A stretch of DNA of 64,000 nucleotides from positions 7,832-71,831 of the forward strand of contig CAISEZ010000045.1 in the NCBI GenBank assembly GCA_903884535.1, in the 5' to 3' direction. The translations under genes and the position numbers were made by a program. The notes below the pieces were generated by a model. That model did not search any database and was not told where the DNA came from. It was given only the letters and a program-made list of their open reading frames with translations. Positions 1-64,000 of this stretch are shown here, piece after piece. The stretch's first letter is position 1. Every line of letters begins with the position of its first letter. The stretch comes from an uncultured Verrucomicrobia subdivision 3 bacterium. GTDB lineage: Bacteria > Verrucomicrobiota > Verrucomicrobiia > Limisphaerales > UBA11358.

Positions 1-1
1 C

Positions 2-301
2 AGTTACACCTTCATTTCGCCTATTGGCAATTCTAGTCCTCTCTTTCAGTATAACAACAATTGGGAGAATTTTGATTTTAACTTTCTTGCTACATCAGCA
101 AGCACCACCATCTCATTTGCGGAAAACATTGGTTGGTATTATGGCGGCCCTTACAACGATCTTTATTTTAGCAATGGTGGCCTGGACGCCATTTCCGTAA
201 CGGTGGCACCGGAGCAGTCGGCCGTGGCATTGCTGGGCGTGGGTTTGGCCGGCTGGCTGGCGCGCCGGCGGCAGCGGGTTGCCGGCGCGGGAAATCCTTG
301 A
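2..301 (+). CDS. C-terminal part of a PEP-CTERM-type exported protein (5' truncated by window edge)
   Basis: Frame from base 2 reads ...WENFDFNFLATSASTTISF...GLDAISVTVAPEQSAVALLGVGLAGWLARRRQR..NP-TGA(299-301): PEP-like motif, hydrophobic helix, Arg cluster. Not in the ORF track. Confidence 0.85.
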   Translation, partial: SYTFISPIGNSSPLFQYNNNWENFDFNFLATSASTTISFAENIGWYYGGPYNDLYFSNGGLDAISVTVAPEQSAVALLGVGLAGWLARRRQRVAGAGNP

Positions 302-322
302 GCCACCCAAAAACGTCAACCC

Positions 323-358
323 CCCGCCGGAATATTGAATGATTCCGGCGGGTTTTTT
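323..358 (+). terminator. Rho-independent terminator
   Basis: CCCGCCGGAAT-8 nt loop-ATTCCGGCGGG followed by TTTTTT, just after the PEP-CTERM stop. Confidence 0.85.
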
Positions 359-415
359 ATTGGTGGCGAGCTATCGGCGTGACAGGCGCGGCCCAATTTC
401 ATTTAATCGTCCGTC

Positions 416-2248
416 ATGAGTTCGACGTCACTTGCGCGGTCGGTGGATTTTTTGCAGATCAGCGGCCAGTTCAAGCTGGGCGCGCTGGTCACCGAATCGT
501 CGCATCCGGTCACGGCGAATTTGAGCGAGGTGGCGCGGATCGATACCGCCGCCGCGCTGGACCTGCTGTTCCAGGCGGACGAGGACGTGCTGAAGAAATT
601 CCGCGAGTTCGCCGAGTCCGGTCGCGCGGAAACCATCGCGGCCACCGTGCTGGCGGCCGTCAAAAATGGCGGCCGGATTTTCTTCACCGGCTGCGGCTCG
701 ACCGGCCGGTTGAGTATTTTGCTGGATTCCATCTGGCGCGATTTCTGGCAGCAGCAAGGTGGCAGCCGAGGTGACGAGGCTCATTCCAAAACAAAGTCGG
801 AGCCTCCTCACGTCGGCTGCTACGGAGATTTTGAAAACCGCACGTTCAGCGTGATGGCGGGCGGCGATTTTGCGCTCATCAAAGCCGTGGAAGGCTTCGA
901 GGATTTCACCGCGTTCGGCAAAAAGCAGATCAATGATCTGGGCGTGTCGGCCAAGGACGTGGTGTTCGCCATCACCGAAGGCGGCGAAACGTCGTTCGTC
1001 ATCGGCACGGCGTGGGCGGGCGTGGCGGCGGGCGCAAAGGTCTGTTTCGTCTATAATAATCCGGACGACATTTTGTGCGAACACGTCCAGCGCAGCCGCG
1101 AGGTGATCCAGGACGCGCGCATCGAAAAGATCAATCTCACGACCGGCCCGATGAGCATCACCGGTTCAACACGGATGCAGGCGACTTCGATCCAGCTCTG
1201 CGTGATGCTGACCATTTTGGAAATCGTGGTGCGGGAACTCACCGGCAAAAAAGCGGTGGAAACAGCGGACAGCTTTCAAAGCCAGCTCGAAACATTGTTC
1301 AAAACTCTGCGTTCGCCCGCGCTGCTCGCCGCGCTGGCGCAAGTGGTGGTGCTGGAGGAATCGGTTTATCGCGGCGGACACAAGAACAGTTATTTCGCCG
1401 ACCGGCTGGGCATTGATGTTTTGACCGACACGACCGAGCGGTCGCCGACGTATTGCACACCGCCGTTCCGCAAGTTTGATGACGACAAGGCCACCGAGTC
1501 GTGGGCGTTTTTATTTCTGCCGGACGACTGGACGGACAACGCCTGGAAAAATATTCTCAAGCGCAAGCCGCGCTGCGTCGAGTGGAGCGAGCCGGAGATC
1601 CGCGCGCTGGTCGAGGAGGAAAAAGTGGAGCGGACTTTGGAAATCGTCGCCAAAATCCAGCCAACCGAACTGCTCCGCTACAAAATCGGCAGCAACGGCA
1701 TCAAGTATCGTTCGCTTGTGCTGAAGGACAGCGCCGTGGCGGTGATGGCGGCGAAGGAAAAGGAAACGTCGCGGGAATTTATTTTCAAACAGCTTGCCCT
1801 TGCGCAGGTCAACAAGGCGCACACCGGCCTGATTTTTTTCGGCCCGCAAATGCCCGCCGGCATCATGGCCGCCGCCGAATTGCAAGTGCTGGTGCCGGTG
1901 CCGGCAACGGATTTCCTGCTCGACGGCGTGACGCGCGTGGCGGCGAAGCTGGTAATGAACGCCGTTTCCACCTGCACCATGCTGCGGCTGGGCCGCGTGA
2001 TGGGAAATTACATGATCTGGGTGGTGCCGAGCAATCTGAAGCTGATTGACCGCGCGACGCGTTACATCACCAAACTCACCGGGCTGGATTATGTCGCGGC
2101 CAACGCGCTGCTGTTCGAGATCATCGAATACGTCGAGCCACGCATGAAGACGGATCAGGCGTATCCGCCGGTGGTCGGCATGGCGGTGTTGCGCGCGAAA
2201 GAACATCTGACCAACGAGCAGGCGGAGGAGCGGTTAAAGCAGGCTTGA
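416..2248 (+). CDS. MurQ/glucokinase-regulatory-protein-like double SIS-domain sugar-phosphate protein (610 aa)
   Basis: MurQ-family motifs GCGSTGRL, AGGDFAL..AVEGFED, TGPMSITGSTRMQA, KLVMNAVST..M.RLG.V.GNYM....SN.KL..RA; about twice the usual MurQ length. Confidence 0.8.
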   Translation: MSSTSLARSVDFLQISGQFKLGALVTESSHPVTANLSEVARIDTAAALDLLFQADEDVLKKFREFAESGRAETIAATVLAAVKNGGRIFFTGCGSTGRLSILLDSIWRDFWQQQGGSRGDEAHSKTKSEPPHVGCYGDFENRTFSVMAGGDFALIKAVEGFEDFTAFGKKQINDLGVSAKDVVFAITEGGETSFVIGTAWAGVAAGAKVCFVYNNPDDILCEHVQRSREVIQDARIEKINLTTGPMSITGSTRMQATSIQLCVMLTILEIVVRELTGKKAVETADSFQSQLETLFKTLRSPALLAALAQVVVLEESVYRGGHKNSYFADRLGIDVLTDTTERSPTYCTPPFRKFDDDKATESWAFLFLPDDWTDNAWKNILKRKPRCVEWSEPEIRALVEEEKVERTLEIVAKIQPTELLRYKIGSNGIKYRSLVLKDSAVAVMAAKEKETSREFIFKQLALAQVNKAHTGLIFFGPQMPAGIMAAAELQVLVPVPATDFLLDGVTRVAAKLVMNAVSTCTMLRLGRVMGNYMIWVVPSNLKLIDRATRYITKLTGLDYVAANALLFEIIEYVEPRMKTDQAYPPVVGMAVLRAKEHLTNEQAEERLKQA

Positions 2249-2286
2249 ATGGCCGGCGGACCGACTTTGCGCTTTGAACTGGCGCG

Positions 2287-3174
2287 TTGTCCGCATATAA
2301 ATTGCGCGTGTCACAACCGGTTCCACCTGCCATCAACGCCGCCACGCGACTGTGCGCGGTGTATGGCGCGCCCATCCGCCATTCCGCGTCGCCTGCGATG
2401 CACAATGCCGCGTTCGTTGCGCTCGGTCTGAACTGGCGCTACCTCGCGTTTGAAGTGGATCCGAAAAATCTCCGCACTGCCATTGCCGGCGCGCAGGCGA
2501 TGGGCTTCGTCGGCCTCAATCTCACCGTGCCGCACAAGTTGCTCGCCGTGGACATGGTGGATGTGCTCGATGAATCCGCCAAAAAATGGGGCGCGGTCAA
2601 CACGATCAAGTTTGAAGAGGGTCGCTCGGTTGGCTACAACACGGATGCCGACGCGATCGTCACGGCATTGCGCGACGATTTGAAATTGGAACTGCGCGGC
2701 ACAAAGGTGCTGTTGCTCGGCGTCGGCGGGGCTGGGCGCACCGCCGCCTTGAAACTCGCGTCGGAAAACGTCGCCGAGCTGTTTCTGGTCAACCGGACGC
2801 AAAGCAAAGCTGAAAGCATCGCCGCCGAAATCAAAAGCGAATTTCCAGCCGTGCGCGTCGGCGTCGGTTATCCGAAAGCCGACATGGATTTGATTTTGAA
2901 CGCCACTTCGTTGGGGCTAAAACCGGATGACGCTCCGCCGCTGGATGAACAACAGTTTTCATTCAAGCAAGCGCGGGCAGTTTATGACATGGTTTACCGG
3001 CCGGCCGAAACGCCGCTGCTGGCCGCCGCCCAAGCCGCCGGCTGCCGGACGGCGAACGGCCTCGGCATGTTACTGCATCAGGGCGCGAAGGCGTTGGAAA
3101 TCTGGACCGGTCAACCCGCGCCGCGTGACGTGATGCGTCGCGCGCTGGAACAAAATATTTATGGAAATAGATAG
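2287..3174 (+). CDS. aroE: Shikimate dehydrogenase
   Basis: HSASPAMHN, GLNLTVPHK, GAVNT, GYNTD, GVGGAGR, NATSLG, YDMVY, NGLGMLLHQGA motifs. Exact start (TTG 2287 or GTG 2308) uncertain. Confidence 0.95.
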   Translation: MSAYKLRVSQPVPPAINAATRLCAVYGAPIRHSASPAMHNAAFVALGLNWRYLAFEVDPKNLRTAIAGAQAMGFVGLNLTVPHKLLAVDMVDVLDESAKKWGAVNTIKFEEGRSVGYNTDADAIVTALRDDLKLELRGTKVLLLGVGGAGRTAALKLASENVAELFLVNRTQSKAESIAAEIKSEFPAVRVGVGYPKADMDLILNATSLGLKPDDAPPLDEQQFSFKQARAVYDMVYRPAETPLLAAAQAAGCRTANGLGMLLHQGAKALEIWTGQPAPRDVMRRALEQNIYGNR

Positions 3175-3256
3175 TCCAAGGTTCAAAGTCCCAGGTCCAA
3201 AGTCTGACCGGCTGCGCTCTTTGGAACTTTGGGCATGGGACCTTGGACTTTAGACT
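3173..3256. repeat. Inverted heptamer micro-repeat element between aroE and pilD
   Basis: Left arm GTCCAAG GTTCAAA GTCCCAG GTCCAAA GTC (3174-3204); right arm TTGGAAC TTTGGGC ATGGGAC CTTGGAC TTTAGAC (3221-3255), the reverse complement of the same unit. Confidence 0.85.
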
Positions 3257-3265
3257 TAACGATTC

Positions 3266-4372
3266 ATGTTTCACAACACATTCAATCCAGCTTACTGGGA
3301 AGCCGTGCCGTTTCATTTCTGGTCGTTGGTCTTTTTTGCCTTTGGCTGCATCGTCGGCAGTTTTCTGAACGTGTGCATTTACCGGATGCCGCTGGACCTG
3401 AGCGTGGTCGCGCCGCCGTCGCATTGCCCGCATTGCAAATATTCCATTCCGTTTTACCTGAACATCCCGCTGCTGACGTGGCTCTCGCTGGGCGGCCGTT
3501 GCAAGAATTGCGCCGCGCCGATCTCGCCCCGCTACTTCATCGTGGAACTGCTCACCGGCCTGATGTTTTTAATCTGCTGGCTGACATTTGGGCAGCAGTC
3601 GGCGTGGCTCGCCGTGGTTTATTCCATTTTTCTCGCCGGCCTGATCACCGCGACGTTCATCGACTTCGAGCATTTCATCATTCCTGACGAAATCACTTTG
3701 GGCGGCGCGGTGCTGGGGTTGGTGATTTCTTTTTTCCTGCCGCGCCTGCACGAGGCGACCACGAACGGGCAGGGGATGGTGCGCAGTTTGGTCGGCATCG
3801 CCGGCGGCGCGGGCATCGTCTATGCGATTTTGCGGCTGGGCAAACTGATGTTCGGCCGGCAGCGGATGAAACTGGCGCCGGACACCACGGTGGTTTTTTC
3901 CGAAACCGCGCTCTGCCTGCCGGATCAGGAAATTCCCTACGAAGAATTTTTCTACCGCAAGACCGACACGATTGTGCTGGCGGCGCGCACCGTTGAACTC
4001 GTGGATCGCGGCTACCAAGATGTCACCGTGCGATTGTCGCCGTCGGCCCTCAAGATTGGCGAGGAACTGTTGAATCCCGAAGACGTGCTGCACCTTGAAG
4101 CGGTTTGTTCGGAAATCGTCGTGCCGCGCGAGGCGATGGGTTTGGGCGACGTAAAATTCATGGCGGCCATCGGCGCGTTCATCGGCTGGCAAGGCGCGGT
4201 GTTTTCGCTGATGGCCAGTTCAATGATCGGCGCGGCGGTCGGAATGGTTTTGATCGCCCTCGGCAAACGCGAATGGTCCTCGCGGATGCCTTACGGTCCT
4301 TACATCGCGTTGGCGGCGGTGCTCTGGCTCTTTGGCGGGAAGAATATTTTCCGCGCGCTGTATGGAGTTTAA
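3266..4372 (+). CDS. pilD: Prepilin peptidase / N-methyltransferase (A24)
   Basis: GSFLNVCIYRMP, SHCPHC...GRCKNC zinc motifs, FIDFEHFIIPD and MGLGDVK catalytic Asp motifs, PYGPYIA. Confidence 0.95.
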   Translation: MFHNTFNPAYWEAVPFHFWSLVFFAFGCIVGSFLNVCIYRMPLDLSVVAPPSHCPHCKYSIPFYLNIPLLTWLSLGGRCKNCAAPISPRYFIVELLTGLMFLICWLTFGQQSAWLAVVYSIFLAGLITATFIDFEHFIIPDEITLGGAVLGLVISFFLPRLHEATTNGQGMVRSLVGIAGGAGIVYAILRLGKLMFGRQRMKLAPDTTVVFSETALCLPDQEIPYEEFFYRKTDTIVLAARTVELVDRGYQDVTVRLSPSALKIGEELLNPEDVLHLEAVCSEIVVPREAMGLGDVKFMAAIGAFIGWQGAVFSLMASSMIGAAVGMVLIALGKREWSSRMPYGPYIALAAVLWLFGGKNIFRALYGV

Positions 4373-4527
4373 CCGGTGATATTCACCCGGCGAATCGGTG
4401 TTGGAACCGCGTCGTCCGGCATCGCCATGATGCCGCGCAAAAAAAACTTCCCACATTCGTTCGTGCTGGAAGTGCTTGAACGGCTCTTCTATCTAATCAG
4501 GCCGGTATATTCTTGATCGCAAAGGCA

Positions 4528-7500
4528 TCAGGAATATTGGCCTTCGAGAATTGTGCGGACCATTTTCAAGAGTTGATCTACCGCAAACGGCTTTTGGATA
4601 AATGTCTCGCCGTTCTTCAACTGAAATTCATGGCCGGCGATGGTGGCGCTGTAACCACTCATGAACACCACTTTCAGGCCCGGCTTTTCCGCCTGCATCT
4701 GGCGGGCCAATTCCTGTCCGTTCATACCGCCGGGCATCACCATGTCGGTGAGCAGCAGCGCGACGGTGGCGTGATGCGTCTGCCAGAGTTTCAGGGCTTC
4801 CTGGCCGTTGGTGGCGGCCCAAACCCGATACCCCTGGCGCTCGAGAATTTTGCGCGCCAGCTTGAGCAAGCCAGATTCGTCCTCGACTAACAAAATGGTT
4901 TCCGTGCCCCGGCGAGTCTTGAACTGAGTGTCGCTGCTCCCCGCTTCCGTCGGCGTGGCATTGGCCGGCAAAAAGATTTGGAACGTGACTCCTTGGGCCG
5001 GCCGGTTGACCAACTGGACCCAGCCGTGATGTTGTTTGACGATGCCATAAACCGTGGCCAATCCCAGGCCCGTCCCTTTGCCTTCCCCTTTGGTGGTAAA
5101 AAAAGGCTCGAAGACGCGCGGCAGGATTTCCGGCGGAATGCCGCCGCCATTGTCGCTGACGCTGAAGCAGACAAAATGGCCGGGAGCCGCTTCCGCATGG
5201 AGTTGGGCCGTGTCCGCGTCCACGGTTTTGGCCGTGGTTTCAATGCGCAACTGGCCGCCGTGGGGCATGGCGTCGCGGGCATTGACGACGAGGTTCATCA
5301 GCACCTGATCCAGCATACCCGCATCCGCCCGGGTCAACAGTTCAGCCGGGTGCAAGTTTAATTGCATCTGCACATGCTCGCCGATGATGCGTTGAAGCAT
5401 CTTGACGAGGTTGGTGATCAGTTCATTCAAATCCAGCACGCGCGGCTGCATCACCTGCCGCCGGCTGAACAGCAACAACTGCCGGGTGAGGTTGGCGGCA
5501 CGGTTGGCATCCGCCCGGATCTGCTCCAATCCCTCACGAATTTCCACTGCCGTCGGTTCGCCGGTCAGCAATTCCACCTGCATGAGCGTCGATGCGAGAA
5601 TGTTGTTAAAATCGTGCGCCACGCCGCCGGCCAACTGGCCAATGGCTTCCATTTTTTGGGATTGGCGGAGCTGGTTTTCCAGTTGTGCTTCGCGCGTGGT
5701 GTCGCGCTTGACCGCCATGTAATTGATCACTTTGCCAGTGGCGTCCCGAATCGGTGAAATGGTGGCATCTTCCTCATAAAGTTTGCCGTCCTTGCGCCGG
5801 TTCACAAAATGCCCGGACCAGACATGGCCCGCCAACAGCACTTCCCAGAGTTTACGGTAAAACTCAGTGTCATGCTGGCCACTCTTGAGCAGGCGGGGAT
5901 TATGCCCCAGCGCCTCAGCCGCCGTATAGCCGCTGGCCTTTTCAAATGCCGGATTGACATAGGTTATTTTGCCTTTGGCGTCGGTGATGACAATGCTCTC
6001 CGTCGCCTGTTCAACCAACATTGCCAGCCGCGCATGCGCTTCCTCTGCCAGTCTGCGCTCGGTAATATCGCGATCAAAAGCGATGACGCACTTCTGTCCG
6101 GCAACGGTGATCTGGGTAGTTGTCACTTCCACCGGGAAAATCGAGCCGTCTTGCCGCCGATGCTGGACCTCGAAAGTCAACGGTTCGCCTGCAGTCATGC
6201 GCCGGAGCCGTTCCGGCACTCGCGCTGCCGATTCATCTATGTTCAGAACGGCGATGTTTTTTCCGATCAGTTCTCCGGGCTGGTAACCATGCATTTGTGC
6301 CGCGAGGCGATTGCAGGCCAAGATACTGCCCGGGTCTTCACCTTCCGCAGAAATGAGGAACACCGCATCCGGCGCGTTTTCAAAAATGACTTGGTAGCGG
6401 GCTTGGCTGTCATGCACCTCCAGCGCAAAGCTGATGTCTGCCGCCAGGTCGTCGAGCAGCCGCAGTTCGTCGGAATCAAAAAATTCAGGTTCGCCCGCAT
6501 AAAAACTAAAAACGCCGATGACCTCGCCGTTCATTTTTAAAGGAAAGCCGGCGGACGACTGATAACCGCGCTTCAGTGCTTCTTCGCGCCAGGGAAGGTA
6601 ACTCGCGTCCAGTTCAATAAGGTTGCAAACCGAATGTTCGCCGGTCGAACAGCAGCGGCCTGCCGGTCCGCTTTTCCGGGTTGTGTCCTGCAAATCAATC
6701 TGCGTCAACTGAAGATAACCCTCCACCACGCCGGCGGAGGCGACCGGTTCCAATTGCTGTGTCGTGCGGTTTATTATTCCGATCCAAGCCATCCGGAATT
6801 TTCCGGTTTCCACCCCGATGGCGCATGCCGCCGTGAACAGGGCCTGCGGTTCGTGTTCGCGCACGATGGTCTGGTTGATTTCACTCAACACCGCGTGGGT
6901 GCGGTTCAACCGGTGGATCCTGGCCTCGGCTTGCTTGCGCTCGGTGATGTCGCGCATGAAGGCAAAATTATATTCCTGCCCGCCGAATTCAAACCAGTTG
7001 AGATCTACCTCGACCGGGATGAGGTGACCATCTTTCCGACGATGCCGGGTTTCAAAACACATGCGTTTACGCGTGCGCAAATCCTGCCAATGCTCCAGCC
7101 AGCGCGCTGCTGGAAAATCGGGATCCAGATTGGTTATGGCGAGCTGGAGCAGTTCCGCTTCGGTATAGCCGAGTTGGGCGCAGGCGGCGGCGTTGGCGCG
7201 GACAATCCGGGCATCGCGGGCAATCCAGAGCGTGGCGAGCGACGCGTGGTTGACGGAAAATTCGCTCAATTGCAGTGCGGCTTCCGCCGCTTTGCGCGCC
7301 GTGATGTCGCGCGCCGAGTTGTAGAGAAAATGGCAACCCTCCAGCACCACGGCGCTCGCGCTGATTTCGACCGTGATGAAAGTGCCATCCTTGCAGCGGT
7401 GCCGGGTCTCGAACACTTCAGGGCGCGCTATCAGCTCGGCAATTTTCACCATTAGTTGCTCCCGCGACCAGCGCACGTCCCAATCCGCCACGTTGAGCTG

Positions 7501-9555
7501 CATGACTTCTTCCAACGAATAACCCAGCATGGTGGCGAAGGCCGAATTGGCTTCCACTACATTGCCTCGCAAGTCCAGCACGTGAATGCCATCAGTGCCG
7601 GTTTGCAGCAATTTCTGGTGGCGCAAGGCCATCGTCTTTAAAGCGGTCTCCGCCTGCTTGCGCTCGGTGATGTCCGTGGTGGCACCAAACATGCGAACGG
7701 GCCGACCTTCCGCGTCGCGCATGGCCTCGCCCCGCGAGAATAACCAGCGATAGCTGCCGTCCTTGTGCCGCAACCGGATTTCGAGCGCGTAAGGTTTGCC
7801 CGCTTCCAGATGTCCTCGGGTTGCTTCGTTCACCTTCGCCCGGTCGTCGGGGTGGATGAGATTTAAAAAGGTGGATTTGTGGTTGGTTAACTCATCGTCC
7901 CGGTAGCCGAGGATTGCTTTCCACCGTGGCGAAAAAACATCTTCATCGGTGAGAATATTCCAATCCCACATGCCGTCGGCCACGGCGCGTTCCGTCAGCG
8001 CATAGCGCGCCTCGCTGGCCCGCAGCGCCGTCTCCGCATCAATCCGCGCAATGGCCCCGGCGCAATGATCCGCCAATGATTGCAACGTGGCCAGATCTTG
8101 TTGGGTGTAGGCATTCCGCCGGTAGCTCTGAACCGACAGGAAGCCGACCACTTTTCCGTGAAGCTTCAGCGGCACATACATCAGCGACAGCGATATCCGG
8201 CTGGTGTCCCCGAAGCGGCGGATTGTCCCGGCGTCATCCGTGTCCGCCTTCCGGAGCACCAACTGGCCGCCCTGCTCAATCACGCGCCGCAACATTGGGC
8301 TGGGGTGTATACTGTCCGGCGCGAGCGGCACGGTCACGCGTTCACCGTTTAGCGTGTCTTTGTTAACCAATTCCCTGAAAGTGTCGCTGGTGGCATCGTA
8401 GCGGAAGAGGAAACAGGCGTCCCAGGCGAACAGTTCTAAAGCCGTGTCGGTGACGGCCTCGGCTGCCACCTGATTATCCGTTGCAACGCTCAACTGCGAA
8501 CTCAGCCGGGCCAGGGCGCGCGTTTGGGCCTCCGCCAGTTTGCGCTCGGTGATGTCCTGCAAAAACACCAAACTCCCCGGCTGGCCCTGGTAACGGATGG
8601 GCGTGGCCGTAACCTCCACCGGCACGCTGGTGCCATCCAAACGGAGATATATTTCTTCCAACGCCGGCGCGGCGTTTTGCTGCTGGAGAAAAACTTTCGC
8701 GACGCGCTCCCGGATGCATTCGTGATAATCCGGATGCACCCGCGTCAGAAACGGCTGACCCAGCAACTGGTCTGGCCGTTCCGCACCCAGCAATCGCAAG
8801 GCCGCCGAATTGACGTAGGCGAATTTCATGTCCAGGTTCACATAAATCCCCAGACTGGAATTTTCAATCATGGACCGGAAGCGGTCTTCGCTTTCCAGCA
8901 ATTTCGCCTCCGCCTGTTTGCGCTTGGTGATATCGCGAAACGACCACACCCGGCCCACGACGCTGTCCCCGATCCGTTGCGCCTTGGAATAACGTTCGAA
9001 GATGCGCCCGTCGCGGAATTTTAGTTCATCCCAGGATTCAGCCTGAGGATGGTGATACAACTCCTGGACCTTGGCCTGAAACAAATCCGGCTCCGCCAGT
9101 TGGCCGATGACATATTGAAGCAGCCGTTGATCATCCCTGCCGGCCGCGAGCGCGGCGGGGATTTGCCATAGCTGGAGAAATTTCTGGTTACAACTCGTCA
9201 CCTTGCCGAGGGCATCCACCACGAGAATGCCATCGGCCGTGGATTCCAGGGCGGCATTCAGCAGCGAGTTGGATTGGGCCAGCACCGCCTCGGCTTGCGC
9301 ACTTTTTTCCAATCCCAGTTCCCAGCGCCGCAACGACCGCTTCAATAACCAGTAAATCAATCCGCCGGTGATGACCGCCAAACCGCAATCCTTGAGGATG
9401 TCGGTAAAATAAAATGCGTTGGCTTTGCTGAGGTAAGTCTGAAGCACCCGATCAGAGAAAATATTCCACGAGACAGTCACGCTGACGTAAATCAACGCCA
9501 CCTTGAAGGCCAGTCGGTTAGCTTTTCCTAGACGCATGTATCCAGTTAAATCCAT
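4528..9555 (-). CDS. Membrane-anchored multi-PAS/GAF hybrid histidine kinase with receiver domain
   Basis: Two N-terminal hydrophobic segments, repeated DITERK PAS-PAC ends, two GAF-like regions, [12 protein letters not shown]-box, [15 protein letters not shown]-terminal receiver (LLVED, TDMVMPG, KPF). Confidence 0.93.
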
Positions 9556-9842
9556 CGGTTATCTGGCAGCAAGCTAAAGGAGAATAGGGTGATGCCCCGA
9601 TTTGGTAGCGGAGCAGGGGGCTTTAATCCGCAATCAAATGACATGCATGGGACGGACTGCGGTCGCAAGCCGCATTCGGATTCAGGGTGCTGTGGTAAAC
9701 CCCTTGTCAGCCGTTGGGGGCGCGTCAGGTTGCAATGCCGACGGCGTTGGTTGGGGGGCAAATGGGCTGAAACTTTTTGCCATTCCGCAGTCAAGTTGGC
9801 CGGCGATTAGCCGATGAAAAGACGGCAGCCAAACATCCTTTT

Positions 9843-10211
9843 ATGAACTATACTCAAGAAATCGCCAAAGCCGTCGGTGCTCATGGTTTATGGAAACAAT
9901 GGATTGTCGCGGCCATCACAGAGGGTCGTTCTGATTCCAATCTGGCTTAGGTCGAACTCGACAACTTATGTGATTTTGGCAAGTGGCTTTATAGCCTTTC
10001 ACCCGCCGATCAAAACTCGGAACATTTCAAGCGGGTCAAAGCGCTTCATGCCAATTTTCACAAAGAAGCGGCCAAGGTTTTGCGCCAGGCAGTTTCCGGA
10101 CAAAAGGCTGCCGCAGAAAAGAGTGTGAACTTTGGTGGAGCCTACGCAAATTCCTCATCGGAATTGACTTTGGCCATGATGAATTGGAAGAAGGCAATGG
10201 GTGCCACCTGA
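9843..10211 (+). pseudogene. Stand-alone CZB (chemoreceptor zinc-binding) domain gene with in-frame TAG at 9948-9950
   Basis: MNYTQEIAKAVGAHGLWKQW...SNLA*VELDNLCDFGKWLY...KALHANFHKEAAKV...WKKAMGAT-TGA; H..WK, C.FGKW and H..FH ligands all in one frame across the TAG. Confidence 0.85.
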
Positions 10212-10319
10212 AGTGACTCGACTTATTAAGATCCTACGCTCGGCTTTTGACCTGGTTGTTGTTTCCAGGCTCGCCGTTGATTTCGGTTTTTTGAGATACA
10301 ACAATGCTATGTCGAAACC

Positions 10320-11201
10320 TTATTTGAGGTGAGCGTCGAGAAACTTCAAGACGATTGGCCGCAGATCTTGCTGCGGCGGTTGTAAATCAAAGCTATGGAC
10401 GGCGCCGGGAACGATAACCAATTGGTGCTCCACATGAGCCGACGTCAATACCCTGTCGAAATATTCAGATTGCTTCACATTCACCGTGGTGTCAGCCGTG
10501 CCATGCAGGATTAAGATTGGCGGCGAATTGCTGCGCACATAACTCACCGGCGAAGCCGCTCGGTAAAGCTCCGGCGCTTCGGTAAAGGTTTTGCCCAGCA
10601 TCGTCGCGTCGTGATAAGTCGGAATATCGGTGATGCCATACATGTCCACGCAGCATTTTACGTCGCACGAATATTCGGCATAGGGCTGCGGCGGATTCAA
10701 CCCATCCTCCGGCTTTGTCAGGGCGACCATGGCGGCGAGATGGCCGCCGGCAGAACCGCCCAGCACGCCGATGCGGTCGGGATCAATGCCCAGCCGGTCC
10801 GCATTCTTGCGCAGCCAGCGCACGGCGGTTTTGCAATCCCACAAATTGGTCGGCCACACCGCCTGTTTTTTATCGGAAAGAATGTAGTCAATACTCATGG
10901 CCACATAACCGTTCCGGACCAGAGTGCCGCCGATGTTGATCTCGCGTTTCTCGTCCTTGTGGCCGGTGGCCCAACCGCCGCCATGGATCATCACCACGGC
11001 TGGCAGTTTTTTGTCCTTGGGCATCGCGAGGGGAAAATACAAATCGGCCTTCTGTTTGCGCCCTTCCGGCAGGAACGACACGTTGTGCTCGACGCGGATG
11101 TCCGCCGGGAATTCCGGCGGCGCTTTGGGTTTGGCTTCTTGGGCCATGCCCGTGATGGCGAAACTGTAAATAAAGGCGGTGCAGAAAAAAAATATTTTCA
11201 T
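10320..11201 (-). CDS. Secreted alpha/beta-hydrolase (BD-FAE/HSL-like carbohydrate esterase)
   Basis: Signal peptide; IHGGGW, GGSAGG nucleophile elbow, HGTADTTV, GAVHSF. Confidence 0.9.
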   Translation of the reverse strand: MKIFFFCTAFIYSFAITGMAQEAKPKAPPEFPADIRVEHNVSFLPEGRKQKADLYFPLAMPKDKKLPAVVMIHGGGWATGHKDEKREINIGGTLVRNGYVAMSIDYILSDKKQAVWPTNLWDCKTAVRWLRKNADRLGIDPDRIGVLGGSAGGHLAAMVALTKPEDGLNPPQPYAEYSCDVKCCVDMYGITDIPTYHDATMLGKTFTEAPELYRAASPVSYVRSNSPPILILHGTADTTVNVKQSEYFDRVLTSAHVEHQLVIVPGAVHSFDLQPPQQDLRPIVLKFLDAHLK

Positions 11202-11204
11202 AAG

Positions 11205-12215
11205 TCAGGTTTTGGAGGTTGGCTTGCTGTTCGCCGCTGCACTTTGAATTGCCGGCTTGCCTTTGAGATACTGGTCGAAGAACTGAAAGACCAGCGGGCG
11301 CAGATCGCGCTGCTTGGGCTGCAAGTTGAACGTGTGCGGTGCGTCCGGGATGATGACCAGTTCGTGTTCAGCTTTCACTTTGGCCAAAGCGTCGGCCAGT
11401 GATTCGCTTTGCGACATGGGCACCGTCGTGTCCGCCGTGCCGTGCACGATGAGCAGGGGCGCGGCGTTTTTGTGCGCGTAAGTGACCGGCGACGCTTTCA
11501 CATAAAGCTCGGGCGCCTGGGCGCGCGTCTGGTTGAACATCTTCATGTCATGATATTCCATCAAGTTCACCGCGCCGTAGAGATCCACCGCGCAATTCAC
11601 CGCCGAGGAAATTTCACCGTAAGGTTCCGGCAAATCGAAACCGTCCTTCGGCTGCGTGAGCGCGAGCATCGCGGCCAGATTGCCACCGGCGGAGCCGCCG
11701 ATCACGCCGATGTGGTCGGGATCAATGTGCAGCCGGTCCGCATTTTTGCGCAGCCAGCGCACGGCGGTTTTTGCGTCATACACGGACTGCGGCCAGGTCA
11801 CTTCGCCCGCGTGTTTACGCAGGCGGTAATTGATGCTCAGGCAAACGTAACCATCACAAACCAAATTGGTGGCAATGTTGATCTCGCGCGGCCGCGCCTT
11901 GTCGCCATCGTTAAATCCGCCGCCGTGAATGATGATGATGGCGGGCAGCCGGCCTTTCGGCAACTGTAGCGGTGAATAAAGATCCGCCAGTTCCAGACGG
12001 TTGGTTCCGAGATAGGCAATATTGGTTTCCACGTGGACGTTGGTCGGATAAATGGTGGCGGCCAGCGGTTTGATTTTGGTCTCCGATGATTCTTCTGCCG
12101 CTTCGGTGGCCGCGCTCTCGGCTGGCGCAATGCTTGCCTGCGCCTCGGCTGCCGGCGAAATGGATCGCGCAAAAACACCGGCGAGCAACCAGATTGTTGT
12201 CAGGATTTTTTTCAT
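11205..12215 (-). CDS. Secreted alpha/beta-hydrolase, tandem paralog of the preceding esterase
   Basis: Signal peptide; IHGGGF, GGSAGG, HGTADTTV, DAPHTF; shares KTAVRWLRKNADRL with its neighbour. Confidence 0.9.
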   Translation of the reverse strand: MKKILTTIWLLAGVFARSISPAAEAQASIAPAESAATEAAEESSETKIKPLAATIYPTNVHVETNIAYLGTNRLELADLYSPLQLPKGRLPAIIIIHGGGFNDGDKARPREINIATNLVCDGYVCLSINYRLRKHAGEVTWPQSVYDAKTAVRWLRKNADRLHIDPDHIGVIGGSAGGNLAAMLALTQPKDGFDLPEPYGEISSAVNCAVDLYGAVNLMEYHDMKMFNQTRAQAPELYVKASPVTYAHKNAAPLLIVHGTADTTVPMSQSESLADALAKVKAEHELVIIPDAPHTFNLQPKQRDLRPLVFQFFDQYLKGKPAIQSAAANSKPTSKT

Positions 12216-12294
12216 GGAATAAATCTATTTAGCTCCACCTGCAGATTGCTGGCAGATGGTTCGTGGTTTCAGTTATTAATCGTCATTGGATTTT

Positions 12295-14043
12295 TCATCC
12301 GAGGCGGACATTTAGTTTGGCGGTGGCAGATTTTTTGCCATACAAAATGTCGGCGACGGCGCTCAGGTTTTCGCGGCCGTTGGGCGCGAAGCAGACAAGG
12401 CCGGTCGGGAATCCGGCCGGCACGCCGAATTTTTCGTAGGGCGTGTTGGACACGATGACGATGGGCTTTTGGTATTGCTGCATTTCCGCCAGCAAGCCGG
12501 TCATCGTGGCGTGACTGCGATAATTGTAATAGCTCGTCGAGACGATGACGTCGTAATCCAGTTGCTTGAGCCGCTCGTGCACGGCGGCTTTGTCCTGTTC
12601 GGAGAATTTTTCGTTGATCAGCACCAGCGACACGTTGTCCGAGCGCTTTCGCAATTCTTCCCAGAGCATGCCGGGATGCGAATACAAATCATTAATGAAA
12701 GAATGGAAATGGTGAATCTGCTCCACCAACACCACTTTCGTATCGCGTTTGAGCGGCAACGCGCGCTGCTCGTCGCGGAGCAGCACAACGGATTTTTCTG
12801 CGGCTTCTTTTGCGACTGCGGCGACGAACGGCTCGTTGAACGGCTGGCCGGCTTTCGCGGCGTCCACCTTGCCGCCGTTTTGCGCAAGGCCCATGTTCCA
12901 GCGCATTGTCAAAATCCGGCGCACGGATTCGTCGAGTTGTTTCTCGGAGTAACGTTTCGTTTTCACGGCCTCGATGACTTTGGCGATGAGATGTTTCGTG
13001 ACCGGCGATTCGGCGCGGCAGAGAATCAAGTCGCAGCCGGCGAGCAGACAGCGGATGACCGCTTCGCCCATGTCGTATTTTTGGAGCAGGCCGTTCATCT
13101 GGATGTTGTCAGTGGTGACAACGCCCTTGAAGCCGAGTTCCCCGCGCAATAAATCGGTGATGATGCCCCGGTCAGTCGCAGCGGGAATTTCTTCGGAGCC
13201 AAAACACGGATACGCCGTGAACGCCGCCATGATGGTCGGCAGGCCGGCATCAATCAGCGTCTTGAACGGCGCGATGTGCTGGCGCATGAACGTCTCGCGA
13301 TCCAACTTGATCACCGGCAAACCAAAGTGGGCATCCTGATCCGAAGCGCCGCGACCCGGAAAATGTTTCCCCGTGGTGATGATGCCGGCCTCGCTGTAGC
13401 CGCGCAAAGATTGAAGGGCGTATTGCGCCACCACGGCCGGGTCGTCGCTGTAGGCGCGCGGGCCGATCTCGGGATTGAGCGGATTCGTGTTCACGTCGAG
13501 CACTGGCGAGTGAATCATGTTTGCGCCCAGCGCCCGCGCCTGCCGGCCGGAAGCTAATGCGACTTTGTAAGCCAGTTCCGGATCGCCTGAAGCAACAATC
13601 CCCATCGGAAACGGAAACAGCCGTTGGCGGAAAAGAAAATCCGCGCCTTCGCCTTCCTGGTCAAAGGTGAAATGCAAACCGACGCTGTCCTTGCGTTCCA
13701 GCGCGAGGTCGCGCAGCCGGTTCAGCACATCCGCGTATTCCTCCGGCGTGCAATTGATGCGCTTGGTGTAAAGGTCTTCGGGGCGGTAGAAAGTATTTTG
13801 ATCCGGCTGGTCGGCGGGATGAATCGGCGGTTTGCCCGCGAGCGTCACGCGCCATTCCGACGAACCGCCGTGGAATTTCTGCGCGATGCGCAGGCCGCCG
13901 ACATGATACTTGGTGATCAGGTCAACCACATGCGGATTGATCACCGGCCCGGCAAAGCCGAAGACCATGAGCTGGCCGACTTTTTGTTCGAGGTTCAACC
14001 GGCCCATAAGGCCATCGATCCATTTGTTTGCTGCTTCAGTCAT
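12295..14043 (-). CDS. GH3 beta-N-acetylhexosaminidase-like (NagZ-type) glycoside hydrolase, no signal peptide
   Basis: LEQKVGQL, DQEGEG, SPVLDVNTNPLNPEIGPRAY, KHFPGRG...DAH, LRGELGFKGVVTTD. Start moved to ATG 14043 (MTEAANKW) to avoid overlap with the MFS gene. Confidence 0.88.
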   Translation of the reverse strand: MTEAANKWIDGLMGRLNLEQKVGQLMVFGFAGPVINPHVVDLITKYHVGGLRIAQKFHGGSSEWRVTLAGKPPIHPADQPDQNTFYRPEDLYTKRINCTPEEYADVLNRLRDLALERKDSVGLHFTFDQEGEGADFLFRQRLFPFPMGIVASGDPELAYKVALASGRQARALGANMIHSPVLDVNTNPLNPEIGPRAYSDDPAVVAQYALQSLRGYSEAGIITTGKHFPGRGASDQDAHFGLPVIKLDRETFMRQHIAPFKTLIDAGLPTIMAAFTAYPCFGSEEIPAATDRGIITDLLRGELGFKGVVTTDNIQMNGLLQKYDMGEAVIRCLLAGCDLILCRAESPVTKHLIAKVIEAVKTKRYSEKQLDESVRRILTMRWNMGLAQNGGKVDAAKAGQPFNEPFVAAVAKEAAEKSVVLLRDEQRALPLKRDTKVVLVEQIHHFHSFINDLYSHPGMLWEELRKRSDNVSLVLINEKFSEQDKAAVHERLKQLDYDVIVSTSYYNYRSHATMTGLLAEMQQYQKPIVIVSNTPYEKFGVPAGFPTGLVCFAPNGRENLSAVADILYGKKSATAKLNVRLG

Positions 14044-14059
14044 ACGTTGATTTGGTAAA

Positions 14060-15523
14060 TTAATTTTGTGGTTTGCTCGCGGCCAGTTTTCGCGCATCCA
14101 ATTCGGCACGCACTTCATGAGCGTAACGGCGGCTGATCGGGTAACGGATGAAAACCGCCAGCGCCAGCACCGAGAACATGGCCGGCACGGCGCAGTAAGA
14201 CAACTTCATCAAAAAGAGCGTGCGCGAAGTTTGCGCGCCGCCGAGCGTGCGGTCAAAATGGATGAAATCCAGAATGTAGCCCGAAAGCAAAGAAGCCATC
14301 GCGATGCCGACCTTGAACGCCCAACTGTAAAGCGAACCGTAAAGACCTTCGCGCCGGTGGCCGCTGTCGCGTTCGTCTACGTCGCAGATGTCGGCGATCA
14401 TCGCATGGCACAACATGAAGATGGCGGCGTTATCCACGCCCATCATCGCGCCGTTGATGAGCATGCCCCACGGATGCGCCGGGTTCATCAAAAACCACAT
14501 CAGGCCCATGCGCATGATGCCCCAGACGATCGCTGTGAGGAACATCTCCTTCTTGCCGAATCGCGCGGTGAGCCGCGCGATGATCGGAGTGAAAATCATG
14601 TTGCTGACCAGCCAAACCGTGTTGTGACAGGCATAGAGAAAACTACCGGCCTTCTTGTCGCCATCGTTCAAATAATAAACGAAGTTATAAAACCCGAGCA
14701 CCCCGACCATCTGGATGCCCAATTGAATCAGCATGAATGCGACCGTCAGCCGGACGAAGGCCTGGCTTTGGAACGCCGCCTTCGCGCCGGCGAAAAAGGT
14801 GGGCCGGGGTTTGGCGGAAGTCGGTCCCGCGTTGGCGTTGCGTTCCCGCACGAACACCGCCGTCACAATGCCAAACAGCGCGATCATGATGCCGGCGAAA
14901 ACCGTCACCACCCGGAGTCCGGTCGTCGTGGCGTCGCCTTGAAACATGACTAAATGCGTCAACCGATAGAGGTTGTCATTTTTGAAGCAATCCATCTGGG
15001 TCAGCCGATACAACCAGCAGACCAGCATTTGGCCGATGGGGCCGAGAAAACCGGCGAAGGCCATCAGCTTCGTCCGGTTGTCGTAATCCGGGGCCAGTTC
15101 ATAACCCAGCGCATACCACGGCACGGAAAAAGCGCTCAACGAAATGTAATAAAGAAACGCGATGAAAATGAAATAAAGCAGATAGGCATGTGGTGACAGA
15201 CCCCGGGGAAACCACCACAGCGTGGTAAAAAATAATCCGACAAAAATCACGCCCAGAAAAATGAACGGCCGCCGCCGACCCCAAGGGGATTTTGTCCGGT
15301 CGGACACATTGCCAGTCAACGGATCAGTGAAGGCATCAATAAACCGGCCCAGCGCCAGCACCAGACCCATCGCCGTCGGACTGACGCCCAGCAGCACGTT
15401 GTAAATGGGCATGGCCAATTCCCGCGGCGCGAGCTTGCCCATCATGATCGAAATGTTGCCCACGCCGTAACAGAACTTGGTTCTGAACGTCAGCAATTTT
15501 TCGTTGTTGGGCGGCGGGGTCAT
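14060..15523 (-). CDS. MFS glycoside-pentoside-hexuronide (GPH/MelB-like) sugar symporter
   Basis: DAFTDPL.G..SDRTKSPWGRRRPF, MIADICD.DE...G.RREG.Y motifs, many TM helices. Probable start ATG 15523 (MTPPPNNEK). Confidence 0.92.
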   Translation of the reverse strand: MTPPPNNEKLLTFRTKFCYGVGNISIMMGKLAPRELAMPIYNVLLGVSPTAMGLVLALGRFIDAFTDPLTGNVSDRTKSPWGRRRPFIFLGVIFVGLFFTTLWWFPRGLSPHAYLLYFIFIAFLYYISLSAFSVPWYALGYELAPDYDNRTKLMAFAGFLGPIGQMLVCWLYRLTQMDCFKNDNLYRLTHLVMFQGDATTTGLRVVTVFAGIMIALFGIVTAVFVRERNANAGPTSAKPRPTFFAGAKAAFQSQAFVRLTVAFMLIQLGIQMVGVLGFYNFVYYLNDGDKKAGSFLYACHNTVWLVSNMIFTPIIARLTARFGKKEMFLTAIVWGIMRMGLMWFLMNPAHPWGMLINGAMMGVDNAAIFMLCHAMIADICDVDERDSGHRREGLYGSLYSWAFKVGIAMASLLSGYILDFIHFDRTLGGAQTSRTLFLMKLSYCAVPAMFSVLALAVFIRYPISRRYAHEVRAELDARKLAASKPQN

Positions 15524-15539
15524 TTTAATTTGGGTCAAT

Positions 15540-16439
15540 TCACTTTTGCCACGGCGCAGTCTCCGGCAGCGCGGCGCCGAATTCCTCAAGCAACGCCTGC
15601 TGGTATTCGCCGGCAAACGTGCCGCTAAAAAATCGTTCGCTGCCGGTCTCAAAAAAACGCTGCCATGACGCCGCTTCCTTGCCGGGCACAATAGGAAAAA
15701 ATAAAGCGTGGTTGTCCCGCGCAGCCTGCCAATCCCCCGGTGCATCGCCAATCATGAGAATTTTTTCAGGCGCATACCGGTCGCTGGTCGCGCGCTGGAT
15801 TTGCGCAGTCTTCGTCCCGACTTCCTGGCCGGCGATAAAATTCACCAGCCGGTCAAGCTGGTGTTCCTGCCATTCCCGCGCCAAGGCTTCGGCCGACGCC
15901 TGGCTCACCACCATCACGTCCGCTTGGGTGCGGATTTTCTCCAGCGATTCCCGCACCATCGGAAATGGCGGCATGCCGTTCCCCAGCGCCACGACCCGCT
16001 GGTTCACATCCTTGCTCCAGGCGAGCACTCGCGCCAATCCCGCATTGTTGGTGGCTTTGACTTTAGCTTCGAGCGCCGGGTTGCTCAACGGGCCAGCTCC
16101 CTTGAGCCACGCATCCAATGCCGGAATGCCGACCACCGTTAGACCGCGCGCCGCAATTTCGCTACGCTCGCCAATCAGCCGGAGCGCTTTTTGAACAGCA
16201 AAGAAGCGATTGCAGCCGCGATCGCGCGAGTAGAGATTTACAAACTCCCAGACTTCCTCGGCGCACCGGCTGGCCGACTGCAAACCAAAGTGGTGAATGA
16301 AGGCTGGGCCGAAACATTGCCGGTGTTTGATCTCCATGGCATCAAACACGCAGCCGTCACTGTCAATGCCGATGAAAAAATCATGCCGTCGGGGCAGGGT
16401 CTCGATCTTCGCTGCGACATTCAGGTGATCTTTAATCAT
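15540..16439 (-). CDS. HAD-superfamily hydrolase (probable sugar phosphatase)
   Basis: Motif I GIDSDGCVFD, motif II VVSQ, motif IV MIGDAPGD. Confidence 0.88.
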   Translation of the reverse strand: MIKDHLNVAAKIETLPRRHDFFIGIDSDGCVFDAMEIKHRQCFGPAFIHHFGLQSASRCAEEVWEFVNLYSRDRGCNRFFAVQKALRLIGERSEIAARGLTVVGIPALDAWLKGAGPLSNPALEAKVKATNNAGLARVLAWSKDVNQRVVALGNGMPPFPMVRESLEKIRTQADVMVVSQASAEALAREWQEHQLDRLVNFIAGQEVGTKTAQIQRATSDRYAPEKILMIGDAPGDWQAARDNHALFFPIVPGKEAASWQRFFETGSERFFSGTFAGEYQQALLEEFGAALPETAPWQK

Positions 16440-16461
16440 TTTATTCCCGTTAGTGCCGCCC

Positions 16462-17148
16462 TTATTGCAAGCAAGGTGCCACTGCCTGCCGCCAGATCGC
16501 GTAGCCGGTGGCGTTCATGTGCAGTCGGTCGTCAACGTAAATGTCCGGTCGGGGCAAACCGTCCGCGCCGAGCATCAGCGGAAACGTATTGATGAATTGG
16601 ATGTCGTGGTGGGTGCAATAATCGGCGATGAGCGAGTTGACCGTTTTAATTTTATCCGTCTCGGCCCAGCGTTTCGGACTCGGTGGACAGGAAATGAAAA
16701 CCAGTTTTGTTTGCGGCAACGCCTGGCGAAGTTTTGTCATCAGCGCGACGAAATCGCCGAAGACGAGTTTGGGCGGCATGCCAGAGTTGATGTCGTTGCC
16801 GCCGGCATAAATCACCACCTCGCGCGGAGCATACTTGATGACGATGCGATCAGCGTAGGCGCAAACATCGGCCAGATGACAACCGCCGAAACCACGATTG
16901 ACGACCGGCAGACCGGGGAAGTCAGCGGCAAGCGTGGTCCATTTCCGGATATAGGAACTGCCGGTGAAAACGATGCAGCCGCGCGGTGGCGGGTTGGTTG
17001 CATCCGAAGCTTCAAACGCCTTGATGTCCGCCAGCCATTTGGACGCATCGTGTTTGGCCAGCGAGTTTGGCGGTGTCGCGGCGCAGCCGGCGGCCGCCAG
17101 CCAGCCAGCCATGCCGGCGAGGAAAAATATGACCCGGAAGTTTCGCAT
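16462..17148 (-). CDS. SGNH/GDSL-family esterase, exported (possible lipoprotein, AAGC)
   Basis: FTGSSYIRKW, NRGFGG, YAGGND, DRLHMN blocks. Confidence 0.9.
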   Translation of the reverse strand: MRNFRVIFFLAGMAGWLAAAGCAATPPNSLAKHDASKWLADIKAFEASDATNPPPRGCIVFTGSSYIRKWTTLAADFPGLPVVNRGFGGCHLADVCAYADRIVIKYAPREVVIYAGGNDINSGMPPKLVFGDFVALMTKLRQALPQTKLVFISCPPSPKRWAETDKIKTVNSLIADYCTHHDIQFINTFPLMLGADGLPRPDIYVDDRLHMNATGYAIWRQAVAPCLQ

Positions 17149-17151
17149 GGC

Positions 17152-18591
17152 TCAATCTCCTTTTTCGCCGAGGGAACGTTTGTCGGTGCGATTGGTGAAC
17201 GTGCCGTCGAAATAATCCACCAGCGAATAGACGTGTTCGTTCAGCGATTTCATTTCGGCGAGCAGCGGCGCGTAAGGCTCGTAACGGTTGTTGACGATGC
17301 CCTTGTTCGAATCGCGGTTGGAAGGATCAACAGTTTTGTCGTCCAAGTCGTTGTCCGAATATCTGAACCAATGCCAGCCGACGCAGACTTTGGATTCGAG
17401 CAGGCCGAGGGTGAAATTCTGATAAAACTGCCCGCGTTCGCGCTGGGTCTTGACCAGCCAGCCGGCGCCGCCGTTGTTGGGCATGCCGGAATCAATGCCT
17501 TTGGCATACCACTCGGTGATGAGCACCGGTTTCTGCGCTTGGTGCGACCACATCGCGACCTGGCTGTCGGGCGTCCAGACGCGATAATAGTTCACGGAGA
17601 CGACATCCAAAAACGGCCCGATTGCCTTGAAAAATTCCGGGCAACGCAACAGTTCCATGCCATGCAGGCGCGGTCCGAGATAGAGATGGTTGGGATCGTA
17701 TTTTTTGATGGCACTGGAAACGATCCGGAAATAGCGCTGCGCCACGAGCGTGAGAAATTCGCTCTTGTCCCGTTCGGTGATGTCTGCGGTAGCCGCCTTG
17801 GCACCATGCCGCGATTGCAAAAAATCCCACGCTGCCTTGTGGCCCGGATCGCCCGCTGGCAACGCGAGGTAATTGGTGAGCAGGCCGGGCTTGAACGGCA
17901 GTTCGTTGTCGGAGAAATGGCCGAGCAACCACGGATCGTCTTTGTCGGCGGCAAGCTGCTTGGCGTAATCGTCGCAAAAAATTTCAAAAGCCGGATCGAA
18001 AACAAAAATGCAGTCGTTCGGGTATCCCGTGTGGCCGGGTTGCTGGTAGGTGCCGCCGCGTTTTTTTCCATAGCTGCTCATGAAATTCCAAATGGTGGTA
18101 TAGACCAGCGGCTTGGCCACCGCCCGTAGCGGAGTCGTGTCGGACCACGCGCCGACAGCGTTGAAACCGTTTCGTCTGAGCAAGGTCGTTGTGCCCGCCG
18201 CCCAATTTGATTCGCTGCCAAACTTCGCCGCCAGCGCCGCGCGCGCCCCGGGCGTGGGAATCATCTTCACCCCGGCCACGCCGACGTTGAGGCACAAACA
18301 ACCATCGGGATCCACTAGCCACCAGCGGTCGCCGACTTTGGCGGTGTGAAAAAATCCGGTGGCCTTTTCTTTGCGTGCCAGCAGCCCGCCATATTGGCTC
18401 AAGTCGGCATCTGCCGGAGCCGCCGCGACCGCCGGCAAATCGTCCAGCGTGCGCGTAGAAAATGTTTTCCACTCCGCACCGGGCTTGGTCGCCACCGGCA
18501 CCATCCGCGGTGCCGTCGAAGCCGGCACGGCATCGGAAATACCGAGCAGGATGACCGCCAAAGCGAGATTGAATCCAGTTTTCAAATTCAT
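17152..18591 (-). CDS. Secreted GH-A clan glycoside hydrolase, GH50 beta-agarase-like
   Basis: Signal peptide; TGFFHTAK...RWWLVDPDG, DPWLLGHFSDNELPF, DPNHLYLGPR, PVLITEWY, VGWHWFRY. Substrate not determinable. Confidence 0.8.
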   Translation of the reverse strand: MNLKTGFNLALAVILLGISDAVPASTAPRMVPVATKPGAEWKTFSTRTLDDLPAVAAAPADADLSQYGGLLARKEKATGFFHTAKVGDRWWLVDPDGCLCLNVGVAGVKMIPTPGARAALAAKFGSESNWAAGTTTLLRRNGFNAVGAWSDTTPLRAVAKPLVYTTIWNFMSSYGKKRGGTYQQPGHTGYPNDCIFVFDPAFEIFCDDYAKQLAADKDDPWLLGHFSDNELPFKPGLLTNYLALPAGDPGHKAAWDFLQSRHGAKAATADITERDKSEFLTLVAQRYFRIVSSAIKKYDPNHLYLGPRLHGMELLRCPEFFKAIGPFLDVVSVNYYRVWTPDSQVAMWSHQAQKPVLITEWYAKGIDSGMPNNGGAGWLVKTQRERGQFYQNFTLGLLESKVCVGWHWFRYSDNDLDDKTVDPSNRDSNKGIVNNRYEPYAPLLAEMKSLNEHVYSLVDYFDGTFTNRTDKRSLGEKGD

Positions 18592-18629
18592 GCGTCAGTT
18601 CATTATGACACATGTAAAAAATATGCTAA

Positions 18630-18645
18630 CAGAACATTCGTTCTG
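18630..18645. promoter_or_regulatory. Palindromic operator candidate CAGAAC-ATTC-GTTCTG
   Basis: 6-bp inverted repeat 38 nt upstream of the 18591 start, in a divergent AT-rich gap; near-identical copy at 25170. Confidence 0.65.
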
Positions 18646-18730
18646 GTTGTTTTAGACACAAAGAAATGCAAAATATACTTGCGAGAAAGGCTCGCCGTTG
18701 AATATTTGAATCCGCAACTTGGTTTTCCGC

Positions 18731-19714
18731 ATGGCATTTTATTCTTCATTCATTTCGGCTCGGCTTCGGTGGGCCTTGGTTGTCGCCAGCTTTTGTCTGG
18801 CCCCGTTGACGGCTCCCTGCGCCGACCCGGTGGTGCTGACCGTCAACCAAACCCCGGTGACGCGCGATGAGTTCAGTTTTTTCATGCAGCCGGATCGGGA
18901 CGGAATCACGCCGCGCGAGCAGCTCCTTTCAAAAACCGTCGCCCGCGTCACCCGCGAAAAAGTCCGGCAGCAACTGTTCCAGGAACTGGGGCTGATGAAG
19001 GCCACAACCTTCGCGGAATTTCTGGCGCAGGTGGAATCAGTGAACCGTGAGCGCGAACAAGCCGTGAACGCCGGCCGAATTATTTATGGACCCGTGCGGT
19101 TTACGCCGTTGCAATTTTATGGCGACTGGATGGCCAAGCTCGAGTTGCAGGCCCAGAAGCAGCTCGCCACCGGCCGTTTGGCGATGACAGAAAATGAATT
19201 GCGGATATTTTATAAAATGAATCAGTCAATCTACCGGACCACGGAATCCTCCGACTGGGAAATCGTCACGATCCAAAATGCAAATGGTTTGGCATTCACT
19301 AATGCGCTGGTCCAAATGGCGGACCGCATTTTTTGGCGAATGAAACGCGAGGCGAATACGGATCAGATTTGTCGCGAGTCGGGCCGACAAGCTGGAGTCA
19401 GCGTGAAAATTGAGCGCAGCGAAAATCTGTCCAGCGAACATCTAGACGTGCTGTCTGCCGATGAAAATAATTTGGCCGCCTTGAGCCAACTCCGGCCGGG
19501 ATATTGTTTGCGGCTGGAATCCAAACCGGGAGTGATTCAACTGGTGCGCTGTGTTTCCCGCCATGCTTCCACCGTCCGACCTTTTGAAGCCGTGGCTGAC
19601 TTGGTGCAAAAGAAACGGCTTGATCAGAAATATCAGGCTTTGCTCGATGAACTGGCCCGCGCCGCCAAGGTGAAAACCAACCCGGAGGTTTGGGATATAA
19701 TCCGGCGCGAATAA
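18731..19714 (+). CDS. Exported SurA/PpiC-like chaperone (degenerate parvulin-type PPIase)
   Basis: Signal peptide, VLTVNQTPVTRDEF, TENELRIFY, PFEAVADLV...YQALLDEL..AAKVK as in PrsA/SurA-type proteins; catalytic core poorly conserved. Confidence 0.65.
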   Translation: MAFYSSFISARLRWALVVASFCLAPLTAPCADPVVLTVNQTPVTRDEFSFFMQPDRDGITPREQLLSKTVARVTREKVRQQLFQELGLMKATTFAEFLAQVESVNREREQAVNAGRIIYGPVRFTPLQFYGDWMAKLELQAQKQLATGRLAMTENELRIFYKMNQSIYRTTESSDWEIVTIQNANGLAFTNALVQMADRIFWRMKREANTDQICRESGRQAGVSVKIERSENLSSEHLDVLSADENNLAALSQLRPGYCLRLESKPGVIQLVRCVSRHASTVRPFEAVADLVQKKRLDQKYQALLDELARAAKVKTNPEVWDIIRRE

Positions 19715-19717
19715 CCG

Positions 19718-21862
19718 TCAGGGCGAACGGATCATGTAAAACTCCAACGGCTCGTTGGTCGGCGCTTGAGCGTCAATAAATTGATATTGTCCGGCCAGGA
19801 TTTCAGTCACCGGGCCGAGCACCTGCCAACTGGTTCGGGGCAGGGCCGGGTTGGTTGTCCCCAACATTTCAAAACTGGCTCCCGGCGTATTGGTGAACGT
19901 GCATTGAAAATTTCCGTTGGAGTTTATCAGCGAGGAATTAATCATCGGCGTTGTGATCGACGTCGTGCTGACCGTAAAATCACTGGTATTGGTGCCACCC
20001 ACACTATTGGTCACCAGCGCCTGAAAATGATAGGTCGTAGCTGGCAGCAAACCGCTGATCAGATTGGTCACCGCAACCGAATTGGTCCCAGCCTGAATCA
20101 CATTGGTGCCGGAAAAGTTGCCGTAGCCAGTGGATGTGCCGAAAGCATAATAACACTGGGCAATGGCCCCGCCGGGATTCACGGTCCCCACCAGCGCAAT
20201 GCTATTCGGAAGGCGGGTGCTGGAACCAGATTGCAGGGCATAGGTCGGTGGCGAATTGCTGCTAACCGGAGTGACCCATTCAGCCGCGCCGCGGTCTGGC
20301 TGACCGACGTTGGGCACCAGATTGCCGAAGAAATCCAAGCCGCCAGCATTGGTATTGCCAGTCATGGCCGTGGTAACCAACAAACCAGAATCAATGCATG
20401 GCGACCCGGCCTGGAGCAGGTAGCCGCCCAAGGTGCTCATGTTGGTGGTGCCGCCCACGCCGCCGCCGGTGCCGGGGGCAACCAGCAGCGGATTGCTGGT
20501 TAACTTATTGGCGTCGGATGGTTCACCAGAAACATGCTGACCATAAAACAAGTTGTAATTAAATGTTCGCGTATTGCCGCTGGTAAAGTTCCAACTGGCA
20601 GTGCTGCTCAAATTATAGAACACATTATTATAAACATAATAACTATGACCTGTGGCCCGGTCGTCAAAAAAGACCGGCGAAAGATTGGACGGTGTATAAA
20701 TGGTGTTGTTGTAAATGTAATCACTGGCGGTGGTGCCCCCGTCTCCGCTCAGTCCGAAGATGTCGCCTTGGTCATTCTGGCTAATGTTGTAACGGACGAC
20801 AATGTGCGTATCGTTACCAACCGCATTGCCGGCGGTGTCCGCCGAGGCGTATTGGACAAATAATCCCCAACTGTTGTCGTGGCTGTAACTGAATTGCCAG
20901 ACAGTCTGGGGACTCCGTAAATCTGCATCATAGAGGCTTCCATCATGCAGGCCGTCACCGTTGTTGTGATAACCCTCGTTATACTGGAAGACTGCACCGC
21001 GCGAACTATAGCTGCAGATTTGATTGCCGTCTGTAGTGTTAGCAGTGTCATGCATCAAATTGTGCTCGACTACGCATGATGCGTCCGCGTAGCGGATACT
21101 CATGGCGTTTTTGCAAATGTCGCTGATGACATTATTGCGGATATGCAAATTGGAACAGTAATGAGTATTCCAGGCGGACGTGCCGGGGTAATCGCTCGTG
21201 GAACTCCGGTTGGCACAGGCGACAATACCTTGATTCGTCACTGATAGGATTGTGCAGTTCTGAATGGTAATATCGTTGAAACGAGTTGCGGTGCCGGACT
21301 CGCTGGTGACCTCGACCACAATGCCGCCGGTGCGCTTGGCTACCAAGTCGCCATTGGAGGTGTCCACGCGGCCGCAAATATTATGAACAAAGCAATTGCT
21401 GACATAAAGGTGGTTTACCACGCCAAAGTTGGCCGCCGCCAGATGAATGCCGCGACGCTCGGTGGAGGTGCCGGAACCGGGATTAATCACTTCCAGATTG
21501 CTGATTTCCCAATACTGCTGATTATTAAGTAGCACTGCATCAGTCGCGCCATTGCCGTTGATGAGTGGCCGGGAGGAATTCGTTCCGTAGGAACTCAATT
21601 TGATGGGATTGCCACTCGTGCCCGATCCCAACGGGCTTAACGTGCCTGTCCAACTGCTGCCATTCTTCAGCAAGAGAAAATCTCCCGGGGCGAAGGTCGT
21701 CCCGTTAATCTTGGCCAGACTAGACCATGCCGCGTTGGATGACGTGCCGCTGTTGGCGTCATTGCCGGCCACGGAATCGACATAATAAGTCGACGCCATT
21801 GCCGGCAGCACGGTCATGGCGATGATCAACCGCGCAAACCAAGCAAACATATTGTTCACCAT
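19718..21862 (-). CDS. Secreted right-handed beta-helix (pectin-lyase-fold) protein with Fn3-like and C-terminal module
   Basis: TYYVDSVAGNDANSGTS..AW.SL, PGD.LLLK, QYNEGY.N, YSHDN, VRYNISQND, YNNTIY, LQAGSPCIDSG, DFFGN...PDRGAAE. Confidence 0.85.
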   Translation of the reverse strand: MVNNMFAWFARLIIAMTVLPAMASTYYVDSVAGNDANSGTSSNAAWSSLAKINGTTFAPGDFLLLKNGSSWTGTLSPLGSGTSGNPIKLSSYGTNSSRPLINGNGATDAVLLNNQQYWEISNLEVINPGSGTSTERRGIHLAAANFGVVNHLYVSNCFVHNICGRVDTSNGDLVAKRTGGIVVEVTSESGTATRFNDITIQNCTILSVTNQGIVACANRSSTSDYPGTSAWNTHYCSNLHIRNNVISDICKNAMSIRYADASCVVEHNLMHDTANTTDGNQICSYSSRGAVFQYNEGYHNNGDGLHDGSLYDADLRSPQTVWQFSYSHDNSWGLFVQYASADTAGNAVGNDTHIVVRYNISQNDQGDIFGLSGDGGTTASDYIYNNTIYTPSNLSPVFFDDRATGHSYYVYNNVFYNLSSTASWNFTSGNTRTFNYNLFYGQHVSGEPSDANKLTSNPLLVAPGTGGGVGGTTNMSTLGGYLLQAGSPCIDSGLLVTTAMTGNTNAGGLDFFGNLVPNVGQPDRGAAEWVTPVSSNSPPTYALQSGSSTRLPNSIALVGTVNPGGAIAQCYYAFGTSTGYGNFSGTNVIQAGTNSVAVTNLISGLLPATTYHFQALVTNSVGGTNTSDFTVSTTSITTPMINSSLINSNGNFQCTFTNTPGASFEMLGTTNPALPRTSWQVLGPVTEILAGQYQFIDAQAPTNEPLEFYMIRSP

Positions 21863-21901
21863 AGCATTGTTTCAAAGTGACCGGCGGATTTTTTTACAAA
21901 A

Positions 21902-21935
21902 TATCCGGGTGGCCAAGGACATGACCACCCGGATA
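21902..21935 (-). terminator. Stem-loop between the two large secreted-protein genes (terminator or processing hairpin)
   Basis: TATCCGGGTGG...CCACCCGGATA inverted repeat; on the minus strand followed by TTTTGT. Confidence 0.55.
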
Positions 21936-21957
21936 ATTCACCCAACCCAAAACTAGT

Positions 21958-24321
21958 TCAGAACGGAAAACTCACGCTCGGGGCAGTGCCGGTTTCTTTG
22001 ATCTGATAGAACTCGGTCTGACCGGTTTGGCCAGTGATTGCGGCGGAGTAATTGCCACCGCCAAGATCCGTGATGGTCACACCCGAAGCGACTTGCGAGT
22101 AGGTTCCGTTAACCAAGGCGGAACTCCAAACTTGCTGATTGGCCGACTGCCCGGCTCCGGCTGTGTCGGTATAGCTGATGGTGACCGTGTTTCCAGACTT
22201 GATGATACCAGTAATGGTTGGGAACGGTTTGTTGACAACTTTCACCGCTGCGCTCTGAATGAGAATGTTGCCCATGCCAGCATTCTGTCGCAAGACCAGA
22301 TAATTGACATTTGCAAGATTGGTCACAGCCACGTCTTGAAGTGTAACTCTCGTGCCAGTGGAGCTACTTTGGTTAATCCAAAGTGTGCTGACGCCAGAAT
22401 CAACATCATAGCTTACAACGATATTGTCAGGCGTTGAGTTGGGGATCACTCCGCTCGTATTGTAGTTGGGTATCGTCTCCGAGTATGAGGTGTTGATGCT
22501 AGGACTATTCGTGCCGTTATACAAGGCCAGATAGAATAGTCCGTCGTTGGTGGTCGTGTTGGCAGCGTTGGTGATTGTGCATACTTGAGCCATCGCCACG
22601 CCGGTTGAGGAACCATCCGCTGCAAACTCCACAAATCCACCGGTGGAATTGCCAGGATATGCGGCGTTCGCTCCATACAGTGATACGTCAGCCCACGTGG
22701 CAAGGACACTGGCATAAAGCACTTTATGACTACCAGCGGTATAGGGCGCGCCGGCGAGTCGCATCTGATTTTGGTTGCCGCTCGCCGTGCCGCGGATCAA
22801 TGGAACACCGACCGGAACGACTCCGCCACTGGAAGGTGTCAGCGTTGTGATCAAATTCACCGATCCGCTCACAGTGCGTGAAGCCCAAATTCCGCCGGAA
22901 ACGTTCACCAAGTCAGAATGCCCGCTGCTCGAGGAATATGAAGTAGAAGGTTGGTAATGCATCATATCGCATAGCGCATAACTACTGTCAGGCAAAACCA
23001 TCACGGCCAGTTTCAATGTGTTTGTGAGAGCGTTGGCAGGATCGATTACATTCAAGGTGACGATGCCAACTCCGCTACCTATCGCGTTAATGGTGATGGT
23101 GCAATTATTCGTGTTGGGCGCGATGCCGGTGGTTGAAGTGAAGGAAAGACTGCTTAAATTTGTGGTCAGTGGATTGCCATTTCCATCCAAGGCCACCACC
23201 GCGCCGGTGACCACCAAGCTTGATGCCGCAACATTTGTGTCAACGATTTGGAATGGAATCGTGATGGCACCAGCCCCGATCCGGTTAGTAGGCGGAATAT
23301 AGTTGACATTGGTTCCGCTGAGAACATACGGCAATGAGATGAATGGTGGGACTGTCAGTTGGAACGATGATGACGCACTATTTCCCGAGCTATCAGTGAC
23401 GCTCACTGTGACGGTGACCGAAGCCGTGGTTCCTGGCGCAAGATTATTAAGCGGTGTAAATGAAAGTGTGCGAGTGCCACCCGAGCCGGCAACAATGTTG
23501 GAGGTAGTCAGGGTGACATTGGTATTTCCCAACGAGATTGTGATATTGGTCAATGTGGCGGCCGGATCCAGTGGATCGCCCACCGTGAACGGAATTAATC
23601 CGGAACTCACGGTCGATTTCACGGTCAGGTTGCCAAACGCTGTAATTGTCGGCGGCAACGTTCCTGGTGTCAACGGTTGAAAGGTCGCGGCAGGCGGTGT
23701 GACGGTGCTGGCCATAGCAAATCGGGCTCCGTTGGCCGTGGTTCCCGTTGAAACGTCATTGGTGGCGGTCAAAACCAATACCACTTGATTATTGATGAGA
23801 TATTGTCCCCACGGTGGAGGCACTGTGACTCCCGAGCTACCGGTGCCGCCGTTGTCAATGAAGTCGGTCACCAAACTAGCCGTGTTGGGGCCCGTGGTTA
23901 GCAGATCGTTGGCCGTAGAAACCGTGTTGTTGGCTTGCGCGGAGGACCAGATCAGGCTTGGATTATTGGTCGTGAAACTAGGATAGGCCTGGTTCAAGGC
24001 CCAAACCAGCACATGGGTGTAGCCATTGTTGGCGTTTGCCGATGGCAGGCTGATCTTCAAGCCGTAATTGGTGTTGGGATTCTGGCCGGTGAAATCAAAC
24101 TTGAAATAACTTTTGCACGGTGTGGTTGCGCTGTATTTGACTTTGTCATAACCCGATACATAATTGGTAAATCCGGTGCCAGCGGTGGCTGAATATTGGA
24201 TGGTCGAGTCCGTGATTGCATTGGTGACGACGGTGGCATTTTGAGCAGATGCTGCCACGGTGCCGGCAGCCAAGGCTAGACCTGTGAATGAAACGACCCG
24301 GCGGAATAGTGTGATTTTCAT
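21958..24321 (-). CDS. Large secreted Thr/Ser/Asn-rich modular protein of unknown function
   Basis: Signal peptide ending ASA-Q; N-terminal YFKFDF/WALNQ domain, cadherin/Ig-like middle, beta-sandwich domain, C-terminal EFYQI module. Confidence 0.85.
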   Translation of the reverse strand: MKITLFRRVVSFTGLALAAGTVAASAQNATVVTNAITDSTIQYSATAGTGFTNYVSGYDKVKYSATTPCKSYFKFDFTGQNPNTNYGLKISLPSANANNGYTHVLVWALNQAYPSFTTNNPSLIWSSAQANNTVSTANDLLTTGPNTASLVTDFIDNGGTGSSGVTVPPPWGQYLINNQVVLVLTATNDVSTGTTANGARFAMASTVTPPAATFQPLTPGTLPPTITAFGNLTVKSTVSSGLIPFTVGDPLDPAATLTNITISLGNTNVTLTTSNIVAGSGGTRTLSFTPLNNLAPGTTASVTVTVSVTDSSGNSASSSFQLTVPPFISLPYVLSGTNVNYIPPTNRIGAGAITIPFQIVDTNVAASSLVVTGAVVALDGNGNPLTTNLSSLSFTSTTGIAPNTNNCTITINAIGSGVGIVTLNVIDPANALTNTLKLAVMVLPDSSYALCDMMHYQPSTSYSSSSGHSDLVNVSGGIWASRTVSGSVNLITTLTPSSGGVVPVGVPLIRGTASGNQNQMRLAGAPYTAGSHKVLYASVLATWADVSLYGANAAYPGNSTGGFVEFAADGSSTGVAMAQVCTITNAANTTTNDGLFYLALYNGTNSPSINTSYSETIPNYNTSGVIPNSTPDNIVVSYDVDSGVSTLWINQSSSTGTRVTLQDVAVTNLANVNYLVLRQNAGMGNILIQSAAVKVVNKPFPTITGIIKSGNTVTISYTDTAGAGQSANQQVWSSALVNGTYSQVASGVTITDLGGGNYSAAITGQTGQTEFYQIKETGTAPSVSFPF

Positions 24322-24354
24322 TTTGATTGGATGTTTTGAATTCAGTTCTGGCGA

Positions 24355-25134
24355 TTAGAATTGTTTGTTGGTCGGGACACTTTTCGCCCCCGCGTGACCA
24401 TCGAAATAGATGTGGTTTCGCAAGGTTCCATGGATGGGTTTGGGCGGCGTATTGGCCGACCAGGATGGTGTCTTGGTCGGATTGGAAGTGAACCCCTGTT
24501 GATCCAGATCCACCATAGCCCAGATTTCTGTCAGCGGCCCGACCGCACTGATGGCGTTCAATTTCAATGACGGTGCCGTGGAGGATGAGCCAATGTAAGA
24601 ACCGAATGGATTTTTCATCAATTGAGTGGCATTGGTCTCGGCAAACTCCCAATTATACATGCCATAATACTGGCGGTGCCAGATTTCGGTGGTCACCCCG
24701 GCAACCGCGGGTGGAGTGTAGCCGGAAACCGCGCCCGGACAGGTCATCACATTGATGATGTTGGTTTGGAGCGAAGGGGCAGGAAGTTGCAGGTAACTGT
24801 AGATATAATTCGGCAAGACACCACCAAGGTCGGTCAAAAATGTGCCATACCCGCCATACTGACCGAACAGCAATCCCCAATTCGGATTGCCCGGCGGCAA
24901 CCGGTCGCTGTTATCGTTGTTATACATTTGCAGAGCCAGTCCGTTTTGTTTGAAATTGCTCAGGCAGGAAATCTGTTGCGCTTTTTGTTTTGCCTTGGCC
25001 AGTGCCGGCAGCAGCATGGCGGCCAGAATGGCGATGATGGCGATCACCACCAGAAGTTCAATCAGGGTGAAGGCGTTGCGCGGGCGCGAGCAAAGGGGAT
25101 TGTCACTGGTTGAAATGAGAGATCGTGAATTCAT
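24355..25134 (-). CDS. Prepilin-type N-terminal cleavage/methylation protein with H-X9-DG C-terminal motif (DUF1559-like)
   Basis: [29 protein letters not shown]...CLSNFKQ; C-terminal [13 protein letters not shown]. Confidence 0.95.
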
Positions 25135-25167
25135 GTTTAAAATCTCGCATAAACTTGGGTGTCTATC

Positions 25168-25187
25168 TACAGAACATTTGTTCTGTA
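25168..25187. promoter_or_regulatory. Palindromic operator candidate TACAGAAC-ATTT-GTTCTGTA
   Basis: 8-bp perfect inverted repeat between the response regulator stop and the pilin-like gene start (core 35 nt upstream of ATG). Confidence 0.7.
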
Positions 25188-25208
25188 TGCCTCTTGACGG
25201 TGGCAGGC

Positions 25209-25847
25209 CTATTTCCGGCCGAGGAATTTGATGATCGCCTCGGAACGGGACTGAACATGCAACTTTTCATAAACCAGATGCACATGGCCACGCACGGTGT
25301 GCAGGCTGATGTGTAATTGATCGGCGATTTCCTTGTAAAGAAATCCCTTGGCAAGCAGCGAAAGAATTTCGAGTTCGCGCGGCGTCAACAGCTCGAATTC
25401 CGCCTCCGGTTTTTTGATTTCCTGAAAATGGCTGACGACTTTCCGGGCAATCTGCATGGACATCGGCGAGCCGCCGGCTTGAACCTGTTCCACCGCCTGA
25501 ATGATCTCGTCCGGATCGGTGTTCTTCATCAGGTAGCCGCTCGCGCCAGCCCGCAGGGATTCAAAAATGAGATCGCTGTTCTCGTAGGCCGTGAGCATGA
25601 GAATCTGGGTCTTGGGCAGGAGCGGCTTTAATTGCGCCGCACATTGCACGCCGCTGATGCCCGGCAGATTGATGTCCATCAGCACCACGTCCGGGGCGGT
25701 GGCGGGCAGGTCGCGCACCGCCTCTTCGCCGTTGGCAAAGGCGCCCACGCATTTTAAGCCCGGGCTGCGCTTTACCAGCTCCACGAGGTTTTCCCGCGTC
25801 CCGCGGACATCTTCAACTATGGCAATGGTAATGGCTGTTTTTTTCAT
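25209..25847 (-). CDS. NarL/LuxR-family response regulator
   Basis: Receiver ([20 protein letters not shown]) plus [12 protein letters not shown]...[14 protein letters not shown]...YEKLHV. Confidence 0.95.
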
Positions 25848-25888
25848 GGAGCAATGGGAACTGGACGAGTCTTAGCAGAATGGCTGCA

Positions 25889-28864
25889 TCAGGGCAATTT
25901 AAGTTCCACGCGAACGGTGGTTCCGGTTCCCGGCAAGCTCTCGATGGTGCACCGACCGCCGAGATCGGCCACGCGCTGCTGCATGTTCCGTAATCCATCC
26001 GCATGGCTGTTGGGTGTGGTGGACGAAAACCCCCGGCCATTATCAATCAATGCCAGGCGCAATAGATTTTCGTCCAGCCGGGCGACCATGGATATTTCCG
26101 TCGCGCCGGAATGTTTCACCGCGTTAGTCAATGCTTCCTTGATCACCATAAACAATCCGTGCCGGATATCGGCGGGCAATTCGCGGGCGGAAATTTTCTC
26201 CGGATAATCAATCCGGCAGCGGATGCCGGCCGGATTCAAAAAGTCCACGGCATATTGTCCGGCGTAATCCAGCAACTGGCTCAAGGTGTCATTGCGCGGG
26301 GTTACTGCCCAGACGATTTCATCCACGGACTTCACGCCCTCGCGGGCCAAACTGGTCATTTTTTCCACGTGCGCGATCGCTTTGGCCGGCTCGGCCAAGT
26401 CATGCTGGGTTAATTTTCCGAGCAGCGAAATCTGCGTGAGGCTGGCGCCCAACTCATCGTGCAGATCCTTGGCGATGCGTGCCCGTTCCTTCTGCATGAA
26501 CGTTTCCTGCTCCAGTTTTTTCAGGCGTGCCCGGAATCGGCGGTAGGCGATGTATCGCACGGTGATGGTCACCAAGGTGAGGAGCAGCAACAATCCGGAC
26601 AACCGGAACCAAACCGTCTGCCAAATAAACGGATTGACCGTGAAAGCTAGCGTTGCCCCGGTTTCATTCCACATGCCCGCACTGTTGCAGGCGATCACTT
26701 GGAAAACATAATCTCCGGCCGGCAGCCGCGTGAAGTTGGCGCTGCGCTGCGCTCGCGGCACGTTGACCCAGTTGTCGTCCCACCCTATCAACCGATATCG
26801 GAAGGCAATGTTTTCCGGCGCGATGAAACTCAACGCGGTGAATTCGATCTCAATTTTCCGGTGACCGGGCGGCAGGATCGCCCCGGCGCCATGCCGTAAC
26901 CCGATCGGTTGGCTATCCACCAATATCCGTTCGATGGTCACCGGTGGCACGAGATGGTTGGGGGTGAATTGGTTGGGATTGATCACCACGAGCCCCGACC
27001 GGGTGGGAAACCAGATGCGGCCGTCGGTGCTACGCGTGTTGCCCGGCGCAAAGCCATAGTTGCCTTGCAGGTTGGGCAGGGATTCATCGCGACCGTAAAG
27101 CACGGAACGCACGTTTTCTAATTTACCATCAAGCGCGTCTGCCAACTCTTGTTGGCGAACCTGAAAAATGCCGTGGTCGGAACTGAACCAAAAACCGCCA
27201 CCGTCGTCGGTGGTCATGGCGCAAATGTAGGCGTCGTGCAGGCCGCGACTGGTGCTCAGGCTGGAAAATTTCCCATTGTGAATCCGGCCGACGCCCGCGC
27301 CGGCATAGCCAATCCATAAATCCCCTTTCGGATCGGTGTAAAGACAGCGGATAGGTTTGGCGCGGAACAAGGTTCCTGGCGTCGCGTCAACCAATTGTCC
27401 GTGGTCCACCCGGAGCAAAAAACCATCCACCGTTCCCAGCCAGATGGTTCCGGCTTTGTCCTGGGCGATGGCGCGCACCGTGCGCGTGCCGGTGGGCGGA
27501 GTTAGCGTTTGAAAATGACCGTCGTGATAGCATTGAACCAGGCTGGGCGATTCCATGGCGATCCATAAATTCCCCTCCCGATCGTTCAGCAAGCCGCGGA
27601 TATTGCCGCTGCCCAACCCGTCACCGCTGCCCAGCACGGTGACTTGGCCGTCCCGCCAATGCCGCAAACCGCCACGCGCGGTGCCCACCCAGATGCCATC
27701 CGCGCCATCGCTGGTCACGCACGTCGCCCGCGTCCCCGCCCAACCGCTTTCGCCGGAAACATTCCGCCAACTGCCGTTATCGCGCCGCGCCAGTTCACCG
27801 TTTTGCGCCGCTGCCCACAAGGTGCCGCTGGCGTCCTCGCACATCGATCGCACACTGGAAAACGGCAAGCCGCTTTCGGTGCTCTGCAATTCCATGATGC
27901 GCCGGCTTAACCGATTTAGACCGCCCCCGCCGGTGCCCGCCCAGAGATTGCCTTCCCGATCCTCCGTAATGTTTAGCGTATCCGGATAAGATGTCGGCAC
28001 GCTGGAAACATTGGTGCCAACGATGCGAAATAATCCGCCCACCAAGGTGCCCAGCCAAACGGTTCCCGAGTGATCCTCATAAATCGCCGACGGGGCAATG
28101 CCTGACAGAGTGGAGTTGATCGTCGCCACCGTTTCGGGAGCTTTGCCTTCCTCCACTTTCAGCAGTTGGGTGCCGACGTTGACCCAGATGCCTCCGGACC
28201 GCGCCGGAGCCAGCCGCACCGTGCCGTTCGGCAGATCGGCGACATAACTAAAATCATAATTCCGAAACAGACTCAACTGCCCCGCCTTCGCCAGCCAAAT
28301 CTGGCCTTGGTTATCACTGGTCAGCACGCACGGGCCAATTCCAGAAAGACCGGACCGCGCCGTGAACTTGGTGACTTTCCCGGAATCAATCCGGCAGGCG
28401 GATCCATCCGCATAACCGATCCAAACTGCGCCGTCACGCGCTTGGGCCAGGGCGAGCGGGCGGAAATTGGGCAACCCATTGGCGGTGGTGAAAACATTCG
28501 TGCGGCTCGCGGTCAGTGACATAACCGTGCCGCCCTCCAGCGCCAACCACAGTTCGTCGTTGCGGCCTAGCATCATCAAGCGGATGAGCGGCCGCGTGCG
28601 TTGCGACGGGGTTGGTAACTCAATTTCCCGAAACCGGACGCCATCAAACAGGGCTAACCCACCCTGCGTCGCCACCCAGAGATAGCCTTCGGCATTCTGG
28701 GCGATACTGGTTACGTCATTGTCCGGCAGGCCGTCGTCGGTTTGCCAGGAACGCACAAACCAGGGCGACGAATCGGCCGCCGGAATCATGCCGGGAAGGA
28801 ACAGTGCAAGAACCAGATTCCAACGCACGACCAGAAGCCAGAGGGCGGTGTGGCGGGAAATCAT
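25889..28864 (-). CDS. Sensor histidine kinase with periplasmic beta-propeller and Y_Y_Y domain, HisKA_3-type
   Basis: WQTDDGLP..V..IAQ..EGYLW.AT..GL..FDG, repeated D..G.LW.GT blades, FRYRL.GWD...LPAGDYVFQV, TM, ERARIAKDLHDELGA, DNGRGF, GL.NM..R. Confidence 0.95.
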   Translation of the reverse strand: MISRHTALWLLVVRWNLVLALFLPGMIPAADSSPWFVRSWQTDDGLPDNDVTSIAQNAEGYLWVATQGGLALFDGVRFREIELPTPSQRTRPLIRLMMLGRNDELWLALEGGTVMSLTASRTNVFTTANGLPNFRPLALAQARDGAVWIGYADGSACRIDSGKVTKFTARSGLSGIGPCVLTSDNQGQIWLAKAGQLSLFRNYDFSYVADLPNGTVRLAPARSGGIWVNVGTQLLKVEEGKAPETVATINSTLSGIAPSAIYEDHSGTVWLGTLVGGLFRIVGTNVSSVPTSYPDTLNITEDREGNLWAGTGGGGLNRLSRRIMELQSTESGLPFSSVRSMCEDASGTLWAAAQNGELARRDNGSWRNVSGESGWAGTRATCVTSDGADGIWVGTARGGLRHWRDGQVTVLGSGDGLGSGNIRGLLNDREGNLWIAMESPSLVQCYHDGHFQTLTPPTGTRTVRAIAQDKAGTIWLGTVDGFLLRVDHGQLVDATPGTLFRAKPIRCLYTDPKGDLWIGYAGAGVGRIHNGKFSSLSTSRGLHDAYICAMTTDDGGGFWFSSDHGIFQVRQQELADALDGKLENVRSVLYGRDESLPNLQGNYGFAPGNTRSTDGRIWFPTRSGLVVINPNQFTPNHLVPPVTIERILVDSQPIGLRHGAGAILPPGHRKIEIEFTALSFIAPENIAFRYRLIGWDDNWVNVPRAQRSANFTRLPAGDYVFQVIACNSAGMWNETGATLAFTVNPFIWQTVWFRLSGLLLLLTLVTITVRYIAYRRFRARLKKLEQETFMQKERARIAKDLHDELGASLTQISLLGKLTQHDLAEPAKAIAHVEKMTSLAREGVKSVDEIVWAVTPRNDTLSQLLDYAGQYAVDFLNPAGIRCRIDYPEKISARELPADIRHGLFMVIKEALTNAVKHSGATEISMVARLDENLLRLALIDNGRGFSSTTPNSHADGLRNMQQRVADLGGRCTIESLPGTGTTVRVELKLP

Positions 28865-30185
28865 GGCGTGAAATTATACCGTCAAATAAATGATTCAAGT
28901 TTTGTTTTGCCACTCTGCACGGAACATTTGTTGGGGTAAGAAATAATGATCTGAGCGTGGTTTTGCTTAAAAATTGTCGGTCGACAGGGGAGCGCGGCCA
29001 GGTTGTGAAGGCGCTTACGAAATTGGTTGGCATAACAGTTGCTAGACGTCGAAAGGGCCATAAATTTGTCCGGGCTGGGTCAGATTCGCTCATCAAACCT
29101 CGTGTTAACAGATGAATGTCAGGCAGGCGGCGACACTGTAAAAACAGGATTATTTGACTGCAGTCGTCCACTCAGCTTGAAATTTTAGCCGTCATGAATT
29201 ATTAGTTTTAGAATTTTTAAATATGAGATTTTCAGTAGCAAAACGGGACAGCGACTCCGGTGGTTGCCAGTTTTCGCAAATCTGCTGGCTGCTGACGTGG
29301 TTTTGCTTCGGCGTGCTAGTCAATCAGCCGATTCAGGCTGCGCCCTTGATGGAAGAAGGGTTTAATTATCCCCTTGGCAGTGGTCTGGCGACGAATGCCC
29401 CGTGGTCCGGCAGCAACGGTTTATCGGTGGGCGTGGTGAGCGGCAATCTGACCGTCACCAATTTGCGTGGCACGGTGCCGACCGGAAATATGTTGCAGAT
29501 CAGCGGGGGCACCAACCGCACAGTCTATCGGAATTTCAGCAACACAGCGGTAACTGGCGGCGCGGTCTATTGCTCGGCGCTGATCCGCTGTCTGCAGCCA
29601 CCCACCAATTCCCAATTCATCGCGAGTTTGTTGCCGGCGGGAGGAAAATCTCACAGTTCTGGCTCCGACCCGATTGCGTTGAGTGTCAATCCTGCCGGGA
29701 ATGGCTTCACCTATAGCCTGACCAGCGTAGGCGGCGATTCAACGAGCGGTGGTGGGACGATGGCGACAAACACCACGCATCTTATCGTCCTGAAATATGC
29801 CTTTGTTTCCCGAGGTGTGGCCACCCTGTATGTGGATCCGACACCCGGTGGAGCGGAGCCGGCCTCTCCAGCAATTACTGCTGACACTGGCGATAATGTC
29901 GCTGCCAACCTGCAAGTTCTGTTACTTCAATCCGCCGCCAGCACCGCTCAAGGGACTTTTAACCTGGACTCTATTCGCGTGGGCACCAACTGGGCTGACG
30001 TGACTCCGATGACTATTCCCTTGTCCGTGACCGGACCGCAGAATCAGGCAGTGTGTTTTGGCAGCAGCGCCAGCTTCAGTGTTCAGGCTGCCGGCACGCC
30101 ACCGTTCAGCTATCTCTGGCGCACTAACGGCATTGGCGTGGTCAAAGCCACCAACAGCGTCTTCACACTGAATAATCCCAGCGGC

Positions 30186-31598
30186 CTAGCAGCCCGTTAA
30201 AGAATGTCGGTTTTTCCAAAAACTGCGGATGGAATGAATACCACGAACTGCCATAACCGTTACCAGGAAAAGCATCCCTGGAGCCAACAACCAGTGGAGT
30301 TGCCAATCCGTTTTACGGCGAGTCATGACGGCTATCAGCGTCCATACCGCCCAAAGTGTCAAAAACAAGCCCGCCGTCCCCGTTTTCGCGCTCCGCGGCT
30401 TGCACATTCCCCAAACTTTCCGCAGCAGCAGCCCCAAGTTATAGGCTGCGCACTTCAGCGTATGGGCTTTACTCACGTTGGTCTGACCACGCAACCAACT
30501 CCGCCGACCGCCGCCAGTCTCGCAGACATGGGCAAACGTTCGTTCGCAACGTTCGCTACGCCAGCGATTCAACTGTCGGCCCTTGTTCCCACGCACGCGC
30601 CGACGATTGGCCCGGAAGGCCGCTTCATATTCAGCGGGCTTGTTGGTCCAACGCCGGGTCTTTTGCCGCCGTTCAGGAATATAGGTTCGCACATCACGTT
30701 CCGCCAATTCCGCCAGCCAGCCATTGTCGTGATAACCCTTGTCCATCACCACTTCGGCAATTTCCGTTTCGCTGCCCGCCAGCACCATATTTGCTTCCGC
30801 CAGACTCAACGTGGCCGGCGCGCTCTGGGGATCGGATTTATCCGCGAAGGTGACCGTCGTCGCCACAATCGCTTCGCTCACCACGTCCACGGCATGTTCG
30901 GCCTTATACGCCAAATGCGTGCGCCCGTCCTTCAGCTTGGCAATCCGGCTGTCGGGATCGCTGGGGCTTTCCCATTGTTCATTCGAAACTTTCTTGTCCT
31001 TGCGGCCGCGATCCAACCGCCGCAGGTCGACCTCGGTCGGACTTTCAATGCCTGCCGCTTTGGCCAAGCCCTGCAAGTATTGTTTCCAGTCTTCCCCGCT
31101 GTCTTTGCGCACGATGCTTTTCATCGCCGCATTGGCCTCCAGCGTGGTTGCGTCAATCGCCACCGCCTTGCCGCGCAACAGTCCTTTCTGTTCCAGCATG
31201 CTCAATACAAAGACAAATACTTTATCGTAGACCGACTCGGGCAGACGCTGGCGGATCATGGTCATCGAAACATGCACGGGCGTTGCCTCCGTAATTGCAA
31301 AACCCAAAAAAGTCCGCAGGGCCAGACTGTCGGCGCAGCGCCAGGCGATGCCACGCTGGCTTTCCAAGCCTTCGAAGTAACCGATCAACAACATACGAAA
31401 GTAAACTCCCGGAGGAATACCTGGGCGGCCGCCTTCCTTGTAATAAGGGGTACAAAGATCTTCGACAAACCCGTCAAAACCAGCGGTCGCCAGAACCTCA
31501 TTGAGCTTGGCATAGAATGGATGGCCCGGACCAGTGGCCAACTCAGCCCGGGGGATGAACAGTTCGTCCTGTTTGGGTTTGCGCTTTCCAAGTGCCAT
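30186..31598 (-). CDS. DDE transposase
   Basis: GRPGIPP..YFRML.IGYFEG..S.R......DSLA.R.FLG (DUF772-like), AIDATT.EANA, DPDSRI, MDKGYH, R...ER.FA; TAG stop lies inside the target duplication. Confidence 0.93.
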   Translation of the reverse strand: MALGKRKPKQDELFIPRAELATGPGHPFYAKLNEVLATAGFDGFVEDLCTPYYKEGGRPGIPPGVYFRMLLIGYFEGLESQRGIAWRCADSLALRTFLGFAITEATPVHVSMTMIRQRLPESVYDKVFVFVLSMLEQKGLLRGKAVAIDATTLEANAAMKSIVRKDSGEDWKQYLQGLAKAAGIESPTEVDLRRLDRGRKDKKVSNEQWESPSDPDSRIAKLKDGRTHLAYKAEHAVDVVSEAIVATTVTFADKSDPQSAPATLSLAEANMVLAGSETEIAEVVMDKGYHDNGWLAELAERDVRTYIPERRQKTRRWTNKPAEYEAAFRANRRRVRGNKGRQLNRWRSERCERTFAHVCETGGGRRSWLRGQTNVSKAHTLKCAAYNLGLLLRKVWGMCKPRSAKTGTAGLFLTLWAVWTLIAVMTRRKTDWQLHWLLAPGMLFLVTVMAVRGIHSIRSFWKNRHSLTGC

Positions 31599-31660
31599 GC
31601 GCTTTCAGACCATTTTCCGAGTCAGTCGGTAACAGTTTTTCTGACTTTTTTAACGGGCTG
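30190..31660 (-). mobile_element. Insertion sequence (IS1182/IS5-like), 1471 bp, 4-bp CTAG target duplication
   Basis: Ends CAGCCCGTTAAA...TTTAACGGGCTG (12-bp perfect IR, extends imperfectly), flanked by CTAG at 30186-30189 and 31661-31664; single transposase. Confidence 0.93.
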
Positions 31661-32017
31661 CTAGATGCGTTAAAAAATTATGATGTGGTCGTCAACGACG
31701 CCTTCGGTTCCGTCACCAGCAGCGTTGCGAATCTCACTTTCAGCACGAATGCCGCCGCCATTGTCAACCAGCCATCAAGTCAGTTGGTTCCTCCCGGCGC
31801 TTCCAGCGTGACGTTCAATGTGACAACCGCCGGAGACGCGCCGTTGAGTTTTCAGTGGCGCACGAATGGGGTCGCCATTCCCGGTGCCACGAACACCAGT
31901 TATACCGTCGCCAACCCCGGTCCCGCCGATGCGGCGAATGCGATTGATTTTGTGGTGGCCAATCCGTGCGCCACCGTCACCAGCATGCCGCCGGTAAATG
32001 TGATTTTCCTGAATCAG

Positions 32018-32743
32018 TTCCTCGCCGGTTATGATGCCGGGCCGGGTTTTTTCAGCGGTGAAGACTTGATGCTGACCAATACCAGTGGTGCCAACCTCTA
32101 TGTCTGGTCCTCGCCAGACCTGACTGTTCCGGTGCTCAACTGGACTTTCGAGGGACAGATGTCCGAGCAGGTGTTCAACAACACCAGTGGCACCAGCCTT
32201 TATAGCATAAATGTCAATCCGGCCACTTCGCCGGTCTATTACTTCTTTGCCAAAACCAATGCCGGGCCTTACATGCCGAACGAGCCGATTGCCTCTGTTG
32301 CCACGGCGGACTATGTCAATTTTACTGTGGCGGATTCAATTGTTTCCATGAGTCCGTCTGGCCTGCTGGATCAGATTAACTTCCTGCCCGCTTATGACGC
32401 CGGCCCCGGATTTTTCAGCGGTGAAGATTTGACGCTGACCAATGCCAGCGGGGTCAGTTTGTTTGTCTGGTCGTCACCGGATCCATCTATGTCGGTGACC
32501 AACTGGACTCTGGAAGGCCAAATGTCCGAACAAGTCTTTAATAACAACAGCGGCACCAGCCTTTATTCCATCAACGTGAATCCAGCCACCTCGCCAATCT
32601 ATTATATTTTCGCCCAAACCAACAATGGGATATTCACAAGCAAGGAATCGGTGGTATGGCTGACGACCGTTGACTACCTCAACTTCACGGTGACGGGGAC
32701 CAGTGCTCCCATCACCACCAATGGAATATTCATATTCGCCAAC
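32018..32743 (+). repeat. Tandem intragenic duplication, 363-bp (121-aa) period
   Basis: FL..YDAGPGFFSGEDL.LTN.SG..L.VWSSPD....NWT.EGQMSEQVFNN.SGTSLYSINVNPATSP.YY.FA starts at 32018 and again at 32381. Confidence 0.9.
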
Positions 32744-34062
32744 CCGCCCAGCATCACCCAGTCCCCTCAAAGTCAGACGTTGCTGGCCGGACAAAACGCC
32801 AGCCTTAATTTGACCGCCACTGGTGCTGGACTGGGTTACCAATGGTTTTTCAATAACAATGGTTTGGTCGGGGCCGCCGCACCGGTGCTCGGCTTGATCA
32901 ATTTATCCGCCACCAACTCGGGAGCCTATTTTGTAATAGTCTCAAATTCCAGCGGGTCGGTCACGAGTAGTATCGCGACAATTACCGTCGCTTCGCCGCC
33001 AGTCCTAAGGGCAAGCTATAACCGATCCAATGGTGTTCAGTTGACTGCAAACACTATCACCAATCTGATTTATGCCGTGCAGTCCGCCACAAATCTGGCT
33101 CAACCGGTGTGGTTAACTCTACTGACAAACAACACCGGATTGAGTGGTCTGATTAACTTCCAAACCAACTCGACGGGCAATCCGCGGCAATTTTACCGGC
33201 TGTTTTTCCCCTCGGCCTTTCCGTTGCCGCCCCAGATCATTCTGCCACCCCAGAGCCAGACGGTTTTGGCCGGCCAAAGTCGTAGCCTCAGCGTGTCTGC
33301 CAACGACACTGGGGCCAGTTACCAATGGTTTTTTAACAACAACGCCATCGCTGGTGCCACCAACCGGATATTGAGTATGGCCGGTATTTCGGCCGCCAAT
33401 GTCGGAACGTATGCCGTAATCGTCACCAATGCTTTGGGTTCAATCACCAGCAGTATTGCGACACTTAACGTGGCTTCGCCGCCGATTATTAAGTTAGTTG
33501 CCGGCCCGCTGGGAACCATTCAATTGAAAGCTAATTCCATCACCGGGCTGACGTATGTGGTGCAGATGTCAACAAACCTGTTTAATTCTCGCTGGTTATC
33601 CATTCTGACCAACTCCACGGATGCTACCGGACTGGTGAATTTCCAAACCAATGCGGCGGCGCTAAAATCGGGCTTTTACCGGCTGTCATTTCCGTAGCTG
33701 AATTACTGGAACGCTTTGGGGTAAAATGGGTGCTTGTTCCTTGAACCATTTCCATTCCCTCCTATTGGACAATGTCAATTATTCATAATGTAAGCGGGCA
33801 CAATGAGATCAGAATGCGTAGAGGAAGTAGTGGGGCGTGGGTTTGAAGATTACAAATTATTAATCTACCACCGTCGGTGCTACTAGGGACGGCAGATATC
33901 ACATCGTTGTGGATAGCATTGAAATAAATGAGGTTTCGTCGTTTGCCCCGCTAGTCGCAGGCAGAACGTTTGTCGGGGTTGTTGGTTTCGAATAGTGATC
34001 TACTATGGCCAAAACATCCAAACACTATGCCTTCAAATCATCACGTTACTTGGCCCTCCATT

Positions 34063-37000
34063 ATGACCCGGCTCAACTTGAGTATGGGGTTAAAAGTTTT
34101 GTTAGTTTCCCTCGGCGGACTGGCCGGACATGTAATGGGCTAGTCTTATGTTGCCGGTGGCCCGCCCAATGATGCGATTGCGGCGACTTATTTTCCATAT
34201 CATTGGACGCTCACCACCACCAAGACGTATAGCACAGCCAGTTCGGCCTGCGTTGGCGACATCTATGTGCCTGATTATACCGGCAAGCCGGTTCCAGCCA
34301 ATAGCACCAGTCGGCCGGCGGTGGTGGTGGTGCATGGCGGCGGCGGCACCAGCGGCAGCCGGGCCTCCACCCGTGAACAGCAGATCAGCGAGTTTTGCGC
34401 CTCACATGGCTATGTGGCTTTCAACATAGATTATCCGTTGGGTGCGGTTTATCCTAAGAATATCCAGTCCTGGCGCACGGCGGTGCGCTATTTGCGGGCG
34501 AATGCAGCGACTTATGGCATTGATGTCAATCACATCGGCATCACGGGTGGATCCTTCGGCGGCTATTGCAGCGGTTTCATGAGCGGCATCACCAACGGTC
34601 AGCACACCCTGGAAGCAGATAGCAATGCCCAATACAATAATGCTTCCCTGGATTTGGACAGTGCAAATGAACTCTCGACCTACTCCGGAAATATTCAGTG
34701 CGCCATTGATCTTTACGGTCCCATGAATCAGGTGACTTCCGGCAATGCGGCCGGCCAATATAGCAGTCCGACCACGGCGACTCTTTACAATTCTTCACCG
34801 GTTAATTATGTCCATGTTGGGTCAGCTCCGATTTTGATTGCTCACGGCACGGCGGACACGACAGTTTCTATTTCCAACAGTTATGACATGACTAATGCCT
34901 GCGCCAGGATTGGAGTGCCCTATCAATTTTGTGTGATTCAGGGCGCGCAGCATACGTTTTATTATTACCAGACCAGCGGTGGTTCATGGCCGCCGGGCAA
35001 CTCCGCGCTCGACATGCGCCAGACTGCTTTCGACTGGTTCGATAAATGGCTACTCACGGCCAACAATCCACCGAGCATCACCGCACAACCTGCCGATGCC
35101 ACCGGCTGTCCGGGCACGCCGATGACGTTCAGCGTGGCTGCCACGGGAACCACGCCTTTCTACTACCAATGGTATGGACCCAGTGGCCTGATTTTGGGCG
35201 CGACCAGCAGCAGTTACACGATTGCCAGCCTGACGACCGGGAATGCGGGCGGTTATTCCGTGACGGTCTCCAACGCGGTCGGTGTCGCCACTAGCCGGAC
35301 GGCAGCTTTGTCTGTTCCCAACTTGACGGCACCTGTTGTCACCATCCAGCCGACCAACCAGACCGCGGGATTGGGTAGCCCGGTCAGCCTTGTGTCGGTC
35401 GCGACCGGTTCCGCGCTCCAATATCAGTGGATGGAAAATAACAATGTCCTGCCCAACGCCACGAATGCCACTTACAGCATCGCCAGTGCCGGCAGCAGCG
35501 ATGGGGGTGTCTATCAAGTCGCTGTTTACAATGGCTGCGGCACGGCGCTCAGTTCGAACGCCACGTTGACGGTGAATGCCCCGCCTTACATCACGGCCCA
35601 GCCTAATACCAATGACACGGTATGTAGCGGTGAAACCGCTACTTTTTTCGCGTCAGCATCAGGCGTCGGCCCGCTGGCGTATAAGTGGTTTGGCCCGTCT
35701 GCGCAGATTGTCGGTGCCCCGACGACCAATTTGCTGACCCTGACCAATCTGACGGCGGCGGATTCGGGCAGCTATTATCTGGTGGTCACCAATAGTTATG
35801 GCGCGGTCACCAGCAGCATCATTGCGTTGACGGTGAGTGTGAATACGGATGTCACGTTCTTAAACCAGCCGACCAATACGGAAGTCGCGGCGGGTGGCAC
35901 GGCAACTTTCAGTTTTACCTTGACGCCTGGCACGGGCACTGGTCTCACCTATCAGTGGTTTAAGGGCGACTACGACCCGATCCCCTTTGCGGTTTCCACC
36001 ACCAATGCCACGCTGGTGCTGACTAATGTGCTCGCGGCCTACGACCAGACGTTTTATCACTGCCTGGTGCAGAACAGTTGCAGCGCCGTGCAAAGTGCGG
36101 ACGTCACCTTGACGGTGGATTCGGCGCCGGTCATTACCCAGCAGCCGCAGGCTCAAGCCACCGTCTCCGGCGGCAGCGCCAGTTTTGCCGTGCAAGTCAG
36201 TGGCACGGCGCCGTTGAGCTACCAATGGTCCGGGCCCAGCGGCTTGATTTCTGGGGCGACCAATCAAACCTTCACGCTTTCCAATGTCAGCACGAACAAC
36301 GCGGGCAACTATTCGGTGACCATTACGAATCAGTTTGGAACGGTGACCAGTTCCAACGCCGCCTTGACGGTTACGGCCGGTAGTTTTTATCTGGCGGAAT
36401 CTTTTAATTATGCCTCCGGGCAGCAGTTGGCCAACAATTCGCCTTGGACTTCTCACAATGTGCCAAATACCACCGGCATGGCAATTGTGAGCGGCGGTCT
36501 GACCTATCCCGGACTGGCGGATTTTTCGCCAGCCGGAAACGATTTGCAGATTACCCCCATTTCCGGCCAGACGAACAGCTACCGGCCGTTTGATAACAAG
36601 GCCACCAACGGAACGGTCTATGTTTCCATGCTGGCGGATTGTTCCGCGCCGGTCGGCAGCTCGGGATACTATACTTTTGGTTTGCTGCCGAGCAGCACGA
36701 CAACTCCCGGTGGCCGCACCACGGATCCGGTGCTGTTACAGGTTAAGACCAATACCACGGGCGGATATTTGATGGCCGTCGGAACAGCCAATGCGGCGGC
36801 GGCCGTCTATGCCACCAATATTTTGTCGCTCAATACCACCAATTTGATCGTTCTGAAATATGATATGGGCAGCAAGATTGCGAGCCTGTATTTGAATCCA
36901 GTGGTTGGCTCGCCAGAACCGGGCACCCCGTCCGCAACGGCCACTGGCACCATTGCCTTCAGTGATCTCAACTATGTGTATTTCCGCGGAGTGGCTGGCA

Positions 37001-39129
37001 GCGGCACCTGGACTTATGACACGATTCGCATTGCTTCGACCTGGAATAGTGTTTTGCCGCAAGGCACGCCGGCGACGACTGGGCCGTCTGTCACTCAGCA
37101 GCCCCAGCCGAAAGCCGTGACGGCCACGACCACCGCTAATTTTAGTGTCGGGGCCGCCGGCACGTCTCCGCTCTTTTATCAATGGCGTCGCGGTGGTGTG
37201 CCCATCAGTGGGGCCACCGGCAGCACCTATAGTCTCGCTGGCACTGCGGCGGGTGATTCCGGCAGCACATTTGATGTCGTTATCACCAATTATTACGGTT
37301 CCATCACCAGCCAGGTTGCGACGCTGACGGTTAATACTGTCACCACGCCCACGGAATTGTTGTCCATCGAAGCCGTCAAATCCGTTTACTATGTGCAAAC
37401 TAGTGCGGCCGGTCCGGTTTCGCCGGCCACGGGCGGATTCTCCTGGGCGGCGGAAGTGCAGGGGATTTTGCCGGCGCTCATCACCAGTGCCACCGTGGGT
37501 TTTAGCGGCACGAACCAGCCGAATCCCTTTGTGGAGCCGGCCATTGACAACACGGATTTGGCGCAGAATGAGTTGTTCTTTGATTCGAAATCCGCGCTGG
37601 ATGCTGCGTTCACCAATGGCAATTATCACTACGTGATTCAATTCACCAATGGCAACACCTATACCACGGATGTGCCGCTGCCCGTCACGGATAATTATCC
37701 CAATGCGCCCACCATCATCGCCCCGGCGGCCGACTGGTCGGCTTCCGGCCGGCTGGCCTTGCATCCGGTGAGCGGCGGCTACCGGTTGACTTGGAATTCC
37801 CTCTCGGCGCCGCAGGACCAGCAAACCCTTGGCATCACCGATCCGTTTGGCAATCTTACCGAATACACGTTGCCGGGCAGTGCCACCAATTTCCTCGTGC
37901 CCAATAGTCTGGTCCAGCCGGAGATGGATTATGATGTGGAACTCACCTTCACCCACATGAGTTATTTGAGCACCAATGGTGCGGGAACCATTCTCTACGG
38001 CTTGTTTGAATCGGACACTGATTTTTCTGTGCGGACTGATCCCGTGCAAACGAATGTGTTGGCGGCCTCCAGTTGGGCCACCGTGCGCGATGGCGCGAAC
38101 TTCAATGTGGATGTGGATGAGATCGCGAGCGGTTATGTGCTGGCCAAATACAGCACCAACGGCGCTTCCGGCAAGGGTTATTTCCAGTTTGACCTGACCG
38201 GACAGATTCCCGACACCAATTCGCCCGCGACCTTCAAGTTCGTGACGGCGGCCACTTCGGGCCAGCAAAACCTCACGCTTTGGGCGTTGAACCAAGGCTA
38301 TCCCAATATGAATAATCATCTCATTTGGGCCACGGCTCAGGCCAATGACACTAACTCCGAGAATATGCTGACCAGCGGTGCGTTGACTGCCACTGCCATC
38401 ACCAACGTGTTTCTGTCGGGCGGGCCGGGGACAAATCAATTCACGCTGCCGGCGGCGTGGGGTCAGTTCATCCAAAACAACGCCCTGATTTTGGTGTTCA
38501 CCACGACGGCGCCGGGTGCCCAGACCAACAGCAGCGCCGGTTACCGCATTGCGGTGAACAGTGCCGCCACTGTCCCCACGCTCACTTATTCAACGATCCA
38601 GCCGCCGGTTGCCACGACGTTGGCGGCGACGGGAGTTACCGCCGGTTCGGCCACTTTGAATGGCACCGTCAATCCCAGCGGAGCCGCCACGGCCTGGTAT
38701 TTTCAATATGGCACCACCACAAACTACGGCAGCGTGACCGCCACCAACAATCTGACGGCGGGCACGACCGCCGTGGGTGTCAACAGCGGGTTGAGCGGTT
38801 TGAGCGCCGGCACGGTGTATCATTACCAATTGGTGGCCGCCAACAGTGGGGGCTCCGGTAGCGGTGGCGATGCCACCTTCAGCACGCGCACCGTGACCGC
38901 ACCGCAGTTGGTTTCGCCGCAGGTTTCGGCCAGCAATGGCGCGCAATTCTCCTTCGCGGGGACACCCGGCGCGACGTTCACCATTTTGGGCAGCACGAAT
39001 ATCGCCCTGCCGCTTTCCAGTTGGACGGTCTTGGGCGTGGCCACAGAAAACCCCGCCGGCCAGTATAACTTTGCCGACCCGCAGGCGACGAATAATCTGC
39101 AGCGATTCTACCGGGTGCGGTCGCCGTAA
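34063..39129 (+). pseudogene. Giant secreted esterase-Ig multidomain protein (~1688 codons) with in-frame TAG at 34141-34143
   Basis: Frame upstream of track ORF 34267 continues: MTRLNLSMGLKVLLVSLGGLAGHVMG*SYVAGGPP...CVGDIYVPDY; then esterase (VHGGG, GGSFGG, HGTADTTV, GAQHTF), about six Ig domains, beta-sandwich modules, Fn3-like, C-terminal FYRVRSP. Confidence 0.85.
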
Positions 39130-39339
39130 TGGTGGATCAAAGAATCTGAAGGTATCTAAAATTGTCCGCAAAGTGGTGGTTGTTATTCCATGCCCAGAAC
39201 AGCGCGCCACAGCCCAGTGAGGATATTTGATTTTCACAGTTCACCGATTCAACCCCTTTCCTAATTCACAGTTGGAAAACGACAAGCAAAACCAAATGGA
39301 AATATGCAGGGTAAAGTGAAAATGATATCGCGTTTTTTT

Positions 39340-40725
39340 TTATTTGTGGCCATCCGCGGCTTTCCGTTTTTCTGAAAATTGCTTCCGCCAGTTTTCGAGC
39401 CGTTCCCGGATCTTTTTTTCCACGCCCTGATCGGTTGGCTCGTAATATTTTTTTGCCGCACCGAGATAATCCTGCGCGACAAAATGCTCCGGTCCGTCGT
39501 GCGCGTATTCGTAGCCGACGCCGTGACCGAGTTTTTTGGCGCCGGCATAATGGCCGTCGCGCAAATGTTCCGGCACGGCAATGGTGCGGCCGGAGCGGAC
39601 ATCGGCCAGCGCGGCGTCAATCGCCATGATCGAGCTGTTGCTTTTGTTGGCCGTGGCGATGTAAATGGTCGCCTCGGCCAGCGGAATCCGCGCTTCCGGC
39701 CAGCCGACAAATTCCGAGGCCGCGAGGCACGCATTCGCCAAAACCAAAGCCATCGGGTCGGCGAGGCCGACATCTTCCGCCGCGCAAATAATAATCCGCC
39801 GCGCGATGAAGCGCGGGTCTTCGCCGGCGTGAATCATTTTCGCCAGCCAGTAGAGCGCCGCGTCGGGATCACTGCCGCGCATGGATTTGATGAACGCGGA
39901 AATCGTGTCGTAATGCGCATCGCCGTCGCCGTCATAAACCACGGCTTTCTTCTGAATGCTCTGCTCGGCGACTTCGAGCGTGATGCGAATGATTCCGTCT
40001 TGACCGGGCGACGTGGTGAGCGCGGCAATTTCCAGCGAATTCAAGGCTTTGCGCGCGTCGCCGTCGGAAAGCGTGGCGAGATGGCGCAGCGCATTTTCGT
40101 CAGCAGAAATTTTCAAAAAGCCGAGGCCGCGTTCCGCGTCGGCCAAGGCGCGTTGCAGCAGTGAAAATAAATCGTCCTCGGTCAGCGGCCGCAGTTCAAA
40201 AATTTGCGAGCGCGAAACGAGCGGCGAGTTGACGAAGAAAAACGGATTGTGCGTGGTTGCGCCGATGAGCCGGATGACACCGCTCTCCACATCCGGCAGC
40301 AACACGTCCTGCTGCGATTTGTTGAAGCGATGAATTTCGTCAATAAACAGAATCGTGGATTGCCCTTTGTTTTCAAGGCGATTTTCCGCGGCGGATAAAA
40401 CGCGGCGCATATCGGCGACATTGGATTCCACGCCGCTCAATCTTTCAAATTTGGATTTGGTCTGGCGGGCGATGATTTGCGCGAGCGAGGTTTTACCGGT
40501 GCCGGGCGGGCCGTAAAAAATCAGCGACTGGATGCGGTCGGCTTCGATGGCGCGGCGAAGCAACTGGCCCGCGCCGAGGATGTGCGTCTGGCCGGCGTAT
40601 TCGTCCAGGTTGCGCGGACGCATCCGCGCGGCGAGTGGCTGGCTTTTGAAGGTGTCGGGTGCGGGCACGGATTTTTCGTCCGGCTGGTTTTCAACCGGAG
40701 CGGAAAACAAATCGTTGCGCGCCAT
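39340..40725 (-). CDS. rarA: Replication-associated recombination protein A (MgsA/RarA AAA+ ATPase)
   Basis: PLAARMRP, GPPGTGKT, FIDEIHRFNKSQQD, HYDTISAFIKSMRGSDPDAA, EDVGLADP, VPEHLRD. Confidence 0.97.
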   Translation of the reverse strand: MARNDLFSAPVENQPDEKSVPAPDTFKSQPLAARMRPRNLDEYAGQTHILGAGQLLRRAIEADRIQSLIFYGPPGTGKTSLAQIIARQTKSKFERLSGVESNVADMRRVLSAAENRLENKGQSTILFIDEIHRFNKSQQDVLLPDVESGVIRLIGATTHNPFFFVNSPLVSRSQIFELRPLTEDDLFSLLQRALADAERGLGFLKISADENALRHLATLSDGDARKALNSLEIAALTTSPGQDGIIRITLEVAEQSIQKKAVVYDGDGDAHYDTISAFIKSMRGSDPDAALYWLAKMIHAGEDPRFIARRIIICAAEDVGLADPMALVLANACLAASEFVGWPEARIPLAEATIYIATANKSNSSIMAIDAALADVRSGRTIAVPEHLRDGHYAGAKKLGHGVGYEYAHDGPEHFVAQDYLGAAKKYYEPTDQGVEKKIRERLENWRKQFSEKRKAADGHK

Positions 40726-40756
40726 GTCGGAAGTTTAGCAGCGGCAGCCGGTCCGC

Positions 40757-40790
40757 AAAATAAAAAAGCCCGCAACGGGTGGCGGGCTTT
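40757..40790 (-). terminator. Rho-independent terminator downstream of the 6S RNA candidate
   Basis: Minus strand AAAGCCCGC-8 nt-GCGGGCTTT then TTTATTTT. Confidence 0.85.
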
Positions 40791-40822
40791 GATTTCAGGT
40801 TTGATAAATCAAACCTGAAATC
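40791..40822. repeat. Perfect 15-bp inverted repeat with 2-nt spacer
   Basis: GATTTCAGGTTTGAT-AA-ATCAAACCTGAAATC. Confidence 0.9.
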
Positions 40823-40827
40823 TTGAA

Positions 40828-41004
40828 AGAACCCCCGCCATTGCCGTGTCGATGTTATCCTTTGAACATGTATTGCTACATGTGGAACTTGCCGGTCGGT
40901 TTTCGACTTCCAGTGAAGGCGTGTCGGCCACCGTCCCGCTTGCTCCGTGATCGTTTAACTTACGGTTCAAGGATTTGATGCGAATCACGAACAGGGCAGG
41001 GAAA
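40828..41004 (-). ncRNA. ssrS: 6S RNA candidate
   Basis: ~180 nt ORF-free segment; 5' CCCUGCC pairs with 3' GGCGGGG, AUCCUUGAAC pairs with GUUCAAAGGAU beside an unpaired bubble; followed by a terminator. Ends approximate. Confidence 0.75.
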
Positions 41005-41208
41005 TTAAATTATTAAAAGAGCAACCGAACTGCTTAATACATCGTCCCGAATGTGTTTCTTCTCAAGAAAAAATTGCAAAAATATTTTCCAGTTTTGCCG
41101 GCAAAAGCTTGCCTTTGTTAACGGGCGGGAGTTTAATCAAATTCTTGTCTCATACTCCGGCCGTTTTTGACTGGTTTTTGCGGCGGATTCCACCAGTCGT
41201 TTGGGCAG

Positions 41209-42201
41209 TCAAACTTTGGGCAGGCCGACCATCTGCTGCGCGTCAACATCCCAGACTTTCAAGCGCAGGCAGCGAAAAATATCCGCCGGATGCAGCGAGG
41301 TGGTTTTGGGTTGGTCCAGCTCGGGGATATTGTCGAGCACTTCCGGCAGCCGATAAAACGGGATGCGGGCGTTCAGATGATGAATATGGTGATAGCCGAT
41401 GTTTGCGGTGAACCACGCCATAATCGGGCCGGTCTTCATGTAGCTCGAAGATTCCAGCGCGGCTTTTTCGTAGGCCCAGCCGTGCCGGTCAAAAAATGAT
41501 ACGCCGGGGAAATTGTGCTGCGCGTAAAACAGATAAGATCCAATGGCGCTGCCAATGAGGTGCGGCAGCAGCAGCGTCAGGAACAGCGTCAACCAGCCGC
41601 CGCAGAAAAAAAACAGTATCACCGCTAGCGTGAGGTGAACCACCGTCGCAATGGCGCAGTCGTAATGTTCCTTCGGGTTGTTGAAAAACGGATAGACGCA
41701 CATGCCCCAGAAAAACACGAACACGTAACCAAACAGGATGGTGGCCGGATGCCGCATGAACAGATATTCAAAGCGCGTCCGTTTGGAGGACCGCAAATAT
41801 TCGGCGCGGGTCATGATCGGATACGATCCGATGTGCGCGCTGCGCAGTTTGGAATTATGCTTGTGGTGATAATTGTGCGACGCGCGCCAGATGCTGCTGG
41901 GGCTGAGCGCCATCACGCCAAAAAAACGCATGAAGTATTCCGCCAGTTTGGATTTCGACAAAATGGCGTGGTGCTGCTGGTCGTGGTAAATCACAAACAA
42001 TCGCAGCAGCAGCAGGCCGGTCAGCACGCTGCAGGCGATGCGCGCGGCCAGCGGGACATGGATTCCGGCGACGTGCGGCAGGGTGCCGGCGACGCAACCC
42101 ACCAAAAGCAAGGTTGTGGAAATGACAACCCACCAGCTTTTCACGGCGAAATCCGCCGCGTAGGGACGGGTGGCCAATATAAGTTCTTTTCCAGATAGCA
42201 T
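41209..42201 (-). CDS. Membrane fatty-acid desaturase
   Basis: Three His boxes HDQQHH, HNYHH, HHIHH plus FYAQHNF and RIPFYRL; TM helices. Confidence 0.92.
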   Translation of the reverse strand: MLSGKELILATRPYAADFAVKSWWVVISTTLLLVGCVAGTLPHVAGIHVPLAARIACSVLTGLLLLRLFVIYHDQQHHAILSKSKLAEYFMRFFGVMALSPSSIWRASHNYHHKHNSKLRSAHIGSYPIMTRAEYLRSSKRTRFEYLFMRHPATILFGYVFVFFWGMCVYPFFNNPKEHYDCAIATVVHLTLAVILFFFCGGWLTLFLTLLLPHLIGSAIGSYLFYAQHNFPGVSFFDRHGWAYEKAALESSSYMKTGPIMAWFTANIGYHHIHHLNARIPFYRLPEVLDNIPELDQPKTTSLHPADIFRCLRLKVWDVDAQQMVGLPKV

Positions 42202-42277
42202 GAGTAGTTAGGCTGCCTCTATATTCGGATGAATCGCAGCATTTGTCCATGCTGACTTCAAAACTTTTGGCGGACGC

Positions 42278-45200
42278 TTAAATTTCCGGTTCGCCGGTTT
42301 CCAGACTTTGGCGGCGTGGAAAATGTGGGTCGGACGCTGCCGGGTTTTGGTCCAGACATCTCCGGACCGTTTCCGCGAGCAGTTGCGCCGGAAACGGCTT
42401 GGGCAGAAAATTGACGCCCGCTTCCAGCGGAAAATCTTTGCCGGCGATGTCGGCACTGTAACCGCTGGCGTAAATCACATTTAATTTCGGATTTTCCAGC
42501 TGCAGCTTTTCGGCCAGCGTTTTTCCAGTGAGGCCGCCGGGCATGACCAGATCGGTCAGCAGCAAATGGATTTCATCGCGGTGCTGTTCCCAGACTTGCA
42601 ATGCTTCGGCGCCGCTGGCCGCGGCCAGCACCCGGTAGCCGAGTTGCGCGAGCGCCCGTTGCACCGCCGAGCGCAACGCGCCATCGTCTTCCACCAGCAA
42701 AATTGTTTCGTTCCCGCCGTGGGCGGCGGCTAGGGCCGTCGGCTCGACTGTTGGATCTGTGGAATTTTTGATCTGGCGCGGCAGGTAAATATGGAAGGTG
42801 GTGCCTTGGCCCAGTTCGCTGTAAACACTGATCCAGCCCTGATGCTGCTGGACGATGCTGAACACGGTGGCCAGCCCAAGGCCGGTGCCTTTGCCCACTT
42901 CTTTGGTGGTGAAAAATGGCTCGAAAATGCGCGGCAAAATTTCCGGCGCGATGCCGCTGCCGGTGTCGCTGACGCTCAACCGGACGAAGGCGCCCGGCCG
43001 GACTTGGCTGGATTGCTGCGCCGCGAGTTCGTCAAATTCCACGGCGGCGGTTTCGATGATCAACTCGCCGCCGTGGGGCATGGCGTCCCGCGAATTCACC
43101 GTGAGATTCATCAGCAACTGATCCATCATGCCCGCGTCGGCGTGGATGAACAACGGTTGCGGCGCGTAGCGGAACTGCATCTGGATGTCTTCACCGAGAA
43201 TCCGCCGCAGCATTTTGGTCATGCCGGTGATGGAATCGCTCAAATCCAGTTCGCGCGGCTGCAGTTTGTTCCGCCGGCTGAACAGCAGCAACTGGCGCGT
43301 AAGGTTGGCGGCGCGGTTGGCGGCGGTCTGGATTTCGTCCAAGCACTCCGCCTGTTCGGGTGAAAAATTGCCTTCTATTTTCGTCAGCTCAATCTGCATT
43401 TGGATGACGGCGAGAATATTGTTGAAGTCATGCGCCACCCCACCGGCGAGCTGGCCGATCGCCTCCATTTTCTGGGACTGGCGCAATTGTTCCTCCAGCA
43501 GGTGCTGCCGGGTGATGTCGCGGGCAATTTTCGAGGCGCCGACAATTTGTCCGTGGCTGTCCCGAATGGGCGAGATGGTGGTCGAAATGCGGATGCGTTT
43601 GCCATCTTTGCGGACGCGCTCCGTCTCGAAATGCTCCACGCTTTCGCCGCGGGCAATCCGGGCCAGAATCTCCGGCTCTTCATTTTTTCGTTCGGCGGGG
43701 ATCAGCATCAGCATGGATTGGCCGACGGCTTCGTTGGCCGGATAGCCGAAAATATTTTCCGCGCCCCGGTTCCAACTGGTGATGATGCCATCGAGGGTTT
43801 TGCTGATGATGGCGTCGTCGGAAGATTCCACGATGACGGCGAACTGCTTCAATTGTTGTTCGCTGGCTTTGCGTTCGGTGATGTCTGCCACCGTGGTCAA
43901 TTCCTCGATGGTGCCGTCGGGATATTTTTCGCGCTGTTGGGAAAAGTTCACCCACACCACCTTGCCGTCCGCATGGACATAGCGTTTCTCGAAGAAATAT
44001 TGTTTCAGCAGCCCGGCTTTCACCTGCTCCAGAAACATTAGCTGAATCGCCTGGTCATCCGGGTGGGTGATCCGGGCGTAAATGTCCGGCTCGTTGTGTT
44101 GGTCGCGCTGGATACCGCAGATGCGCAGGTGGGCGTCGTTGATGATGCGCGAAAACTGGCCGTCCGGAAAAACGGTGTGGAAGGCGATGCCGATGGGCAC
44201 CGTGTCGAAAATCAATTTGAACCGCGCCTGTTCACGGGCAAATTGTTCGCGCGCCAGTTTTTGTTCGGTGATGTCGCTGGCCAGGCCCAGCATGCACCGT
44301 TCACCGGCCAGTTCAATTAGCTCCGCCGAAATGATCAGGTCTCCGACGCTGTTATCCTTTTTTCTAAATTTGATTTCCAGATTTTTGCAGCGGCCAGCGG
44401 TGGTCAGCATCTGGATCATCTGATCTCGTTGTGCGGGATCGTCCCACAAGCCTAAATCGGAAGATTTGCGGCCGATGAGTTCGGCCACGGTGCAACCGTG
44501 GATGCTGGCAAACGCGGCGTTGACTTCCAAAATCTCGCCATCGCTGAACCGGGTGATGACGATGCCGGATGGGCTGAAATTGAAAATGGTGGAAAGCCGG
44601 GCCTCGCTTTCGCGCAGGGTCTGGTCGGCGGCTTCTTGCGCGGTGATGTCGCGGCCGATGCCAATCAGTCCGGCGACTTTTCCCTGTTGGTCGCGCCAGG
44701 CGATCATGTTGGTCACCACCACGCGCGGTTCGCCGACCGGAAAGGTGATGGGGCCTTTGACGGTGCAGAATGAATTTGCCGCCAGCGCCTGCAGTTCCGT
44801 CGCCCGGCAGCGCGTCGCCTCTTCCGGTGGCAGAAAATCGGCGTCCGTGAGGCCCAACATGGCGGCCGGCGTCTGGCCGTAACATTTGGCGAGGGCCGCG
44901 TTGACCACCAAAAACCGGCTTTCCAAGTCCTTGATAAAAATGAAATCCGGCGCCAGATCCATCAGGGTGCGGAGCAGGGCATGTTCCTCCTGGAAACGGT
45001 CCTGAATATTTTTGAGTTCCGTGACATCAAACATGACGCCCTGGGAGCCGGTGATTTTCCCCTGGGCATCAAAGACCGGGCTTTTGACCACATGCAGATG
45101 GCGCGGGTTGCCGTTCGGGCCGGGGTATTCCTCGTCCACTTCAATCGTGCGGCCGGTGCGCATTATTGTCCGGTGATGAGCTTCGCCTCCGATTGAATAG

Positions 45201-46936
45201 TCCGGCTGGTTCCTTTCCAGTTCGAAATGGCGATGTTCGCCCGGCATTTTACCCAGCAGGGATTCCGGTTGAATCCCCTTGAGCTGGCCGAGCCAGGAAT
45301 TGGCGAACACATACCGGCCGGCAGCATCCTTGCGAAAAACGCCGGCCGGCATCTGGTCCACCAGCGAATGGTAAAGCGCCTCGGATTCGAGCAGGGCCAG
45401 CTCGGCCAGCCGGTGCGCGGTGACGTCCAACATGATTCCCTGGGAGCCAACAATTTTCCCGTCGGCGGCAAAGACCGGGGATTTTACGACATGGAAATAG
45501 AGGGTTTGACCGTCGGCGCGGAGATATTTTTCGTCCGCTTCAATGCGTTCGCCCGTGCGCAGGATCTGTTCGTGATGGCTGACACCATCGGCGGCCAGGG
45601 CTTTGTCCTCCAGCCCCAGTTCCAAAGCGGTTTTCCCCATAAACTGCTCCGCCGACATGGCCTTGAGATTGCAGAAGTTTGAATTGACGAACACATACCG
45701 GCCGGCGGCATCCTTGCGAAAAATGCCCGCCGGCATCTGGGCCACCAGGGAATGGTAAAGCGCCTGGGTTTCCCGGATGGCGGCTTGGGCCTTGATCCGG
45801 TCCGTGATGTCCTGTATCGCGCCGCAGACCCGCACCACCTTGCCATTTTCCACCACCGGCTGGCCAATGGTGCGGACCCATTTGTGAATGCCTTTGGCGG
45901 AAATAAATTCCAGTTCCAGATCGTAAGGCGTGCCGTGTTGGACTGCCGCCGTGACGGCGGCCTCGATTTTCGTGCGCGACTCGCCGGGATAAAAACTCAA
46001 GCCCATTTCTTTATTCGGCTTGGTGTGAGAATCCAAATCGTGGATGAGCGCCACTTCTTCGCCCCATTGGCCCGCGCCGGTAGCCGGATCAAATTCCCAG
46101 CCGCCCACCTTGGCGATGTGGCCGGTCTGCTGCAAAATACGCCGGTTGCGGAGCAGCACGTCTTCCGCTTTTTTCTTCGCCGTGTTGTCGCGAAACACCA
46201 GCACCACGCCGATGATGCGGCCATCCGCCTGCCGGATCGGCGCGCCGCTGTCGTCAATGATGAATTCCCGTCCGCCCCGCGAAATCAGAACCGTGTGGTT
46301 CGCCAGGCCGACGACGGAGTTACTGCGGAAAACTTTTTTGACCGGATCCTCCACCGTCTCCCGCGTTTCCTCGTTGACGATGCGAAACACCGTGGGCAGC
46401 GGCTGGCCGGCGGCGTCGGTGTTCGTCCAGCCCGTCAGCCGTTCCGCTTCCTGATTCAGGAAAGTGACATTGCCCTGAACATCCGTCGTGATCACCGCAT
46501 CGCCGATGCTCGTCAGCGTCACCGTCAGCAATCTTTGGTTGGCATCCGCCCGCCGGCGGGCGCGATGCAATGCTTCGTTCAGGGCGCAGGCCAAAATCCC
46601 GCCGATCACAAAGATCAGCCATTGCGCGAAATCCATCGGACCGTGAAATGAAAAACTGTGGTAGGGCGGAATGAGATAATATTCCGCGCCGACAGCGGCG
46701 AGGACTGTGGCAACCAAGCCCGGGCCAAGTCCGCCCAAGTAGGCGCTGACAAGGATGGGAATGAAGAAAAGAACGAGCACCGGACGATTGTCGCCAATCC
46801 ACGGGGACAGGCTCAAGCGAGCCAGCAGCGCCAGCCATGTCACCACGGCCGCAAACCCGTAAGCAAACCAGCGCGACCGCCAAAAGGCGGAAGATTTCGG
46901 TTGGCCGGTGCCGGTTAAGTTAGGCTGCTGATCCAT
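42278..46936 (-). CDS. DUF4118-anchored multi-PAS hybrid histidine kinase with receiver domain
   Basis: N-terminal TM bundle ([11 protein letters not shown]), about seven PAS-PAC units, [42 protein letters not shown], receiver. Probable start ATG 46936 (track extends to 46999). Confidence 0.93.
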
Positions 46937-47073
46937 CGGGGTGCTTGTAGCGGGCGTAAAGCTGGTCGGACAAATTAAGCGGCTTTCGCAATCTTGCAAC
47001 TGATATTCCTGCGGTCAAATTCCAACTCGCTTTTGGTCGCGCATTCCTGCTAATTTGCCCGTCTGATTTTACC

Positions 47074-50034
47074 ATGATGACATCGACCCAAATCCGCCAG
47101 TCCTTTATGGATTTCTTCCGCTCCAAGCAGCACACCGTCGTGCCGTCTTCGAGCCTCATGCCCGACTCGCCGAACCTCCTGTTCACGAACGCCGGCATGA
47201 ACCAGTTCGTGCCCATTTTTCTCGGCCAGACGAAATGTCCTTACACGCCCGGCCGCGCGGCGGACACCCAGAAATGCATCCGCGCCGGCGGCAAGCACAA
47301 CGACCTCGACGATGTCGGCCTGGACACGTATCACCACACTTTTTTCGAAATGCTCGGCAATTGGAGCTTCGGCGATTATTTCAAGAAGGAAGCCATCGAG
47401 TGGGCGTGGGAACTCGTCGTCGGCATTTGGAAATTTCCGCCGCAGCGGCTTTACGCCACGGTTTACTCACCGGACAAATCCAAGAACGATCCGAGCGAGT
47501 TCGATCAGGAAGCCTGGGGTTTTTGGGCGGAAAAATTTCGCAGTGTCGGCCTTGATCCCGCCGTCCACATCGTCAACGGCAACAAGAAGGACAATTTCTG
47601 GATGATGGGTGAGACTGGTCCCTGCGGCCCGTGTTCCGAACTGCACGTGGATTTGACGCCGAACGGCGACACGCGCGGCAGCCTTGTGAACAAAGGCGAT
47701 GCGCGCTGCATTGAAATCTGGAATCTCGTCTTCATCCAGTTCAATGCCAATCCCGACGGAACATTTTCGCCGCTGCCCGCGCAGCATGTGGATACCGGCA
47801 TGGGTTTCGAGCGCGCCACCAGCATCATCCAAGGCACGAAGAATTTTTCCGATTTCGCCAACGCCAAGATTTCCAATTACGAGACCGACATTTTTCGCCC
47901 CATTTTCGACGTGCTGGAAAAGATGAGCGGCAAGAAATACGGCAGCACATTGCCCGGCGACGCGGTTGCGAAAGTTACAAACGCCGAGCCGCTGAAAACT
48001 TCCGGCGAAGCACGTGGAAATATCACTGAAGTTGCCGCCAGCGAGGCCGGTGCGCATCCCGGCTCAACGGGGGATGATGAAGATATTTCCATTGCCGCAC
48101 CTGGCGCGGAACAAATTCAACTCGATATTGCCTTCCGCGTCATTGCCGACCACATCCGCACGCTCTCGTTTGCGATTGCCGACGGCATCCAGCCCGGCAA
48201 CAACGACCGCAACTACGTTTTGCGCCGCATCCTGCGCCGCGCCGTCCGCTACGGTCGCACGCTCGGTTTCAAGGAGCCGTTCTTCTACAAGCTCGTGGAC
48301 GTGCTCGCCGACACCATGGGCGACGTTTTCCCCGAAATCCGCGCCCGGAAGAAGCAAGTGCAGGAAACCATCCAGCGCGAGGAAGAGGCGTTTAATAAGA
48401 CGCTTGATCGAGGGATTGAATTGTTTGACAAGATGATTGACGTTTTATTTTACGAACAAGAGAGCAAAGAAGATTTCAAACTCTGGATTACCCATTCACT
48501 TCCAAAAGAGGGCAAGCCGTCAGTGGAATTAGAACGAGGAAATAAGAAGACCTCAACAACTGTTCGCCGCCCCAGAGATCCGCGCCCAACTCAGTTTAAT
48601 GCCGATTGGGCTTTCCTACTTTACGACACCTACGGCTTTCCGCTCGACCTCACCGAATTGATGGCACGTGAGCGTGGTTTGACCGTGGACAAAGCTGGGT
48701 TTGAAGGTTTGATGGAAATGCAGCGCGCTCGCGCCCGCGCCGCGCAGAAGAAGCAAGTCATTTCGCTGTCGCAAATCGAAACCACCACGCCCACGAAATT
48801 CGTCGGCTACGAGGCACTAGCCGTGCCGGCCAAAGTGCTTGAAGTTGTCTCCTTGAAGGACAAGACCGCTGTCATTCTCGACACCAGCGCGTGCTACGCC
48901 GAAATGGGCGGTCAGGTCGGCGACACTGCTGAGCTGACCGGCAGCGGCCAGCTCTGGCGCGTCACCAACACGCAGAAATCCGGCAACACATTTTTGCATT
49001 TCGTCGAAGGCGGCGATGCTCCGTCCGTTGGCGCAGCTGTCACGCTCGCCGTTGAAAAGTCTCGCCGCGATGCGATTCAACGGCATCACACGGTGACGCA
49101 TTTGTTGCATTGGGCTTTGCACGAAGTCGCGAGTAAAGAGGCTTCGCAAAAAGGTTCGTTCGTCGGGCCGGACAAGTTGACGTTCGACTTCAACAGCGCG
49201 CCGCTCACACCCGTGCAGGTCGCCGACATTGAAAAATTGGTCAACGAACGCATCCTCGAAAACGCCGGCGTTTCCTGGACGGAAGTTGCCCACGCCGACG
49301 TGAAGCATCGCAAGGACGTGATGCAATTCTTTGGCGACAAATACGGGGACACCGTCCGCGTCGTCCAAATCGGCGGCGAGGCGAATAAATTAAACGGCTA
49401 TTCGATGGAACTCTGCGGCGGCACGCACACGCGCGCCACCGGCGAGATCGGGTTGTTCCGCATTGTTAGCGAAGCCGCGGTGGCTGCGGGCGTGCGGCGC
49501 ATCGAAGCGGTTGCTGGGCTCACGGCTTACGAACTGGCCAACGAACAATTGCAGCTCATCAAAAATATTGCCGGCAAAATCAATTCGCCCGTCGGCGAAT
49601 TGGAAAAGAAGATCGAGGCGTTGCTCGCGCAGCAAAAGGAAAGCGACAAGCTGCTCAAAGCGGCCCAGCAGCGCGAGGCCGCCAACGTCGCCAGCAATTT
49701 GCTGGGACATGCGCACGCCGTGAACGGCGTGCCGGCGATCATTCACAATGTCGGCGGCGTGGACGGCGATTTTCTCCAGTCCGTGGCGGATTCGTTGAAA
49801 GGCCGGTTTCAAGGCGTGATCGTGCTCGGCGGAGCGAGCAACGGCGCGGTTTCATTGATCGCCGCCGTGACGCCTGATTTTACGGCCAAGATTCAGGCCG
49901 GAAAAATTATTCAAACCATCGCGCCCATCGTCGGCGGCAAGGGCGGCGGCAAGCCGGACAATGCGCGCGGCGGCGGCAAGGATGCCAGCAAGCTGGACGA
50001 GGCACTGGCCAAGGCGAAGAGTTTGCTCGGATGA
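47074..50034 (+). CDS. alaS: Alanine--tRNA ligase
   Basis: LLFTNAGMNQF, HHTFFEMLGNWSFGDYFK, GPCGPCSE, DTGMGFER, RVIADHIR, LYDTYGFP, HHTVTHLLH, ELCGGTH, GGKGGGKP. Confidence 0.99.
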   Translation: MMTSTQIRQSFMDFFRSKQHTVVPSSSLMPDSPNLLFTNAGMNQFVPIFLGQTKCPYTPGRAADTQKCIRAGGKHNDLDDVGLDTYHHTFFEMLGNWSFGDYFKKEAIEWAWELVVGIWKFPPQRLYATVYSPDKSKNDPSEFDQEAWGFWAEKFRSVGLDPAVHIVNGNKKDNFWMMGETGPCGPCSELHVDLTPNGDTRGSLVNKGDARCIEIWNLVFIQFNANPDGTFSPLPAQHVDTGMGFERATSIIQGTKNFSDFANAKISNYETDIFRPIFDVLEKMSGKKYGSTLPGDAVAKVTNAEPLKTSGEARGNITEVAASEAGAHPGSTGDDEDISIAAPGAEQIQLDIAFRVIADHIRTLSFAIADGIQPGNNDRNYVLRRILRRAVRYGRTLGFKEPFFYKLVDVLADTMGDVFPEIRARKKQVQETIQREEEAFNKTLDRGIELFDKMIDVLFYEQESKEDFKLWITHSLPKEGKPSVELERGNKKTSTTVRRPRDPRPTQFNADWAFLLYDTYGFPLDLTELMARERGLTVDKAGFEGLMEMQRARARAAQKKQVISLSQIETTTPTKFVGYEALAVPAKVLEVVSLKDKTAVILDTSACYAEMGGQVGDTAELTGSGQLWRVTNTQKSGNTFLHFVEGGDAPSVGAAVTLAVEKSRRDAIQRHHTVTHLLHWALHEVASKEASQKGSFVGPDKLTFDFNSAPLTPVQVADIEKLVNERILENAGVSWTEVAHADVKHRKDVMQFFGDKYGDTVRVVQIGGEANKLNGYSMELCGGTHTRATGEIGLFRIVSEAAVAAGVRRIEAVAGLTAYELANEQLQLIKNIAGKINSPVGELEKKIEALLAQQKESDKLLKAAQQREAANVASNLLGHAHAVNGVPAIIHNVGGVDGDFLQSVADSLKGRFQGVIVLGGASNGAVSLIAAVTPDFTAKIQAGKIIQTIAPIVGGKGGGKPDNARGGGKDASKLDEALAKAKSLLG

Positions 50035-50408
50035 GCCACGAGCGTCCTCTTTACGAACGGCTCGGTCAGCACGAAGGCATTCTCAAGCTGATCAAACCGT
50101 TTTATGCCGATGTCCGTCAGCATGCGGTCCTCGGACCGATTTTTAATGCGCACGTCCAGGATTGGCCAGCGCATCTGAACAAGATTGCCGGCTTCTGGAT
50201 GGTGCAGGCGGGCGGACAATCGGAGTATCGCGGCGGGTTCGCGGGCGCGCACATGGCGCTCGGGTTGCAGGCGGAACATTTTCAGCACTGGCTCGGCTTG
50301 TGGGAATTGAACAATGCGCGATCGCTCGCGCCGCGCGAAGCGGAGGAGATGAATGCGCTGGCCCACCGGCTGGCGTCACGGCTGTTCGCCGTCACGCGTC
50401 CTCGCTGA
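50031..50408 (+). CDS. Group III truncated hemoglobin
   Basis: FYADVRQHAVLGPIF...DWPAHL.KIAGFW...AHM.L....HF..WL.LW; ATGA overlap with the alaS stop. Confidence 0.88.
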   Translation: MSHERPLYERLGQHEGILKLIKPFYADVRQHAVLGPIFNAHVQDWPAHLNKIAGFWMVQAGGQSEYRGGFAGAHMALGLQAEHFQHWLGLWELNNARSLAPREAEEMNALAHRLASRLFAVTRPR

Positions 50409-50510
50409 TCTTTGATGTCGGTTGAAATGAGTGTTAGTGGCGGCGCTGATTTTTCTTTTGATAAGTGAGGTTGGAAACCAGTAGTGTGAGGCAGGCTGAT
50501 TTTCAGAATT

Positions 50511-51374
50511 ATGCAATGTTGGTTGGAAAACGAAACCGGCGAGCAAATCCCACTTCTGGGAACGTGCAGCATTGGCCGTGCGGTCGAGAATGCGCTGGCC
50601 ATCAACGATACGAAAGTTTCCCGGCGTCATGCCATCATCCACGCACAGGGCGGCGGCTTTTATCTAGTGGATCTTGGCAGCCGCAACGGCACGCTGCTGA
50701 ACGGCCAGCGGTTGCGTATTCCGGCGCAGCTCAAGGACGGCGACCAAATTCAAATCTCCAATAAAATTCTCAAGTTCCGCGCGGTGGAACCGGTGGTGTT
50801 AAAGGACGAGGCGGAAGAAGTGGACGAGTGGGACACGCAAACCCGCACCGCCGCGCAATCCGGCCGGACGAGCGCCTGCTGGCTCCTGGTGGCGGACATC
50901 CGCTCCTTCACCAAGATGAGCCAGGCCTTTCCCCAGGACGAACTGGCCCAGATGGTGGGCAAATGGGTGTTCGCAAACAAACAGACTATCGAGGAAACTC
51001 GGGGCGTCATCAACAAATATCTCGGCGACGGCTATCTGGCGTTTTGGCCGCATGCCTCCACCCAGCCGGAGGACATTGCCCGGACCATTCAAGCGCTCCG
51101 ACAGCTCCAGGCAACCGCCACCATGCAATTTCGCATCGTGCTGCACCACGGATTGATCCACATGGACAGCTCGTTGTCGCATGGCGAGGACAACATCATC
51201 GGCCCGGAAGTGAATTTTATTTTCCGCATGGAAAAAGTCTGTGGCGCGTTGAATCAGTTCTGTCTCCTGAGTGATGCCGCGGCCCAACTGCTGAAGCCCT
51301 TCGTTCAACTTTCCCCGCAAGGCGCGCATTCCCTGTCGGGATTCGAAGGCCAGCACGCGATGTATTCCTGCTGA
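50511..51374 (+). CDS. FHA domain + class III adenylate/guanylate cyclase
   Basis: IGR...VSRRHA...DLGSRNGT (FHA); LVADIRSFT, KYLGDG, IIGPEVN..FRME (cyclase). Confidence 0.92.
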   Translation: MQCWLENETGEQIPLLGTCSIGRAVENALAINDTKVSRRHAIIHAQGGGFYLVDLGSRNGTLLNGQRLRIPAQLKDGDQIQISNKILKFRAVEPVVLKDEAEEVDEWDTQTRTAAQSGRTSACWLLVADIRSFTKMSQAFPQDELAQMVGKWVFANKQTIEETRGVINKYLGDGYLAFWPHASTQPEDIARTIQALRQLQATATMQFRIVLHHGLIHMDSSLSHGEDNIIGPEVNFIFRMEKVCGALNQFCLLSDAAAQLLKPFVQLSPQGAHSLSGFEGQHAMYSC

Positions 51375-51402
51375 TGGCCCGCGCTGACGGCAGCGGGTGA
51401 AA

Positions 51403-52542
51403 TTATTTTTTCACACCCTGAAACTGGCGCAAGGCGCAAACCACGTCCAGTCGCGCCAATAAAAAATGCGCCCAGCGCTGCTGGCACCGCTGCCAGAATG
51501 ACTGCGACGCCCGCCAGTGCGGCAGGTCGATCTTCCGGCAATGTTTCAACGTGTCGTCAAAAATTTCCCGCGCGGCGGTGACGGTGGTTTTGTCTTCCCA
51601 CCGCAGCATCAATTCGTAGTTCAACTTGAGGCTGCGCACATCAAAATTAGCGGAGCCGACAAAAACGGCTTGATCCGCGATGGTCAGCTTGGCATGCAGA
51701 ATCTGCGGCTGGTATTCATAAATCTCCACGCCGGCCGCGAGCAGGCGGCGATACAAACTGCGCCCGGCCAGTTGCGCCAACAGCACGTCGGACTTGCCCG
51801 CCAAAATCAATTGCACGCGGCCGCCGCGACGGACTACGCGCAGCAAATCGCGCCGCAATTTTCGCGTCGGCAGAAAATACGCGGTCATGATCCGCACGTC
51901 GCGCGCCTGGACGAAGTCGTGGTGCAGGGCGGAATGAAGTGGGCTGGCCGCCGGACCAGGCCGGCTCCACAGCGACGCGCCGGCGGACAGGACGCGGGAT
52001 TTGCGCCGGCGTTTGAAGGCGCGCAGCCGGAGCAGCGGCCGGCGCCGGAAACTGGCGAGCGTAAATAATTCATCAAACGAGGCGGCCAATTCCCGTATCA
52101 ACTCGCCGGCTTCAATGCGCACGCCGAGGTCGCACCAGCCGCTGTTCACGCCGTCGCCGTCGTATTCATCGGCCAGGTTGAAGCCGCCGATGAAGGCGGT
52201 GGCGCCGTCGCACACGAGCAATTTGCGATGGTCACGCACGCCAAAACGCCAGAGGTGAAGCGGATTGAAACGGCGGACATGGCCGCCGGCGGCGAGGAGG
52301 GGTGCAAAAAACGTGTCGGGCAACGGCCAGCAGCCGAGCGCGTCCACGAGCAGGGAAACATGGACGCCGCGCCGGGCCGCATCCATCAAGGCGTCGCGAA
52401 ATTGCCGGCCAATTTTTCCGTCAGTGCAGATGTAAGTTTCCAGCCGGATGGATTCCCGCGCGGCGCGGATGGCGGCGAGCATGGCCGGGAAGACTTCCCG
52501 GCCGGTGCGCAGCCATTGCACCGACAGCGCGGGGGCGGCCAT
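51403..52542 (-). CDS. Cardiolipin synthase-like phospholipase D (ClsB-type)
   Basis: Two HKD motifs HRKLLVCD and HAKLTIAD, GGFN, GSANFD.RS..LNYE. Probable start ATG 52542. Confidence 0.9.
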   Translation of the reverse strand: MAAPALSVQWLRTGREVFPAMLAAIRAARESIRLETYICTDGKIGRQFRDALMDAARRGVHVSLLVDALGCWPLPDTFFAPLLAAGGHVRRFNPLHLWRFGVRDHRKLLVCDGATAFIGGFNLADEYDGDGVNSGWCDLGVRIEAGELIRELAASFDELFTLASFRRRPLLRLRAFKRRRKSRVLSAGASLWSRPGPAASPLHSALHHDFVQARDVRIMTAYFLPTRKLRRDLLRVVRRGGRVQLILAGKSDVLLAQLAGRSLYRRLLAAGVEIYEYQPQILHAKLTIADQAVFVGSANFDVRSLKLNYELMLRWEDKTTVTAAREIFDDTLKHCRKIDLPHWRASQSFWQRCQQRWAHFLLARLDVVCALRQFQGVKK

Positions 52543-52543
52543 T

Positions 52544-53323
52544 TTATCGGCCGGGAGGCATGCCCATGCCACCGCCCATGGCGCCGCCCACGCCCATTTT
52601 CTTAATCATCTCGGTTTGCATCATGGTCTGCATGCTCTGGTATTTGGTGTAGTCGTCGGGGGCTTCAAAACTGCTGGCGTCGGGCTTGTCCAGGGAAACA
52701 TTTTTGAACAGCATCGTGGTGCTGTTGCCCTGCGCGATGGTCATGATTTTCACCGGGAATTTTTTCAAGTCGGTCGCGTTCCAGATGGTGGATTCCTGCG
52801 CCTTGCCCTCCTTGTCGGTGACAACGACTTTGTTTTTAATGCAGGGGTGGCCGTCCACCGTTTCCTTGCCCAGTTCGGTGACGACGACCTTGTAATCGTC
52901 CTTGCCGGCCTCGGTCGGCGGGGTTTTCGGCGTCGCCTCCACATAGCTGCGCAGGCCGGGATAAACCGTGTAGGTGAGCTTTTTGTCCGGCCGCGAAATG
53001 GAATACATTGTATCCATGCCCATGGCTTTCATGTTGGCGGCGGCGTTGGGCGGCATTTTGCTGCCTTTCATTTCCGACATGTTCATCTCGAAACGCGATT
53101 TGCCGGCATCGAAGGCGATTTTTCCCGGCATGGTGACGGTTCCGCCGGACGATTCGGTGGTTTGAAATTCCAGGTTGGCGGTGAAGGTGGAATGTTCGCC
53201 CAATAATTTCCCCGTCGCGCCGTCGAAACTCGGCCCGCTGGGTGTCCGGCCCATTTGAGCGAACGCCGGGGTCAGGTTCAGGCCAATCAGGGCCGTGGTG
53301 AGGAGTAGGAGATATTTTTTCAT
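52544..53323 (-). CDS. Secreted DUF4412-like protein
   Basis: Signal peptide MKKYLLL...AFA-Q; LGKETVDGHPC.K, FPVKI, FEAPDDY pattern. Confidence 0.75.
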   Translation of the reverse strand: MKKYLLLLTTALIGLNLTPAFAQMGRTPSGPSFDGATGKLLGEHSTFTANLEFQTTESSGGTVTMPGKIAFDAGKSRFEMNMSEMKGSKMPPNAAANMKAMGMDTMYSISRPDKKLTYTVYPGLRSYVEATPKTPPTEAGKDDYKVVVTELGKETVDGHPCIKNKVVVTDKEGKAQESTIWNATDLKKFPVKIMTIAQGNSTTMLFKNVSLDKPDASSFEAPDDYTKYQSMQTMMQTEMIKKMGVGGAMGGGMGMPPGR

Positions 53324-53469
53324 AAGCTTAATTTTGTCTTGTCCTAAATGGCGCATGGCCGCCGCCAAGTCCAGTCAAAATATAATTGAAAATTGGTTAC
53401 CAAAGCGCGGCACACTGCGTCTGCAACGGGAGAAATCAAACCCTGAACCGATTGTTTGCCAATTTTTCT

Positions 53470-55644
53470 ATGCGATTTGCCCGCCTGGCCGGAGCTGTTT
53501 TGTGCTGTTTCCTTACGCCGCTGCTCCACGCGGCCCCGGCGGTCACAGTTTCCCAAAATGACGATTCCTTCACGCTGGCCAACGGCATCGTCACGGCGCA
53601 GGTCGCGAAGCAGTCCGGCAATCTGACATCGCTTAAATTTCACGGCCTCGAAATGCTTGATGCCGGCAACCGCCAGCCGGCTTACTGGTCGCACAACGCC
53701 GCGCGCGGCCAGCAGGAGGCCGCCATCACGATTGATCCGCAGACGAACGGCGGCGAGCGCGGCGAAGTTTCGATCAAAGGCATTTCCGGCGGCAACCAGA
53801 TGGGCAGCGGCCCCGGCGGCAGCGTGATTGCCGACATCGAAATCCGTTTCGCACTCGGGCGCGGCGATTCCGGCGTTTACACCTATTCCATTTTTTCGCA
53901 TCCGACGAATTATCCCGCCACCTCCATCGGCGAGGCGCGGTTTTGCATGAAGCTGAACGACGATTTATTCGACTGGATGACCGTGGATTCCAACCGGAAC
54001 ATGAAAATGATTTCCACCTACGACTGGAACCACGGCACGCAGATGAACGGCAAGGAAATGCGCCGCATGAACAGCGGCTCCTACCAAGGCCAGGTCGAAC
54101 ACAAATACGATTATTCGGCGAACCAGTTTGACGTGCGCGCCTGGGGTTGGTCGAGCAGCGACAAGCATGTCGGCATCTGGCTGGTCAATCCGAGCGTGGA
54201 ATATTTGAGCGGCGGGCCGACGAAATTCGAACTTTCCTCGCACCGCGACGCCACCTTCAACACCAATGCGCTCAATGCACCCGCGCCACCGACACTGTTG
54301 AATTACTGGCGCGGCAGCCATTACGGCGGCAGCATTTGCAACATCGCCGCCACCGACGCGTGGACCAAGGTCATCGGACCATTTCTGATTTATTGCAATG
54401 CCACTGGCGATCACGACTCCATGTGGCACGACGCGCTGGCGCAGGCGGACAAGCAATCGAAAGCCTGGCCATTTGACTGGGTCAACGGCGTGGATTATCC
54501 GCACAAAAACGAACGCGCCACCGTCACCGGTAAAATTGTGCTGAATGATCCGCAGGCACCGAACATGAGCATGAGCAATCTGCTGGTCGGCCTCACTGCG
54601 CCGGATTATGCGCCGGCGGTGATTCCGCGTGGCCGCGGCGCGTTCGGCGGCGGCTTCGGCCCGGCGGGCGGCGGCGAGGATGAAACGAATTACTTGCGCA
54701 ACTTCGGAAATTTCGGCGGCGGCACCAATGGCGATTTCAATGCCACAAATGTCCGGCCGCGCTTCAGCGGCAATTTTACAAACCAATTTGGCACCAATCG
54801 TTTTGCGCGTTTCGGCACGAATGGTTTTCGCGGACGCTTCGGTCGCGGCGGCGGCTTCAACGCCGGCCCGCGCATCGTGGACTGGCAGAACGACGCGAAG
54901 AATTACGAGTTCTGGGTGCGCGCCGATGCCGGCGGAAATTTTTCCATTCCCAATGTTCGGCCCGGCAATTATTCATTGCACGCCATTGCCGACGGCGTGC
55001 TGGGTGACTTGACCGTGACCAACATTTCGGTCGCGTCCGGCAAAACCTTGGCGCTGGGAAAAATTGACTGGCCGCCGGTGCGTTTTGGTCGGCAGCTTTG
55101 GGACATTGGCATTCCCAATCGCAACGGCTCGGAGTTTTCTAAGGGCGACGATTATTTTCACTGGGGTTGGTATCTCGAATATCCGAAGCTGTTTCCGTAT
55201 GACGTGAAATACGTCATCGGTAAAAGCGATTTTCACAAGGACTGGTTCTTCGAGCAGGTGCCTTACAATGATGACACCAACAACCTCACCGGCCGCGGTA
55301 ATGGCAGCGCGACGACGTGGACAGTTGCGTTTAATCTGCCGCAAGCGCCAAAGGGCAAGGCGACTTTGCGATTGGCGATCTGCGGCGTCGGCACCCGCAC
55401 GCTCACGGCGGAAATGAATGATGAGTCCCTCGGCAGCGTGAGCAATCTTGTTTACAACGCCACCATCAACCGCGACGGCATCGGCGGCTATTGGGTCGAA
55501 CACAATCTCGCCTTCGACGCCGCGCTGATGAAATCCGGCAAGAATGTGTTGAGCCTGACCGTTCCCGCCGGCGGTTTGATGAACGGAATTATTTACGATT
55601 ATCTGCGATTGGAGTTGGATGAAAATGCAGTCGCACCTAAATAA
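53470..55644 (+). CDS. Secreted polysaccharide lyase family 4 (rhamnogalacturonan lyase-like)
   Basis: TLANGIV.A, DSGVYTY, VEHKYDYS, NPSVEYLSGGP.K, HYGG, W.KVIGPF.IYCN, WPFDW, Y.FW.RAD..G.F.I..VRPG.Y.L.A, LWDIG.P.R...EF, IIYDYLRLE. Probable start ATG 53470. Confidence 0.9.
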   Translation: MRFARLAGAVLCCFLTPLLHAAPAVTVSQNDDSFTLANGIVTAQVAKQSGNLTSLKFHGLEMLDAGNRQPAYWSHNAARGQQEAAITIDPQTNGGERGEVSIKGISGGNQMGSGPGGSVIADIEIRFALGRGDSGVYTYSIFSHPTNYPATSIGEARFCMKLNDDLFDWMTVDSNRNMKMISTYDWNHGTQMNGKEMRRMNSGSYQGQVEHKYDYSANQFDVRAWGWSSSDKHVGIWLVNPSVEYLSGGPTKFELSSHRDATFNTNALNAPAPPTLLNYWRGSHYGGSICNIAATDAWTKVIGPFLIYCNATGDHDSMWHDALAQADKQSKAWPFDWVNGVDYPHKNERATVTGKIVLNDPQAPNMSMSNLLVGLTAPDYAPAVIPRGRGAFGGGFGPAGGGEDETNYLRNFGNFGGGTNGDFNATNVRPRFSGNFTNQFGTNRFARFGTNGFRGRFGRGGGFNAGPRIVDWQNDAKNYEFWVRADAGGNFSIPNVRPGNYSLHAIADGVLGDLTVTNISVASGKTLALGKIDWPPVRFGRQLWDIGIPNRNGSEFSKGDDYFHWGWYLEYPKLFPYDVKYVIGKSDFHKDWFFEQVPYNDDTNNLTGRGNGSATTWTVAFNLPQAPKGKATLRLAICGVGTRTLTAEMNDESLGSVSNLVYNATINRDGIGGYWVEHNLAFDAALMKSGKNVLSLTVPAGGLMNGIIYDYLRLELDENAVAPK

Positions 55645-55728
55645 CGACCGCAATTCACCGCAAAAATTTTAATGACACTTCGGGTCATGACGTAAACAAT
55701 AAGCGCGTTCGCTTTTGAGTCGCAACGC

Positions 55729-56445
55729 ATGACGATCACGCTTTTCATTCCCTGTTTTGTGGACGCGCTGTTTCCGCGCGCCGGCATCAGCATGGTGCAG
55801 CTTCTCGAAGGACTTGGCCATAAGGTCGTTTGTCCGGAGGAAATTTCCTGCTGCGGCCAGCCGCCGTTCAACTCCGGCTACTGGGGCGAGGCTCGGCCCG
55901 TCGCCGCAAAAGTGCTGGAGCAATTGAAAGATGCCGAAGCTGTCGTCATCGGCTCCGGTTCATGTGGCGCGATGGTGAAGAAATTTTATCCGGAACTGTT
56001 CGCCGGTAAACCGCAGGAAGAACTCGCCAAAAAAATCGCCGCGCGCACCTGGGAGTTTTCCGACTTCATCGTCAGCAAACTCGGCGTGACAGATTTCGGC
56101 GCGAAGTTCCCGCACAAGGTTACGTTTCATGACGGCTGCCACGGCTTGCGTGAGCTCGACATCAAAAAATCACCGCGCGCCTTGCTGGCCAAGGTTCAAG
56201 GTTTGCAACTCGTCGAAATGGCCGAGGCGGAGACTTGCTGCGGTTTTGGCGGCACCTTCGCCGCGAAATTTCCCATGATCTCGACGGCCATGGGCGATGT
56301 GAAGTGCGCCAGCGCCGCCGAGACTGGCGCGGAATACATCGTCTCAAACGACTCAAGTTGTTTGATGCACTTGCAGGGTTTGTTGACGCGTCAAGGCAAG
56401 CCGCTGAAGACGATTCACCTCGCGGAAGTGCTCAACCAAAGATGA
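55729..56445 (+). CDS. lutA: Lactate utilization protein A (YkgE, CCG-domain Fe-S)
   Basis: LFIPCFVD, CCGQP.FNSG, SGSC, FHDGCH.LR, CCGFGGTF, D.SCLMH. Confidence 0.92.
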   Translation: MTITLFIPCFVDALFPRAGISMVQLLEGLGHKVVCPEEISCCGQPPFNSGYWGEARPVAAKVLEQLKDAEAVVIGSGSCGAMVKKFYPELFAGKPQEELAKKIAARTWEFSDFIVSKLGVTDFGAKFPHKVTFHDGCHGLRELDIKKSPRALLAKVQGLQLVEMAEAETCCGFGGTFAAKFPMISTAMGDVKCASAAETGAEYIVSNDSSCLMHLQGLLTRQGKPLKTIHLAEVLNQR

Positions 56446-56458
56446 AGTTTATTTTCAA

Positions 56459-56557
56459 GCCACAGATGCACACAGATTTTCACAGATGGAGAAAGGCCGG
56501 GACAGCGACATTTGAAGCTGATTTTTTTATCTGTGTTAATCTGTGTCCATCTGTGGC
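56459..56557. repeat. Inverted decamer-period micro-repeat element between lutA and lutB
   Basis: CACAGAT at 56461, 56471, 56481; reverse complement ATCTGTG at 56529, 56539, 56549; closes as GCCACAGAT...ATCTGTGGC. Confidence 0.9.
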
Positions 56558-56572
56558 CAAAGTTTTTTCCGC

Positions 56573-57970
56573 ATGAGCACGTTCGCCTCCCAATTTCTCA
56601 AGCAGGCGCGTGTGATGACGGCGGATTTGCGCCATCGTAAAATCATCCGCACGGCGTTGACCAATTACGAGATCGTCCGCGACAAACGTAAGGGCGCATT
56701 TCAAAGCTGGGAATCGGCGCGGCAGGCCGCGGCGGAAACCAAGTGGGAAGCTGTTAATCATCTCGATAAATATCTCGTCGAGCTGGTTTCGAAATTGGAA
56801 GCGCGCGGCACGAAGGTGCATTGGGCAAGCACCGGGGCGCAGGCGAGCGAAATCATTTTGCAAATCGTTCGCGACAAGCAGGCACGCTCGGTCATCAAGT
56901 CCAAGTCCATGACGAGCGAGGAGGTGCATCTGAACGCCGCGCTCGAAAAAGCCGGGCTGGAAGTCGTCGAGAGCGACCTCGGCGAATTCATCATGCAACT
57001 GCGCGATGAGCCGCCGTATCACATCGTCTTTCCCTCGATGCACCTGACGCGCGGCGAGATCAAAGATTTGTTTCAGCGCGAGCTCGGCGACGCGCCATCC
57101 GACAGTCCGGAGGAGCTAACGATGGTCGCGCGGCGCGCGCTGCGGAAAAAATATCTGACGGCGGACATCGGCTTCACCGGCGCGAATTTTGCCATCGCTG
57201 AGACCGGCATGATTTCCATCACGGAAAACGAAGGCAACGCGCGGCTGACTTCGGCGCTACCCAAGACGATGGTTTCGCTGCTGGGCATCGAAAAAGTGTT
57301 GCCGCGACTGGAAGACCTCGCGCTGTTTCTGCCGATGCTCGCGACGGCGGGAACCGGTCAAGCGTTGACCTGTTACAACACGATGTATGGCGGTCCGCGT
57401 CAGCCGGGCGAAAGCGATGGGCCGGAAGAATTTCACGTCATCCTGCTCGACAATCATCGCACTGAGCTTCTTGCGGATGCCGAACAACGTGACGCGTTGC
57501 ATTGCATTCGCTGCGGCGCGTGCCTGAACGCGTGTCCCATTTTTCGCAACGTCGGCGGTCACACTTACGCCACGACTTACAGCGGCCCGATTGGTTCCGT
57601 CATCACGCCGCATCTGCGCGGCTTGCAGGATTGGAAACATCTTTCGAACGCCTCGTCGCTCTGCGGCGGTTGCACCGAGGCGTGTCCGGTGAAAATTGAT
57701 CTGCATCATCATTTGCTGCAAAACCGCCGCAACGCAGCGACGGAGGAGCCGGCTTTCTTCGAGCGGTCGCTGTATCAAATTTTTGGTTTTGTCGCGAATC
57801 GCCCAGCGTTATGGGCGGTTGCCAAAAAGCTCGGACGCTTTGGCCAGCCGTTACAAAATCTGGTGAAAGGCACCGCGCTTGATCCGGCGAAAGCCTGGAC
57901 GCAAACGCGGGATCTGCCGCCGATGCCAAAGGAATCGTTCAAAGACTGGTGGCAGAAAAGAAAAGGATGA
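56573..57970 (+). CDS. lutB: Lactate utilization protein B (YkgF, Fe-S)
   Basis: KSKSMTSEE, ESDLGE.I.QL, TENEGN, CIRCGACLNACP, YSGPIG, SSLCGGC.EACPVKI. Probable start ATG 56573. Confidence 0.94.
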   Translation: MSTFASQFLKQARVMTADLRHRKIIRTALTNYEIVRDKRKGAFQSWESARQAAAETKWEAVNHLDKYLVELVSKLEARGTKVHWASTGAQASEIILQIVRDKQARSVIKSKSMTSEEVHLNAALEKAGLEVVESDLGEFIMQLRDEPPYHIVFPSMHLTRGEIKDLFQRELGDAPSDSPEELTMVARRALRKKYLTADIGFTGANFAIAETGMISITENEGNARLTSALPKTMVSLLGIEKVLPRLEDLALFLPMLATAGTGQALTCYNTMYGGPRQPGESDGPEEFHVILLDNHRTELLADAEQRDALHCIRCGACLNACPIFRNVGGHTYATTYSGPIGSVITPHLRGLQDWKHLSNASSLCGGCTEACPVKIDLHHHLLQNRRNAATEEPAFFERSLYQIFGFVANRPALWAVAKKLGRFGQPLQNLVKGTALDPAKAWTQTRDLPPMPKESFKDWWQKRKG

Positions 57971-57992
57971 AGGCAGAATGAAGAATGAAGAA
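57965..57992 (+). repeat. Heptamer tandem run at the lutB/lutC junction
   Basis: GGATGAA GGCAGAA TGAAGAA TGAAGAA; contains the lutB TGA and an in-frame ATG for lutC. Confidence 0.6.
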
Positions 57993-58685
57993 ACAGTTTT
58001 GAGCGAGCGTGAAAAAATTCTCGCCCGCGTGCGCGAGGCGTTGAAAATTCCGGCGCACGTTCCGGGCGCGCACGGCACGGCGCCGCTGCCGGCGTCCGCG
58101 CATTCGCCGGCCGCCGATGCGCGCAGCTGGTTGCCAAAAGTCGGCGACAGTTTTGCGGAACAACTTGCCTTGTTTCAATCCACGGCCGCCGAGTTGAAAG
58201 CGGAAGTTCAAATGGTTGCGAGCCGGGACGCGGTGAAAGCCGCGCTCGCCAAAATGGCGTCGGACGGAAATTGGAAGCGCATCGCGACGCACAAGGGCGA
58301 GTTGACGGATTTTGCCACCGCTGACCTGGGCTTGCCAATTTGTCGCACCGAAGGAGGTTACGACGTGCAAGAAATGGAAGCGTGTGATGCTGGCATCACC
58401 GAGTGCGACGCGCTGGTCGCACAGACCGGCAGCGTGCTGGTGACGAGTCTGAGCGCGGGCGGACGCGGTTTATCCGTGCTGCCGCCGCATCACGTGGTTA
58501 TTGCGCGACGTGAGCAACTGGTCGCGGATTTGCCAGCGGCGTTTGCATTGGTGCAAAAGAAATATGCGCCCCATTTTCCGAGCATGATTTCCTTCATCAC
58601 CGGCCCGAGCCGCACCGGTGACATTGAACGCATTTTGGTGCTCGGCGCACACGGTCCGAAGAAACTAACGATTCTTTGTTTTTAA
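57978..58685 (+). CDS. lutC: Lactate utilization protein C (YkgG, LUD domain)
   Basis: REKILARVR.AL, GIT.C..LVAQTGS, R.LS.LPP.H, ITGPSRTGDIE..LVLGAHGP. Start ATG 57978 or TTG 57999. Confidence 0.92.
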   Translation: MKNEETVLSEREKILARVREALKIPAHVPGAHGTAPLPASAHSPAADARSWLPKVGDSFAEQLALFQSTAAELKAEVQMVASRDAVKAALAKMASDGNWKRIATHKGELTDFATADLGLPICRTEGGYDVQEMEACDAGITECDALVAQTGSVLVTSLSAGGRGLSVLPPHHVVIARREQLVADLPAAFALVQKKYAPHFPSMISFITGPSRTGDIERILVLGAHGPKKLTILCF

Positions 58686-58772
58686 GAATGGAACTAGCAG
58701 TCGCCGAAATAATGCCGGAACAACAGCCCCGTTCAGCGCGACTGCCGCAGGTGCAACTCCGGTGATTTTTTT

Positions 58773-59470
58773 TGGCGAAAAAACAGTTTGCTTCTAAATG
58801 ACGGCGGCAATGTTTCAGGCTCTCAATCCATGACCTTGACATTGATTGGCGTTGTTGGCGCGGATACCGGCGGATATTCCTGCATCGTGACCAATGCTTA
58901 CGGAAGCGTGACAAGTTCAGTTGCCAATTTAACGGTTGTTGATCCTTTGATTTTAATCCGACCAACGAACCAGACAGTTAATCTCGGAAATGACGCGGCG
59001 TTTTCAATAACTTGCATTGGAACATTGCCGCTGTCCCTCAATTTTGGACGACAACATTTGATTGCCCGTCTGACGGCGTAAATTATTTTGGATTGGGGAA
59101 CGGGCAAAATATCGGAAATATGTGGAAGTTGCCGAATATCGCTTTGCTAACCACGGCGAGTATTCGCATAAGAGGGTTCGAGACTGGTGGTCAAACAACG
59201 GGTCATGGTGGTATTTTGAAACGAATACTCCAGCGATTTCTCAAAGCCCGCCAGCAATTTTTAGCAATAGCGCGATTTATCAATCTGCTTCAAATCTGTT
59301 CGGTTTCACATATTCTGGCAGTGTCGGACAAATGCTTGTGATTAGGCTCGACCCATTTGATCAATTGGACACCGTTGGCAACCAATCCGGCTGATGGCCG
59401 CCAATTTTATTTCAGTGACCCGATTTCAACAAACCTTTCGGCCCGTTTTTACCGGGCACGTTTGTATTGA
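58773..59470 (+). pseudogene. Frameshifted, 5'-truncated remnant of a secreted Ig-domain protein
   Basis: Successive frames give WRKN..LNDGGNVSG...YSCIVTNAYGSVTS, IRIRGFETGG, NNGSWWYFET...FGFTYSGSVGQ, GSTHLINWTPLATN...FYFSDP...RFYRARLY-TGA; no start or signal peptide. Confidence 0.8.
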
Positions 59471-59497
59471 CGAATCGGCACCTCTGCGTTGAAAAAC

Positions 59498-59526
59498 AAT
59501 TCGCGTTAATTCGTGAAATTCGTGTC
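59498..59526. repeat. Single-arm 9/10-bp periodic micro-repeat
   Basis: AATTCG(C/T)G at 59498, 59508, 59517, immediately downstream of the msrA stop. Confidence 0.65.
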
Positions 59527-59536
59527 AAACCTGAAT

Positions 59537-60205
59537 TCACTTCGTCGTCTGCGGCGTTTGCTGAATGATTTTTTTCTTCTCCAGCTTTTCCAGTTTCGGC
59601 GCGATGACCACCTGGCAATAGCTCTGGCTGGAATTATTGTCGTAATATTCCTGGTGATAATCCTCGGCGATATAAAATTTCTTGAGCGGCACAATTTCCG
59701 TCACGATGGGATGGTGGAAATCCTTTTGCGCTTCCAGCTTGGATTTTTCCGCGAGCAGCTTCTGCTTCTCGTCGCGATACAAAATGATCGAGCGATACGA
59801 CGTGCCTTCGTCCGCGCCCTGACGATTCAGCGTGGTCGGGTCGTGCGCCTGCCAAAATATTTCGAGCAGTTTGGCGTAAGAGATTTTCGCCGGATCAAAC
59901 TCAATCTCCGTCACCTCGGCGTGGCCGGTCGTCTCGGTGCAGACTTCGCGGTAAGTCGGATTTTCCGTGGTGCCGCCGGCGAAGCCGATCTTCACCGAAA
60001 CCACGCCGGGCAGCCGTTCAAACACGGCTTCCATGCACCAGAAACAGCCGCCGCCCAGATCGGCAAATTCGGTTTTATTTGTCGCCGGCATTTTCGGTTC
60101 GGGATTATTCATGGCTGAATTGGTGGGTTGAGTCGGTTGATCCGCGCGTGAGCAAGAGACGGTGAGTGCGCTGATGGCCAGCAGGGCAAAAAAAATTTGT
60201 TTCAT
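59537..60205 (-). CDS. msrA: Exported peptide-methionine (S)-S-oxide reductase
   Basis: GGGCFWCME, TGHAEV, HDPTTLNRQG.D.G..YRS, FY.AEDYHQ.Y; signal with LTVSC (possible lipobox). Confidence 0.96.
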   Translation of the reverse strand: MKQIFFALLAISALTVSCSRADQPTQPTNSAMNNPEPKMPATNKTEFADLGGGCFWCMEAVFERLPGVVSVKIGFAGGTTENPTYREVCTETTGHAEVTEIEFDPAKISYAKLLEIFWQAHDPTTLNRQGADEGTSYRSIILYRDEKQKLLAEKSKLEAQKDFHHPIVTEIVPLKKFYIAEDYHQEYYDNNSSQSYCQVVIAPKLEKLEKKKIIQQTPQTTK

Positions 60206-60259
60206 AGCAATGTCTCCGGTTTGGTCGCGCGGACGATTGAAACCTTATATCAACTTTCA

Positions 60260-60472
60260 TCATTCTACTTCCGGCTTGTCGAGGTAATCGCCGGGCGGCA
60301 GGTCGGCGAATTTTTCAAAATGCTCCGGCTTGAGCGGTTCGGAAATGGCGTGCTCGGCGTTGAACCACTTGCCGAGATCCACCAGCTTGCAACGCTCCGA
60401 GCAAAACGGCCCGAACTTGCCCGCGAACCAGTCGCCCGGCTTTTTACAAGTTGGACATTTGACCGGCCGCAT
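60260..60472 (-). CDS. yacG: DNA gyrase inhibitor YacG
   Basis: VKCPTCKK...[16 protein letters not shown]. Confidence 0.92.
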
Positions 60473-60475
60473 GAC

Positions 60476-61072
60476 TCACTGGGTTTCAGCGGCCATCGCC
60501 TTGAAGTCGGCGGTGACACTGGCGATATTCTCCGGTGCCACGCTGGCGTCGGTCAAAATTTTTCCCGCGTCATCCGCCATCATCTTTTGCTGCGCCGCCG
60601 TCAAATGCGCGCCGTTGAAAACCGCGTGGACATCGCGCGCCAATTTTTGCCGCTGCGCCGGCGTTAGTTTTTTCCCGCTGACGGCGGTTATCAAATCCTC
60701 GGCAAATTTTTTGACGTTCGTCACCGCCGGTTTGGTGCCTTGCGCCGCCGCGGATAAGTGATTCAGCAAAGAAACATTCTGTGTCGCATCTGGAACCGCA
60801 TGGGTGGATTCACTGAACGCCGCCAGATCGGCGCGTAAATCGGCGATGTTTTGCATCGTCGCCGCCAGCGCAGGATTCACTGGTGCGGCGCTGGGCGCTG
60901 GGGCGGCGGCGGCAGCCGCAGCGGGCGGCGCGGTTTGCTGGGCGATGCGCTGCTGTTCCGCGGCATTCTGGTCGCTCGTGCGCCGGGCCTGCTGCTTGGC
61001 CATCACATACGGATCGGCCAACGCGGTTCCCACGGCAAACAGCGTGCAGAAAAGTGTGGTGCTAATTTTCAT
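60476..61072 (-). CDS. Secreted alpha-helical hypothetical protein
   Basis: Signal peptide, Ala/Pro linker, fits tightly between prc and yacG. Confidence 0.8.
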   Translation of the reverse strand: MKISTTLFCTLFAVGTALADPYVMAKQQARRTSDQNAAEQQRIAQQTAPPAAAAAAAPAPSAAPVNPALAATMQNIADLRADLAAFSESTHAVPDATQNVSLLNHLSAAAQGTKPAVTNVKKFAEDLITAVSGKKLTPAQRQKLARDVHAVFNGAHLTAAQQKMMADDAGKILTDASVAPENIASVTADFKAMAAETQ

Positions 61073-61075
61073 GGC

Positions 61076-63514
61076 TCAATGATTCGCAATCACCGGACGG
61101 TTCAACAGTGAAATATAATCTTCCAGAATGCGTTCGGTTTCTTCGAGCGTCGGGTCAATGCCCGGCGGCGATTTCTTTTTCAAGGCGGCTTCCAGCAACT
61201 TGGGCGAAACCGTGCTGCCCATCGGCTTGCTGACGAGCCGTTCAAGCGTGTTGGCACCCGGGGACGGTGAATTGGTTTTAGCGCTCAAATCCGGATTGAA
61301 ATTCAGCGCAAGCGAATTGGTATGCGCCGCTGAATTGGTGGCAAAAAAGTTGTCCAATTCCTTCGTTTCATAACGAACAGAGGCGTCCGTCAGATTGTTT
61401 GTTTCTGACGGATCCAGATGTTCTTTCAAACCGGGCGCATCGGCGTTTTCGACCGTGACATCGTAAATCTTCACCGCCGATGGCGGGCGCGTGGCGCGTT
61501 CCTTTTCGCGTTCGAGATTCAGCGTGGTGTGACGCTCGCGTTCCTTGATGGCCTCGCGTTCGTTGATGGTGGCGGTTTTTTCGGCCTGCATTTTCACCCA
61601 GTCGTCAATGTCCTGCCGGATGTAGGCGAATTCCCGGTTGGTCGCCAGCCGCGCATCGGAACGCTCGTGCAGGGTTGTAAGGTATGGTTCCACCAGATTG
61701 AACTTGTCGTATTTCGCCGGCTTGATCGTGTCCCACGGCAGTGGATTTTCCAGCGCGGTTTCGCCGACGAAGCTGGAATAATTCAGCACGTCGGGAAAAA
61801 TGATGTCCGGCACGACGCCTTTCAATTGGGTCGAAGCGCCGCTCACGCGGTAAAATTTGCGGATGGTGATCTTGATGGTGCCGGGATCGTTGGTGGCCGT
61901 AGCCGTGGCGGGCCAGACAAACGGGCGCAGGGGATTCAGATTTTGCACCGTGCCTTTGCCGTGCGTCGAAACATCGCCGACCACCAAAGCGCGGCCGTAA
62001 TCCTGCAACGCGGCAGCGGCGATTTCAGAAGCGGACGCGCTGAACCGGTTGATCATCACGACGAGCGGGCCGTCGTAAAGGGCGCTGGTGTTGTTGTCGG
62101 AATCCACGGTGACGTTGCCGTCGGGATTGCGGGCGAGCACCACCGGTCCGCCTTTGATGAATAGGCCGGTGAGTTTGATGCATTCTTCCAGCGAGCCGCC
62201 GGGATTGCTCCGCATATCCAAAATAATGCCGGCGACTTTTTCCGCCTTCAGCTTTTTAACCAGCTTGGCGACGTCGTCGGAAATATATTTGGGTGTGGAA
62301 TGTTCGTTGCCCGGGCCGGGAATCGTGGCGTAAAACGAGGGCATTTCAATGACGCCAATCCGGTTGGTGCCGCCGTGACCGTCCGGCGTTTCAATCAACT
62401 GCGCCTTGGCCTCGGAATCTTCCAATTTGATTTCATCGCGGACGAGCGTGACGATGCGCCGCACGGCGCGATCTTCCGCCGGGCTGATGGTCAGGCGGAC
62501 CTCGGTATTTTTTGGCCCGCGAATTTTCTGCACGACTTTTTCCAGTTCCATGTCCACGACATCCACCGCCGGTTTGCTGCCCTGCGCGACGGCGACGATG
62601 CGGTCGTTTTCCTTGAGCTGTTTACTCTTGGTCGCCGGCCCGCCGGGCACCAGCGCACGGATGGTGCAATAGCCGTCATCCTCGGAAAGCTGGGCGCCGA
62701 TGCCAAACAGCGAGAGGCTCATGTTGATGGAAAAATCCTGCGCGTGCGGCGCGCTGAAATAATCAGAGTGCGGATCGTAGGCGTGGGCCAGCGCGTTGAG
62801 GTATGCCTGCAGCACAAAATCGCTGTCGGCATTGGTCATGGCGCGCATGTTCCAGCGGTTATGGCGGGCGAGGGTGGCGACGATGTTGGTGTTGGCATCG
62901 GCCGGCAGCTTGACGGTGAAAGTGCCGTTGGTCTCGGAAATTTCGCGTGACAATTTGTCCTGCAAATATTCATAGCGCAGCCGCAGCCGCCAGAGGTTCT
63001 GCGCCTCCGTCAGGTCTTTCGGAAACGGATCGTGCCGGCGATCCAGCTCGATTTTTTCCTCGGCGCTGAATTTGAATTTATCCTGCGCGAGCAGTTCGTT
63101 GACATACGCGGCGTGCTGTTGGAAGCGGTCGGCGTAACGCTGATAAATGATAAATGCCGGTGTCAAATCGGCCGTGCCGTGGCCGCCGGTGGTCAGCACA
63201 TCGAGATTGGTGCGAAAATGGTCGAACTCCGCGAGGTCGGACTGGAGAAAATTTTCATGGCGCGGGTCGAGCGAATCAATGTAGCCGTTAAAAAACTTCG
63301 CCGACAAATCCTTGTCGAGCGGGCGTTGCAGGTAATGAAATTCCTCGAGCAAACGGGCCGCGACGTAGGCGATGCGCGGATCGTTCGGGCCGGGCTTGAG
63401 GTGCGTGTCCAGGCTGGACAACGGCGGCAGCGCGGAATGTTGGGCCGATTCGCAGCCCGCCCAGAGGGCGAAACCAGCGAAGACGGCGAGCAGGAAAAGG
63501 CGGTTGAAACGCAT
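61076..63514 (-). CDS. prc: Carboxy-terminal processing protease (Tsp/Prc, S41A)
   Basis: DPHSDYF, GIGAQL (PDZ), LDMRSNPGG, SASASEI, HGKGTVQ, KFYRVSG.STQ.KGV.PDI; WAGC possible lipobox. Probable start ATG 63514. Confidence 0.95.
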   Translation of the reverse strand: MRFNRLFLLAVFAGFALWAGCESAQHSALPPLSSLDTHLKPGPNDPRIAYVAARLLEEFHYLQRPLDKDLSAKFFNGYIDSLDPRHENFLQSDLAEFDHFRTNLDVLTTGGHGTADLTPAFIIYQRYADRFQQHAAYVNELLAQDKFKFSAEEKIELDRRHDPFPKDLTEAQNLWRLRLRYEYLQDKLSREISETNGTFTVKLPADANTNIVATLARHNRWNMRAMTNADSDFVLQAYLNALAHAYDPHSDYFSAPHAQDFSINMSLSLFGIGAQLSEDDGYCTIRALVPGGPATKSKQLKENDRIVAVAQGSKPAVDVVDMELEKVVQKIRGPKNTEVRLTISPAEDRAVRRIVTLVRDEIKLEDSEAKAQLIETPDGHGGTNRIGVIEMPSFYATIPGPGNEHSTPKYISDDVAKLVKKLKAEKVAGIILDMRSNPGGSLEECIKLTGLFIKGGPVVLARNPDGNVTVDSDNNTSALYDGPLVVMINRFSASASEIAAAALQDYGRALVVGDVSTHGKGTVQNLNPLRPFVWPATATATNDPGTIKITIRKFYRVSGASTQLKGVVPDIIFPDVLNYSSFVGETALENPLPWDTIKPAKYDKFNLVEPYLTTLHERSDARLATNREFAYIRQDIDDWVKMQAEKTATINEREAIKERERHTTLNLEREKERATRPPSAVKIYDVTVENADAPGLKEHLDPSETNNLTDASVRYETKELDNFFATNSAAHTNSLALNFNPDLSAKTNSPSPGANTLERLVSKPMGSTVSPKLLEAALKKKSPPGIDPTLEETERILEDYISLLNRPVIANH

Positions 63515-63656
63515 GGCAATGTGCACAGTTGGACGGAATATAGCCCAAAGTGTTCAGCGAGGAAAACAAAATGAGCAAACGTTGCAAAAAGTTTGAACGA
63601 AAAGCGGATTGCCTTTGTCTGTGCAATCCAGAATTATATCGCCTCAATTCAACCGC

Positions 63657-64000
63657 ATGAAAACTATTGTTTTAGCAACCGCACTCGGACTTGGCCTGGC
63701 CCCCGTGGTCATGGCTGGCACCACCAACCAGTTGACCGACGAAAAATCCCGCGTCAGCTACGCCATCGGCATGATGAACGGTCATCAGTGGCAACAACAG
63801 GGACTGGATATTGATCCCGATATTTACGTCCGCGGCATCAAGGACGTGCAATCTGGCGGCGCCACCTTGCTCACGCAAGACGAAGCCCAGCAATTGCTGA
63901 CCGCTTTTGGCAAGGAATTCAAAATCAAACAGCAGAAGATGCAGGCCGAGAAGGCCGCCAAAAATAAAATAGATGGCGAGGCTTTTCTCGCGGCCAACAA
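63657..64000 (+). CDS. FKBP-type peptidyl-prolyl isomerase (FkpA/Mip-like), 3' truncated by window edge
   Basis: MKTIVLATALGLGLAPVVMAGTTNQLTDEKSRVSYAIG...IDPD...GIKD...KNKIDGEAFLAAN matches the FKBP N-terminal domain. Not in the ORF track. Confidence 0.9.
   Translation, partial: MKTIVLATALGLGLAPVVMAGTTNQLTDEKSRVSYAIGMMNGHQWQQQGLDIDPDIYVRGIKDVQSGGATLLTQDEAQQLLTAFGKEFKIKQQKMQAEKAAKNKIDGEAFLAAN

Follow-up and report, generated by a model that had tools for sequence, protein, structure and literature searches.

Carrier genes and module copies in the window

The window is the whole stretch of 64,000 nucleotides that we analysed, taken from a contig of an uncultured freshwater bacterium of Verrucomicrobia subdivision 3. 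It holds the genes of P0001, P0002 and P0003, a gene split by an insertion sequence (IS) and the remains of a decayed gene, and these carry a module of about 70 residues or a relative of it. A module HMM was seeded on the copies in the window and iterated over the six-frame ORFs of the host genome. Searched against the six frames of the window, it recovered five copies, beyond which no frame matched better than E 0.2. The features are:

19721..19960, minus strand: C-terminal 80 aa of P0001 (gene 19718-21862; HMM match 19730-19915)
21994..22221, minus strand: divergent module relative in P0002 (gene 21958-24321), matched by the orthologue profile and without an HMM match
29223..30185, plus strand: N-terminal part of the IS-split gene, with a signal-peptide-like start; the C-terminal part is P0005
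30186..31664, minus strand: insertion sequence that splits the gene, with a DUF772 + DDE_Tnp_1 transposase
33032..33202, plus strand: internal module copy of P0005 (aa 481-537, 58.9 bits, HMM)
33512..33685, plus strand: C-terminal module copy of P0005 (ORF 31592-33697; aa 641-698 of 701, 57.4 bits)
38887..39126, plus strand: C-terminal 80 aa of P0003 (5'-truncated ORF 34267-39129; HMM match 38938-39117)
59342..59467, plus strand: module remnant (34.5 bits, E 1e-9; model positions 19-60 only)

The shared module is real and far above chance. The original prediction was right that the beta-helix protein P0001 ends in it (aa 650-711 of 714, 56.5 bits, with the stop codon 3 aa further), as does the esterase-Ig protein P0003 (aa 1558-1617 of 1620, 67.7 bits). 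The IS-split protein has both of the copies ascribed to it: in P0005 the C-terminal copy lies 3 aa from the stop, and the tail of the internal copy, FYRLFFP, leads into a Pro-rich linker and then an Ig domain. That this gene is split by an IS is borne out by 19-nt inverted repeats (30186-30204 and 31646-31664, 95% complementary) flanking the DDE transposase, and the reading frames on either side would join when one 4-bp CTAG target copy is counted. The remnant expected near 59345-59470 is also there as a partial match, and forms the end of a decayed Ig-repeat gene with frameshifted Ig-like fragments upstream (58713-59081).

Other parts of the prediction had to be narrowed. The module was said to be common to five proteins, including the 787-aa P0002, which gave no match to the module HMM even at E<=10 and a probability of 0.8% when its single-sequence profile was compared with the module. 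A profile of eight P0002 orthologues aligned with the module alignment over 69 columns (hhalign probability 93.2%, E 3e-7), and we therefore classify the P0002 tail, from this profile match, as a divergent relative of the module. It has neither the W nor the TNL that the module conserves, and it bears an additional conserved tail of 12 residues ending in FPF. Cargo is very diverse in the genome as a whole. P0001 and P0003 have more in common than the module: their tails are 47% identical across the final 161 residues and constitute a two-domain cassette. The statement that all four genes with intact 5' ends encode Sec signal peptides is incorrect for P0003: it has no signal peptide, and its 5' end has been lost, because an in-frame stop interrupts paralogue homology that extends upstream to about 34156.

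Position, cargo and distribution

Across the six-frame ORFs of the host genome, the HMM built from the window copies detected 76 copies in 74 ORFs, and the proposed checks for C-terminal bias and signal-peptide co-occurrence both came out in the direction predicted. With a profile that favours terminal copies because it was built from them, 72 of the 76 copies were found 2-17 aa from the stop, against 2.5 expected under uniform placement, and 64 of these 72 lie 3-5 aa from it. All 40 high-scoring matches picked from 30 other genomes of the phylum likewise have a stop 0-7 codons past the match. Copies in the host genome are nearly all single, and two proteins carry an internal copy only, both being built, in this order, of a signal peptide, the module, an Ig domain and a pectate lyase. 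A mere spacer role is doubtful, because at the very end of a protein nothing is left to space.

Signal-peptide-like N-termini were called in 60/70 module proteins and 884/2233 background ORFs (p 5e-15) by a crude home-made heuristic, not a trained predictor, with a background rate of 26-40%. A Pfam scan of all 74 module proteins revealed cargo that includes lyases (PL1, PL4, PL6, PL7, PL8, PL11), other enzymes (GH25, pectinesterase, phosphatases, sedolisin-type proteases, multicopper oxidase and a nuclease-family protein) and repeat proteins (NHL, RCC1 and FG-GAP propellers, and PATR repeat proteins). The fn3 matches in these proteins fall within other domains, outside the module.

Homologues of a single cargo type end in different ways. 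Of the 120 beta-helix cargo homologues of P0001 that were compared, 45 terminate in the module, and in 42 fewer than 60 aa follow the helix. P0364 ends in Por_Secre_tail (residues 639-709 of 717, 42.4 bits), P0377, P0380 and P0393 end in FlgD_ig with Por_Secre_tail, and Dockerin_1 lies at the end of P0347 (784-834 of 839) and P0373. On homologous cargo the same C-terminal slot is filled by the module, by a T9SS CTD or by a dockerin, or is left empty.

In public data, 71,480 protein clusters carry the module. The best 150 of these, a list in which summed scores favour multi-copy proteins, include 135 that terminate in a copy, and they contain a further 347 internal copies. Arrays of 2-8 tandem copies, repeating every 70-89 aa, reach the C-terminus, and the internal copies in the public hits retain the FYR and W hallmarks. 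Three public proteins combine a signal peptide, a cohesin (PF00963, above cut-off) and three modules. The host genome has nearly always single copies and no cohesin, and the arguments from arrays and cohesin therefore rest on other organisms.

Within Verrucomicrobiota the module occurs patchily, in 78/201 genomes, and it was found in 0/5 genomes outside the phylum. A separate search of 121 Bacteroidota genomes gave only marginal matches (21-29 bits) in 16. Roughly half of these fall in open frames longer than 3,000 aa, and in one case a single frame yielded a set of three spaced repeats; judged from these matches, the module does not appear to be present there as a real family. A related-locus scan with a single protein found it in 1 of 13 loci, in a Verrucomicrobiae MAG, and in the other 12 the match is confined to the FN3-like domain upstream.

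Fold and sequence family

The stretch chosen for structure modelling was the P0003 tail (38887..39126), for which AF2 predicted a six-stranded FN3-like beta-sandwich (pLDDT 89.6). In the model of a two-module protein (pLDDT 95.8), each module has six strands and the linker is 3 residues long. By these models the module is a folded autonomous domain of about 70 residues, not a short signal. A Foldseek search of the PDB with the module model gave no match at E<=1e-3. The best structural neighbours were 3zk4_A (Z 7.2, rmsd 3.1, 75 aligned) and 1tdq_A (Z 7.0), titin and PTP-delta FN3 domains were also among the neighbours, and no T9SS CTD entry was found among the best 50 structures of either VIA search, which leaves room for a likeness in fold.

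The overall sandwich fold resembles FN3 (PF00041, E-set) at Z 6-7.2, but the module has six strands and not the seven-stranded A-B-C-C'-E-F-G sandwich. Strand G would be the one that it lacks, because alignments end 16-19 residues before the terminus of single-domain FN3 chains (3mpc_B 3..77 of 96; 1oww 1..76 of 93; 8oty 4..82 of 101; 7jgu 2..74 of 90), and it is missing from the internal copies of the two-module model too. The module ends after its F strand (...R-F-Y-R-x-x-x-P), and the protein terminus is therefore the exact domain boundary. The order of its conserved Y and W is unlike that of FN3 motifs.

Copies in the host genome have a mean column identity of 22%, with a near-invariant W (73/76 copies) and FYR positions (57-63/76). 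Charge is roughly neutral, and there is no obvious binding signature and no hydrophobic helix. Pfam and NCBIfam searches with the 72 C-terminal 80-mers at E<=1 yielded nothing consistent: 26 Pfam families matched, and the 25 listed, which do not include PF00041, each match at most two of the modules. By these searches, the module has no Pfam or NCBIfam model and lies outside the characterised families. Searches of article full texts listed no paper on the domain.

Candidate functions and known counterparts

The position of the module is one that known address tags occupy in other bacteria, and the module therefore probably serves to tether or sort exported proteins at the cell surface. The original prediction of a tag for export or surface anchoring fits its C-terminal bias, signal peptides, diverse cargo, uncharacterised family and slot equivalence. 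The closer analogy with PEP-CTERM or T9SS tags fits poorly with a repeatable folded domain that forms arrays of 2-8, occurs as internal-only copies and has no candidate translocon. PEP-CTERM itself was rejected: none of the 16 PEP-CTERM-like proteins that a regular-expression scan detected in the host genome, which has two exosortase genes, carries the module, and the module does not have the hydrophobic helix of such C-termini, in which a PEP motif precedes a transmembrane helix and a basic tail.

A surface-retention or addressing domain is the reading that we tentatively put forward, as one that may well prove correct. Cargo would leave by Sec export first, and the module would then tether otherwise unrelated enzymes and adhesin-like proteins to a shared putative receptor, located on the surface of the cell or in its own matrix. 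It would act in the mode of dockerin, SLH or GW anchoring modules, in which one copy attaches and tandem copies add avidity. The analysis shows the fold, the rule of position, the diversity of cargo, the arrays and the equivalence of slots; that the module binds, and what and where its receptor might be, we infer.

The nearest counterparts in this respect are dockerin type I (PF00404) and the SLH domains of cellulosomal systems. They share with the module a length of about 70 aa, a nearly constant C-terminal position and occurrence on many secreted polysaccharide-degrading enzymes of one genome, and dockerins occupy the same slot on homologous cargo. In contrast to the Ca-binding helical pair of dockerin, the module is predicted to be all-beta, and its organism is diderm. 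Dockerin_1 and Cohesin had no match in the host genome, while control genomes matched in both searches. In anchoring scaffoldins, SLH repeats take the place held by modules in the proteins that combine cohesin and module.

Further observations bear on anchoring from both directions. Tandem arrays are typical of avidity-based anchors, and the PATR passenger-type proteins of the host genome end in the module in a genome without a match to the classical autotransporter barrel (PF03797), which control genomes did match; both speak for anchoring. On the other side, export would account equally well for a T9SS CTD in that slot of homologous cargo, and no recurrent neighbour gene fits as receptor or partner.

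The neighbourhoods of module genes were clustered for such partners. Among 346 flanking genes, the only recurrent families are regulators, GFO/IDH oxidoreductases, CAZymes, sulfatases and pilin-like genes, and the two FN3+module genes of the host genome have no homologous neighbours in common. The sole enriched neighbours are pilin-like DUF1559/N_methyl genes (10/73 vs 5.1 expected, p about 0.03). We rejected DUF1559 as a partner because its distribution across the phylum does not follow that of the module: one family (f17) has DUF1559 in 31/32 genomes and the module in 0/32, another (f22) has DUF1559 in 0/5 and the module in 5/5. A secretin gene beside a module gene on contig C13 was judged a coincidental neighbour, since an unrelated exonuclease gene intervenes, and Slam/SlipAM gave only a sub-threshold match. 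These searches found no machinery gene travelling with the module and identified no candidate translocon.

The module could instead be an export or sorting signal, read in the periplasm by an outer-membrane pathway and possibly cleaved off afterwards, an alternative that we regard as somewhat unlikely. The pathway might be a new T9SS/CTD-like one or one of the secretin systems of the genome, which has five secretin genes. The positional rule, the link with signal peptides and the cargo diversity would all suit such a signal, and its patchy spread is as a lineage-specific system would show. The T9SS CTD (type A; Por_Secre_tail PF18962 / TIGR04183; Bacteroidota) is comparable in being a small C-terminal beta-sandwich on dozens of unrelated signal-peptide-bearing exoproteins per genome, and it takes the same slot on P0001 cargo homologues. 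Like it, the module is terminal and linked to signal peptides, but it is six-stranded, departs from the single-copy rule with tandem arrays and internal copies (347/482 internal in the best 150 clusters), and is found in Verrucomicrobiota. Known sorting tags are single and terminal, whereas arrayed and internal copies of the module retain all the hallmarks of the terminal ones, and the two pectate lyase proteins with an internal copy have no terminal one. Por_Secre_tail matched 0/72 modules (25 of 26 families listed, E<=1) and nothing genome-wide, where control genomes were silent too; the model itself works, because it matched P0364. SprA_N (PF14349) had no match in the host genome (93.6% complete), nor in any of 14 control genomes.

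A route through secretins would have a parallel in the Fn3 domain of PelI/Pel3 (Dickeya, Pectobacterium), an FN3-like appendage on a secreted pectate lyase that is among the structural neighbours of the module (3b8y_A, Z 6.4; 4u49_B, Z 6.2). In PMC7949064, loop regions of Pel3 are described as acting jointly as a composite T2SS secretion signal, in which the key part is assigned to loop 3 of the Fn3 domain. That Fn3 domain differs in being N-terminal and a single case, not a shared tag, and the likeness is at fold level only, tied with many other FN3 domains at Z scores within the common-fold range.

Less likely still, in our estimate, is a carbohydrate-binding module (CBM) that aims the enzymes at environmental polysaccharide and not at the cell. 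Many cargo proteins are polysaccharide lyases, and CBMs are often terminal and sometimes tandem. The fold neighbours include structures of CBM56, CBM48 and CBM21, and in a Paenibacillus glucanase (2rv9, 4zxe) the discoidin/CBM32-type DD domains are matched by the module profile at E 6e-7; the module shares with them the local motif Y-x-[IV]-Q-x-S-x(4-6)-W and flanking strands. This match spans no more than about half of a discoidin domain (residues 46-111 of 136), a domain of different size and fold assignment, and the partial F5_F8_type_C matches that recur in 1-2/72 modules are all below the Pfam cut-off. No substrate is common to the proteases, phosphatases, nuclease-family protein, multicopper oxidase and propellers among the cargo, and C-terminal placement is expected to be far less strict in CBMs than in the module. 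We give even less credence to a passive structural end-cap or folding aid without a specific partner, spread by domain shuffling within the phylum. A generic FN3-like fold, the divergence of the copies within one genome and the close P0001 cargo homologues without the module are what such a cap would show, but it hardly explains exact retention at the C-terminus of 70 unrelated proteins and tens of thousands of clusters, or the near-invariance of W and FYR.

Taken against export, the evidence favours anchoring of cargo at the cell surface. Retention could also be one half of a larger process, which we consider unlikely: the FYR module would be the cargo handle of an undescribed, Verrucomicrobiota-specific outer-membrane export-and-attachment pathway, a functional counterpart of T9SS/CTD, with its F-strand edge, open without a G strand, captured by a putative envelope receptor via strand addition.

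Verrucomicrobiota play a major part in degrading complex polysaccharides in soils, fresh waters and the sea, and the module offers a concrete way into the question of how they place their many exoenzymes. It is found on about 74 exported proteins of a single 3.9-Mb genome and in some 71,000 public clusters, and its placement resembles that of dockerins and T9SS CTDs. A family model of the module would improve the annotation of thousands of 'hypothetical' and 'autotransporter-associated' proteins, delimit the likely surface and secreted proteome of these bacteria, and steer experiments to the receptor or pathway involved.

Copies of the FYR module in the window and its genome

An HMM for the FYR module, a C-terminal domain of ~70 aa shared by exported proteins, was seeded with four clear copies and iterated five times on the ORFs, 60 aa or longer, from all six frames of the window's own genome (G000; 3.9 Mb, 165 contigs, 93.6% complete). 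The final HMM of 60 positions, run on every stop-to-stop frame of the window, recovered five significant copies, with the next best frame at E 0.24. The C-terminal stretches that had looked alike by eye in translated ORFs were thereby confirmed as shared.

Module copies in the window
19718-21862, minus: P0001, beta-helix protein; copy at the C-terminus, 56.5 bits
34267-39129, plus: P0003, esterase-Ig protein; copy at the C-terminus, 67.7 bits
31592-33697, plus: P0005, C-terminal part of a split Ig gene; internal copy, 58.9 bits
31592-33697, plus: P0005, the same part; terminal copy, 57.4 bits
59342-59467: 42-codon module remnant, 34.5 bits, model positions 19-60

P0001 and P0003 share 47% identity across their final 161 residues, which comprise an FN3-like domain and the module. 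The remnant is where frameshifted fragments of an Ig-repeat protein, lying in several frames, terminate (58713-59470), and this locus is a decayed member of the module-bearing Ig-repeat class. The P0005 gene, a secreted Ig-repeat gene, is interrupted as originally proposed, which inverted repeats and transposase domains now confirm; its two halves are in register once one copy of the 4-bp CTAG target is counted, and the transposase (470 aa) carries DUF772 and DDE_Tnp_1 domains.

30186-31664: IS5/IS1182-like insertion sequence, with 19-nt terminal inverted repeats at 30186-30204 and 31646-31664

Two statements of the original prediction required revision. P0003 does not have the signal peptide that was claimed for all four intact genes, because an in-frame stop interrupts its 5' end: upstream similarity to a paralogue (C31:8788-12693 of the same genome) reaches ~34156, within the interrupted stretch at 33698-34266, and the gene, having lost its 5' end, may be a pseudogene. 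The 787-aa protein P0002 (21958-24321, minus), listed as a further carrier, does not match the module HMM even with filters off at E<=10, and its single-sequence profile aligns to the module with a probability of just 0.8%. A profile of eight P0002 orthologues does align to the module profile (69 columns, hhalign probability 93.2%, E 3e-7), and the P0002 tail is therefore a divergent relative of the module. Both hallmarks, the W and TNL, are missing from it, and a conserved tail of 12 additional residues, ending in FPF, comes after it (21958-21993; orthologues P0276-P0283); such a tail is seen on no other module protein of the genome.

Across G000, the HMM found 76 copies in 74 ORFs. A stop codon lies 2-17 residues past 72 of the 76 copies, against 2.5 expected under uniform placement, which bears out the proposed C-terminal bias; the distance is three residues in 34 copies, four in 17 and five in 13. 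Among the 72 terminal copies, 45 have proline as their last residue, and the stretch that begins with the F of FYR is exactly seven residues long in 42 of the 70 readable tails. The consensus is ..G..G..Y.[VLI][QL].S-T-N-L....W..[LVI].T......G.F.F.D......R-F-Y-R-[LVI]-x-x-P, with the W kept in 73 of the 76 copies. Four copies are internal, two of them beside a terminal copy (P0005 and C22_10245); in L034 and L041 the sole copy is internal, in the order signal peptide, N-domain, module, Ig and pectate lyase.

Co-occurrence with signal peptides also held. By a home-made heuristic applied to ORFs with intact 5' ends, 60/70 module ORFs have a signal-peptide-like N-terminus compared with 884/2233 background ORFs (Fisher p 5e-15), or 40/70 compared with 586/2233 when only the first start codon is considered; the majority of module ORFs scored without a signal peptide appear to be 5'-truncated. 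The smallest module protein (L065, 151 aa; C75:450-905) has a signal peptide, ~50 Gly-rich residues (...IDWYKIAGGGGTSTGG...) without a Pfam match, and one module, and adjoins a 936-aa exported protein.

Fold and family relationships

When the 72 terminal 80-mers (alignment A1) were searched singly at E<=1, at most two of them matched any one listed Pfam family, and at most one any NCBIfam family. Matches in the ESM Atlas were to unnamed Verrucomicrobiota clusters only, and no paper among those listed in full-text literature searches describes this domain. Matches of the A1 profile to PDB sequences were weak, the best being to discoidin/CBM32-type DD domains of a Paenibacillus glucanase (E 6e-7, residues 46-111 of 136), and F5_F8_type_C recurred below threshold. 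Membership of the discoidin/CBM32 group was rejected as a local motif resemblance, the PDB match being partial and the Pfam matches sub-threshold.

AlphaFold2, supplied with A1, modelled the last 80 residues of P0003 with a pLDDT of 89.6 and a pTM of 0.77, giving six strands (QLVSPQV, AQFSFA, TILGS, TVLGV, QYNFA and FYRVR). Foldseek returned no match to this model at E<=1e-3. In an exhaustive structural alignment FN3 domains ranked top (3zk4_A, Z 7.2, rmsd 3.1, 75 residues aligned; 1tdq_A, Z 7.0), with titin and PTP-delta domains next, in a Z range that is common by the aligner's own scale. Single-domain FN3 chains extend 16-19 residues beyond the alignment (3mpc_B, 3..77 of 96; 1oww, 1..76 of 93; 8oty, 4..82 of 101; 7jgu, 2..74 of 90), which equates the module with strands A-B-C-C'-E-F of FN3, G being absent. 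In the model of P0080, a public protein with two modules (alignment A3; pLDDT 95.8, pTM 0.73), each complete module again has six strands, and just three residues link the F strand of one to the A strand of its successor. Having six strands is therefore a property of the module itself and is not caused by its place at the protein end.

Distribution, arrays and cargo

Of 201 genomes sampled across the phylum, the A1 profile matches 78, and at genus level it matches 55 of 104; many genomes have at least 28 matches. Carriage is patchy by family, being high in f4 (16/17), f22 (5/5) and f29 (7/7) but low or nil in f6 (1/17), f17 (0/32) and f24 (0/17). A stop codon follows within 0-7 codons in 40/40 high-scoring matches from 30 other genomes, although both the hand-picking of these matches and a profile made from terminal copies favour this result. 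None of five genomes outside the phylum matched; in Bacteroidota just 16/121 genomes gave matches, all of them marginal (21-29 bits), of which roughly half lay within open frames of >3,000 aa and one set comprised three spaced repeats within one frame. In a pattern scan of named genomes, a Verrucomicrobiae MAG supplied the one locus of 13 at which the module was met; the remaining 12 came from six other groups and matched the upstream FN3-like domain only.

Of 1.84 billion cluster representatives searched, 71,480 matched at E<=1e-3, a number that falls to 9,321 at E<=1e-10; source names indicate Verrucomicrobiota and Limisphaerales MAGs, and the proteins are named 'hypothetical' or 'autotransporter-associated beta strand protein'. 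The best 150 matches, a set in which multi-copy proteins are over-represented because the scores of their copies sum, are mostly tandem arrays, with 482 copies in 149/150, a period of 70-89 aa, 347 copies internal and 135 proteins with a copy at most 12 residues from the C-terminus. In G000, by contrast, single copies are the rule. Hallmarks persist in internal public copies (FYR in 76%, versus 89% of terminal ones; W in 99%). Many of 55 shorter public proteins inspected by eye are built from a signal peptide, a single FN3 domain and between two and four modules, with fn3 confirmed by Pfam in both of the two scanned. Three public proteins (P0024, P0072 and P0146) combine a signal peptide, a cohesin (PF00963, 31.6-47.2 bits) and three tandem modules, and look like anchoring scaffoldins in which the module array takes the place of SLH repeats.

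The expectation of unlike cargo under a common module was borne out by Pfam on all 74 module proteins of G000. Their very diverse cargo includes polysaccharide lyases from six families, GH25, pectinesterase, PhoD and other phosphoesterases, sedolisin-type proteases, a multicopper oxidase, an endonuclease/exonuclease/phosphatase-family protein, NHL, RCC1 and FG-GAP propellers, LamG, PA14 and PATR repeat proteins; many PATR proteins terminate in the module.

With the P0001 beta-helix alone (residues 25-540) as query, 1,180 homologues were found at E<=1e-10. Among the 120 listed, 45 terminate in the module, 42 have <60 residues past the helix and 33 carry other extensions. Pfam, run on 15 homologues, identified Por_Secre_tail at the C-terminus of P0364 (residues 639-709 of 717, 42.4 bits), FlgD_ig with Por_Secre_tail in P0377, P0380 and P0393, and Dockerin_1 in P0347 (784-834 of 839; a Phycisphaerae MAG by source name) and P0373 (767-818 of 826). 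In this one enzyme the terminal slot is therefore filled by the FYR module in Verrucomicrobiota and, among other lineages, by either of two localisation modules already known.

Genomic neighbours and predicted role

Neither SprA_N nor Por_Secre_tail matched in G000, in searches to which the control genomes were also silent; autotransporter barrel, cohesin and dockerin were likewise not found there, with control genomes positive. The genome encodes five secretin genes and two exosortases, and none of its 16 PEP-CTERM-like proteins bears the module. Two PEP-CTERM-like genes (C140:23503-24711 and C151:24935-25879) lie directly downstream of module-bearing genes. Clustering of the 346 genes flanking module genes gave no recurrent partner. 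N_methyl/DUF1559 pilin-like genes are about twofold enriched nearby (10/73 versus 5.1 expected, p ~0.03), but DUF1559 was rejected as a partner since the distributions disagree: it occurs in 31/32 genomes of f17 and 15/17 of f24, where the module is found in 0/49, and in 0/5 of f22, where the module is found in 5/5. One such pilin-like gene belongs to a gene run in the window that is possibly a regulated operon for exported proteins.

21958-28864, minus: co-directional gene run including P0002 and P0001
25889-28864, minus: beta-propeller-type sensor histidine kinase
25209-25847, minus: LuxR-type response regulator
24355-25134, minus: prepilin-type N_methyl protein (pilin-like N_methyl/DUF1559)

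The window also encodes two giant hybrid histidine kinases (4528-9555, 1675 aa; 42278-46999, 1573 aa), both of which carry six to eight PAS domains. Elsewhere in the genome (C120:42349-54590), an FN3+Ig+module gene is upstream of an apparent polysaccharide-synthesis cluster, recognised by eye from N-terminal sequences (sugar transferase-like, Wzc-like and MBOAT-like), and one exosortase gene is on the same contig (77816-78601).

Position, the link to signal peptides, the range of cargo and slot equivalence all point to a role of the module in directing exported proteins to a place. The original prediction of a tag for outer-membrane export or surface anchoring, akin to the T9SS CTD or PEP-CTERM, agrees with these features, yet tandem arrays, the undiminished hallmarks of internal copies and the cohesin-array layout are easier to reconcile with a domain that binds or anchors than with a translocation signal that is used once and cleaved, and an export or sorting signal seems to us unlikely. 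A substrate-targeting CBM is a doubtful reading; the characterised CBM or Ig family that had been named as a counter-case was looked for in Pfam and NCBIfam, and none covers the module. That it is a passive cap appears more doubtful still. Our tentative preference is for a surface or matrix retention domain. With no G strand, the C-terminal F strand would form an edge of the sheet, at which the module might be captured by strand addition.
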